Shown here in pieces: positions 1 through 43,145 of a stretch of DNA of 43,145 bases; position 1 is the first letter of the stretch, and each line of letters starts with the position of its first letter. Both the position numbers and the translations under genes were made by a program. The stretch comes from a virus (Duplodnaviria > Caudoviricetes): IMG/VR virus record IMGVR_UViG_3300032243_000398, positions 1 to 43,145 of that record, one strand, 5' to 3'. A model generated the notes under the pieces. That model was not told the DNA's origin and did not search any database. It was given only the letters and a program-made list of their open reading frames with translations.

Positions 1-240
1 CGTTTTGCCCTTGACCCATTCAGTGACGAGCGAACTGCTAGCGATTGCAGAGCCGCATCCGTAAGTTTTAAATTTCGCATCTGTGATAATGCCATCTTCC
101 ACCTTTATCTGTAATTTCATTACGTCACCGCAAGCAGGTGCACCAACCATTCCTGTGCCAACAGTAGGGTCATTTTTTTCAAACGATCCTACGTTGCGAG
201 GATTCTCATAGTGGTCGATTACTTTGTCTGAGTATGCCAT
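1..240 (-). CDS. iscU: Fe-S cluster scaffold IscU (partial, runs off window start)
   Basis: Manual translation MAYSDKVIDHYENPRNVGSFEKNDPTVGTGMVGAPACGDVMKLQIKVEDGIITDAKFKTYGCGSAIASSSLVTEWVKGKT; contains IscU motifs NPRNVG, GAPACGDVM and YGCGSAIASSS. Not in the ORF track. Confidence 0.97.
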   Translation of the reverse strand, partial: MAYSDKVIDHYENPRNVGSFEKNDPTVGTGMVGAPACGDVMKLQIKVEDGIITDAKFKTYGCGSAIASSSLVTEWVKGKT

Positions 241-241
241 A

Positions 242-358
242 TTACTTCTTTGAAAAAGCTGCTAAAATCTTAGCCTGAATCGTTTTTGCAAATTCTGGTT
301 GTGGAAAATTCCAACCAATAAATGCACCTAGTGCTAACCAAAATAATGTTTCTAACAT
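242..358 (-). CDS. 38-aa small membrane protein
   Basis: Manual translation MLETLFWLALGAFIGWNFPQPEFAKTIQAKILAAFSKK; AAGGAG Shine-Dalgarno upstream; fills the gap between sod and iscU. Confidence 0.8.
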   Translation of the reverse strand: MLETLFWLALGAFIGWNFPQPEFAKTIQAKILAAFSKK

Positions 359-372
359 AGTAGTTCTCCTTG

Positions 373-924
373 TTAAACTAATCGATTACTGATAACGGGC
401 CAGTTAATAATACGATAAATGTTTTTTAGATACCCAGCTTTATCGGCTTGGTAATCTAAGGCCCAGGCATGTTCCCACCAATCGATCAGTAGTATGATAT
501 CACTTTTCATTTGATGATTCTTAATGGTTTTTATGCTGCCATTCCTAGCAAGATAAACCCATCCGCTGCCTTGTATGCCCATAGCAGTTTTTTCTACTTC
601 ATCTTTGAACTTGTCAAAAGTTTCAAAGTGCTTTTCAATAAATTCTAGTATTTCTCCGGATGGTGCATTTCCTGTAGTAACTTCTTGGAATTGCCCGAAA
701 AATATATTATGTAAAAATGCCCCAGCTTCGTTGAAGTCGGGATCTCCTTCACCTTTGTTAAAACGATTGACATATCCTCCATACAGCTCTTTATAGTGAT
801 AGTTTATGGTATCTTCGCTCATTACCGGCTCTAGATCTCCGCGAGCATAGGGCAGTTTAAGCTGAGTCAGCTTATCACTGCTTTTTTGTTCTAAAATAAA
901 CTCTTTAATAAAATTATATGCCAT
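373..924 (-). CDS. sod: Fe/Mn superoxide dismutase family protein
   Basis: LPY..LEP.MS..T..YH, FLHNIFF, GSGWVYL and DWWEHAW motifs; start moved to ATG 924, 5 nt after TAAATA. Confidence 0.92.
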   Translation of the reverse strand: MAYNFIKEFILEQKSSDKLTQLKLPYARGDLEPVMSEDTINYHYKELYGGYVNRFNKGEGDPDFNEAGAFLHNIFFGQFQEVTTGNAPSGEILEFIEKHFETFDKFKDEVEKTAMGIQGSGWVYLARNGSIKTIKNHQMKSDIILLIDWWEHAWALDYQADKAGYLKNIYRIINWPVISNRLV

Positions 925-929
925 ATCTA

Positions 930-957
930 TATTTAACATTATGTGCAGGTGTAAATA
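930..957. promoter_or_regulatory. Divergent pair of putative late promoters (TAAATA)
   Basis: TAAATA on the minus strand at 930-935 before the sod ATG and on the plus strand at 952-957 before the ORF at 980; resembles the T4 late promoter core TATAAATA. Confidence 0.65.
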
Positions 958-979
958 CATTCATAAGGAGGATTCGTCC

Positions 980-1210
980 ATGTTAAATGCACTTAAAAAA
1001 CTTTTTGGTATTGCCCCAGCAGTAGCAGAAGTTCCAGCACCGGCTCCAGTTACTGCACCAACTGCTGTTGCTGAACAAGCTACTCAAGCAGTTGTTGAAT
1101 CTATTAAGCCAGCAGCACCTAAAAAAGCTGCTCCTAAGAAATCTGCACCTGCTAAAACTGCCAAACCAAAAGCACCACGTAAACCAAAAGCATCAAAGCC
1201 CCAAGCGTAA
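980..1210 (+). CDS. Small Ala/Pro/Lys-rich protein with histone H1-like tail
   Basis: AAGGAGG SD before ATG 980; C-terminal PAAPKKAAPKKSAPAKTAKPKAPRKPK low-complexity basic repeats. Confidence 0.75.
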   Translation: MLNALKKLFGIAPAVAEVPAPAPVTAPTAVAEQATQAVVESIKPAAPKKAAPKKSAPAKTAKPKAPRKPKASKPQA

Positions 1211-2218
1211 TGCTTCCTGATATAGTGCGAAGCTAGATAGATTTTTAGCTTTGCTTTCGCACATAATATCAAAGTCGTTTCGAAAACTCAGAGCCCATTC
1301 ATTCGCTGGGATATTCCAGTAAGTTTCTGAATGAGCCCTGAGTTTTTGTTTTTTGTAGCCTTCTAAAAGCAGTTGGGCATGATCTGGTGCGATATTATCG
1401 GAGTGTCCTACCAACACATCTTCTCGGCTGACTGAGTAATGCATAGCAGGCCGCACACCACGCCATGAATCGATTATACGCTTGACCCTATCGTCATTAG
1501 ATTGAATGTACTCTCCAGTGCGAATCCAGTGATGATGTATATCCAGTACCAATGCACAGTCATTCACTAGTTCAAGACTGGCATCAACACCCCAAGACAT
1601 CTCGTCATTCTCGATAGTGATACAGTTGCGAGCTTCGGGCGATAGACGCTTGAGTGCTTCTCGTATGCCGTCTGGTCCACGCTTGCCTGAAATATGCACA
1701 TTGATCTTGAAGTCTTGGAAGGTCTTGCCATAGCCCATCCAGCGAGCCATATTGGTATGGTACTCAAATTCTTCTATGCTTCGTTCAACAATCCCTGGAT
1801 TTTCACTTGCCAATACTGTAAACTGTCCAGGATGAAAACTGAGACGCACATTGAGGGTTCGGGCAAGATCGCCTACCTTTATGAAATGTTTTTCGCAGTA
1901 GGCAATGACATCTGGGCGAAGCCAAAAGTAACACCAATCTTTCTGAGTGTAGACGGGTAGTATGTCGCTACTGATTCGCACCATGCGTAGATTTTCATCT
2001 AGAGCTCCTACTTTTTCTACAAGTTTATAAACGGCAGTGAGATTATGTACCATAATGTCCCAAAGCCGCTGTTCTGCTACTTCTCGAGTCTGTCGATTAA
2101 GCCAAGCCACTGTGGTAGTGGTAGTATTGAGATCTCTATCGGCGGCATTGATTTTCATGCCATTAATCTCGCTCGGATCATTAATCCACTTACAGGCAAA
2201 ACCAATACGTTTAATCAT
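1193..2218 (-). CDS. uvsE: UV damage endonuclease (UvsE/UVDE)
   Basis: RIGFAC, RISSDILP, RLSFHPGQF, IENDE, LDIHHH and RAHS motifs of the UVDE TIM barrel. Confidence 0.93.
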   Translation of the reverse strand: MIKRIGFACKWINDPSEINGMKINAADRDLNTTTTTVAWLNRQTREVAEQRLWDIMVHNLTAVYKLVEKVGALDENLRMVRISSDILPVYTQKDWCYFWLRPDVIAYCEKHFIKVGDLARTLNVRLSFHPGQFTVLASENPGIVERSIEEFEYHTNMARWMGYGKTFQDFKINVHISGKRGPDGIREALKRLSPEARNCITIENDEMSWGVDASLELVNDCALVLDIHHHWIRTGEYIQSNDDRVKRIIDSWRGVRPAMHYSVSREDVLVGHSDNIAPDHAQLLLEGYKKQKLRAHSETYWNIPANEWALSFRNDFDIMCESKAKNLSSFALYQEALRLGL

Positions 2219-2441
2219 TTGCTAGTCCCATAAAAAGTAATTCGCGTTCGGTAACATGTGCCAGAGGAGTGAGCCAACCGTTACTAATACACTCTGCTAT
2301 GATCAGTCGATACTCTCGTGGGCACTGTTGACTGATCTCAAAACCAGCTCTAGGTGTAACTGTGAATTTATCACGGATGTGAAATCGAGGATCACTCTGT
2401 TTGAGTGTGCGTGTCTGACTGTGATGAGTAGTAAAGTTCAT
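2211..2441 (-). CDS. Hypothetical protein
   Basis: 76-aa ORF with a sigma70 promoter just upstream; overlaps the uvsE start. Confidence 0.7.
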   Translation of the reverse strand: MNFTTHHSQTRTLKQSDPRFHIRDKFTVTPRAGFEISQQCPREYRLIIAECISNGWLTPLAHVTERELLFMGLAND

Positions 2442-2447
2442 ACTACT

Positions 2448-2476
2448 AGTATAGCATCGTTACTGCCAGTTGTCAA
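2448..2476 (-). promoter_or_regulatory. sigma70-type early promoter
   Basis: TTGACA-17 nt-TATACT; -10 ends 6 nt before ATG 2441 (leaderless). Confidence 0.8.
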
Positions 2477-3152
2477 CTACAAAAGGATCTTGAATATCTT
2501 CTGGTTTTGGATCACCGTGGAATACACAGATTGAACAATCTGCAGGGATAGCCGGATTACGAACGTCTCTAAAAATTCTTTTATGATGTCCGAACATAAT
2601 CTCGTCACGACTTCTAATTTCCCATTTGTAACTCTGTATCCAAGCATCTGGAAAAAAGCTAATGCGAGTTCTTGCAATTTGCCAAATCCAATCTTGATCG
2701 CCGTGGAGCTGTTGAGCTCGTCTTGAGTCTGTCATGAACACAGTAAAGATATCTGGATTCCGTCCAGCATTCCATGCCATTACTGAACTGTTAAGCATGT
2801 TCCAATCCTTGTGATACTTTCGATTGAAATCTCGAATGCCTTTAAATTCAGTTTCTGAAAACTCAACTAATTTATCAATGTTATTGTGTATAACAACATC
2901 AAGGTCTAGATAAAGTATTTTTCCTTCTAGACCTAAATTAGGATCAAACATATGAACTTTATGCCACCACGGTCTTGCATATCCAGCATTTGGCTGTACT
3001 AGCAATTCAACTCCTTCTATAGGAGTAGGGTCGTCAGTTAAGCAGACAAACTTGTAAGATAAGGTGAGGTGTCGAGATACCATATTGCGTAGTCGTTCAA
3101 CATAGTCCTTACCGTACTTTGTACCAAACCTTACACATAAAACAGTGATCAT
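2460..3152 (-). CDS. Glycosyltransferase-like protein (GT-A fold, GT8-like)
   Basis: G.KY...YV..L, WWHKVHMF, YLDLDVVI (DxD), NSSVM, GDQDW and VFHGDPKP motifs. Confidence 0.78.
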   Translation of the reverse strand: MITVLCVRFGTKYGKDYVERLRNMVSRHLTLSYKFVCLTDDPTPIEGVELLVQPNAGYARPWWHKVHMFDPNLGLEGKILYLDLDVVIHNNIDKLVEFSETEFKGIRDFNRKYHKDWNMLNSSVMAWNAGRNPDIFTVFMTDSRRAQQLHGDQDWIWQIARTRISFFPDAWIQSYKWEIRSRDEIMFGHHKRIFRDVRNPAIPADCSICVFHGDPKPEDIQDPFVVDNWQ

Positions 3153-3970
3153 TTAACAACCTTATCAATAGATTGTAACTGACTCAATATACTTTCTAGT
3201 TCAGTTAACGGAATCATATTAGGACCATCGCTAGGTGCATTATCTGGATCTTCATGTGTTTCCATAAACACCGCAGCAACACAACCGGTAGCTACAGCCG
3301 CCCTCGCCAGGTAGGGCACCATTTCTCGATCTCCACCAGAGACGACTCCGTGACCTCCAGGCTGCTGTACAGAATGTGTTGCATCGAATACCACAGGGTA
3401 CCCGGTGTATGACATAACGGGTAGACTACGCATATCCACAACAAGATTATTATATCCATGAGTAAATCCTCTTTCGCATAACATGATGCGTTTATTTCCG
3501 GTAGACGCAATTTTTTTAGCAACATTAGTCATGTCCCATGGTGCTAAAAATTGTCCTTTCTTGACATTAATTGCACAGCCAGTCTTGCCAGCAGCTAACA
3601 ATAAATCAGTTTGTCTGCACAAGAATGCTGGAATTTGTAAAACATCAATACCAGCGTCAGCAGTAATCTGTGCCTGATATGTTTCATGAATATCAGTGAG
3701 TACAGGAATTCCAAATTCGTGTTTAATTGAATTTAAAATTTTTAATCCTTCATCAATACCGATACCTCGGGGTGTGTTAACGCTCGATCTGTTAGCCTTG
3801 TCATAAGAACTTTTATAGATAAGTTTCATTCCTAACTTGTCTGTAACTTCTTTAATAGCACCTGCTGTTTGTTCGGCATGTGTTTGGCTTTCGATCTGGC
3901 ATGGACCAGCAATCAAAACAATAGGATGTTCATTGCCGATAGTAATGTTACTAATGTTAAATGTATGCAT
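3149..3970 (-). CDS. kdsA: KDO 8-phosphate synthase
   Basis: IAGPCQIES, KSSYDKANRSS, QIPAFLCRQTDLL, KKGQFLAP, DATHSVQQPGG and APSDGPN motifs; start taken at ATG 3970. Confidence 0.97.
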   Translation of the reverse strand: MHTFNISNITIGNEHPIVLIAGPCQIESQTHAEQTAGAIKEVTDKLGMKLIYKSSYDKANRSSVNTPRGIGIDEGLKILNSIKHEFGIPVLTDIHETYQAQITADAGIDVLQIPAFLCRQTDLLLAAGKTGCAINVKKGQFLAPWDMTNVAKKIASTGNKRIMLCERGFTHGYNNLVVDMRSLPVMSYTGYPVVFDATHSVQQPGGHGVVSGGDREMVPYLARAAVATGCVAAVFMETHEDPDNAPSDGPNMIPLTELESILSQLQSIDKVVK

Positions 3971-3978
3971 GACGATAT

Positions 3979-4173
3979 TTACCAATGTCTAATAACTCCG
4001 ATGATAATAAAAAGATTCGTGATGATATAGGTTAATACAATAAACGTACGAACAAGTGCTATCTTGTCAGCTTCCTGATCAGTAGCACCTGCTTTTTCAC
4101 CTAATGCTTTCGCCCATAGGCGCCAAAGATTTTTAGCCTTCGTAGATAGCCGAGTTAGCACCGTGTTCTGCAC
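3979..4173 (-). CDS. Small membrane protein (start uncertain)
   Basis: W..WAKALGEKAG..D.EAD followed by one hydrophobic helix; fills the gap between queD and kdsA. Confidence 0.65.
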   Translation of the reverse strand: MQNTVLTRLSTKAKNLWRLWAKALGEKAGATDQEADKIALVRTFIVLTYIITNLFIIIGVIRHW

Positions 4174-4582
4174 ATTCTACCCTAACGCAATAGCAACGAC
4201 TACCAGTCTTTTCTTTGATAAGTTGATTAGCAAAATTGAAAGCGTGTTCTGCAAATTTCTCCGCACCAACGCCATCAAAGATTCTAATTTCGGCCAAGCC
4301 CAAATCTTCAAGTTCTTGGAATTTTTTTAGATGCGGGTCAGCAAGATCCAATGCTAATTTGTGATCAAACTTATCTTCTAGCCATGCTTTGAGTTGTTTA
4401 AGTCCCCCAAAGTCTACTGCCCAGTTTTTATCGTCTAATTGATCACAGCCAAATGTGAATGTGAATGCTAGACTGTAACCGTGTAGTAGATGACAGTGAC
4501 TGTGATCTGCATTAGGTTGACGGAATACCGCCGACAGACCAATGTTGTGTCCGTAGTGTTTTGTTGAAAGAAATTTTGCCAT
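4133..4582 (-). CDS. queD: 6-pyruvoyl-tetrahydropterin / 6-carboxytetrahydropterin synthase (QueD/PTPS family)
   Basis: HCHLLHGY, VDFGGLK, FDHKL and E..AE motifs; AAGGAG SD. Confidence 0.88.
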   Translation of the reverse strand: MAKFLSTKHYGHNIGLSAVFRQPNADHSHCHLLHGYSLAFTFTFGCDQLDDKNWAVDFGGLKQLKAWLEDKFDHKLALDLADPHLKKFQELEDLGLAEIRIFDGVGAEKFAEHAFNFANQLIKEKTGSRCYCVRVECAEHGANSAIYEG

Positions 4583-4670
4583 CTCTAGTCTCCTTTATAT
4601 TGGTAGCAAGTTTGATGACTGCAGAGTATTTAGAGTGGGGTGAGGCCATTTAGTCCACTATTGAACTAGT

Positions 4671-5267
4671 TTACAATCTTTGTTGTAGAATGTCAATGAT
4701 TTTAAAATTAACATTCGCCAATTTCCAACTATCGGGCATGACCCATTTGTCTGTATTGTAAACTGTGAAATATTTATCGGGGTAGTGTTCGAAGACCTTT
4801 GCAACCTGGTAAATCCAATAGACTGGATCAACAGCGGTTGAATCAACGTTTAGATAATTTTTCGAACCTTTGTAGACATTGTTGACCTTGTCATTGCTTC
4901 CGTATAGATCAAATCCGATTAAGCTGATGTTATTGCTTTCCATTGTACAGGCAACTAACAGTGCTAACGGGCCACTACCCCAATGCCATAGTTCATCTTG
5001 TCGTAGGGTTCCTTTGTACGGCAGGTCCGGCACTCTACGAACATTAGAATTTTCTTTGTAAAACGATATCCAATCAGGTCTAGTATAGATTATAGTATCT
5101 TGTTGGGCCTCAACTGCCTCATTAACCATGCGCATATCACAGCAAACAAGATGTGGGACTGCAACGTCTCGATAAAGAGCATTGCAACCTATAATTGTGT
5201 GATTATCAAGACTTTGTAGATCTATCGGCTTTCTGCTTTCGCCGTTACCTACAACAACAATAGACAT
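4671..5267 (-). CDS. Rossmann-like protein resembling GT29/DUF115 (sialyltransferase-like/MptE-like) family
   Basis: VVVGNGESR, IGCNALYR, WGSGPLA and ISLIGFDL motifs; start moved to ATG 5267, overlapping the upstream stop. Confidence 0.6.
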   Translation of the reverse strand: MSIVVVGNGESRKPIDLQSLDNHTIIGCNALYRDVAVPHLVCCDMRMVNEAVEAQQDTIIYTRPDWISFYKENSNVRRVPDLPYKGTLRQDELWHWGSGPLALLVACTMESNNISLIGFDLYGSNDKVNNVYKGSKNYLNVDSTAVDPVYWIYQVAKVFEHYPDKYFTVYNTDKWVMPDSWKLANVNFKIIDILQQRL

Positions 5268-6130
5268 TAGTTGCCTTGTTCTTTGATCTCGCCGAATGGA
5301 TTCCACTGGCCTGGATTGCCAGCTTTGATACATACCCAACCAACACAGCCGCCGATTCGTGGATATGAATTCCATACTATATCGCCTACGGTATAATTTC
5401 CATCTTCGGGTGGAGTTGATGCGTACATTTGAATATGATTGTTTAATCTTACAGCACCGTTTACATGTAGGTCAACTGATGGATCTGGAATTTTAACTCC
5501 TACCGCTAGTTTACCATGTACTGTAACATTAATAGGATTCTTTGTTGGGTTTCCTAAATCTATATTGCCGTTGGCTCGGATAGTAATACGAGCTGTATCA
5601 TCAGTAACAATATCAAGATCGTTACTAGCAAAGGTACCAATAATACCATGACCAGTATCAAAGTGTGTGCCGATCATAACTTCAACATCATTCTCAGCAA
5701 CGCTAAATGCGGCGTTGGGATTTTCAGTTCCTAGTCCCAATCGGTCAACAGTACCATTGTAAAATAGATATTGATTGACAGCTAAGGAGCCGTCGACAAT
5801 AAGACCTTTTAGTCTGCCAACTTGTCTAAGGTTGCTTTTAGTAACATTCGAACCTAGAGACTCTTTATCAAGGACAGAAATGCCATCGATTGCAAAGTGT
5901 CTTTCAGCGTCAAGATCTATGTTTTCGGATGAAAAGAAAGAATCTGCATTAAGTACAAATTGTCTAGTATACTTGTCACCGCTAAAAATTAAACCTTTAC
6001 CGTCGTTGGTTTCTTTTCTGCCAGCTTTAAATTCTACAAATTTACCGATATCGTATGATCGAGTATCTGCTAAATCATGCAGGGCTTGGCTAATGATGTC
6101 AATTGGATTTGGTGTAGTTTGATCGTTCAT
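5267..6130 (-). CDS. Putative virion structural / tail-fibre-like protein
   Basis: Beta-rich with RLGLGTENP and LAVGVKIPDPSVDLHVNG fibre-type repeats; C-terminal GDIVWN..P..GG.VGWVC..AG.PG.W motif; TAAATA 5 nt before ATG 6130. Confidence 0.65.
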   Translation of the reverse strand: MNDQTTPNPIDIISQALHDLADTRSYDIGKFVEFKAGRKETNDGKGLIFSGDKYTRQFVLNADSFFSSENIDLDAERHFAIDGISVLDKESLGSNVTKSNLRQVGRLKGLIVDGSLAVNQYLFYNGTVDRLGLGTENPNAAFSVAENDVEVMIGTHFDTGHGIIGTFASNDLDIVTDDTARITIRANGNIDLGNPTKNPINVTVHGKLAVGVKIPDPSVDLHVNGAVRLNNHIQMYASTPPEDGNYTVGDIVWNSYPRIGGCVGWVCIKAGNPGQWNPFGEIKEQGN

Positions 6131-6135
6131 AACGA

Positions 6136-6141
6136 TATTTA
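6136..6141 (-). promoter_or_regulatory. Putative late promoter TAAATA
   Basis: GATAAATATCGTTATG on the minus strand; no SD. Confidence 0.65.
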
Positions 6142-6162
6142 TCAAACTACGACCAAAGTATG

Positions 6163-7338
6163 TCAAGCAATTCGAAGTAAAATAGTCTCTTCGTTTATAC
6201 GCCCGTTCATTTTGGTATCTACAGCATTGATATCTTCTAGAAACTTGCGTAGTTGTACTTTACCAGCGTCTTTAAACGCTTTTAACTGCTCTACGGGCTT
6301 GCGCAGGGTCTTTTGTACACTTGTGTTCTCGTTAAACCCTACAATGCTCGTACCCTTAACTGTAAGCTCTAAGTACTCGTTAGCAATGTATTTGCCTAAT
6401 TTTCTAGACTTTGTGTTGTAAATCCACAGTTCTTTCGCACCAACGATGTCTGTAGGATTAATAGATACTAATTTTAGTGGCTCATCTGCTTTTTTGTATT
6501 TGAGTTTGGCAACAATCTTTTCTGCAGGAACAGCTTTTTTGGCTTTAGGCTTGCGATTTATTTTAGCTTCTTGTCCGAGCATTTCACAGACACTGACGAT
6601 TTCTTGATAAAACTGTGTAATTTTCTTTAACTGTACCTTGCTCAAATGGCTGTAGGCTTCTTTGAGTTGTTCGTCTTTGGTAGTGGCCGCTTCAATAAGT
6701 TCATTCAAATCTTTAGAATAGAACTCTTTAATGATTCTCGAGTGTGCTGCCTTGGCCTGTTTAGCTTTCAATAAGTTTAAGACTTTAAATGCTTTTGGAT
6801 CAAACGCTTCTGGGTCAGCTTGAAATGCTTCAATAGCCGTTTCAATTTCTTCAGTCATCTTATAGCTGGCTTCGCGAACACGTTCTTGGATGCTAGGAAT
6901 ATAAACATCTGGTTTGACTTCAACGGATACTTCGCTATCGTCAATATCGTCTTTGCCATCGGTGACAATCTTGCTAATAGAATTGCGTAACCATTCTGCA
7001 GTATTGCGGCCTTCATTCCAATCTGCACGAACTTCTGGCATGCCTTTTAACAAGCAGGCTGCAATAGCACCTACAGTTGTTCCGCAACGATTGTCTTTGG
7101 TTTTCTTAAATTCTTTAATCTGATCTTTAGTGTATCCGTTGCGACTCATCCAATCGATAACTTTAGGTTTAAGCTCTTTGCCGCCTGACTCTAAACGGTA
7201 CCATGTCATAGCAGAATGGAAGTGACGTAAGAATTGGCTTTCGTCCCAAGATTCGTGACCATCCCATTTTGGTGAAAGGTCTTTACCTTTAGATGCTCTA
7301 GCAGTTGCTAGATGTTTTGCCATTGATTTTGTTGCCAT
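6163..7338 (-). CDS. Hypothetical Lys-rich phage protein (391 aa)
   Basis: Long ORF with AGGAG SD and its own perfect sigma70 promoter; no recognised catalytic motif. Confidence 0.85.
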   Translation of the reverse strand: MATKSMAKHLATARASKGKDLSPKWDGHESWDESQFLRHFHSAMTWYRLESGGKELKPKVIDWMSRNGYTKDQIKEFKKTKDNRCGTTVGAIAACLLKGMPEVRADWNEGRNTAEWLRNSISKIVTDGKDDIDDSEVSVEVKPDVYIPSIQERVREASYKMTEEIETAIEAFQADPEAFDPKAFKVLNLLKAKQAKAAHSRIIKEFYSKDLNELIEAATTKDEQLKEAYSHLSKVQLKKITQFYQEIVSVCEMLGQEAKINRKPKAKKAVPAEKIVAKLKYKKADEPLKLVSINPTDIVGAKELWIYNTKSRKLGKYIANEYLELTVKGTSIVGFNENTSVQKTLRKPVEQLKAFKDAGKVQLRKFLEDINAVDTKMNGRINEETILLRIA

Positions 7339-7372
7339 TCTCTATCACTCCTAACAATTAAACAATACTTAT

Positions 7373-7401
7373 ATTATAGCACCGTTCTTGCAGTTTGTCA
7401 A
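7373..7401 (-). promoter_or_regulatory. Perfect-consensus sigma70 early promoter
   Basis: TTGACA-17 nt-TATAAT with TGn extended -10. Confidence 0.9.
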
Positions 7402-7598
7402 GTAGGCGAATTTTGGAATTGCTTAATAACAACACTCTCGCCGTCTTCGTTTTCTTGATAAACGGTAGTCTCTATATAGCCATCTTCTAGACATTTTTTG
7501 GCTAGATCGAATGCTTCTTTTTGACTAGCCGTAGTATCGACTAGTTCTAAATGGCCGATATCGTCTTCAGCCCACACTTCATATAACAAATAATTCAT
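7398..7598 (-). CDS. Hypothetical acidic protein
   Basis: 66-aa ORF, ATGA-coupled to the upstream gene. Confidence 0.7.
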   Translation of the reverse strand: MNYLLYEVWAEDDIGHLELVDTTASQKEAFDLAKKCLEDGYIETTVYQENEDGESVVIKQFQNSPT

Positions 7599-8140
7599 TT
7601 TTCATTATCCCACTCAACTAAGACCCACCCTAGTTGTTTTAGATCCTCCTTAATTTCATCAGTAACTGTACCTTCTGATACATATCCTTTAGTGCCATCA
7701 AAGTCGCCATTGCCTAGACCGTCTCCAATGCCGCTACAATACCAATCAATATAGTCGCCGTGCATACGCATATTAGCAATTATACCTCCAGCATGTCTCC
7801 AAGAGCAACTCCAAAGTTCATTTTTTAAAATAGGCATTACGTCTAATTTTTGGAATTGCATATTACACATTGCCGCATAAAGATTCTGTGCATAAGTGTC
7901 ACTCGATCGAACTTTTTCTAGAATTGGATTGCAGGTTCGCAAATCGTACTCTAAATTACCTTTTTGCCAATCTTCGCTAAGTTCCTGTGCGTCGGCATCT
8001 TCCCGCCATTTGGCCCACATCTCGATATATTTTAGTGCTCTGGCTCTTTCTTCTAGTGTAGAATTTGGGTCTGTTAATTTTTCAACAGAACTTTTTTGTT
8101 GAAAAGTCATACGTTCCGGACTCTTACTTATATCGCTCAT
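7595..8140 (-). CDS. Hypothetical protein
   Basis: 181-aa ORF in a coupled operon; YAQNLYAAMCN, WSCSWR and YIDWYCSG segments. Confidence 0.8.
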   Translation of the reverse strand: MSDISKSPERMTFQQKSSVEKLTDPNSTLEERARALKYIEMWAKWREDADAQELSEDWQKGNLEYDLRTCNPILEKVRSSDTYAQNLYAAMCNMQFQKLDVMPILKNELWSCSWRHAGGIIANMRMHGDYIDWYCSGIGDGLGNGDFDGTKGYVSEGTVTDEIKEDLKQLGWVLVEWDNEK

Positions 8141-8517
8141 ACACAGTCTTGCTCGTTTGCTTCTTTAATGACGGCAGACGTTTCTTTATTTTGTAATTTA
8201 AATTTTTTAACATCATCAACAGCACTTAATAGAGTATGCCCATAATTAAATGCCTGTTGTTCTGTCATACATACGGCAGTTTCGCAATCAACATAACCCT
8301 TTGTCAGTAATGACCAAATATGTTGCCAGCGGGTCTTTGACCAAAAGTTTGTTTTAACTGTGGTATATATGTTTACACTCACATCGTGATTGTCAGATTC
8401 AATCCACACATTGTGACTGTGGTCGTCTTGCCCGCAATTACACATAATTTTGTAGACTTTAGAATCACCCCATTCGTGAGTTTTTAAAATGCCTTCTGCT
8501 GGAATTTGTATTTTCAT
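8137..8517 (-). CDS. Hypothetical protein (CxC..H.H possible metal site)
   Basis: 126-aa ORF with 4-bp overlaps at both ends. Confidence 0.78.
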   Translation of the reverse strand: MKIQIPAEGILKTHEWGDSKVYKIMCNCGQDDHSHNVWIESDNHDVSVNIYTTVKTNFWSKTRWQHIWSLLTKGYVDCETAVCMTEQQAFNYGHTLLSAVDDVKKFKLQNKETSAVIKEANEQDCV

Positions 8518-8741
8518 TGTAATACTGGCTTTCCAAATGTTTGAACTTTGTCACGCATAGATGAAATGTTATCAACCATACGATTATAGTCGTCCTCAGG
8601 TAATGCTGACTTGTAGATAGATAGTGCCTGCGTCATCATGATAGCTGCAACTTCCATAGCACCATACTCGCCAGTCATGTGATCGGCAAATTCTAAAAAG
8701 TTTTTATACAGTTGTTGTAACTGTTTATCGCTTACGTCCAT
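8514..8741 (-). CDS. Hypothetical protein
   Basis: 75-aa ORF in a coupled operon. Confidence 0.72.
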   Translation of the reverse strand: MDVSDKQLQQLYKNFLEFADHMTGEYGAMEVAAIMMTQALSIYKSALPEDDYNRMVDNISSMRDKVQTFGKPVLQ

Positions 8742-9568
8742 AGTGAGTTCCTAATTTTAATTAATCTAATCATCATAGCTTCATCTTCTTTCTCGTAGTC
8801 TGCTTCAATCTTTTGTAGTAGCTTGTGAGCTTTGTCGCTGGCTTTTTTAAGTACTGGATCTTTATCACTGCTAAAACTTAACTTACCACCGTTGGCAATG
8901 CGACTTGCTTCACATGCCGCAGTCCAGCCACTTGCTTCATATGCATCTGGACGATTGCGATAGGTCACAGTCCACCAAGTGTAAAGTTCGATAATTTCCT
9001 TAGCACTTTTAGCTTGGTAAGTTGGTTCGCCATAGCCTTTCTCACCAGGAGTAGCACCCATGTCTTTGTCAACAACAAGACCGCTTGCCCAAGTCAAATA
9101 TTCCATGCCGGCCTCTGGACAACGCCAAGTACGCAAACGCAGCCAACCACTGCGCCACCAAGGCACATCAAATTTGGTTTTGGCCTCGTCACTCCACATG
9201 CAGTGATGCCATGCCTGTTCTATTTCGACGAAATCCACAAGCTCGTTAAAAAGACAGGGAAGAAAGCGATTTCCCACATCACACCAGTTGCCAGGCTTAA
9301 TGTCCCTAGGATGGGCAGTAAGAGCATGAGAACGGGTAATCCAACGATTGTTGATATAGTAGCGTATGTCATTTAGTTTGTCCGGAATGTAATAAACAAA
9401 TTTTTGAAGATGGTCTAGTCCTTCTTCTGCGATCCACCAACGAATTGGATGAGCAGTTTTTGCTCGGTCTTCCCAGTCGTGCCATTCTTCGCTGGTGCCA
9501 CACTTGAGCTTTGGTGTGCCACGCAACCAATCTGCAAATTTTCCAATTGTCCAATAATGACTACGCAT
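8732..9568 (-). CDS. Hypothetical Trp-rich protein
   Basis: 278-aa ORF, first gene after the promoter at 9604-9632; C-terminal LIKIRNSLWT. Confidence 0.85.
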   Translation of the reverse strand: MRSHYWTIGKFADWLRGTPKLKCGTSEEWHDWEDRAKTAHPIRWWIAEEGLDHLQKFVYYIPDKLNDIRYYINNRWITRSHALTAHPRDIKPGNWCDVGNRFLPCLFNELVDFVEIEQAWHHCMWSDEAKTKFDVPWWRSGWLRLRTWRCPEAGMEYLTWASGLVVDKDMGATPGEKGYGEPTYQAKSAKEIIELYTWWTVTYRNRPDAYEASGWTAACEASRIANGGKLSFSSDKDPVLKKASDKAHKLLQKIEADYEKEDEAMMIRLIKIRNSLWT

Positions 9569-9603
9569 TTTTATTCCTAAAGATTATACTGTCGAACAAT
9601 TTA

Positions 9604-9632
9604 ATTATACTATCTTTTTAAAAACCTGTCAA
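9604..9632 (-). promoter_or_regulatory. Perfect-consensus sigma70 early promoter
   Basis: TTGACA-17 nt-TATAAT in an intergenic gap. Confidence 0.9.
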
Positions 9633-9653
9633 TATGATTCTTTTTTGAATCGT

Positions 9654-10037
9654 TTAGATTTTAGGTTGGTATCCTGCCAAATTAAGCATAATTGAATATT
9701 GTTCGTAGGCTTTTTGTACAGCAGGGCTAGTCTGGCGAAGATGCGATTCTTCGCGTTCCTTATCCATGAGAGTCTGAAACAAGTCTATAGGTTGATTGTG
9801 ATGCGCAACATAATTAAAGAATTTGCGTTCCATTTCCACTAAGGTCTTTAGTCTTCCTTCTGGAATCTCGACAGTAAACACACGTTCGGTTTCGTATTCA
9901 ACTACATCGTTACGAACGATATCTGCACGGAAAGGGTCAGTAAAGAACTTTGCAGGATGATATCGTGCCCTACGCTTTTGATCGTTTAGAACACGAACTT
10001 CGTAGTTCTTGCAAAATTCTTCAAGACCCTCGGACAT
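9654..10037 (-). CDS. Hypothetical protein
   Basis: 127-aa ORF, TAATG-coupled to the BI-1 gene. Confidence 0.8.
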   Translation of the reverse strand: MSEGLEEFCKNYEVRVLNDQKRRARYHPAKFFTDPFRADIVRNDVVEYETERVFTVEIPEGRLKTLVEMERKFFNYVAHHNQPIDLFQTLMDKEREESHLRQTSPAVQKAYEQYSIMLNLAGYQPKI

Positions 10038-10732
10038 TATTTTCTATCGCCAAAAAGCTGTAATAAGTTTAGGAACAAGTTGATAAAGTCCATATACAGA
10101 GTTAATGCACCACTAACTTCTGCAGCATCGCTGGTGTCAGTGCTGACCATTTCACGAATCTGCTGTGTATCATAAGCAGTCAAGCCCAAGAAGATAATGA
10201 TTGCTAACGCACTGATAACCATGGCCATTACACTAGAACCAATAAAGATATTGACAATACTGGCGATCACAATGGCAATAAGACCTACAAACATAAACTG
10301 TCCTAGGCTTTCTAGACTACGTTTGGTAAAGTAGCCATAGAAGCTCATGACACCAAACAAGATGGCGGCGCCCATAAAGGCACTGACAATTGAACCCATG
10401 GTGAATATGGCAAAGATCATTGCAAAGCTCAAGCCCATTAGAGCTGCGAACCCATGCAAGCACAACTGTGCAACACCTTTGCTAGGATTATTTCCTAGCA
10501 CATAGCCAACACCAAAGATTGCTGCCAGCGGTGCAAAGATCACAATCCACTTGGTTACACCTGTAAAAAAGAATTGTAACAACTCTGGGCTAGTGCCTAC
10601 AAAGTAGCTGATCAACATTGACACAACGACTGCTAGGCTCATATGTCCATAAACTCGACTCATGGCAGAATTAATTTCTGCGGCTGAGCGATAACTCATA
10701 ACTCCATCTGCTGAATAGTTTGTTCCAAACAT
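10037..10732 (-). CDS. Bax inhibitor-1 / YccA-YbhL family membrane protein
   Basis: About 7 hydrophobic helices; TAYDTQ.IR and GALTLYMDFINLFL.LL motifs. Confidence 0.93.
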   Translation of the reverse strand: MFGTNYSADGVMSYRSAAEINSAMSRVYGHMSLAVVVSMLISYFVGTSPELLQFFFTGVTKWIVIFAPLAAIFGVGYVLGNNPSKGVAQLCLHGFAALMGLSFAMIFAIFTMGSIVSAFMGAAILFGVMSFYGYFTKRSLESLGQFMFVGLIAIVIASIVNIFIGSSVMAMVISALAIIIFLGLTAYDTQQIREMVSTDTSDAAEVSGALTLYMDFINLFLNLLQLFGDRK

Positions 10733-10733
10733 C

Positions 10734-11405
10734 TTAGTCTCCTTTAATTAAATCTGTTGTCATTGGAAATATTTTTGCAATAACATTAGCACAGGCACGA
10801 GCAACTTCTTGATGCTCTTTCTGTGTACCATTGGCACTGCGCAGTTCGATAAAGTGAATCCAACTGCGTAGAGTTCCATTCATATATAAACGGCTTTCGA
10901 TAAGCCCTTCCGGCAATACAGCTCGAGCTTGTTCCTTTGCGATGCCGTTTGCGATAGCCCATTCGTATTCTCTCTGTGCGGCGTATATAACTCTTTTTTG
11001 AGCACGTTCCCATTCGTTTTGTAACAGTTGATCATCTGTTGCGATGCTGTTCTGTCTGTTTTTTGTATCTTGGAGTCGTGCTTCTCGCAATACAAACGAC
11101 AGGTCTTTAGTAGGGTCAGCATATCGCTGACTGAATTCTTGGAAGCTGAAACTACGATGTCTAAGGATCTGTCGTGCAATATCTCTTGTGGTTGTGATTT
11201 CACAACAGGCTGACACCATTTCGAGTGGGCTCCAGTGTTGGTGTTTGATGAGGTATCGGATGAGTTTTTCTGATGTGTCTGTGTTAAGCTGGTTCGTTGG
11301 ATTGCTGACACGGGCGCAATACGCAATGAGTTCCTGTGCATCTGCGATACCAAGATCTGCAAATTCCTGTGTGGGTTGACTGTAACTGAGTAATCGAACA
11401 TCCAT
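10734..11405 (-). CDS. thyX: FAD-dependent thymidylate synthase
   Basis: HWSPLE, RQILRHRSFSFQEFSQRY (RHRx7S), KEQARAVLP and TQKEH motifs. Confidence 0.97.
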   Translation of the reverse strand: MDVRLLSYSQPTQEFADLGIADAQELIAYCARVSNPTNQLNTDTSEKLIRYLIKHQHWSPLEMVSACCEITTTRDIARQILRHRSFSFQEFSQRYADPTKDLSFVLREARLQDTKNRQNSIATDDQLLQNEWERAQKRVIYAAQREYEWAIANGIAKEQARAVLPEGLIESRLYMNGTLRSWIHFIELRSANGTQKEHQEVARACANVIAKIFPMTTDLIKGD

Positions 11406-11415
11406 TTAAACTTCC

Positions 11416-11955
11416 TTAGGTAATAATATCAAAATTAATAGCACAGCGTGGTCCGGTCTTTGGAACTCCACCACCGTGATACATGGCACCGTCAAACATT
11501 AAAATTCTTCCACGCTTGGGTGAAACTCTTTTAACAATGTTGTTGTCCTTGTCAAAGATCACAGTGTCGCCATCTGCATCATTTACATAGTATAGCACAA
11601 CTGTATGTGGGAAGGGCAAGTCCACATGCGGTGCATAGTGTTCCAATTCTGTAGCGTATGGCATTAAAACAAATATTCTTGCTACAACTATTTCCTTCAT
11701 AACACTGCCAATATGGCCACAGGCCAATTGAGGTATCAATCCAAAGTTAGGCAAGTGTTCGGAAAGAGTATGTGATGATTTTAATATATGAACAAAGCTG
11801 ATAGGAGCATACTGTTCGTCTGCTGACAATTCGTATTTGACTTTCAAGGGAATTATTGGATGCATTTGTTTGTCACCCGCTCTTCCTAGAATACTTAATT
11901 CAAAAAAATCTTGTAGATGTTCTGGAATTAAATCATCAATAACTTCAATGTTCAC
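11416..11955 (-). CDS. 2OG-Fe(II) oxygenase
   Basis: PHVD, YYVNDADGDT, FDG..YH and terminal R..INF motifs. Confidence 0.85.
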   Translation of the reverse strand: MNIEVIDDLIPEHLQDFFELSILGRAGDKQMHPIIPLKVKYELSADEQYAPISFVHILKSSHTLSEHLPNFGLIPQLACGHIGSVMKEIVVARIFVLMPYATELEHYAPHVDLPFPHTVVLYYVNDADGDTVIFDKDNNIVKRVSPKRGRILMFDGAMYHGGGVPKTGPRCAINFDIIT

Positions 11956-12488
11956 TTTTCTTCTTCTGGTTCATCAAAACAAAGACTTTCCATTGTTTTG
12001 TAATGTTCGTAGGCTTTCTTTAATGCTTCAAATTTTTCTAACTTCTTGGGATCTGGTACAAGAATAGCCAATCGTTCTTCCATCTTTGCCATAAAGTCTT
12101 TTAGACTTTTACCACCGAGCGTAATATCAGTACCAGTTTGCATGGTAATACCATCGGTATTGATACTAACGGTGTTTGGGGTAATGGTAGAGTTATACTG
12201 GTATCCGCCAGCGTTCCAATTAGTATGGCAGTTGATACCGCTAGTGTTAATGCTATATGTAGTTCCGGTACTAATTGTGTTACAAGTTGTCAATCCTGGT
12301 CCGCCAGTATATCCAACGGTGGCACCTTGACCAGTGTATAGATTGTTTAAGCCACTTGGATCTAGTGTTATTGTAGACAGCTGACTAGAGGTTAATGAAT
12401 CGATTCCGCCCAACCTAGTATATGATATAGTGGGTTGAACGAAATCGGCGTCATCAAGATCAATAGTACTATCGATCTGATCGTTCAT
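11952..12488 (-). CDS. Hypothetical protein, Thr/Gly/Ser-rich N-terminus with helical C-terminus
   Basis: 178-aa ORF; low-complexity body followed by RLAILVPDPKKLEKFEALKKAYEHY. Confidence 0.8.
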   Translation of the reverse strand: MNDQIDSTIDLDDADFVQPTISYTRLGGIDSLTSSQLSTITLDPSGLNNLYTGQGATVGYTGGPGLTTCNTISTGTTYSINTSGINCHTNWNAGGYQYNSTITPNTVSINTDGITMQTGTDITLGGKSLKDFMAKMEERLAILVPDPKKLEKFEALKKAYEHYKTMESLCFDEPEEEK

Positions 12489-12490
12489 GA

Positions 12491-12679
12491 TTAGGCCTTG
12501 GATTCTTTACGAGCGTTCTTCTCTGCTGTAATTTCGTTACGGCGAGCTTTAACACCCTTGGCAACCTCTTGAAGAGCCTTGCGAGCACGAGTACCAGCGG
12601 CACCATTACCTGCTGTAAATTTTGCGTCCTCGGCCAAGAATGCTTCGAAGTCTGCTTTTAACTGATCTACTGTTGACAT
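12491..12679 (-). CDS. Histone H1-like (Hc1 family) small protein
   Basis: D..KF..GN.AAGTRARKAL.E..K..K..R.E pattern of the Hc1 N-terminal domain; AAGG SD. Confidence 0.75.
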   Translation of the reverse strand: MSTVDQLKADFEAFLAEDAKFTAGNGAAGTRARKALQEVAKGVKARRNEITAEKNARKESKA

Positions 12680-12723
12680 AATATTTTTCCTTATAGTTAT
12701 GTTATTCTACTTATACTAGAATT

Positions 12724-12835
12724 TGGTGCGGTCGGTAGGATTCGAACCTACAAAGGCTATGACTAAGTCGGCGCCCCTTGCCCAGGCATCGTTTCCCAAC
12801 GAGCCGGAGGTCTGCCATATTCCACTCACGACCAC
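12724..12835 (-). ncRNA. Non-canonical tRNA-like RNA (Leu-type scaffold, no standard anticodon loop), 112 nt
   Basis: Acceptor GUGGUCG/CGACCGC-A-CCA, D-loop GGAAUAUGGCAGAC and T arm GUAGG-UUCGAAU-CCUAC. The central region folds as UCGUU-GGGA-AACGA plus a long variable arm. Confidence 0.8.
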
Positions 12836-12841
12836 AAGTAT

Positions 12842-12870
12842 ATTATATAACCTTCTTTAGCAGAATGCAA
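12842..12870 (-). promoter_or_regulatory. sigma70 promoter for the tRNA-like RNA / Hc1 operon
   Basis: TTGCAT-17 nt-TATAAT; predicted +1 coincides with G1 of the RNA (12835). Confidence 0.75.
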
Positions 12871-12882
12871 GCGGTTATAGGT

Positions 12883-12888
12883 TAAATA
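12883..12888 (+). promoter_or_regulatory. Putative late promoter TAAATA
   Basis: GTTAAATATT 10 nt before ATG 12899, at the head of the 7-gene plus-strand operon. Confidence 0.55.
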
Positions 12889-12898
12889 TTAGCACTTT

Positions 12899-13885
12899 AT
12901 GAAACACAATTTTCAAAACATTCCTTTCAACGATATTGTAAGATTTGGACAAAGGACTATGCTGTCCAACCCGCTATTCTCAGTCAGTTGGATTTTGGGT
13001 AGGTTCTGTAATTACAATTGTAGTTACTGCTGGCCATATGCTAGAAGTGACAAGTTAGACCACCAACCATTAGAAGTCTACAAACGAACAGTAGATGAAA
13101 TCAAACGACAAGCTCGTGAAAATGGATTTACACAATTCCATTGGAGCTTTAGTGGCGGAGAGCCTACTGCTTACAAACACTTGCTAGATCTTACCAAGCA
13201 TCTCGACGATGGTCCGCAAACTCCGTACCAAACAATACACATGACTACTAACCTAAGTCCTGGAAGCAAGTGGTGGAAAAGTTGGTGTGACCATACTGCG
13301 CTACTTCAGCGTAGAAGTATCACTGCCAGCTACCACGATGAGTTCGCCAAAGAGCAGGAGTTTGGAGACAAGTGCCTACAGCTACAATACGAACTAGTAC
13401 ACGTTACTATCAATCAAGTTATGGTTCCTGAAAAATTTTATGAGCTGTATGAACGTATGGAACGCTTTCACAAACGTGGAATTAATGTTACGCTCAAGCC
13501 ACAGAGTAATCCTACAGCTAGCGGCATTGTTGATGGCTATACTGAAGACATGATTAACAAGATGCAAATAGGGTTTCCGCAACGTGCCAATGGTGAGGAC
13601 ACCTACCAAATTGCATTATATGATGCAGCTGGAAAGGAGTATTTGTTTGACCAAGCCGAGAGATTCAATGCGTTTGGGTTCAATAAATTTCAAGGTTGGG
13701 ATTGCAATGCCGGCTATCAAAGTGTTATAATTAGAGGTAATGAAGTCAAACGATCCTACAGTTGCCATGATCAAATATTGGGAACATTAACAGATGGGTT
13801 TGAACTTACAACTAAACCTAGGATATGCGTTACTCCTAGTTGTGTTAGTTCGGCTGATAGCAAAATACCAAAATGTATAAATTAG
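12899..13885 (+). CDS. Radical SAM protein with C-terminal SPASM/twitch-like Cys domain
   Basis: CNYNCSYC, SGGEPT and TTN motifs; C-terminal C.AG...C...C....C..SAD..IPK. Confidence 0.92.
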   Translation: MKHNFQNIPFNDIVRFGQRTMLSNPLFSVSWILGRFCNYNCSYCWPYARSDKLDHQPLEVYKRTVDEIKRQARENGFTQFHWSFSGGEPTAYKHLLDLTKHLDDGPQTPYQTIHMTTNLSPGSKWWKSWCDHTALLQRRSITASYHDEFAKEQEFGDKCLQLQYELVHVTINQVMVPEKFYELYERMERFHKRGINVTLKPQSNPTASGIVDGYTEDMINKMQIGFPQRANGEDTYQIALYDAAGKEYLFDQAERFNAFGFNKFQGWDCNAGYQSVIIRGNEVKRSYSCHDQILGTLTDGFELTTKPRICVTPSCVSSADSKIPKCIN

Positions 13886-14847
13886 AAGATATAAGAGATA
13901 TCCATTTAGAATTAACAAGCAAATGTCAAGCACGTTGCCCGATGTGTCCTCGCAGGGTAAGTGGAGGCATTTTAAATCCTTTAATAGCATTAAATGAAAT
14001 AACTCTACAGCAATTTAAAGAATGGTTTCCAATTGAAGTTATTCGGCAGCTTGACAGTCTGTTCATGTGTGGAAACCTAGGTGATCCTATTATTGCACAA
14101 GACTGTTTAGAAATATTTCAATACTTAAGAACTTCTAATCCTAACATGCGATTAAGTATGCATACCAACGGTAGTGCTAGAAATAAAACATGGTGGCAAG
14201 AATTAGCATATGCGAAAGTTCGAGTTACATTTGGTATTGATGGGTTAGTAGATACACACGCATTATATCGAATAGGTACGGACTTTGACAAAATTATCGA
14301 CAACGCCTGCGATTTTATTCAAGCAGGTGGCGAGGCCGAATGGCACATGCTGGTGTTTGAACATAACGAACATCAGATAGAAGCGTGTCGTGAGCACAGT
14401 AATGAAATAGGGTTTACTAAATTTACAATCAAACACACTAGTCGTTTTAAAGACGGCAAATTTAATGTACTTGACGATCAGGGCAAAACAGTTAATATCC
14501 TATACCCTACAGAACGTAGTAAGACACTAACTAGAAGTGTGCTTTCTGTCACCCCTTCAGAAATACAATGCAAGGCTCAGAAGTATAAACAAATTTATGT
14601 TGCGGCAGATGGGGCAATTAGTCCCTGCTGTTGGTTAGACTTTAGTTGGCAGTTGCCTAACCAAGACAATAGAATAGACTACATGGACACAATAGGAGTA
14701 TTTCCTAACCTTAATAGGAACTCAATGAAGGAAATATTCGACTCCGGGTACTTTAAACGAATCGAAGATGCGTGGGCAGTTAAACCGTTGATTGAATGTA
14801 GCAAACAATGTGGGAAGTTTGACAAGTTAGGATCTCAATTCGCATGA
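13873..14847 (+). CDS. Radical SAM protein with twitch domain
   Basis: CQARCPMC, GNLGDP, HTNGS, FGIDG, SPCC and C-terminal C...C motifs. Confidence 0.92.
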   Translation: MYKLEDIRDIHLELTSKCQARCPMCPRRVSGGILNPLIALNEITLQQFKEWFPIEVIRQLDSLFMCGNLGDPIIAQDCLEIFQYLRTSNPNMRLSMHTNGSARNKTWWQELAYAKVRVTFGIDGLVDTHALYRIGTDFDKIIDNACDFIQAGGEAEWHMLVFEHNEHQIEACREHSNEIGFTKFTIKHTSRFKDGKFNVLDDQGKTVNILYPTERSKTLTRSVLSVTPSEIQCKAQKYKQIYVAADGAISPCCWLDFSWQLPNQDNRIDYMDTIGVFPNLNRNSMKEIFDSGYFKRIEDAWAVKPLIECSKQCGKFDKLGSQFA

Positions 14848-15851
14848 ACATAATCGAAGTTAAACAAAATTGGCCCGATGGCTATATGCGAATCGACGTA
14901 GCACTGGGCAATATTTGTAATTACAAATGCTGGTACTGTTGGCCAGGCAGCAATGAAGGTACACATAAATGGCCAGACTTTGATCTATTAGTAAAAAACT
15001 TATCTCATGTATTAGATTACTACATTGAACATACAGATAAAAGAAAATTTGATTTTAATTTATTAGGCGGTGAAGTAACTCACTGGAAACGCTTTATAGA
15101 CTTTATTAAATATTTCAAAGAACGATACAATTGCATTTTTACATTGACTACAAACGGCAGTAAAAAACTATCATGGTGGGCAGATGCAGCACCATATTTA
15201 GATTACATTGGTATTAGCAGTCATCACGAATTTGCCGATCCTGTACACCTTAGAAACCTAGCAGATTTGTTATATAAGAAAAATGTTATTGTTGTTGTCA
15301 AGGTGTTAATGGATCCGTATGCTTGGGATAAATGTATGGATGCTGTAGAATATTACAAGGGCAGCGAAAAGCGTTGGTCTATTAGATATTTAGAAATCAT
15401 CGAAACTGAAAAAGTCAATTATACCGAAGAACAAAATAAAATTATCAGCAAGTTACGTGCTAGGGGACCAAACTTATTTTGGTTCTTTAAAAATAATAAA
15501 AGTTACAGAAGCAAAGTACAAGTAGTTGATGATAAAAATAAAACACATAAGATCAAAGATCACCTCATTGTGCTTGATAGGTTAAACAATTTTAAAGGTT
15601 GGGAATGTAATGTTGGTATAGATTGGATTGGTTTTAAAATTGACGGTAGCGTATCAGGAATATGCGGTAATCCACTATATGGACAATCGGAAATATTGAA
15701 TATCTTCGACCCAGACTTTACTAATAAATTTCATCCTGTAATTAAACCGAGCATCTGTGAAATGAATTCGTGCTGGTGTTTATTTGAAACCAACATGCCT
15801 AAAAGAAAATTAACTTCGTCTAACAAGGTAATTCCAATATATGCTCATTGA
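14844..15851 (+). CDS. Radical SAM protein with SPASM/twitch-like domain
   Basis: CNYKCWYC, GGEVT, TTNGS, GWECNVG and C....C.C motifs. Confidence 0.92.
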   Translation: MNIIEVKQNWPDGYMRIDVALGNICNYKCWYCWPGSNEGTHKWPDFDLLVKNLSHVLDYYIEHTDKRKFDFNLLGGEVTHWKRFIDFIKYFKERYNCIFTLTTNGSKKLSWWADAAPYLDYIGISSHHEFADPVHLRNLADLLYKKNVIVVVKVLMDPYAWDKCMDAVEYYKGSEKRWSIRYLEIIETEKVNYTEEQNKIISKLRARGPNLFWFFKNNKSYRSKVQVVDDKNKTHKIKDHLIVLDRLNNFKGWECNVGIDWIGFKIDGSVSGICGNPLYGQSEILNIFDPDFTNKFHPVIKPSICEMNSCWCLFETNMPKRKLTSSNKVIPIYAH

Positions 15852-16446
15852 TACAGAACATTTGCATCATTGGATGCAGGCCATACGACAGAGTCCGGAT
15901 CCAATGCGTACTATGGATGCCTTTTGGTCAGGCCAATTGAAAAGTAAAGAGTGGCTGATTAACGCACTGAGTACACAACTTTCGGGCAAGGATGGCCCAG
16001 CGAGTATCGAAATACACGGTGGGTGGGTTGGTGTACTAGCCAGTATGCTATTTCAAAGCATTATTCCTATCAAACGGATTACTAGCCTTGACATTGATCC
16101 CACATGTGAACCTATTGCCACAATGATGAACAAGGGCGAAGAAATTGCGGGAAGGTTTCAAGCTATAACCAGTGACATGTGCAATTTAATTTCATTCGTG
16201 GACATTGTTATTAACACCAGTTGTGAACATATCTCACAGGTACAATATTCTCAATGGTTGAATAATAGAAATGCAGATCAGCTATTGGTGCTACAAAGCA
16301 ACAACTATAAGATAGAAGAACACATTCGTACAGCAGATAGCCTGGAAGAATTTAAAACACAATGTGATATAGATGTATTGTGGGCAGGAGAACTAGAGCT
16401 ACCGTTATACACACGCTGGATGGTTATAGGAAAGAAACATGTTTGA
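15841..16446 (+). CDS. Class I SAM-dependent methyltransferase-like protein
   Basis: IHGGWVG (motif I-like), SLDID, TSDM and VINTSCEH motifs. Confidence 0.72.
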   Translation: MLIDTEHLHHWMQAIRQSPDPMRTMDAFWSGQLKSKEWLINALSTQLSGKDGPASIEIHGGWVGVLASMLFQSIIPIKRITSLDIDPTCEPIATMMNKGEEIAGRFQAITSDMCNLISFVDIVINTSCEHISQVQYSQWLNNRNADQLLVLQSNNYKIEEHIRTADSLEEFKTQCDIDVLWAGELELPLYTRWMVIGKKHV

Positions 16447-17530
16447 AATGAATGAACTTAAAATGGTTCACCTTGAAATTACAAATCGATGTCAGGCCTC
16501 TTGTCCTATGTGTCCTAGAAACATACACGGTGGTTTAGAAAATCCGTTATTGCCTATTAACGATTGGACATTAGATGACTTTGTAAAAATATTTTCAACT
16601 GACGTGCTAGAACAACTTGAGTTAATTAATTTCTGTGGGAACTTTGGCGATCCGTTACTGAATAATGATTTGCTTAAAATGTGTGAGTACATAAAACTTA
16701 ATGCTCCGACGGTAACTATTGATATTCATACTAACGGTAGTTTAAGATCTACAGACTGGTGGAAAGAGCTAGTTGAGGTATTGCCTAAAAATCATAATGT
16801 GATATTTGCTATAGATGGATTCGCTGATACACACAGTTTATATCGTGTTGGCACTAACTATGACATGATTATAAAGAATGCCAAAACATTTATTAACGTA
16901 GGCGGAACAGCCGAGTGGCATTTTATTAGGTTTAAACATAACGAACATCAAGTTAAAGACGCAGAACAGCTATCTATTGAGATGGGATTTAAAAAGTTTT
17001 CTGTAAAAACAAGTAGGCGACATGGCCGACCTTTTCCTGTAGTTGATAAACAAGGTGAATTTTTATACAATCTTGAACAGCCCACCGATAGCGAAATTAA
17101 GTTTGTAAGTAAATCAGATGTACAAGGACATCAACAGTGGAAAGATGCCGACAAGATTAACTGTCTTGCAATTAAGCATAAAGAATTGTACATTGATGCG
17201 CACTACCAATTAAGTCCTTGCTGTATGATTGGTGCGTTTTTATATACAAACTATGATGTAGACCTATTAAAAAAATATAATCTATATCAAGAAGATTCGA
17301 TCGTCGAAGAAGGCGAAAGAGTACGTCAGCAAGTATTAGAGTTTCCAAGATTAAATGTTTTAGAATCTGGATTAAAGAACATCATTGACTCCGAACAGTG
17401 GCAAACAATGTGGCAACAAAAATGGAAAGATAAATCTAGTTCAACGTGCATAATAATGTGCGGGCCACACAGTCCGTTTATAAGTATTGACGAGCAGAAA
17501 ACAACACTAATGAGCAAAATTGATGAATAA
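16439..17530 (+). CDS. Radical SAM protein with twitch domain (paralog of 13873)
   Basis: CQASCPMC, GNFGDP, HTNGS, FAIDG and SPCC motifs. Confidence 0.92.
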   Translation: MFEMNELKMVHLEITNRCQASCPMCPRNIHGGLENPLLPINDWTLDDFVKIFSTDVLEQLELINFCGNFGDPLLNNDLLKMCEYIKLNAPTVTIDIHTNGSLRSTDWWKELVEVLPKNHNVIFAIDGFADTHSLYRVGTNYDMIIKNAKTFINVGGTAEWHFIRFKHNEHQVKDAEQLSIEMGFKKFSVKTSRRHGRPFPVVDKQGEFLYNLEQPTDSEIKFVSKSDVQGHQQWKDADKINCLAIKHKELYIDAHYQLSPCCMIGAFLYTNYDVDLLKKYNLYQEDSIVEEGERVRQQVLEFPRLNVLESGLKNIIDSEQWQTMWQQKWKDKSSSTCIIMCGPHSPFISIDEQKTTLMSKIDE

Positions 17531-18941
17531 GGTTTTTTGGATGCAGCCTGCAGATACACAAATAGGCGATTGGCAAAAACAGATTACTGACTTAACAGGT
17601 AGTCCTAGTTTTTGTGTGTTGCCTTGGATACATCTAGCGACTCGACCAAACGGAGACATGCGTATTTGTTGTGTAGCTAATGCATCTGGTGCTGACACTG
17701 GAGACTATACTGTAGGGTTAGTTAAGATGGAGGATGGGGATCCAGCTAACTTTGCTCGAGATTTGCCTACAGAAGCATTTAATAATGACTATATGAAGTC
17801 AGTACGCAAGACTATGCTAGAAGGGAAGGTACCTGCCAGTTGTACCAAGTGCTTTAAGGAAGAGGAAGAGGGGATTGCTTCTAAACGCATTTGGGAAACA
17901 GGTTCTTGGCATCTACAAGAAAAAATAGATATTAAAGAATTGATTGCTGAAACAGAAGCAGATGGCACAGTTCCTTACAAATTGCAATACTTAGACCTTC
18001 GCTTAGGGCATACTTGCAATCTAAAATGTATTATGTGTAGTCCACACGATAGTTCGATGTGGGTCCCGGAACATAAAAAAGTATTTCCGATATTTCAAAG
18101 TCCATTAATTAAAAAACAAATGGATTGGAAGTCAGAATTGTTTAATAACAAATGGCACGAGAATCCTGCATTCTGGGAACAAGTCTATGACCAGATTCCT
18201 AATATCAAACAATTGTATTTTGCTGGCGGCGAACCCCTATTAATCAAAGAACACAAAATGTTCTTACAAGAAATTATTCGTAGAGGCTACGCTGATAAAA
18301 TTAGTCTACGCTACAATACAAATGGTATATTAGTCAATGATGAAATTATTGAAATATGGGAACAATTCAGAAAAGTTAAAGTCGGCATTAGTATTGACGG
18401 TACCGGTGAGCGTGTTCACTACATACGTTATCCTACTGATTGGGCCACTGTAGAAAAGAATCTATGGCGTCTAGAACAAACTAGTGACAAGATTCAGACC
18501 AACGTTGCATTTGCTGTACAAATTTTAAACATCAAACATGTCCCAGAATTTATTAAATGGAAAGTCAAGAGTGGGTTTAAGAAACTAAATTTTGATACTA
18601 ATGCCGCAGGCCAAGTTGCCGGCGGCGGCTTGGTCGGTGTACACCTGCTATGGATACCAACTTGGTTGAGTCTACGTGTGTTGCCTAAAGAAGATAAACT
18701 AGAGGTACGTGAGTTGTTTGCAGAACTACAAGATTGGTTGTGGAATAATTATACACAAGACGTAGAGTTCTGGGAAAAGAATCCATACGGATGGAAACGT
18801 TGGGAAGGAATCCTTGATTGGATGGATGCAGAAGATCATGTAAACTTACTGCCCGACTTTAAAGAATATATTACCACAATGGATGCACAACGTGGAACAG
18901 ATTTTAAATCGACGTTCCCTGAATTAGCACATTTAATATGA
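17523..18941 (+). CDS. Radical SAM protein with N-terminal twitch/SPASM-like domain
   Basis: N-terminal FCVLPW...ICC...CTKC, then CNLKCIMC, AGGEPL, NTNG and SIDG. Confidence 0.92.
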   Translation: MNKVFWMQPADTQIGDWQKQITDLTGSPSFCVLPWIHLATRPNGDMRICCVANASGADTGDYTVGLVKMEDGDPANFARDLPTEAFNNDYMKSVRKTMLEGKVPASCTKCFKEEEEGIASKRIWETGSWHLQEKIDIKELIAETEADGTVPYKLQYLDLRLGHTCNLKCIMCSPHDSSMWVPEHKKVFPIFQSPLIKKQMDWKSELFNNKWHENPAFWEQVYDQIPNIKQLYFAGGEPLLIKEHKMFLQEIIRRGYADKISLRYNTNGILVNDEIIEIWEQFRKVKVGISIDGTGERVHYIRYPTDWATVEKNLWRLEQTSDKIQTNVAFAVQILNIKHVPEFIKWKVKSGFKKLNFDTNAAGQVAGGGLVGVHLLWIPTWLSLRVLPKEDKLEVRELFAELQDWLWNNYTQDVEFWEKNPYGWKRWEGILDWMDAEDHVNLLPDFKEYITTMDAQRGTDFKSTFPELAHLI

Positions 18942-19975
18942 AACCGATTAAAATTGTATCAACGCAACAGTCTAACATCTTAGCAATACGATGGAATCCT
19001 AATAATGTTTGTAATTACAAATGTGAATATTGTTGGCCCGGTAGTAACACCGGAGACTATCGTTCTCCAGCAGATTTAGATCTTATAATTAAGAACTTCA
19101 ATCACATGATCGAACGTTACAGAACACAGTTAGGTAAAACTAAAATACATCTAAGCCTAGCAGGTGGTGAACCTACCCTATGGAAAGACCTTGCGCTGTT
19201 CATAGAAGCAATTAAAAAAGAGAACGATATCTATTTTAGCCTAATTAGTAACGGTTCAAGAACACTCAGATGGTGGAAGCAGTACGGACACTTAATAGAC
19301 AATGCTCATTTGTCGTATCACATATCACAAGCTGATCCAGATCATATGATCGCAGTAGCAGATACTCTTTTTGAACTTAATAAGAAAGTTACAGTAAAAG
19401 TTTTAATGGATAGGAAGCATTGGCAACAAGGGTTAGATGTTATTGAGTACATGAAAAAGAATAGCAAATACAAATGGATTCTTATGACCTGCGAAGTTAT
19501 TGAACCTGCTGTTTCAAATATTAGAGATATTCGAATTATTAATGCAGACGATATTCAATTGACAAAAGAACAAAAAGGGTTTTTGAAGAATCCGTTAAAG
19601 AGGATACCTAGTTTATTGTGGTTTTGGAAAAATAGAAAATTAATTTTTCAAGGACAAATAAGACTGTATGAAAGTATCGCTACTCTAGATAATGGAAAAA
19701 CTATAAAAGCCAAATCTAATACCTATATCAATAAGAACTGGACTAATTTTGAAGGGTGGAGTTGTGACATCGGGTTAGATAACGTTTTTATTAATTGGAC
19801 TGGGGAAGTACAAGGATCCTGTCAACAAAACATCTACGGACTGGATTACAATTTTAATATCTTAGATGAAAACTTTGTAGAAAAGTTTGATCCTGAATTT
19901 AAACCATCTATATGTTCTATTAAAAACTGCTTATGTTCTTGTGAAACACACCAATCAAAGTTTCAACTTAGTTAA
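18938..19975 (+). CDS. Radical SAM protein (paralog of 14844)
   Basis: CNYKCEYCWPGS, GGEPT, SNGSR, GWSCDIG and C....C.C motifs. Confidence 0.92.
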   Translation: MKPIKIVSTQQSNILAIRWNPNNVCNYKCEYCWPGSNTGDYRSPADLDLIIKNFNHMIERYRTQLGKTKIHLSLAGGEPTLWKDLALFIEAIKKENDIYFSLISNGSRTLRWWKQYGHLIDNAHLSYHISQADPDHMIAVADTLFELNKKVTVKVLMDRKHWQQGLDVIEYMKKNSKYKWILMTCEVIEPAVSNIRDIRIINADDIQLTKEQKGFLKNPLKRIPSLLWFWKNRKLIFQGQIRLYESIATLDNGKTIKAKSNTYINKNWTNFEGWSCDIGLDNVFINWTGEVQGSCQQNIYGLDYNFNILDENFVEKFDPEFKPSICSIKNCLCSCETHQSKFQLS

Positions 19976-20848
19976 CGGAATATCAGCAGCACAGGTACAC
20001 CAGTCTCTAGTACATATAATTGGTTCTGTAGGAACCGTAAAACTACCTGTATAGATATTACCTAAGCTACCGCCTACTCTGCATGTAGCGCGATGTACCT
20101 CACCATCCCAGTTAATCATTAAACTTTCGATACCTGCATTACAGGACCAGTCTTTAAATTGATTCTTATGAAGTTTGATAACATCATTGCTATGCATAAC
20201 TTCACGGTCGTCGATTCGACAGTTCGGTTTAACTGTAGCATCGTTATCCAGGATCCATTGTAAATCTTTCCCATCATATTTTAAATCATCAAATACATTA
20301 TGATCACCTTCGGTCCAACGTAATCTTCTAATAGCAAATTTAATACCTTTTTCTTTGAATTCTTTAACTACCTTACGAACACTATTCATGTGGGAGTGGT
20401 GCGCCATTACATTAACAAAGAAATCTCTTTCGGTACTATCATAGAATTCATTAATAACTTTTACGATACGTTCCCATTCATGTTCAAAATGTAAACTAAA
20501 CACCACATGATTAAAAAACATTTCATTGTTCAAATACCAACGCGATCCTCGTGTACCGTTCGTTGTTAGATTGACCCAGGAGATTCCTTTTCTTTTAAAA
20601 TACTCTAATAGATCTTCAATGTCTGGATGCACACATGGTTCGCCACCGGTTAAACTAATACGTAACGGCTTACCAATTTCGCATAATTTATCCACAGTAC
20701 GTTCTAATATATTGATGTCAGTATGCGGGCTAAAGTTATCGTGTATACTTGAAGGACAATACGTGCAATCGTAGTTACAACGCTTGCCAAGATTCCATTC
20801 TATTTTAATCTGATCTTGATGTGGCCACGCAGAAGTTACTTTATGCAT
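19955..20848 (-). CDS. Radical SAM protein with SPASM/twitch-like domain
   Basis: CNYDCTYC, TGGEP, TTNGTR, WSCNAG and CTRDWCTCAAD motifs. Confidence 0.92.
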   Translation of the reverse strand: MHKVTSAWPHQDQIKIEWNLGKRCNYDCTYCPSSIHDNFSPHTDINILERTVDKLCEIGKPLRISLTGGEPCVHPDIEDLLEYFKRKGISWVNLTTNGTRGSRWYLNNEMFFNHVVFSLHFEHEWERIVKVINEFYDSTERDFFVNVMAHHSHMNSVRKVVKEFKEKGIKFAIRRLRWTEGDHNVFDDLKYDGKDLQWILDNDATVKPNCRIDDREVMHSNDVIKLHKNQFKDWSCNAGIESLMINWDGEVHRATCRVGGSLGNIYTGSFTVPTEPIICTRDWCTCAADIPLTKLKL

Positions 20849-22097
20849 AATTTTTAAACTCTGGAGTTACATCAAAAAAACTTTGACTACGTGATTTATC
20901 TAATCTGCGATTAAATTCTATACAATCCTGCCACTTTTCACTTTGGTCACGTTGTAGATAGTTGATATTATCTTGTATCTGTCCTAATGTATATTCTAAA
21001 AGTTGTGGATGCTGTTTGACCATTTTAAAATCTTTTACACGCAGGCTAACATCCTGTAACTTTTTAATTGCTGACTCGCGTAGTTCAGTTGGCAATACCT
21101 GCGCCGACAAGAGTTTAGGATATTCAACTCGATGTGTATGAAATACAATTCCTAAATTATCTAGAAAATATTCAATTATCTTATCTAGAATAAGAACATT
21201 GCTAACTTGTACTGTAACAGCACCTACTATACGACTAATATTGGGGATAGTTTGTATTTGTTTAATGTTATTAATTAATTCTGACCACGATGCATTACCA
21301 CGGATATATTCATAACTGCTTCCAAGGCCGTCTATGCTTACATTAACAGCTATGCTTTTAAACTTAGGCCAGTACTCCCAAACAGTACGATTACTTTTAC
21401 CTAACATACTTAGATTAGTAGCGTACTTAATTTCAATTTGATGCCCATACGGAGCAAGCATATCTAATATACGATAATGCTGTGGATCCATTAACGGCTC
21501 ACCGCCAGCAAACTCCACACGACGGAAGTGCGGAAGCAATTTTTCTAAACTAGCCCACCATTCTGGATTATCTTGAAACTTATCTAAATGCGGTTTATTT
21601 TCTAAATCGTGTTGTTCTACAATAGCATACATGATGTTGCCTTCTGCTTTGTAAAAGTCTTTTACTTCGCTCCAGTCATTCCAGGCGGTACTGTCCATGG
21701 GATGACACATACGACATTTGAGATTACACAAGTTGTTGAGTTTAAGTTCCATAGTGGGAATCTCAAACGGCATGGTAAAATCGTGACGCATTTTTGTTAA
21801 TGCATCTGGATACAAATTAATTCGAGCCTCTGGGATCTTGCCAGCAATGTGACGCTGACGTAAACTTTCCACTCCTTGATCTTCTAGACTAAAGCAAGGC
21901 TCACATTCTTTAGGTCGTTCTCCTATCAACACCTGCCTACGGATACGAGTCATTACCTCACTATTCCAGTGATACTCCAATGGGGCGTCTTGTATAAAGC
22001 CAATAGGATGACTGCGACAACAAGCACAGATCGCACCGTCTTCTCTAGTTGCTAACCCGGTAAATGGGTGCATACAAAATGTCTTACTATGTTGCAT
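20841..22097 (-). CDS. Radical SAM protein with N-terminal twitch-like domain (paralog of 17523)
   Basis: FCMHPF...CACC...CEPC, then CNLKCRMC, AGGEPL and SIDG; start moved to ATG 22097. Confidence 0.92.
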   Translation of the reverse strand: MQHSKTFCMHPFTGLATREDGAICACCRSHPIGFIQDAPLEYHWNSEVMTRIRRQVLIGERPKECEPCFSLEDQGVESLRQRHIAGKIPEARINLYPDALTKMRHDFTMPFEIPTMELKLNNLCNLKCRMCHPMDSTAWNDWSEVKDFYKAEGNIMYAIVEQHDLENKPHLDKFQDNPEWWASLEKLLPHFRRVEFAGGEPLMDPQHYRILDMLAPYGHQIEIKYATNLSMLGKSNRTVWEYWPKFKSIAVNVSIDGLGSSYEYIRGNASWSELINNIKQIQTIPNISRIVGAVTVQVSNVLILDKIIEYFLDNLGIVFHTHRVEYPKLLSAQVLPTELRESAIKKLQDVSLRVKDFKMVKQHPQLLEYTLGQIQDNINYLQRDQSEKWQDCIEFNRRLDKSRSQSFFDVTPEFKNYA

Positions 22098-22710
22098 TGA
22101 GTATCTCATATAAACTGTTGGCGGCGTCCTCATGACTTTTCGGTCCAGGATGACTCTTGTCTAGTGCTTTATCAATCCTTGGCAAAATATTTTGAGAAAT
22201 AAAATGTTCAGGAAACGCAGTAAAGTTAGGCATTGTATTAAAAAATTCTCGATAAGCACAAAAATGATATTGTTTTACTTTTTTGGTTTTTAAAAAACAC
22301 TCGGCATGGTGTATATATAATCCTGCTCTAACAGATAAATCGTAATCATTATGAACAGAAAACCATTTTTTAATGAAATTTTTCTCGCCAATCCACGGAC
22401 TTACTTTAAAAGAAATGTCTTTTCCTAGGAAGTTTTTCTTAAAAATATAATCTCGGACTGTATAAGTCCATCCAATAATTATGATATCTGTTGATAATAT
22501 ATCTGTTGAACGTAACACATCTCTTAATATTTCTATGTTGCTGTGTCCGGGTTTTGCTCTATTAATTACTTCGATACCTAATTTATCTCCTAGTAATTGA
22601 GGCCAGGATATCTTGCTACAATTAGGCCCGGCTAAGTCAGGAGGAATATGGCAATCGACCAATCCATGTCCATATGTAAAGCTGTCACCAAATGTTATCA
22701 ATCTATTCAT
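22087..22710 (-). CDS. SGNH/GDSL hydrolase-like protein
   Basis: FGDSFTYGHG, N.A.PG.SN and D.SHPG motifs. Confidence 0.75.
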   Translation of the reverse strand: MNRLITFGDSFTYGHGLVDCHIPPDLAGPNCSKISWPQLLGDKLGIEVINRAKPGHSNIEILRDVLRSTDILSTDIIIIGWTYTVRDYIFKKNFLGKDISFKVSPWIGEKNFIKKWFSVHNDYDLSVRAGLYIHHAECFLKTKKVKQYHFCAYREFFNTMPNFTAFPEHFISQNILPRIDKALDKSHPGPKSHEDAANSLYEILNAT

Positions 22711-23554
22711 TCTCTAAATACCTTATCAGCGGACTCACCCCAACAGGATGTCCGTTACGTAAAGCTAGATAGATACTGTTAGTAGGCATTAAATTGAAAT
22801 CGTAACATATCTTATAATAATTTCGTCCATGTGCATTCCACAAGTAGTCAGGTTTTAGATTGCGAATAAAATGTAATCCGATCATCACTAACGCACGATT
22901 ATTCATGTTAAAGTCGTTCATTATTGTAATACTATCGGGTCTACCATTTTTGGTCCAGCGTAGTCCTATACGATTCCACCCAAGCCCACATCCTTTAGAA
23001 AGACTGATACCAACGGATCTAATACAATCATTGCTGAAGTCAAACTTAATATCGCGACAGCAACTGATCCAAGCACCGTCGATATGGACTTCAATATTTT
23101 TAATTTTACACTCATGTAAAATTTCCTCCATGTCTTGGTGTGGAGCACCAATGCTAGGAAACGGCATTGCTATAATTAAAGGAATATTTGGAATTAGCGA
23201 GCCCACATCTTTAACATACGCTAATCCTAATCGTTCGTGGTATCTGTAGTCTCCGCGAATTACTTGAATTGGTCCTTGCGTATAAAGGTTATCAATAAAT
23301 TGAGTACACCCGTTTATAATGTCAACACGATCGAACTTATCAAAGCCTGTTAAAGAATTTAGTTTACTATTAAAAATCCAATTAGTTGTTTCTATTTTAA
23401 AGTTGATATACACCGCATCGGTAATATCAGAGTCCAATTTTCCAGTCATTACATCCTGTATTAACTGTTCAATTTTTAAATCAGACAACGGACTAGGACG
23501 GTCTATTTCAAGATAGTCAATTGAATATTCGGGTGCAATTCGCATACGGTCCAT
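22703..23554 (-). CDS. PLP-dependent enzyme (aminotransferase class I/II-like, compact)
   Basis: HIDGAW and SLSKGCGLGWNRIG (PLP-lysine motif S.SK...G.RIG); start moved to ATG 23554. Confidence 0.68.
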   Translation of the reverse strand: MDRMRIAPEYSIDYLEIDRPSPLSDLKIEQLIQDVMTGKLDSDITDAVYINFKIETTNWIFNSKLNSLTGFDKFDRVDIINGCTQFIDNLYTQGPIQVIRGDYRYHERLGLAYVKDVGSLIPNIPLIIAMPFPSIGAPHQDMEEILHECKIKNIEVHIDGAWISCCRDIKFDFSNDCIRSVGISLSKGCGLGWNRIGLRWTKNGRPDSITIMNDFNMNNRALVMIGLHFIRNLKPDYLWNAHGRNYYKICYDFNLMPTNSIYLALRNGHPVGVSPLIRYLENE

Positions 23555-23596
23555 GAAATATTTAACCTTATTAAGTACGCACATAAATATTTCATG
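23552..23596. promoter_or_regulatory. Back-to-back TAAATA promoters forming a perfect 13-bp inverted repeat
   Basis: CATGAAATATTTA (23552-23564) and TAAATATTTCATG (23584-23596); each arm is TAAATA-TTTC-ATG of a divergent gene. Confidence 0.8.
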
Positions 23597-24259
23597 CTGA
23601 CTTCTACTAATTATACAGTAAATCCAAACTTGTTTCAAGAGGTTTTAACACAACTTCCTGAAGGTGGAATGAAAACGTCTATTAACCAGCCTACAGGAAA
23701 TTTCTTCTATGATCCTTGGGTATTAAAGGACGAGTATAAAGACACAGTTTGGGAAATACTTTATAATTCATTACCTGTCAGTAAAGGTGAAGCTAGAATT
23801 ATTGTTTTAGATCCGGGTCAGGCTTATCAACGTCATGCAGATATTGATGATAGATACCATATTAATATTCAAGGAGATGAATGTTTCTTGATTGATCTGG
23901 TTAGTGAGCAGATGCATAGATTAAAACAAGACGGTATATGGTACGATATGGATGCTGGATATCATCATACTGCTGCTAACTTTGGTAGACGTTATAGAAT
24001 ACAGTTAGTGATCAGAAAGCTATTGAAAAAAAATAAATTAGTTAACCCTGTTAAAGTAGTATTAACTACATCTATGTCAAATGCAGATCATGCTAGATAT
24101 GTGTTTGACAATACCGTTAGTACCTGGCTCAACAAAGCAAACAAATTAGGTTACATAACTAATTTTTCTTATTCATCTCCGTTTGTAAAATTTGATATAG
24201 AACAAGACAAGTTAGAGTCTTTAAAAAATATCTTGCCGGAAGAATTTAAAATTTTATGA
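23594..24259 (+). CDS. Aspartyl/asparaginyl beta-hydroxylase-like (cupin) oxygenase with extra C-terminal domain
   Basis: HADIDDRYH, MDAG..HTAANFG...R..LV motifs. Confidence 0.72.
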   Translation: MLTSTNYTVNPNLFQEVLTQLPEGGMKTSINQPTGNFFYDPWVLKDEYKDTVWEILYNSLPVSKGEARIIVLDPGQAYQRHADIDDRYHINIQGDECFLIDLVSEQMHRLKQDGIWYDMDAGYHHTAANFGRRYRIQLVIRKLLKKNKLVNPVKVVLTTSMSNADHARYVFDNTVSTWLNKANKLGYITNFSYSSPFVKFDIEQDKLESLKNILPEEFKIL

Positions 24260-25800
24260 ACCATGTATTGTTCTTTTCATTAACAGGCAAACGATGGGAA
24301 AGAATCCTGTGGACACATCGCGTGGCCACATACCTGCGAATGAATGACTGGGATGCTGAAGTTGTAGACTTTACTGCGTTTTGGCAATTAGAAGAACTAC
24401 AGGAACTTGTACGTTCACGAGCTACAGACAACACAGTTATGTTTTGTTTTGGAACCGCATTTTTAAATCCGTGGAGTCCTTACCTAAACGAATTTATTGC
24501 ATGGCTAAAGAAAGAATATCCTACTATCCCTGTTGTGGTAGGCGGTAACAATGCGCTGGTTACTCCTGCAGAAGGAGTAGACTATTGGGTAGACAGCTAT
24601 GGTGAGAACGCAGTTCTAGCCTTATGCCAACATCTTATTGGAACATTAGGTGCACCGTTACTGACCGATTCTGCGTTCTTTGGCAGTAAGAAAGTTATTA
24701 GAGGGTTACATCACTATCCTAGTGCGCCATTAGATAGCTACTTAGTGGATTATGAAGATCGAGACTTTATGATGCCTTGGGAATGTCCACAGATTGAAAC
24801 TGCTCGCGGGTGTATGTTTAGTTGCAGTTATTGTAACTTTCCTATTATTGGCCAGGCCAAGGACGTGAGCGTTAGTAAAGAACAATTCAAACTACAAATG
24901 CAAACAGGATTTGAAAAGTGGGGCATTAAGAATTGGCGTGTCATGGATGAAACATTTAATGATCGTCCGGAGAAACTACAGAAGTATGCCGACGCTGTGG
25001 ATGAACTAGACTATAATCCTTGGATATGTGGTTTTGCTCGCGGAGACTTGGTAGTCAAGCATCGTGAACATTGGGATACCTATATTAGATTAGGCTTCCT
25101 TGGGCATAGTATGGGCATTGAAACTTTTAATCATGAAGCAGGTAAACTTGTTCGTAAAGGTATGGATCCAGAGAAGTTACAAGAAGGGTTATTAGCCTTT
25201 CAAGAATACACAGATATACATGCCCCCAACCGATACAGAGCAAACATACAGATGATTTGCGGTATACCAGGCGAAAGTGTTGAGTCTTGGCACACATCAT
25301 TACAGTGGCTTAATACGAATTGGACTAGACAAAGTGCGTCTGCACACATATTAGAAGTACCAGACTACGATGAAACACTTACTAATCAAAGTCGATTTAC
25401 TAAAGAACTTGTTAGCAACGGGTTAGTTAAATTAGAAGCCAGACAGAATCCCGGATATGAAGTATCTAAGGACAGCAGTGGCAATGTTATATTCAAATCC
25501 ACAACACCAAGAGGCGGAGGTGTTGGCAGTACTAGAAATGATGTAGTTATTTGGCAGCATCGTACTATGGATTGGTATCAAGCAGAGTCTTTAGTACAAG
25601 AATTTTATTCTGATGCAGGATTCGCTGGCCTTAGAGGATGCAATCCCTTTCTATCAGATAGACTATTTGCTTATTACGAAACAAATTCTTATGAAGAAAT
25701 ATATAATCGCAAGGTGTCTGAAATAGATACTTCAGATCAGAAGTTTAAGGATCAGATTCAAAGCTATATTAATAAAAAATTAAATTGGATTACACAATGA
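24256..25800 (+). CDS. Cobalamin-binding-domain (class B-like) radical SAM protein
   Basis: N-terminal VVVGG...D.....YGE region, then ETARGCMFSCSYC, DETFN, GIETF and G.PGES.E motifs. Confidence 0.85.
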   Translation: MNHVLFFSLTGKRWERILWTHRVATYLRMNDWDAEVVDFTAFWQLEELQELVRSRATDNTVMFCFGTAFLNPWSPYLNEFIAWLKKEYPTIPVVVGGNNALVTPAEGVDYWVDSYGENAVLALCQHLIGTLGAPLLTDSAFFGSKKVIRGLHHYPSAPLDSYLVDYEDRDFMMPWECPQIETARGCMFSCSYCNFPIIGQAKDVSVSKEQFKLQMQTGFEKWGIKNWRVMDETFNDRPEKLQKYADAVDELDYNPWICGFARGDLVVKHREHWDTYIRLGFLGHSMGIETFNHEAGKLVRKGMDPEKLQEGLLAFQEYTDIHAPNRYRANIQMICGIPGESVESWHTSLQWLNTNWTRQSASAHILEVPDYDETLTNQSRFTKELVSNGLVKLEARQNPGYEVSKDSSGNVIFKSTTPRGGGVGSTRNDVVIWQHRTMDWYQAESLVQEFYSDAGFAGLRGCNPFLSDRLFAYYETNSYEEIYNRKVSEIDTSDQKFKDQIQSYINKKLNWITQ

Positions 25801-26492
25801 CAGACATTAACAACTGGGGATATTACCATAAATTAAATCCTAATGGGACTCCTTATCCTTCAAATTTATTATATACTCCTAGAGTCAACCCTGAACAAAC
25901 AGTAATGTGTGCTCATTACTGTATTGATCCGGACTACAGACCTAGAGAAACAATCCTTGTACCGCAAGATTTAGTAGATTGGTTCTTTAAAAGAGATATT
26001 AAATTTCTAACAGAGTTATCACATCTTAAAACAACACCAATATTATACGATGTGGATCATGAAAACAGAAAAATCTTTATGGAATGGAACAAGGAAACAC
26101 TGTCACAAGTATTGTTTACTCCTGACAGAGATTTAGATACAGAATTTCCTAACTGGAAAGAACAAATGAAGGACTTTTTTATTTCTACAAAGGCAAATAA
26201 CTTTTGGAAAGTATCTCTGTATCCTAATTGTTTCTTTATATCAAAAGACGGACAGTTAAAGACCATAGACAACTATGCTGTAATTCCTTATGAAGAACGA
26301 TTCATAGAAAGAAAAATAATTGAAGGTATTATAGGCAAGGACGGTGCATATCGTTTTGATCAATCAACTGACGAGAATGGTTTTATTGATTTTAAAAAGT
26401 TCTTTGAAATTACAATAACAACACATTTGAAAGAAAGGTCTTGGGGTAATACGGTATTCTCAGATATATTTGACGAAGTTTATAATGATTAA
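25785..26492 (+). CDS. Protein-kinase-like fold protein with degenerate catalytic motifs
   Basis: F.RDI.FL..L, P.L.DVD...KIFMEW and KVSLYPNCFFI..DG.LKTID pattern resembling kinase subdomains III-VII. Confidence 0.55.
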   Translation: MDYTMTDINNWGYYHKLNPNGTPYPSNLLYTPRVNPEQTVMCAHYCIDPDYRPRETILVPQDLVDWFFKRDIKFLTELSHLKTTPILYDVDHENRKIFMEWNKETLSQVLFTPDRDLDTEFPNWKEQMKDFFISTKANNFWKVSLYPNCFFISKDGQLKTIDNYAVIPYEERFIERKIIEGIIGKDGAYRFDQSTDENGFIDFKKFFEITITTHLKERSWGNTVFSDIFDEVYND

Positions 26493-26976
26493 TTGGAATA
26501 CGATTATTAATAATCTATCAAACGGGTATGTAGTTACTGTTGATCCTGAACGGTGGAATATGAACAATCCAGAATATCAAAAAATATTAAAGTTATGGAA
26601 AGATAATAACTTTAATACCGATAGTGTTAAATGGACCAACTACTATGATACTAAAGATCTTGAAAACCAAATTGCAGAACAAGTAGGTATTACTTCCTTA
26701 CGTAGTTGGATTAGTTGCGTAGAACCCGGATACATGACTGGGTATCACTACGACATTGATGATAATGAGGAAGAATACTTAGCACACGGTGAGATAAAAA
26801 GATACTCTGTGTTTATAAATGAACCTAGTGTAGGGCAGCTATTCATATTAGGCAATGAATATCATTATAATAAAGTTCAAGGAACAATTCTACAGTGGCA
26901 TAGTCACAGAGACTGGCATAACGGTATTAATGGCAGTCTCTCTAACAAATACATGTTCCATTTGTTAGGGTATTAA
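26485..26976 (+). CDS. Small cupin / 2OG-Fe(II) oxygenase-like protein
   Basis: PG.MTGYHYD and WHNGIN....K..FH motifs; start ATG 26485. Confidence 0.7.
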   Translation: MINWNTIINNLSNGYVVTVDPERWNMNNPEYQKILKLWKDNNFNTDSVKWTNYYDTKDLENQIAEQVGITSLRSWISCVEPGYMTGYHYDIDDNEEEYLAHGEIKRYSVFINEPSVGQLFILGNEYHYNKVQGTILQWHSHRDWHNGINGSLSNKYMFHLLGY

Positions 26977-27787
26977 TTACGGTATTTGCAAATCTTTGAT
27001 GAGATAGTTCCCCTGGATGATTATCTCTTCCATAGTCAACAATATTAAATCTAAGCATATCTGTATTGAATGCAGTATTAATTAAATCAATAGTTTCAGC
27101 TTCCCACGAAGAAAGCACCAACTTAATCTTTTTTGATTTTGCAATATCTATCATCCAGTGTATCGCATCGATAGATTGAGATAACAAAAATTGATTACTA
27201 AAATCTTTTAAGATATCTTTACGTACAACTTCTAAATTTGGCAAATCTGTTTCATGTCCTAGCAAAATTGAATGCAAATGATTATCTATATCTACGTAAT
27301 GACATCTTGTATATGGCGGTAAATTAATTACAGCAGTTTCTATATCCCATATCTTTGTTGCTGCTGAAAATATCAATGCAGTTCTATGGATGTTTGATCC
27401 AGGAATTCCTAAGTTCAAATATTTTTTATTAAAATGTTTGGATACTAAGTGAGGATAAATGTCTTCAGTTGGTAATCCTTGACCAAAAGTAATACTACAT
27501 CCAAAGAATGCAAACACATTTTTTTCTGTGGTGTTAGGATACTCACCTCTAAAGCCCATCTCATTTATAAAATAACTAAAATCTTTTGGCCAGTTTTTCT
27601 TAGAATTTTCTTCTTCGCCTATGGAAATATATTTGACATGGCCGAATTTACTATATTTGTCTGTATATTCATTATTAATTATATATTGAAGACCGCCAAA
27701 CTGAATCATGTCTGCCGGTGAACTAACGAGAGCTGAACTTTTAGTTTTTGCAAATGTTAATAGTTTAGGATCTATAGTATTAGTCAT
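26942..27787 (-). CDS. SGNH hydrolase-like protein
   Basis: N..GFRG, FGCSITFGQGL, NLGIPGS and DNHPG motifs. Confidence 0.72.
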   Translation of the reverse strand: MTNTIDPKLLTFAKTKSSALVSSPADMIQFGGLQYIINNEYTDKYSKFGHVKYISIGEEENSKKNWPKDFSYFINEMGFRGEYPNTTEKNVFAFFGCSITFGQGLPTEDIYPHLVSKHFNKKYLNLGIPGSNIHRTALIFSAATKIWDIETAVINLPPYTRCHYVDIDNHLHSILLGHETDLPNLEVVRKDILKDFSNQFLLSQSIDAIHWMIDIAKSKKIKLVLSSWEAETIDLINTAFNTDMLRFNIVDYGRDNHPGELSHQRFANTVINTLTNGTCIC

Positions 27788-28304
27788 ACATAGTTATTTG
27801 AAGAGTATACCGAGTATTATAACCTATATTTGCAGGACCGTGTACAGTCATAGGATCACTCCATTCATACATATCGCCTGCTTTATAATTAGATATGTAT
27901 TTGTCGTCCCAAACAAATATATGCCCAGATTCCCAATCTTGTAAAAACATTGTATAACGTACAGGATTACTAACTTCAGTTAGTTGTGGATCAATATGCA
28001 TTGCTTGAAACTCTCCTGGATACAACATAACAAACCACCAATTAACATTTTTACGCTGTTCAGGAACATCTGGTAATGTAAATTTAAAGTCTTGCATTTC
28101 TTTAGACTTTGGATTCATCTGGTGAAAGAAAAATTTGTTATTAGAATAACCCGGACGAGCCATCTCCGTAAATTTTTCTAGAATAGGATTGCCTTGCCAT
28201 CTATCTGGTTGCCATACTGGTGTGCAATCACCTTGGCATGATGTAAGATGTTCTATAATATGTTGTTTATCGATCCAGGATTTATAATTTCCTATATATC
28301 TCAT
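27780..28304 (-). CDS. Small cupin / 2OG-Fe(II) oxygenase-like protein
   Basis: PGEFQAMHID, RYTMFLQDWE.GH and HGPANIG...R..LQ motifs. Confidence 0.75.
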   Translation of the reverse strand: MRYIGNYKSWIDKQHIIEHLTSCQGDCTPVWQPDRWQGNPILEKFTEMARPGYSNNKFFFHQMNPKSKEMQDFKFTLPDVPEQRKNVNWWFVMLYPGEFQAMHIDPQLTEVSNPVRYTMFLQDWESGHIFVWDDKYISNYKAGDMYEWSDPMTVHGPANIGYNTRYTLQITMYD

Positions 28305-28855
28305 TAAACCTTCCTACCATAAAACACATATAAAGCGTTAAATGTAATGTCACCATCCATCCAATCTTTACGAATCGCTATTGAATCTTTTTCAGTTAGA
28401 TCATAACCTAGCCATGCTCTTGTTAAATTCATATTAAAATCATTATAATTCAATGAAGTCATTGCAGTATAATCTGCTCTAACAAACATTTTATTAGACA
28501 ACGGTCTAACGATGATACCTGATTCTAAGCCTACGTAGTTAAGAGATGCTCTTCCTGAAGTTTCTAAAGTACCAATACTGGTTCTTACATACGGAATAAA
28601 ATTTTTATCTATTAATAATTTGTAACGAACTCCCGTTTCGTATTGCGTTTGTAAAAGTTGACTAGTTGTATTTCTTGCATTATTAGCAAGAATGTCAGCG
28701 TCAATATTTAAATTAAAATCATGTATATACTTTATATTAACACCTTGAGATTCAGTACCGTTTGCATTATTGGTAACTCCTGCGCCTAATATTACACTGT
28801 CGGCCATTGCATAAGAACTTGATATCATTAATATTACTAATAAAAACTTTTTCAT
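28304..28855 (-). CDS. Putative outer-membrane beta-barrel protein
   Basis: Signal peptide MKKFLLVILMISSSYAMA, amphipathic beta-strand pattern (ETGVRYK, AWLGYDL, LYVFYGRK); AAGGAG SD. Confidence 0.65.
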   Translation of the reverse strand: MKKFLLVILMISSSYAMADSVILGAGVTNNANGTESQGVNIKYIHDFNLNIDADILANNARNTTSQLLQTQYETGVRYKLLIDKNFIPYVRTSIGTLETSGRASLNYVGLESGIIVRPLSNKMFVRADYTAMTSLNYNDFNMNLTRAWLGYDLTEKDSIAIRKDWMDGDITFNALYVFYGRKV

Positions 28856-28865
28856 TTATTCTCCT

Positions 28866-29669
28866 TTAATAACTTTCCAAATGATTAATACCTAACTGCT
28901 TACGGAATGATTCCGTAAACTTTCCATCAATCCGTAAACTGTAACTCTGTTCCATAATTCGTTCGCCGCCGTGCCAGTCAACATCGTTCCACCATGCGGC
29001 TCTGGTGTTAAGATATGTTTTATCTTTAGTTTCTGGATCCCACAAATACATTGCCTTTTTTGTATTAGGGCGTATGTGTATAAATTCGTTGCGGTGCGGC
29101 TTAACAACATTAACACCATTCTTAGCATCTAAGTCACGATGCTCAAACGGAATGCCATCTGCTTCGCAATGGAAGAATATAACACGCCCAATATCTTCGA
29201 ACACTGTGCCTACTAAACTTTCAACCCACTTAACTACGTTAGGAAAGCATTCTGCTTCTGGGGTTAGCTTACGTGGTGCTGTTCTATCGTCCCATGAACC
29301 TTCTTCCCATAGGTAATAGTAAATGTACGGATCATAAGCACCCATAGCCATCTTTAGATAGCGAGTAAACTTATTACGTTGTTGGAAGTTTTTAAAATCT
29401 GTTGGCATTAATTTTATGCCAGCTTGATATATAGGATCGTCTTTGGGCAGTTCCATAAATTCATCCATAGCTTGATAGATGGGTTTCCAACTCAATCGAT
29501 AGCTCATGTCATCAAAAGTAAAACCAGGAGCCATCCAGGTTCCTTCTTTAGCATTTTCTCGCGCTAAGGCAAATCCTGTTAAAATTTCAGGTTGTAGTTG
29601 ATCAAATGTCTCCATATCTAAGTACGTAGTCATGTCAAAGTATGGTTTTCCGCAAATGCCTTTAATCAT
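28866..29669 (-). CDS. Putative Fe(II) oxygenase (cupin; HxD...H...R)
   Basis: GIPFEHRD, EFIHI and WN..DWHGG......YSLRIDG.F motifs. Confidence 0.65.
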   Translation of the reverse strand: MIKGICGKPYFDMTTYLDMETFDQLQPEILTGFALARENAKEGTWMAPGFTFDDMSYRLSWKPIYQAMDEFMELPKDDPIYQAGIKLMPTDFKNFQQRNKFTRYLKMAMGAYDPYIYYYLWEEGSWDDRTAPRKLTPEAECFPNVVKWVESLVGTVFEDIGRVIFFHCEADGIPFEHRDLDAKNGVNVVKPHRNEFIHIRPNTKKAMYLWDPETKDKTYLNTRAAWWNDVDWHGGERIMEQSYSLRIDGKFTESFRKQLGINHLESY

Positions 29670-29683
29670 ATATTATCCATTTC

Positions 29684-30211
29684 TTAATCGTTTAAGGTTA
29701 TTTGAAAAGTATATCTTGAATTGTATCCAATATTAAGAGGCCCATGCAGCGACATAGGGTCACTCCATTCAAACATGTCTCCAGCTTTATAGTTAGAAAT
29801 ATAATTTTCATCTAATACAAATATATGTCCAGGCTCCCAGTCTTGTAAAAATATTGTATATCTTACAAGATTCTTAACATCTAATGTATGCGCATCTACG
29901 TGCATGCATTGAAACTCTCCAGGACATAATTTTACAAACCACCAATTTATTTCTTTACGAGTTTTTGGAAGATTTGGTAAATTAAAATTAAAATTTTCCA
30001 TCTCAGGAGACCACGGTCCTAGCATATGAAAAAAAGCATTATCGTTGGAGTACCAAGGCTCGGCTTGTTTTCTAATTTTATCTAATACCGGGTGCCCGGT
30101 TAATTTTTCTACTGCCGATGTTAGAGAACTTGCCTCCCATTGGCAGGATAACAAATGTTCCATTATTTTTTGTTCTGCAATCCAAGAGGAATAGTTTCCA
30201 ACAAACTCCAT
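29684..30211 (-). CDS. Small cupin / 2OG-Fe(II) oxygenase-like protein (paralog of 27780)
   Basis: PGEFQCMHVD, RYTIFLQDWEPGH and HGPLNIG motifs; start moved to ATG 30211. Confidence 0.75.
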   Translation of the reverse strand: MEFVGNYSSWIAEQKIMEHLLSCQWEASSLTSAVEKLTGHPVLDKIRKQAEPWYSNDNAFFHMLGPWSPEMENFNFNLPNLPKTRKEINWWFVKLCPGEFQCMHVDAHTLDVKNLVRYTIFLQDWEPGHIFVLDENYISNYKAGDMFEWSDPMSLHGPLNIGYNSRYTFQITLND

Positions 30212-30212
30212 T

Positions 30213-31280
30213 TTAAGCATCTCTCGCATCGTATTTTCTTTGATACTTTTCAGGTATTGTATCGTACAACGGTAACCCTTTATTAACTGCACCGTCTCTT
30301 AATATAACTTGATGTACTAGCGGACTTACAGGCTTACCTGGTAACATATCTGCCCAGGATTCTGTTTGATCTTCTTCTAAGTCTAATGTTCGCACGTCAG
30401 GCCATTGTATAATTTTAAGCAATATTCCGTTAATACGTAACGGATAATGTACTCTAATACCGTAGCTTGGGTCGTATTTGTATTCCCAGCCCTTTCGATC
30501 ACATATAGCAATTACTCTGTCTACTAATTCCGATAGGTAAATCTTCTCTTCGCCAGGGTGTCTACCAATATCTGTGCCTACTCTAATTCTATAGTTTTGT
30601 GGGCTAAGTGTTTTGCCAAACTCTTGCACCTCTTCTAAACAATATTCTAATTGGTCTATAGTCTCAAGAGTATAGCTGACATTTTTAATTGCCATACCTA
30701 ACGTCATGCAATTTGCAATGCCTTCCATTTGTTTCTTTCTAACTGTATGTCCTTGGTAATCGGGGTGGTTTAAACCGATAGTCCAAAACACATTGGTCAT
30801 CTCTGCAAACTGTTTAACATAATCAAAGTCAGATAGATAAACACCGTTAGTTAAGATCATTATACTACGAGGTTTACCCGGTAATGACTGTATCGCTCTA
30901 CATAAATCTGGTAAGTCTTTTCTAGTTGTAGGTTCAGCACCCATCAAGGCAATAGCATATCCGTCATCTTCCCAGGCGTTAATTATATCGAGTATTTCTT
31001 CTATACTAGGATCTTTGCTCATGTTATCCGGAATTTGATAACAATGCGGGCAGTTTAAATTACATCTGTTGGTAATGTCAAGGCAGTAAGTCTTATTTGT
31101 TGGTCTATCGTATTTGTAGTTGATGTAAAAATCAGCGTTAGGTTCAACTAGGTGTTCACTTTCACCGTGCCACTTACATTTCTTACTCAACCATATAGAT
31201 CCGTCTCGTTCAAAGAGAACAGCAGGCACATGCCTATAGCAATGTTCGCATATTGATGTTGTATCGTGTATTTTATTCAT
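30213..31280 (-). CDS. Radical SAM protein with N-terminal CxxC-x20-CxxH metal domain
   Basis: CEHC...CKWHG, then CNLNCPHC, GAEPT and TNG. Confidence 0.9.
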   Translation of the reverse strand: MNKIHDTTSICEHCYRHVPAVLFERDGSIWLSKKCKWHGESEHLVEPNADFYINYKYDRPTNKTYCLDITNRCNLNCPHCYQIPDNMSKDPSIEEILDIINAWEDDGYAIALMGAEPTTRKDLPDLCRAIQSLPGKPRSIMILTNGVYLSDFDYVKQFAEMTNVFWTIGLNHPDYQGHTVRKKQMEGIANCMTLGMAIKNVSYTLETIDQLEYCLEEVQEFGKTLSPQNYRIRVGTDIGRHPGEEKIYLSELVDRVIAICDRKGWEYKYDPSYGIRVHYPLRINGILLKIIQWPDVRTLDLEEDQTESWADMLPGKPVSPLVHQVILRDGAVNKGLPLYDTIPEKYQRKYDARDA

Positions 31281-32313
31281 GTCTATATTTTTCAGGTACT
31301 GTATCCAACAACATCTGTCCTCGATTAACTGCTTGATCTCTTAATATAACTTGGTGTAGTAATGGGCTCATAGGTTTACCAGGAACAATACTAGCCCATG
31401 ATTCACTTTGAACTTCTTCTAAATCAATAGTTCTTACATCACACCATTTAATAAACTTGTGTTCAATACCATTAATACGAACAGCAAAGTGTGTACGATT
31501 GCCTCCTATGTAATCAGGCTCCCATGACCACTTATTGTCTGTGCAAAATTGTTCAGCAACTGCCACTAGCTCAGACAAATACAACTCTTTAAAGTCGCCT
31601 TCCGGTACACGTCCAATCTCAACCCCTAGCTGTATTCTAGCATTAATCTTAAACTTCTGTACTTCGTGCATTACATCAGACAACTGTTCTAAGTTAGCCA
31701 ATGTATAAGTTAATGTCTTTACATCTAATCCTAGTTTAAGGCAATTTTCTAAACCGACCATTTGTTTGTCGCGAATCTGTCCACCGTTATAGTCAGGATG
31801 GTTCAATCCAAAAGTCCATTTAAGTCTAGGGATACCTTCAAAGCGTTGTACATAATCCCACTTGGCCAAGTATACACCATTAGTAACTATTATAACATTT
31901 CTAGGCTTGCCGGGCAATGCCTGTATGGCTAATACTAAATCTGCAAGATCTTTTCTCACAGTGGGTTCAGCACCAACTAAACTAACAGGATATCCGTTAT
32001 CAGGCCACGACTGAACTTCTGATAACAAATAATCAATACTTGGATCTTTACTGTTATTGTCAGGCATTTGATAACAATGCGGACAATCTAAGTTACACCG
32101 ATTAGTAATGTCTAACCAATAACTGCTTGGTCTACGTTTTTCGTATTGTTGATTGGTATAGAATGAAGAATTGATATCTACTAATTCTTCATGGTATCCG
32201 TGTTTTGGACAAGTTTTGCCTAACCAAATTGCGCTGTCTCTTTCAAACTTTACAGCAGGCACGTGCCGGTAGCAATCTTCACATAGAGAAATAGTATCAC
32301 TTATTTTGTTCAT
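31273..32313 (-). CDS. Radical SAM protein with N-terminal CxxC-x20-CxxH metal domain (tandem paralog)
   Basis: CEDC...CPKHG, then CNLDCPHC, GAEPT and TNG. Confidence 0.9.
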   Translation of the reverse strand: MNKISDTISLCEDCYRHVPAVKFERDSAIWLGKTCPKHGYHEELVDINSSFYTNQQYEKRRPSSYWLDITNRCNLDCPHCYQMPDNNSKDPSIDYLLSEVQSWPDNGYPVSLVGAEPTVRKDLADLVLAIQALPGKPRNVIIVTNGVYLAKWDYVQRFEGIPRLKWTFGLNHPDYNGGQIRDKQMVGLENCLKLGLDVKTLTYTLANLEQLSDVMHEVQKFKINARIQLGVEIGRVPEGDFKELYLSELVAVAEQFCTDNKWSWEPDYIGGNRTHFAVRINGIEHKFIKWCDVRTIDLEEVQSESWASIVPGKPMSPLLHQVILRDQAVNRGQMLLDTVPEKYRHE

Positions 32314-32319
32314 GGCAAA

Positions 32320-32334
32320 TATTTATGATAATTA
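32320..32334. promoter_or_regulatory. Divergent putative late promoters
   Basis: TAAATA on the minus strand (32320-32325) 6 nt before ATG 32313; variant TAATTA on the plus strand (32329-32334) 4 nt before ATG 32339. Confidence 0.6.
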
Positions 32335-32338
32335 CTGT

Positions 32339-33031
32339 ATGGACAAAAAATTTAATTACTATTACAATAACGTACCAGATAGTGGTCCTTGCCGAAATAA
32401 TTTAATATACACCAGTCTTATGTCTGAAGACAATACGGTGTTTGTCCAATGGTATCATAATGATACAGAATATCACAAAGGTAAGAATCAAGTTGTGGAT
32501 CCTGCCAAAATGGAAGAAAAGTGGTTACGTGAAGTAAACTACTTAACACAGATGCGTAATGCGTACCCTGACTTAATTCCAAAAATTCTTAAAATTGATT
32601 TAGACGATAAAAAAATATATCTGGAAGTTAACGGGCCAGACTTCTGGGAACAAGCAGGTTGTCTAACTGAGAACTTCAACAAGGTCCTACCTGATTGGCA
32701 AGATCAAATGATTGAAATTATCAAAGCTCATAAAAATTTAGGCATACACAAATACAGTATGCACCCTAGTAGTTATTTTGTAGTTGATGGAAAATTAAAA
32801 AGTATCAATTATTTTTTTACCTATCGTGCAACGGAACCAAATATTAGCATTGCAGAAGTTGAAAGTCATATCTATACGACACGCCAAGATGAAATGCGCA
32901 AGCACCTAGAAAGGCTAGGTATCGAATGGGATACCCCACAGCCGTGGAAAGTTATGGACGAGTTATGCTGGGCTAGTTTTAGTAACAACTATCCTAAAGA
33001 ATTTATCGAGCGAGTAAGATGTATAAAATAA
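32339..33031 (+). CDS. Protein-kinase-like fold protein, degenerate (paralog of 25785)
   Basis: Shares YY.N...NL.YT, W.RE..YL, PKI..ID...KIYLE, P.W..QM and KYSMHPSSYFV..G.LKSINY with the 25785 protein. Confidence 0.55.
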   Translation: MDKKFNYYYNNVPDSGPCRNNLIYTSLMSEDNTVFVQWYHNDTEYHKGKNQVVDPAKMEEKWLREVNYLTQMRNAYPDLIPKILKIDLDDKKIYLEVNGPDFWEQAGCLTENFNKVLPDWQDQMIEIIKAHKNLGIHKYSMHPSSYFVVDGKLKSINYFFTYRATEPNISIAEVESHIYTTRQDEMRKHLERLGIEWDTPQPWKVMDELCWASFSNNYPKEFIERVRCIK

Positions 33032-33558
33032 TTCCTTGGTCACTAGAATTAGATTTAACAGATTTCTATAGATATTGTACAGCTAAGGGATTTGTCAATA
33101 ATGCTAGCCAGAAAGCCATGATAGATTGTTTTCGAAATGAACGTGAGTGGTGTGTATGGATATTGTTTTATAATGATGTTGCTGTGGGAAGTGTAGCAGC
33201 ACACAGCATAGATGAAGGATATCGCATCTGTGCTAGGACTTGTGTGTTGTCAGAGCTGTTGCCGCTAAACACACTGCGCACTCGCAATCAAATAGTTACA
33301 CATCAGCATGTAACAGCACAATACTTGATGCCGGCATGTATAGAGTGGGTGGGAAGTAAGGGCGACATGTACATTACCAGCCATCCTAGCGAAGTAGGAA
33401 CACAACGATTGGTGCATACTGTATGGGGACCTAGTTTAGAAAAGACAGGGGTTTTAACTAGAGCGTTTGAAAAAGACTATCGGGGACACTTACAAACGTT
33501 TTGGAAACTAAATGCAGAAGTGTTCCTTGATCAACTAAGAAACACTTCTAAAATTTAA
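33019..33558 (+). CDS. GNAT-like acyltransferase (tentative)
   Basis: 179 aa; WILFYND.AVGSVAAH and YRICARTCV strands followed by a helix, consistent with GNAT topology. Confidence 0.5.
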   Translation: MYKIIPWSLELDLTDFYRYCTAKGFVNNASQKAMIDCFRNEREWCVWILFYNDVAVGSVAAHSIDEGYRICARTCVLSELLPLNTLRTRNQIVTHQHVTAQYLMPACIEWVGSKGDMYITSHPSEVGTQRLVHTVWGPSLEKTGVLTRAFEKDYRGHLQTFWKLNAEVFLDQLRNTSKI

Positions 33559-35007
33559 TTAACGTATAGCTTCAATTCCGTTAGTAACAGCAAGTCTAAC
33601 CATTGCATTACTAAATTTCCAGCCATCGTAATAAAACATTTCTCTTGGACCGGTAACTTGACTACGTATATTATAATAATCGGGATCAATGTGTGGCAAC
33701 ATTTTTTTGTTTAGTTCCTCAAGATCAAGTTCTTCGTTTGTACGTATGTACCAACATTCGAGATCGCTATCAAACACAACATCAAAATCTTTTTCAGATA
33801 CTAGTCCGGTAACTTCTGCAACAACAGAATTTAAGAAATAATAGTAAACAGTTTTACCATTAATTCGACATAAGTCTGCTCGCCCAATAAACGTAAACAC
33901 ACCGTCCTCAACGTCGAATCTATCGCCTGTGTGGATTACATTACCTCTGTAATCAGTTATTTTTAGCAGCTTATCACCTTCTGTTGTAACTTCTTTATAA
34001 AACGGTGACGGAGTTCCATAGTTTCTAAGATTCCATTCTTTATAATTGTCTGGGCCTATCTCACAATAGAATACAGGACCACCAACTTCTTGGCTACCAA
34101 ATTGCGGAGTTATAATGTAACCAAAATCTCCACACATTCTACTAAGATATTTTTCTTTCATAGCGCCAATGTAGTGTATTTTCATTTGGTCGTGTTGTTT
34201 TTTACTAAGGTCCATGCCTTCTGAAAACCATTCCATTGCATCAAAGAAGACCGCGATTCGATTAATTTTTTCAGCCTGTACTGTGTCTATCATAGCTTTA
34301 TGTAATAACTCTTCTCGTTCGCCGCCGTCCCACCCAATTGGGGCATGAAAGTGAGACTTACATCTATTAGCTAACGGTAAAAAGTATACACCGAGAATTA
34401 CTCCGTGCTGTAAATTCTTATCATGCCAACACTTTTCGTTTTCTTTTAAATCATATAACACAGCATTGCTATTCATCATTCTAAAAAAGAATTCATGATT
34501 ATGTTCAATAAGTTTAGGAGTAGCAGTTGTTCCAGAACTAGTCGTAATCATGATGCTATCTTCGGGTTCGCACCATACAGGTGAAACAATTTCAGTTGGC
34601 TTATATGTGTCTAAAACATTACAATGCAGTTTTTTACTCGCATACTGCGGTTGATCGTATCCCGGTGGGTATACCATATCCCAAAGTACAATATCGGCTG
34701 TCTTGTAAAGGGGCATTTTCTCCATGGCTAATACTGTTTTTGGAAAATCAGAAATAATAAATTTCATTCCGAGCTCGGCACAAGCAAAAAGCCAGATCGG
34801 ATAGTTAGGCCAATACGTGATACACATCACTACGTGTTGTCCTTTTTTAGCATTAAATTCTTTTATCAAATAAGTTTTAGCAAGATCGATCTTTTCTTCA
34901 AGCTGTTGCCTAGTTACATGAATAGGGAAAATATTATCATTTTCGTCTCGGTTCAGTGCAGTTATTTCAAATTCGGGATGTAGTACGTTTCTAGTAATGA
35001 TATCCAT
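33559..35007 (-). CDS. Adenylate-forming (ANL / AMP-binding) enzyme
   Basis: TTSSGTTATPK P-loop, FGSQE, TGD and GRAD motifs; AGGAGG SD. Confidence 0.82.
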   Translation of the reverse strand: MDIITRNVLHPEFEITALNRDENDNIFPIHVTRQQLEEKIDLAKTYLIKEFNAKKGQHVVMCITYWPNYPIWLFACAELGMKFIISDFPKTVLAMEKMPLYKTADIVLWDMVYPPGYDQPQYASKKLHCNVLDTYKPTEIVSPVWCEPEDSIMITTSSGTTATPKLIEHNHEFFFRMMNSNAVLYDLKENEKCWHDKNLQHGVILGVYFLPLANRCKSHFHAPIGWDGGEREELLHKAMIDTVQAEKINRIAVFFDAMEWFSEGMDLSKKQHDQMKIHYIGAMKEKYLSRMCGDFGYIITPQFGSQEVGGPVFYCEIGPDNYKEWNLRNYGTPSPFYKEVTTEGDKLLKITDYRGNVIHTGDRFDVEDGVFTFIGRADLCRINGKTVYYYFLNSVVAEVTGLVSEKDFDVVFDSDLECWYIRTNEELDLEELNKKMLPHIDPDYYNIRSQVTGPREMFYYDGWKFSNAMVRLAVTNGIEAIR

Positions 35008-35041
35008 TTTTGTCCTCCTAGTTAATTTCTGATTTAGTTAA

Positions 35042-35085
35042 GCTACAGTGCGGCAAAGCTATATAACTGTAGCCAAGAATATTTA
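35042..35085 (-). promoter_or_regulatory. TAAATA motif followed by a 5'-UTR hairpin
   Basis: TAAATA at 35080-35085 (minus); perfect 8-bp stem GCTACAGT/ACTGTAGC (35042-35049 and 35066-35073). Confidence 0.55.
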
Positions 35086-35100
35086 TGATAGGAAATAACG

Positions 35101-36540
35101 ATGAAGTTCCGAAGTGAAAAGCAACAATCGATTGTTTTTTGTATATTAGATATCACAGATAATTGCCAAAGTGGTGTTGCCAAAGATGTATGTGTTAATC
35201 TAAGTGATTTTATGATCAACAGGATTGATCAACACAAGTACGATATTTTGATCAGTAAAGATGAAGATGAATTATTAAACGTTGCAGCCGATGAAGGGTA
35301 TGCTCATGCAGTTCTTATTTCGGCAGGTACTAGTTTAGGATTATCTGATAGACTGTTTGATGCAGTTGAAGATCAATGCCAAGAAGATTTCTTTATAGCA
35401 GGACATATTTTAGATAGAGGTGATCATGCCTACTATAAAAAAAATGCCTGTTTTGAATTACATCAACAATTTTATGTTATTAATCTTGAACAGTATAAAG
35501 AATTAGGTCGTCCCTTTGTGGGCAACGAAGAATGGGTAGAGTACCAACAGATTGCTCCGCTTCGTAGCGAAGAATGTTTACATGGCGATCCAGAAATTCC
35601 TGCATGGATGAAAAAAGGAACTGAACTTAAAACTTATTCTGTTAAATTGCATGGTTGGAATATATTAAATGTTGGGTTAGAACACGACAAACATCTAATA
35701 CCGTTGAGCCGTAGAATTCGAGATAGTAAAAAATATTTGTATTACGAACACGATCATGTATTTTTAAAACAGTTAGCAGATATACGACAACTTCAATTCT
35801 TTGGAATGAACTTTTTTGCTGGTTGGAACTCTGATCAATTAAGGGCAGACTTACCATTTGATGGACCAGTTGAACAATACGCTACTGTTGGCATTGGATT
35901 TAATTGGATTAAAAATTTAGAAATTGTAGGTTTTGCAGAAAATACCAAAGTAATTTTTACAGACATTAACTATAACTGTTTAATGTTTATGAAAAAAATG
36001 GTTGAAGAATGGGATGGAAAAGATTACGATGAATTCTATTGGAGGAACAAACCAATGCTGCCTAACAATCCTCCGTATATTCCAGAAACCTATAAAGATC
36101 AAATACGTGAACAATGGCAGAAATTCTTAACAACAATGGATAACTGGGATGCTCATTGGGGAAAAATTAAGAATTTAAACTATGAGTATATTCTCATAGA
36201 CTACACAGCATCATTTAATTTTGATTGGCTCGAAGCAGGCAAGAAAACTTTGTTAAATTTAAGTGACTTGTACAATCATGGACCATTTGTTGCTTCGTCG
36301 AGTTTAAAATATCGCATTAGTTGTGAAAACGGTTTGTTACAAAAACTTAAAAATAAAGATTCAAACATAACAACTATTTTATCCTCAAGAGCCGCAGATG
36401 GGTTTTGGAAAAATAAAATTGATCAGAAATTAGATAAGGTTAGTAATTTTATCTATACTGATATTAAAGATCTAAAAACACCAGCCTGGCATGCAGCGGA
36501 CTGGCAACATAATAGCGAACGCCCCTTAGGAGTTAATTGA
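35101..36540 (+). CDS. Hypothetical two-domain protein (479 aa)
   Basis: Long ORF; N-terminal half with IAGHILDR...ELHQQFYVINL (GT-A-like, tentative); C-terminal half Rossmann-like. Confidence 0.75.
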   Translation: MKFRSEKQQSIVFCILDITDNCQSGVAKDVCVNLSDFMINRIDQHKYDILISKDEDELLNVAADEGYAHAVLISAGTSLGLSDRLFDAVEDQCQEDFFIAGHILDRGDHAYYKKNACFELHQQFYVINLEQYKELGRPFVGNEEWVEYQQIAPLRSEECLHGDPEIPAWMKKGTELKTYSVKLHGWNILNVGLEHDKHLIPLSRRIRDSKKYLYYEHDHVFLKQLADIRQLQFFGMNFFAGWNSDQLRADLPFDGPVEQYATVGIGFNWIKNLEIVGFAENTKVIFTDINYNCLMFMKKMVEEWDGKDYDEFYWRNKPMLPNNPPYIPETYKDQIREQWQKFLTTMDNWDAHWGKIKNLNYEYILIDYTASFNFDWLEAGKKTLLNLSDLYNHGPFVASSSLKYRISCENGLLQKLKNKDSNITTILSSRAADGFWKNKIDQKLDKVSNFIYTDIKDLKTPAWHAADWQHNSERPLGVN

Positions 36541-37184
36541 TGAAAGAATATTATCATTCAGAGGGTCGTTATCTAAAACTAGATATCGCATTGCCATATA
36601 AAGAAATGTGTGCAGAAGCATTTGCTTTGATTGATAAGTTTAGCTCACACAGAGGTGATGAAGATTCGCACGGTTGGGAAAGTTTAACCATACATGGGCT
36701 TGGATGGGACAAACACGAGAACTATGATGCCTACGGTTATAAGAAAGGCAAAGATGCTAGCAACGACATGATATGGACTGAGATTGCAGATCAATGTCCA
36801 ATAACAACTAAGTGGCTTAAAGACGTTTTTCCTTGTAACAAATATGGTCGTGTTAGATTTATGTTATTACGTGCAGGCGGAAAAATTGCCTTACACAGTG
36901 ATAGTAGTATAAAATTAATAGAGAATATAAATGTTGCTCTTAATAACCCTGTAGGTTGTAAATGGGTTTGGGGAGACGGCGAAGAAATAATTATGGAACC
37001 AGGCGGAGTGTATGCAATGAATTTACATTATCATCATTCGGTAATAAATGAAAGTAATGAAGATCGTATGCATATGATTATTGCTAGACACGATGCTACC
37101 AGCGGTTGGAAGCAATTAATAGAAGATGCAGCTTCCAAACAAGGAATTACTGGCGAATATAAAGTAATCGACGAATTACCTTAA
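36540..37184 (+). CDS. Aspartyl/asparaginyl beta-hydroxylase-like oxygenase
   Basis: CP.T..WL, RVRFMLL..GG.I..HSD and HSVIN.S.EDRMH motifs. Confidence 0.82.
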   Translation: MKEYYHSEGRYLKLDIALPYKEMCAEAFALIDKFSSHRGDEDSHGWESLTIHGLGWDKHENYDAYGYKKGKDASNDMIWTEIADQCPITTKWLKDVFPCNKYGRVRFMLLRAGGKIALHSDSSIKLIENINVALNNPVGCKWVWGDGEEIIMEPGGVYAMNLHYHHSVINESNEDRMHMIIARHDATSGWKQLIEDAASKQGITGEYKVIDELP

Positions 37185-38047
37185 ACTGTATAATCCTGAT
37201 CCGGAAAATCAAAAGCCATACGGTGCAATACTCGTTTTTCTATTGCCTCAAATGGCCACCTCTTGTGAATACCTAACCATTGCTCGGCTATAACGATGTC
37301 CCCGTCGTCCCAATCGTGATGATAACAGTATTTGTCTTGTATGGTATGCTCTGTTAACCAACTAATAATGTCTTTGCTTTCGTCTTCTGATAAACCTACA
37401 AATCCAGAAATTTGCAAGAACGGAAAATAAAACCCTTTTTTACCTGCTATGTTTTGCATGACTAAATTAGGAGTATACCCATCGAGTGCCTCTCCAGTAT
37501 ACCCTGCCAATACATCAGCATCATTTTCAGCCCAGTTGGCCATGACAAGTTTAAGATTTTCTAAGGGTTCTCTTTTTTGTTTGTCTAATTCGTCATAGGA
37601 CAAAATGTTATTATTCCACGTGGTTCTTGATCCTTTAGAACCTCTTACGGAATACAAATAAATCAATGAACGTTTTAAAGGGTCGTGTGGATCGTTGCAG
37701 TGCCACACCATTTCATCAGTCCACCCTGCAATTCCAGGCAAGCCGTGTTCATTTTTTTCGCCAGTAACACGTAGAATATATTTTTCTGATCCGTCTACTT
37801 CTGCTCCACGATAGCATTCAGCATCGAACGACCCTTCTACATCCACATGAAACTGTTGCGGATTCTTAAACATTTTAGCAATTCTAACTTCGTCTTCAAT
37901 AGTTAACGATTGATTTTTAATTACTACAAGAGTATGCGTTGCTAATAATTTTGCTATGTAATTTATATCATCTTGTGTAGCAGTATTGATGTTAAAATTT
38001 TCAAGTATAACAGTCCAACCGTTTTTGTGTAATTTATATTGTATCAT
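37181..38047 (-). CDS. TauD/TfdA family dioxygenase (HxN variant)
   Basis: WHCN, GS.T.W, Y.H.W..GD.VI and H.R......R.LHR motifs. Confidence 0.85.
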   Translation of the reverse strand: MIQYKLHKNGWTVILENFNINTATQDDINYIAKLLATHTLVVIKNQSLTIEDEVRIAKMFKNPQQFHVDVEGSFDAECYRGAEVDGSEKYILRVTGEKNEHGLPGIAGWTDEMVWHCNDPHDPLKRSLIYLYSVRGSKGSRTTWNNNILSYDELDKQKREPLENLKLVMANWAENDADVLAGYTGEALDGYTPNLVMQNIAGKKGFYFPFLQISGFVGLSEDESKDIISWLTEHTIQDKYCYHHDWDDGDIVIAEQWLGIHKRWPFEAIEKRVLHRMAFDFPDQDYTV

Positions 38048-38763
38048 TTGATAACCTCATTATAATCTACTCCTGCTCTATGCAGTACTCTAATGTCCAT
38101 TCTAGCAAATGGCCAGCGTTTGTGTATGCTGTTCCATTGATCAGATATAACTACATCGCCGTCCTCCCAATCATGATGATACATGTATTTTTCGTTTAAA
38201 ACGTGATTACAGAGTGTTAGTTTAAGTTTGTCAGATTCTTGTTGTGTAAGCTCTACAAACTTCCCTAATTGGTAGGGAGAAAAATACATACCTGGTTGAC
38301 CTGCAAGAGTTGTATGAACTAGCGGAGGATTCCATGCGGTATTATATTTTACTCCAACATGATCGGGTGCGCTTGGTGCAGATATATTTCCGTAAATAGA
38401 ATGTAAATTTGCAATTTGCTTTTTGATATCATCGGTTAAGTCAGCGTATGCAATTATATTATTATTCCAGGTAGTTCTAGAACCAGCGGTTCCTCTATGC
38501 CCATACAGGTAAAGAATTTCACTACGATCTGGTTCTTCCGGAGTATCACTATGCCAGTCAAATCCTTCCTCCCAATCAGCCATACCAATTTTTCCATCGC
38601 GGATTTCTTTCGTAACTCTGAAAATTATACCGTCTGGGTCTTTTTTAAGATCTAATGCAAAATCATCAAATAGCGGATCGTCTTTAGGATACAACGATTT
38701 TGGGTTGTTAAACATATTTAAAAATCTTAATTCGTCTTCAATAGTTAACGATTGATTTTTAAT
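37889..38763. repeat. Exact 33-bp direct repeat shared by the two TauD paralogs
   Basis: TTCGTCTTCAATAGTTAACGATTGATTTTTAAT at 37889-37921 and 38731-38763 (encodes IKNQSLTIEDE on the minus strand). Confidence 0.9.
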
Positions 38764-38886
38764 AACAACACAAGTATTAGCAGAAAGTAATTTTTCAAGA
38801 TCGTTGACTTCTTGCTGTGTGCAAGTTTTTAAATCAACTTTTGCAAACACAGTCCATCTGTTTTCATGTACTACATAATCTATCAT
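38044..38886 (-). CDS. TauD/TfdA family dioxygenase
   Basis: WHSD, PLVH, YHHDWEDGDVVI and H.R......RVLHR motifs. Confidence 0.88.
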   Translation of the reverse strand: MIDYVVHENRWTVFAKVDLKTCTQQEVNDLEKLLSANTCVVIKNQSLTIEDELRFLNMFNNPKSLYPKDDPLFDDFALDLKKDPDGIIFRVTKEIRDGKIGMADWEEGFDWHSDTPEEPDRSEILYLYGHRGTAGSRTTWNNNIIAYADLTDDIKKQIANLHSIYGNISAPSAPDHVGVKYNTAWNPPLVHTTLAGQPGMYFSPYQLGKFVELTQQESDKLKLTLCNHVLNEKYMYHHDWEDGDVVISDQWNSIHKRWPFARMDIRVLHRAGVDYNEVIK

Positions 38887-39608
38887 ATAGGCATTCCTAC
38901 TTTTTGTTTAAATTCTTTTGAAAATCTACCATTTATCCTTAATGTATATGTTGGACGTTGAATAGGTATTCCACCGTGCCAGTCACTTTCATTCCAATAT
39001 GCAACTCTAGTATTCATAAAGGTGCGTTCGCCTGTATCCGGATTGAGAATATAAAACGGTCTATCGCAATCAGTTTTTATATGAATAAACTCCGGAAGGT
39101 ATCCGAGGGTTTCGTCCGGTTGTCTAGGATCATAATGTTCCCAGGGAATACCACCTGCATCTACAGATATCAAATTTGAACTATACAGGCTGTCTAATAT
39201 TCCAGAGGTTACGAAACTTTGAATCCATTTTAACAGACCGGGAAAATGATCAGCGACTTCACTTACAACATTATGCTCTCCGAGAATAGGAAACAGTCGA
39301 TAGAAATCATAGGCACCAAATGCGCTTTTTAAATAATCAGTAAGTTGATTATAGCTTAAATCTTTCCCGGCTATTTTCATTGGATCGCTATCCGGTAAAG
39401 AATTCCACATTGAAACTATTTCGTATAACGGCTTAACTGGTATGCCTTGTGCATGCGGGTGGATAGTGCCTTCTGGAATTTCGTGAATGCCGTCAATAGC
39501 AAGATCTCTAGCAGTAGCTATTCCTCTACAAATTTCTGGGCGTAAAGCATCGAACTCACTTAAGTCTACATGTTTTTCTAAATCTATATATGGGAGTCCG
39601 TGTATCAT
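38883..39608 (-). CDS. Putative Fe(II) oxygenase (paralog of 28866)
   Basis: GIPWEHYD, EFIHI and WN.SDWHGG......YTLRINGRF motifs. Confidence 0.65.
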   Translation of the reverse strand: MIHGLPYIDLEKHVDLSEFDALRPEICRGIATARDLAIDGIHEIPEGTIHPHAQGIPVKPLYEIVSMWNSLPDSDPMKIAGKDLSYNQLTDYLKSAFGAYDFYRLFPILGEHNVVSEVADHFPGLLKWIQSFVTSGILDSLYSSNLISVDAGGIPWEHYDPRQPDETLGYLPEFIHIKTDCDRPFYILNPDTGERTFMNTRVAYWNESDWHGGIPIQRPTYTLRINGRFSKEFKQKVGMPI

Positions 39609-39610
39609 TT

Positions 39611-39916
39611 TTAAATTTCTGTTACAGATCTATTAGCGGTTATATTGTGCCACAGATTGTATCTAGTTTGTAAAACATTTTGATATTGTAACACGTCGTC
39701 ATTTAGAAATGCATCATAATCTTCTTGAGATTTAAAAATTAATGTTTTAGTCTGTGTGGTATAATCTTCACTAGTAATGCTAGACATACTGATAAGTTTA
39801 TTAGTATCTTGAAAATGTTTCTTGATATATTCTGCAATGCCAAGATCACTATTAAAAAATTGATCAATAATATTTTTGTCTAGTTGTCTTACACTAACTA
39901 TTTCTAATTTTATCAT
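39611..39916 (-). CDS. Hypothetical protein
   Basis: 101-aa ORF coupled within the operon. Confidence 0.72.
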   Translation of the reverse strand: MIKLEIVSVRQLDKNIIDQFFNSDLGIAEYIKKHFQDTNKLISMSSITSEDYTTQTKTLIFKSQEDYDAFLNDDVLQYQNVLQTRYNLWHNITANRSVTEI

Positions 39917-40512
39917 GTATAATCCTTAATAAAATCAACTTTAATTTTCGGAAATGATTCAAAAATTTTAGCTCTAGTCCAATCCCAATTATGCGGACTA
40001 TCAAGTTTTAGTTTATTGCCAATACAGATAGCTGTTTTTAAAATAAATTCATCTTCGTGTTTTGATGCTACAAACTCATCATAATTGATATGCAGGTATT
40101 CTTGTACTTCTCGTAGACGAGGATCATGGCAATCTAAGCTATTTTGAAAGCCTAATGCATATCCTCTTTTTAACACAGCCATTCCTATCTTGGAATAAAA
40201 TCTTCCAAGATTAATTAAAGATTTTCCGTCAGTTGTATCAATAGGCGGAAGAATAATTATCAATGGCGCCCACAGAGAAGGGAGTTTAACATCGCCATTA
40301 AATTCTCCGTCTCTGCACCAGTGACCGATATAGAAAAGTTTTTTAATAATTTCTTTGTCTTGAATTACGCTTTTTTTAGCAATTGGATTCTCAACTAAAA
40401 AATCATCTATCATTTTAGTTAGATATTCAACAGTTTCTGCGTCTACTGGTGTATCGATATTAAATGATCGATTGGCATGCGATAGCATATGATTCAATGT
40501 GAGATTATACAT
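39913..40512 (-). CDS. Nitroreductase-like protein (divergent)
   Basis: RSF....PV..E, APLII, G......A...GY..GF and terminal ICIG pattern. Confidence 0.55.
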   Translation of the reverse strand: MYNLTLNHMLSHANRSFNIDTPVDAETVEYLTKMIDDFLVENPIAKKSVIQDKEIIKKLFYIGHWCRDGEFNGDVKLPSLWAPLIIILPPIDTTDGKSLINLGRFYSKIGMAVLKRGYALGFQNSLDCHDPRLREVQEYLHINYDEFVASKHEDEFILKTAICIGNKLKLDSPHNWDWTRAKIFESFPKIKVDFIKDYT

Positions 40513-40831
40513 TTACCAGCACCTCAAAATATTCTGGAGACTTAGCTTCGTCTATAGTATATGGAATATTGTTAACTTGAAAGAACCCTTCTAATGCTCC
40601 GATAGCTAGGCCAGTATGATGGTGGCTTTCGTAAAAGGTAAAAGAATCTTGAAGTCTTGTTTCGTCATCTGCTCTATCGTCTAGATCGAAATACTTAGTT
40701 GTTGGTATAAATTTTATTTTAAGAGTATCGTTAACTTTTGTTATGATACATTCAAAGTATATCCGGCCACACCGCGCGGGCGCACAGTTAATTACATTTT
40801 TAATTGATTCTAGTAGATTTGGGTATTTCAT
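40505..40831 (-). CDS. Hypothetical protein
   Basis: 108-aa ORF, first gene after TAAATA at 40837-40842. Confidence 0.7.
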   Translation of the reverse strand: MKYPNLLESIKNVINCAPARCGRIYFECIITKVNDTLKIKFIPTTKYFDLDDRADDETRLQDSFTFYESHHHTGLAIGALEGFFQVNNIPYTIDEAKSPEYFEVLVNV

Positions 40832-40836
40832 AAAGA

Positions 40837-40842
40837 TATTTA
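40837..40842 (-). promoter_or_regulatory. Putative late promoter TAAATA
   Basis: GGTAAATATCTTTATG on the minus strand; no SD. Confidence 0.65.
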
Positions 40843-40861
40843 CCCGGAGAATATAGACTCG

Positions 40862-40888
40862 TTAACAATCGTGAGTCACGATTGTTAA
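40862..40888. repeat. 27-bp near-perfect palindrome
   Basis: TTAACAATCGTGA-G-TCACGATTGTTAA in the intergenic gap after the tail-fibre gene. Confidence 0.9.
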
Positions 40889-40907
40889 GAATTATAAACG
40901 TTTTTGA

Positions 40908-42155
40908 TTAACCAATACGCCAGACTGTACCGTCTGAGTAAACAGGAACTTTCTGTGCACCGCCGCCTGTATAAGGACTTGCAAATGTAGATAATGTAGC
41001 ATCAGATACAAACGCTCTAGCACCAACACCAGCTGTTGCTGCATTAGGTAATGGGGTGCCTGCTACAGAATATACTGTTGTTTTGAAAAGATTTGCTGTA
41101 AATTTTCCAGAGCTATCAAAGATAGCATAATTAAAAGTAGATCCACCACCGCCTGATATGAGAGCAACACTCGATAACGGAGCATCATTTGCGGTGTTTG
41201 CACCAGCATCCCAAGAAGAGCCTAGGCCTCCAGCGAAGGCATAACCTGATCCATTCCACCCTTTAATGGCTATGGAACCAACTGTTCCGCCTGCAGCAAT
41301 AGCAGTTTTACTAGTAGCTGTGCCGCCATAATAGTTTGTAGAAAAACTAGAATCCTTCTTGGCATTTACCTGCAGACCAAAAGTCGAATCGGGTGCGTCA
41401 ATAGTATCAGTAGTTATAGTACCTACCACATTACCTGTCAAGTTTCCTGTCAAGTTTCCTGTAATTCCGCCAGCAGCATTTATTGCTTTTGTTCTGGCAT
41501 TTACAATTAGTGTGCTGTCGTCACCTACAATATTAATATTGTAATTCATGCCAGTTTCAACACCACCGCCTGCACCGCCTGTGCCAATAGTAACACCACC
41601 AACTGTAGATCCAGCTGGCAAATTAATGCGTGAACTAGAAGCACTGATTGTTGCTGAACCAATTTTAATAGTTCCGCCTACATATACATTGTTAAATGGA
41701 ATTGCTAAACTTCCTAGATCTGGTCCGAAAGATTTAGGGATAATGTCATCGTCAACTGTACCGTTTAGATTGATTTTGCCGGAAACTGCATCAACTAGAA
41801 TAGTCGAATCATCACCAACTAGTGTTCCCTTAAATGCATCTGCTTTAATTGTGCCTACGTAGTTGGATAGTTGGACATTGACTACTGCATTGATTTTGCT
41901 TAAAGTAGGATTACTAGGATTAGGAACATATGTAAATGTAATTCCAGTATGAGTTCCGCTGGTAAGAAGAGCAGCATCAATATTTTGTATATCTCTAAGA
42001 CTATAGTTCGCAACGGGTAATCCGCCAATAGTACCAGCTTGATCACCAACCCATATGGATCCGGTATCCGTAACATAGATAAGTTCGCCCACTGCGAGAG
42101 GCTGAGACATATTTGTCCTTTGACTATCGGTTCCTCTGCGTAATTGTAATGGCAT
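40908..42155 (-). CDS. Tail fibre / receptor-binding-like structural protein
   Basis: N-terminal LQLRRGT...LAVGELIYVTDT...VGD (Mtd-N-like baseplate-attachment motif), Gly/Thr-rich body, GNLT repeats, duplicated VGDDST. Confidence 0.8.
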   Translation of the reverse strand: MPLQLRRGTDSQRTNMSQPLAVGELIYVTDTGSIWVGDQAGTIGGLPVANYSLRDIQNIDAALLTSGTHTGITFTYVPNPSNPTLSKINAVVNVQLSNYVGTIKADAFKGTLVGDDSTILVDAVSGKINLNGTVDDDIIPKSFGPDLGSLAIPFNNVYVGGTIKIGSATISASSSRINLPAGSTVGGVTIGTGGAGGGVETGMNYNINIVGDDSTLIVNARTKAINAAGGITGNLTGNLTGNVVGTITTDTIDAPDSTFGLQVNAKKDSSFSTNYYGGTATSKTAIAAGGTVGSIAIKGWNGSGYAFAGGLGSSWDAGANTANDAPLSSVALISGGGGSTFNYAIFDSSGKFTANLFKTTVYSVAGTPLPNAATAGVGARAFVSDATLSTFASPYTGGGAQKVPVYSDGTVWRIG

Positions 42156-42185
42156 CTTCGCACTCCTGAATTTTCAATTATGTTG

Positions 42186-42191
42186 TATTTA
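42186..42191 (-). promoter_or_regulatory. Putative late promoter TAAATA
   Basis: CATAAATAC between the terminator and the AGGAG SD of the tail-fibre gene. Confidence 0.7.
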
Positions 42192-42215
42192 TGCCGGTGA
42201 CCAGAACGTATAGTC

Positions 42216-42242
42216 AAAAAAATAGGGCCCTTAGGCCCTATT
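42216..42242 (-). terminator. Intrinsic terminator
   Basis: AATAGGGCC-TAAG-GGCCCTATT followed by a T-run on the minus strand, just after the phosphoesterase stop. Confidence 0.85.
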
Positions 42243-42254
42243 AAACTATGCGTT

Positions 42255-42863
42255 TTAATCCACTGTAGGACCGTTTCCGTTCCTAAATCCCACACTTCCA
42301 CCTTCTGCTTCAATACGCTTGATAACGTCTTCAAACAGGATAGGCGCAAAATCAGGTGTTTGCTCTACGCAGACGCAATGGTAGCGAACATCGTTTTCAT
42401 CACTGTACAAAATTTCACCAGTTCTAGCATCAACTCCACGGGGCTTTTTTACACGATTGCTGTGTAAGTGACCGTGAATGTTAACACCAAATCTGCCTAA
42501 ACTTTCGCTGTGTACAGGAATATGACTTAAAATCATACCGTTCATAACATGATAAGCACGTAACTCACGAAAGTACATACGATATTCGTCATCACGGAAA
42601 ATGTCGTGATTTCCTCGGATTAACACCTTATCACCGTTTAAGCGACTTAATGTTTTTAAGGCCTTTCGGTTAATAACAACATCACCTAAATGATATACTT
42701 TATCGTTGGGACGTACACGTTCGTTCCAAGCCGCGATCATGGCCTCATCCATTTCTGCAGCATCGTCCCATGGACGCAATTTTGTAACTCCATCGTTACG
42801 TGTGAAGCGGCATACACCCGTGTGTCCAAAGTGCGTGTCGCTTACTAAGAATACACTTGGCAT
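42255..42863 (-). CDS. Calcineurin-like metallophosphoesterase
   Basis: SDTHFGH, LGDV, GNHD, SH.P and HGHLH motifs. Confidence 0.92.
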   Translation of the reverse strand: MPSVFLVSDTHFGHTGVCRFTRNDGVTKLRPWDDAAEMDEAMIAAWNERVRPNDKVYHLGDVVINRKALKTLSRLNGDKVLIRGNHDIFRDDEYRMYFRELRAYHVMNGMILSHIPVHSESLGRFGVNIHGHLHSNRVKKPRGVDARTGEILYSDENDVRYHCVCVEQTPDFAPILFEDVIKRIEAEGGSVGFRNGNGPTVD

Positions 42864-42877
42864 ATCTGCCTCCTTTT

Positions 42878-43048
42878 TTAGTAAACTTCTTTTACAATTT
42901 TAAATTCTGTTGTTGGATACTTTTCTTTGAATTCGTCAGTTTTAACAAATTCATTAAATTCTTTTGCATTGAAAAACATACGATGAAACACAGATTTGTG
43001 ATCCATCGTAGTTACTGTGAGATAAACCGATTTTGCTTTGCCAGCCAT
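42878..43048 (-). CDS. 56-aa hypothetical protein
   Basis: Manual translation MAGKAKSVYLTVTTMDHKSVFHRMFFNAKEFNEFVKTDEFKEKYPTTEFKIVKEVY; AAAGG SD; follows a sigma70 promoter. Not in the ORF track. Confidence 0.75.
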   Translation of the reverse strand: MAGKAKSVYLTVTTMDHKSVFHRMFFNAKEFNEFVKTDEFKEKYPTTEFKIVKEVY

Positions 43049-43075
43049 GTTATGCCTTTCACTGTGTAATGTATT

Positions 43076-43104
43076 ATTATAACATCAAAAAGAAACCCCG
43101 TCAA
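43076..43104 (-). promoter_or_regulatory. sigma70 early promoter
   Basis: TTGACG-17 nt-TATAAT with TGn extension. Confidence 0.8.
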
Positions 43105-43120
43105 ACAAAATCGACGGGGT
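43087..43120 (-). terminator. Intrinsic terminator overlapping the -35 element
   Basis: ACCCCGTC-10 nt-GACGGGGT then TTCTTTTT on the minus strand. Confidence 0.75.
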
Positions 43121-43145
43121 GTTGTAAAGATGCACAGATCACTGA

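Follow-up and report, generated by a model that had tools for sequence, protein, structure and literature searches.

A 28-kb phage block of radical SAM and Fe(II) oxygenase genes with a fixed core and exchangeable modules

Gene content and organization of the island

The window (the whole 43,145-nt stretch analysed) belongs to an uncultured large T4-like phage, its phage rather than cellular origin being supported, and carries a 28-kb island (12,899–40,831) of 33 ORFs. A previous sequence-only reading counted 31; its coordinates were otherwise borne out, as was the content after correction of labels. The genes are tightly packed, as described there (widest intergenic gap 93 nt), and lie in eight alternating strand blocks, so the island is not a single operon. 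Most encode modifying enzymes, including 11 radical SAM proteins and nine Fe(II) oxygenases. Profile searches matched no capsid, replication or NRPS/PKS family inside the block, in line with the earlier claim, and with condensation, ketosynthase and carrier domains absent and one lone ANL enzyme present the block does not qualify as an NRPS/PKS cluster. Nucleotide-sugar epimerase and dehydrogenase genes are also absent from the block in this window. Nearly all products look soluble, with a hydrophobic N-terminus in one only. Purifying selection was detected in every gene open to the test (30 of the 33), and the genes are intact.

The left border, outside the island, is a tRNA-like RNA (12,725–12,835, −) that has a CCA end and a long variable arm, its anticodon arm being replaced by a hairpin of variable sequence or form. 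At the right border are a gene for a fibre-like protein with an Mtd_N-type N-terminus (40,908–42,155, −) and the first backbone gene, encoding a metallophosphoesterase (42,255–42,863, −). The site sits among metabolic and RNA-repair genes, and the left arm of the window includes KdsA, a GT8-like gene and a phage IscU.

All 11 radical SAM proteins carry CxxxCxxC and exceed the PF04055 cut-off, confirming the original count. rS1 (12,899–13,885, +), with TAAATA just upstream, has C-terminal twitch-type cysteines and is the first island gene at both genomic sites where it occurs. Paralogous pairs are rS2 (13,873–14,847, +; with PF13186 and a 43% match in a cellular chromosome) and rS4 (16,439–17,530, +; twitch-type cysteines; 36%), rS3 (14,844–15,851, +) and rS6 (18,938–19,975, +; 37%), and the tandem rS10 (30,213–31,280, −; zinc-ribbon, PF23545; Tes/TrsS-like, under cut-off) and rS11 (31,273–32,313, −; 56%). 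rS9 (24,256–25,800, +) is of the B12-binding type, and rS7 (19,955–20,848, −) lies no more than one gene from rS8 in 55 of 56 loci. rS5 (17,520–18,941, +) and rS8 (20,841–22,133, −) have N-terminal twitch domains with invariant cysteines and belong to NF033640 (N_Twi_rSAM, twitch domain-containing radical SAM protein), scoring 398 and 328 bits against a cut-off of 170. Their N-terminal domain matches the BtrN twitch domain (4m7s 166–241, E 3e-4); against the radical SAM catalytic domains viperin, MoaA, SkfB and Tes score at least as high as BtrN.

Eight of the 11 have 4–6 auxiliary cysteines, equivalent to one twitch cluster, whereas the two auxiliary clusters of a SPASM maturase take 7–8. No SPASM domain with 7–8 cysteines was found in the island radical SAMs, on which peptide-maturase models scored far below cut-off. 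Nor was a RiPP precursor peptide gene found in the cluster, the search of sister loci covering ORFs of 50 aa and above. On these grounds a RiPP cluster with a SPASM maturase is not supported.

The nine Fe(II) oxygenases previously recognized also stand. Four are backed by Pfam: TauD1 (37,181–38,047, −; H-C-N at the first iron site), TauD2 (38,044–38,886, −) and AspH2 (36,537–37,184, +; AspH-like) above cut-off, and the core AspH-like Fe(II)/2OG oxygenase AspH1 (23,594–24,259, +) below it. The small AspH-like proteins cup1 (26,470–26,976, +), cup2 (27,780–28,304, −) and cup4 (29,684–30,292, −) can be aligned with the profile of AspH1 at E 1e-6 to 3e-5, the larger HxD..H oxygenase ox3 (28,866–29,669, −) aligns to the AspH2 profile (E 2e-4), and ox5 (38,883–39,608, −) is linked to oxygenases solely via 36% identity to its paralogue ox3. 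HxD/E..H..R/K is kept in 38–40 of 40 homologues of AspH1, cup1, cup2 and ox3.

Labels for the remaining genes fared unevenly. The ANL adenylating enzyme (33,559–35,007, −) and two SGNH proteins hold, SGNH1 (22,087–22,710, −; GDSL/SGNH-like) weakly (E 4e-4, under cut-off) and SGNH2 (26,942–27,787, −; 42% match in a cellular genome) through SGNH1 (E 7e-22). The predicted class I methyltransferase (15,841–16,446, +), a core gene, has a supporting Atlas neighbour but no Pfam or PDB match, and the predicted PLP-dependent enzyme (22,703–23,581, −; start likely 23,581) has invariant H-D and S-K-G but otherwise just a weak likeness to threonine aldolase (E 0.5). Kin1 (25,785–26,492, +) and Kin2 (32,306–33,031, +) do have a protein-kinase fold (E 2e-7) but lack the catalytic-loop Asp; in 31 sequences its place is taken by S, T, A, Q or C. 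Significant library support was lacking for the GNAT label (33,019–33,558, +; conserved in relatives), for the outer-membrane protein (28,304–28,855, −; hydrophobic N-terminus, possible barrel, KdgM E 8e-4, under cut-off) and for the nitroreductase-like protein, the middle gene of a three-gene block (39,611–40,831, −; 101, 199 and 108 aa).

A 479-aa orphan overlooked by the sequence-only reading, U479 (35,101–36,540, +), gave a structure model with pLDDT 93.8. It is a predicted fusion of a GT-A/nucleotidyltransferase fold (about residues 9–228) and a class I methyltransferase fold (about 229–458), the latter NNMT/PNMT-like by structure comparison; a shared fold does not show function. Structurally it comes closest to 2p6w, the capsid glycosyltransferase of PBCV-1 (Z 11.2, 164 positions aligned at rmsd 3.8), and to A197 of STIV (Z 11.0), with glycosyltransferases and nucleotidyltransferases tied within Z 1. 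The metal-binding DxD motif is absent from U479, the strand judged equivalent by eye ending A/S-x-G-T (74-sequence consensus). U479 precedes AspH2 in all eight loci fetched and, being present in 5 of 31 long loci, is not core, though many of these loci stop short of its position.

Distribution, second site and promoters

Island order and content recur across related phage loci, confirming conserved co-occurrence of homologues and indicating that the cluster is more than chance. Beside the tRNA-like RNA, rS1 opens 61 of 78 loci and is absent from 16. The tRNA-like RNA persists at the site without the radical SAM core, and so does the bordering fibre gene, so that a functional tie to the adjoining fibre is not supported. 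rS1, the methyltransferase, rS7, rS8 and AspH1 are present in 31 of 31 long loci. Content otherwise differs widely even between close phages: the outer-membrane protein gene, the ANL gene and the three-gene block (outside the island in locus L268) move freely, TauD genes are also sporadic, and elsewhere the site carries unrelated cargo (genes for haem synthesis or solute binding, or for a desaturase or PurD). Accessory genes of sister islands include those for sugar epimerases, UDP-glucose dehydrogenase, sulfotransferase, APS kinase, carbamoyltransferase and GT8. The island is thus a dispensable, shuffled block shared with many related T4-like jumbo phages; of the dedicated pathway proposed earlier the fixed core remains, but it carries exchangeable modules and a single-pathway picture is too simple.

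At a second site, rS1 lies at most three genes behind the DxD protein of a conserved operon in 17 of 65 rS1-bearing loci. This DxD family has weak GT2 support (best E 0.0013) and no match in PDB; another family of the operon matches glycogenin (GT8; E 1.6e-5). The glycosyltransferase-like operon follows tail-fibre genes in phage genomes G004 and G008 and is absent from this contig. In bacteria, NF033640 is above cut-off in 20 of 81 genomes (one Pseudobdellovibrionaceae family sample), and on Bdellovibrio-type chromosomes these radical SAMs occur together with genes of the GT2 and nucleotidyltransferase kinds. The cluster in the single-contig genome G050 has nucleotidyltransferase, APH-like kinase, SGNH and GT2 genes beside radical SAMs, and another (G002) adjoins a GT2 gene, a prepilin-like gene and genes for two large membrane proteins; three more (G036, G074, G081) have no sugar family nearby.

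TAAATA, which we take to be late-type by comparison with the T4 late promoter consensus, precedes 177 of 221 unit heads versus 24 of 715 inner genes and 10 of 234 flank genes. It also lies upstream of virion genes in G004, and motif and sigma factor together match T4-type late transcription, the late sigma factor being encoded by G004, not by this contig. The late expression previously proposed is therefore likely, judged from these motifs.

Proposed function and alternatives

Among the roles suggested by the sequence-only reading (decoration of virion proteins or glycans, decoration of the host surface, or synthesis of a small molecule), glycan decoration is best supported; its lean towards peptides is not upheld. 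Sugars rather than peptides are indicated by the single twitch cluster, the lack of a precursor peptide, the glycosyltransferase-like operon, the cellular GT2 and nucleotidyltransferase genes and the U479 fold. The nine oxygenases, PLP enzyme, TauD pairs and ANL ligase are equally compatible with amino-acid or acyl chemistry. We favour, at slightly under an even chance, late glycan tailoring, in which unusual sugars would be made from activated sugars and probably attached to virion proteins. In this scheme the phage late sigma factor would transcribe eight short units. The fixed core (rS1, methyltransferase, rS2/rS4, rS5, rS7–rS8, PLP enzyme and AspH1), with iron-sulfur clusters supplied partly by phage IscU, would oxidize, epimerize, deoxygenate or methylate a nucleotide-sugar or cyclitol, as with BtrN and NeoN, and optional modules would attach hydroxyl, acyl or methyl groups, so that the product varies between phages. 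U479 and the GT8-like/GT2-like operon behind tail-fibre genes could then load the product onto structural proteins, and the resulting variable coat may counter host or neighbour recognition. More tentatively, the island may make a widespread group of jumbo phages into combinatorial glycan factories, combining a core shared with Bdellovibrio-type predators with swappable oxygenase, acyl and methyl modules, whose novel sugars would coat the virion.

The same sugar chemistry might instead place its product on the host envelope (LPS, capsule or pilin), blocking other phages or grazers. KdsA and the GT8-like gene in the left arm and the surroundings of the G002 cluster would fit such a role, and LpxO is an AspH-family lipid A hydroxylase. 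Host-envelope modification is also proposed for pelagimyophage islands (PMC7029224). However, late-type promoters would leave little time, and with no membrane transferase or flippase in the island and a single hydrophobic N-terminus we regard this placement as unlikely. A diffusible nucleoside-, cyclitol- or amino-acid-derived small molecule, acting against host defences or competitors, is less likely again: the weak likeness of island radical SAMs to viperin, BlsE and BtrN is in keeping with it, as are the PLP enzyme, TauD pair and ANL ligase, typical of natural-product clusters, but scaffold synthase, exporter and resistance families were unmatched in profile searches, content is highly variable between close phages, and ANL and TauD are sporadic.

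Direct modification of peptides or virion proteins (residue hydroxylation, epimerization or methylation, possibly followed by glycosylation, as by the lysyl hydroxylase LH3) seems just as improbable. AspH-like and kinase folds point that way, and U479 adjoins AspH2, an Atlas cluster of 688 aa joining a U479-like protein to AspH (score 0.84; a lead only); LH3 heads the Foldseek list for U479, though at TM 0.2. Against this, the 93-nt maximum gap leaves no space for the missing precursor peptide, the two ~100-aa ORFs of the three-gene block travel apart from the core, the cysteine counts and maturase scores are not those of SPASM maturases, and the kinases lack the catalytic Asp. That the island is no pathway at all, and simply a recombination hotspot gathering independent late-expressed metabolic cassettes, is true of its periphery, where the mobile genes and the unrelated cargo at the same site argue for it; as an account of the whole it is quite improbable, since five genes are invariant in the long loci, rS1 stands first at two sites and rS7 and rS8 stay together. 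Hypermodification of phage DNA or tRNA bases is least probable, since QueD in the window, a QueE-like gene in G004, a QueC-like PP-loop gene carried by many sister islands, and tRNA-like RNA and RNA-repair genes flanking the site are set against PF01702 matches in 0 of 5 relatives (a profile used to look for the DpdA/TGT transglycosylase of 7-deazaguanine DNA modification, which may miss divergent DpdA), the presence of ThyX, base-modification Pfam families unmatched in the block, and a tRNA-like RNA that stays when the core is absent.

Comparison with known systems

A literature search found no characterized equivalent of the island, as the sequence-only reading had supposed. NF033640, which accommodates rS5 and rS8, is a protein family without an assigned reaction and accounts for two of the 33 genes. 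Virus-encoded virion glycosylation, as in PBCV-1, is comparable in the GT-A fold that U479 shares with 2p6w, the methyltransferase fold and the glycosyltransferase-like operon behind virion genes, but U479 has no DxD and glycosylation by the island is a prediction. We know of no radical SAM or oxygenase array in the PBCV-1 or mycobacteriophage glycosylation systems. Mycobacteriophage glycans are on capsid and tail tube, as cited in PMC12619734. BtrN and NeoN are twitch radical SAMs acting on aminoglycoside sugars (PMC10991966); the single auxiliary cluster and twitch-domain match are shared, whereas rS5 and rS8 have the twitch at the N-terminus, there are eight such enzymes in the one block and aminoglycoside scaffold genes are absent.

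The pelagimyophage host recognition cluster, a hypervariable island with fibres, glycosyltransferases and radical SAM cassettes, is defined between VrlC and the neck gene gp14 (PMC7029224). The second site, behind tail-fibre genes, resembles it; the present island is variable, with one bordering fibre and one predicted GT-A fold, but is enzyme-only with a fixed core, is bordered by the tRNA-like RNA and fibre/phosphoesterase genes rather than VrlC and gp14, and in G004 lies >100 kb from baseplate genes (island at 230–264 kb, baseplate near 111–114 kb). Clear glycosyltransferase-like genes in an operon occur at the second site only. The genomes of Campylobacter phages CP220 and CPt10 encode 11 and 12 radical SAMs and have an interchangeable five-enzyme module deemed non-essential, and the portion of the report available mentions no oxygenase array (PMC2853527). 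Amidinotransferase-like genes, also found there, occur in one sister island here; an rS5 search of 50,697 records gave four matches, none of them a Campylobacter phage.

Phage multi-radical-SAM regions have been recorded since 2010 without function. If virions are glycosylated, phage surfaces would be chemically far more diverse than assumed; were the glycan factory true, up to eight twitch radical SAMs, drawn from four unstudied families, would each provide a new reaction, and every phage would gain a chemically distinct surface of sugars new to chemistry. Either way the island is a dense source of unstudied radical SAM and oxygenase chemistry, and with its defined core, natural variation in presence and in modules, internal predicted transferase and bacterial chromosomal counterparts it makes the question of function testable enzyme by enzyme.

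Gene content and selection

The island (12899-40831), in a virus record of 43,145 bases, comprises 33 ORFs, overlapping or almost touching, in eight strand blocks (7, 4, 4, 7, 2, 1, 2 and 6 genes), with a G+C content of 36.2% against 40.5% and 41.0% in the flanks. The sequence-only reading had claimed eleven radical SAM proteins and nine Fe(II) oxygenases here, and both counts hold: all eleven radical SAMs (rS1-rS11, left to right) carry CxxxCxxC and score above the Pfam cut-off for PF04055, and the oxygenases were recovered via Pfam (four) or via profile or paralogy with conserved iron ligands (five). The radical SAMs fall into five groups: rS1/3/6/7, rS2/4, rS5/8 (N-terminal-twitch type, NF033640), rS10/11 and the B12-type rS9. 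Confirmation was not obtained for the GNAT, nitroreductase and OMP labels; the GNAT, nitroreductase and methyltransferase gave no alignment to single reference proteins, and a sequence search of the PDB returned nothing useful for the methyltransferase, the single PLP protein, oxygenase ox3 or the DxD family. For 30 of the 33 genes pN/pS was 0.04-0.27 (against homologues of 70-99% identity, with pS near saturation and uncorrected); SGNH2, the OMP-like gene and a 101-aa gene, without a homologue pair in that range, were left out. Host-type genes occupy 1-6166 (-), encoding IscU (cut by the contig end), superoxide dismutase, UvsE, a GT8-like protein, KdsA and QueD.

Conserved core and gene order

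Querying IMG/VR with rS5 gave 79 loci (from the best 80 of 101 matches; not dereplicated), each extending only 10 kb to either side of rS5 and with genes labelled by best BLAST hit, distant paralogues included. Co-occurrence is conserved: all 31 loci that span 19 kb or more contain rS1, the methyltransferase, rS7, rS8 and the AspH-like oxygenase AspH1, 27 of them contain the PLP enzyme and 26 rS4; ANL and OMP are found in none within the 10 kb covered. Gene order is shuffled and inverted, with rS7 and rS8 within one gene of each other in 55/56 loci. The right half of the island keeps its order in eight loci fetched with the 479-aa orphan U479 (35101..36540, +), six of which reach the fibre gene (38-56% identity) and five of these also the phosphoesterase. 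The island is real, under selection and modular. Cold-shock domains are fused to a glutathione peroxidase or 2OG oxygenase inside two sister islands (L129, 9680-10414; L161, 6374-7207).

Borders, empty sites and a second site

A tRNA-like RNA (12725-12835, -) forms the left border and provides an anchor independent of island genes. It has an A discriminator, CCA and a long variable arm, its anticodon arm is replaced by a hairpin of variable length, and a sigma-70-like promoter precedes it; across 11000-30000, scanning for sigma-70 promoters and terminators gave hits at the chance level. Acceptor and T stems are 100% paired in 23 sequences, with 13 pairs changed on both sides. ARAGORN, and Rfam at the gathering score, found nothing; the RNA reaches 20.8 bits against 29, and its free fold was no better than shuffles (z -0.76). 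Nearby, 12491-12679 (-) encodes a 62-aa histone H1-like Hc1 protein (E 6e-14).

This RNA has at least 120 IMG/VR matches. Of the 80 that were read, 78 have 1.5 kb or more of upstream sequence. Among these 78, rS1 is the first gene beside the RNA in 61, a later gene in one and absent from 16. In some of the 16 (L090, L107, L110, L121, L159) the fibre or phosphoesterase follows almost at once, and the rest carry other cargo, e.g. HemE/HemC, DctP, TctC, desaturase, PurD or APS kinase. In G007, a 94% complete genome with two radical SAMs, the site still closes with fibre and phosphoesterase. The island is therefore dispensable, and the Mtd_N-type fibre gene (40908..42155, -), kept with the phosphoesterase where the radical-SAM core is missing, is a border marker. 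As a pattern query the fibre gene found no IMG/VR loci.

HemE and HemC fill the site in a 400-kb phage (L082, 7095-9208). The smallest island observed (L093) has six genes between RNA and fibre: rS1, rS5, rS3-like, methyltransferase, rS4-like and rS7-like. On its right side the site is flanked by an RNA-repair-like gene set (phosphoesterase, 42255-42863 in the window; AAA_33 kinase, RNA ligase, dual-specificity phosphatase and DUF2828/DUF7788 in L090, L107, L121 and L127, upstream of the RNA), which adjoins the tRNA-like RNA where the island is absent.

Among the rS5 loci, 65 have rS1: 33 are next to the RNA, 17 follow a conserved operon encoding DxD proteins, and the remaining 15 sit at contig ends or in other places. 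One family of this operon matches glycogenin; in the family adjoining rS1 the DxD is invariant and GT2 support is weak. In two genomes (G004, G008) this operon is located between tail-fibre genes and more N-twitch radical SAMs; in another (G006) it comes after RecA.

Late-type promoter motif

TAAATA, a match to the T4 late promoter, is found no more than 30 nt from an in-frame ATG at 177/221 unit heads, compared with 24/715 inner genes and 10/234 flank genes (identical proteins counted once; kinship uncorrected). In the window this applies to 5/8 unit heads; at ANL the motif is 79 nt upstream. In G004 the motif is likewise found ahead of baseplate and fibre genes.

Phage relatives and cellular counterparts

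A left-arm protein of the window resembles proteins of Pseudomonas phage PA5oct and Sinorhizobium phage phiM12. All five long related records (199-400 kb) encode Gp23, with PF04055 counts of 19, 11, 8, 2 and 8, and portal, baseplate and late sigma genes are present in G004. Among 50,697 cultured or deposited phage records rS5 has only four matches, each below 30% identity. Distant N-twitch paralogues occur in the cultured Vibrio phages K566 and K567; in K566 a single 11-kb block contains four N-twitch-like genes (L081, 13455-24423). Phage-like contigs of a Crocinitomicaceae assembly (L202, 84% identity, 2.6 kb; G003) are probably misbinned and were not counted as host or cellular evidence.

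NF033640 scores above cut-off in 20/81 genomes of Pseudobdellovibrionaceae compared with 0/14 controls, and two assemblies of this family carry N-twitch and rS7-like genes (41-45%) with GT2 and prepilin-like neighbours. In G050 (one contig, 2.66 Mb), a low-G+C 20-kb cluster amid housekeeping genes combines rS2-, rS4- and rS5-like genes with nucleotidyltransferase, APH-like kinase, SGNH and GT2; in G009, three N-twitch genes precede GT2. Clusters in G036, G074 and G081 showed no sugar family nearby (78 of 123 listed cellular proteins scanned). The island methyltransferase, PLP enzyme and oxygenases have no match in the cellular cluster regions, so that the radical-SAM part alone is common to the island and these regions. 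In cellular rS7-like proteins the twitch segment is apparently N-terminal, a second permutation (L204, 2256-3293 and 4296-5879).

Predicted chemistry

Eight island radical SAMs have 4-6 auxiliary cysteines, and the N-terminal domains of rS5 and rS8 align with the twitch domain of BtrN, which like NeoN is an enzyme of aminoglycoside synthesis (PMC10991966). The matches of the catalytic domains, to viperin, MoaA, SkfB, BlsE and Tes, are generic and point to no substrate. The island contains no precursor peptide. The two kinase-like proteins share the protein-kinase fold and lack the catalytic Asp; they may bind instead of phosphorylating.

U479 has 375 homologues, one of which (P0054, 707 aa) carries a fused QueC-like domain. 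A model built from 74 sequences (pLDDT 93.8) predicts a GT-A-type half, best matched by two viral proteins (2p6w and STIV A197) with nucleotidyltransferases tying, and a methyltransferase half. U479 is only a putative transferase because DxD is missing; profile comparison links it neither to the DxD family nor to the methyltransferase of the island.

Among the chemistries considered, sugar tailoring has the best support and is somewhat probable when virion and host envelope are taken together as targets. The late-type promoters and the second site make the virion the likelier target, although sugar tailoring of the virion specifically stays tentative, at slightly under an even chance.

Comparison with known systems

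A search of openly accessible papers yielded no description of the island. The accessible part of PMC12619734 concerns another lineage and does not mention radical SAMs, and that of PMC12801897 describes a single radical SAM adjoining sugar genes. Published parallels are the radical-SAM module of Campylobacter phages (PMC2853527), itself uncharacterised, and the host recognition clusters of pelagimyophages (PMC7029224); as each is defined in the available portions of these papers, the island differs from both.
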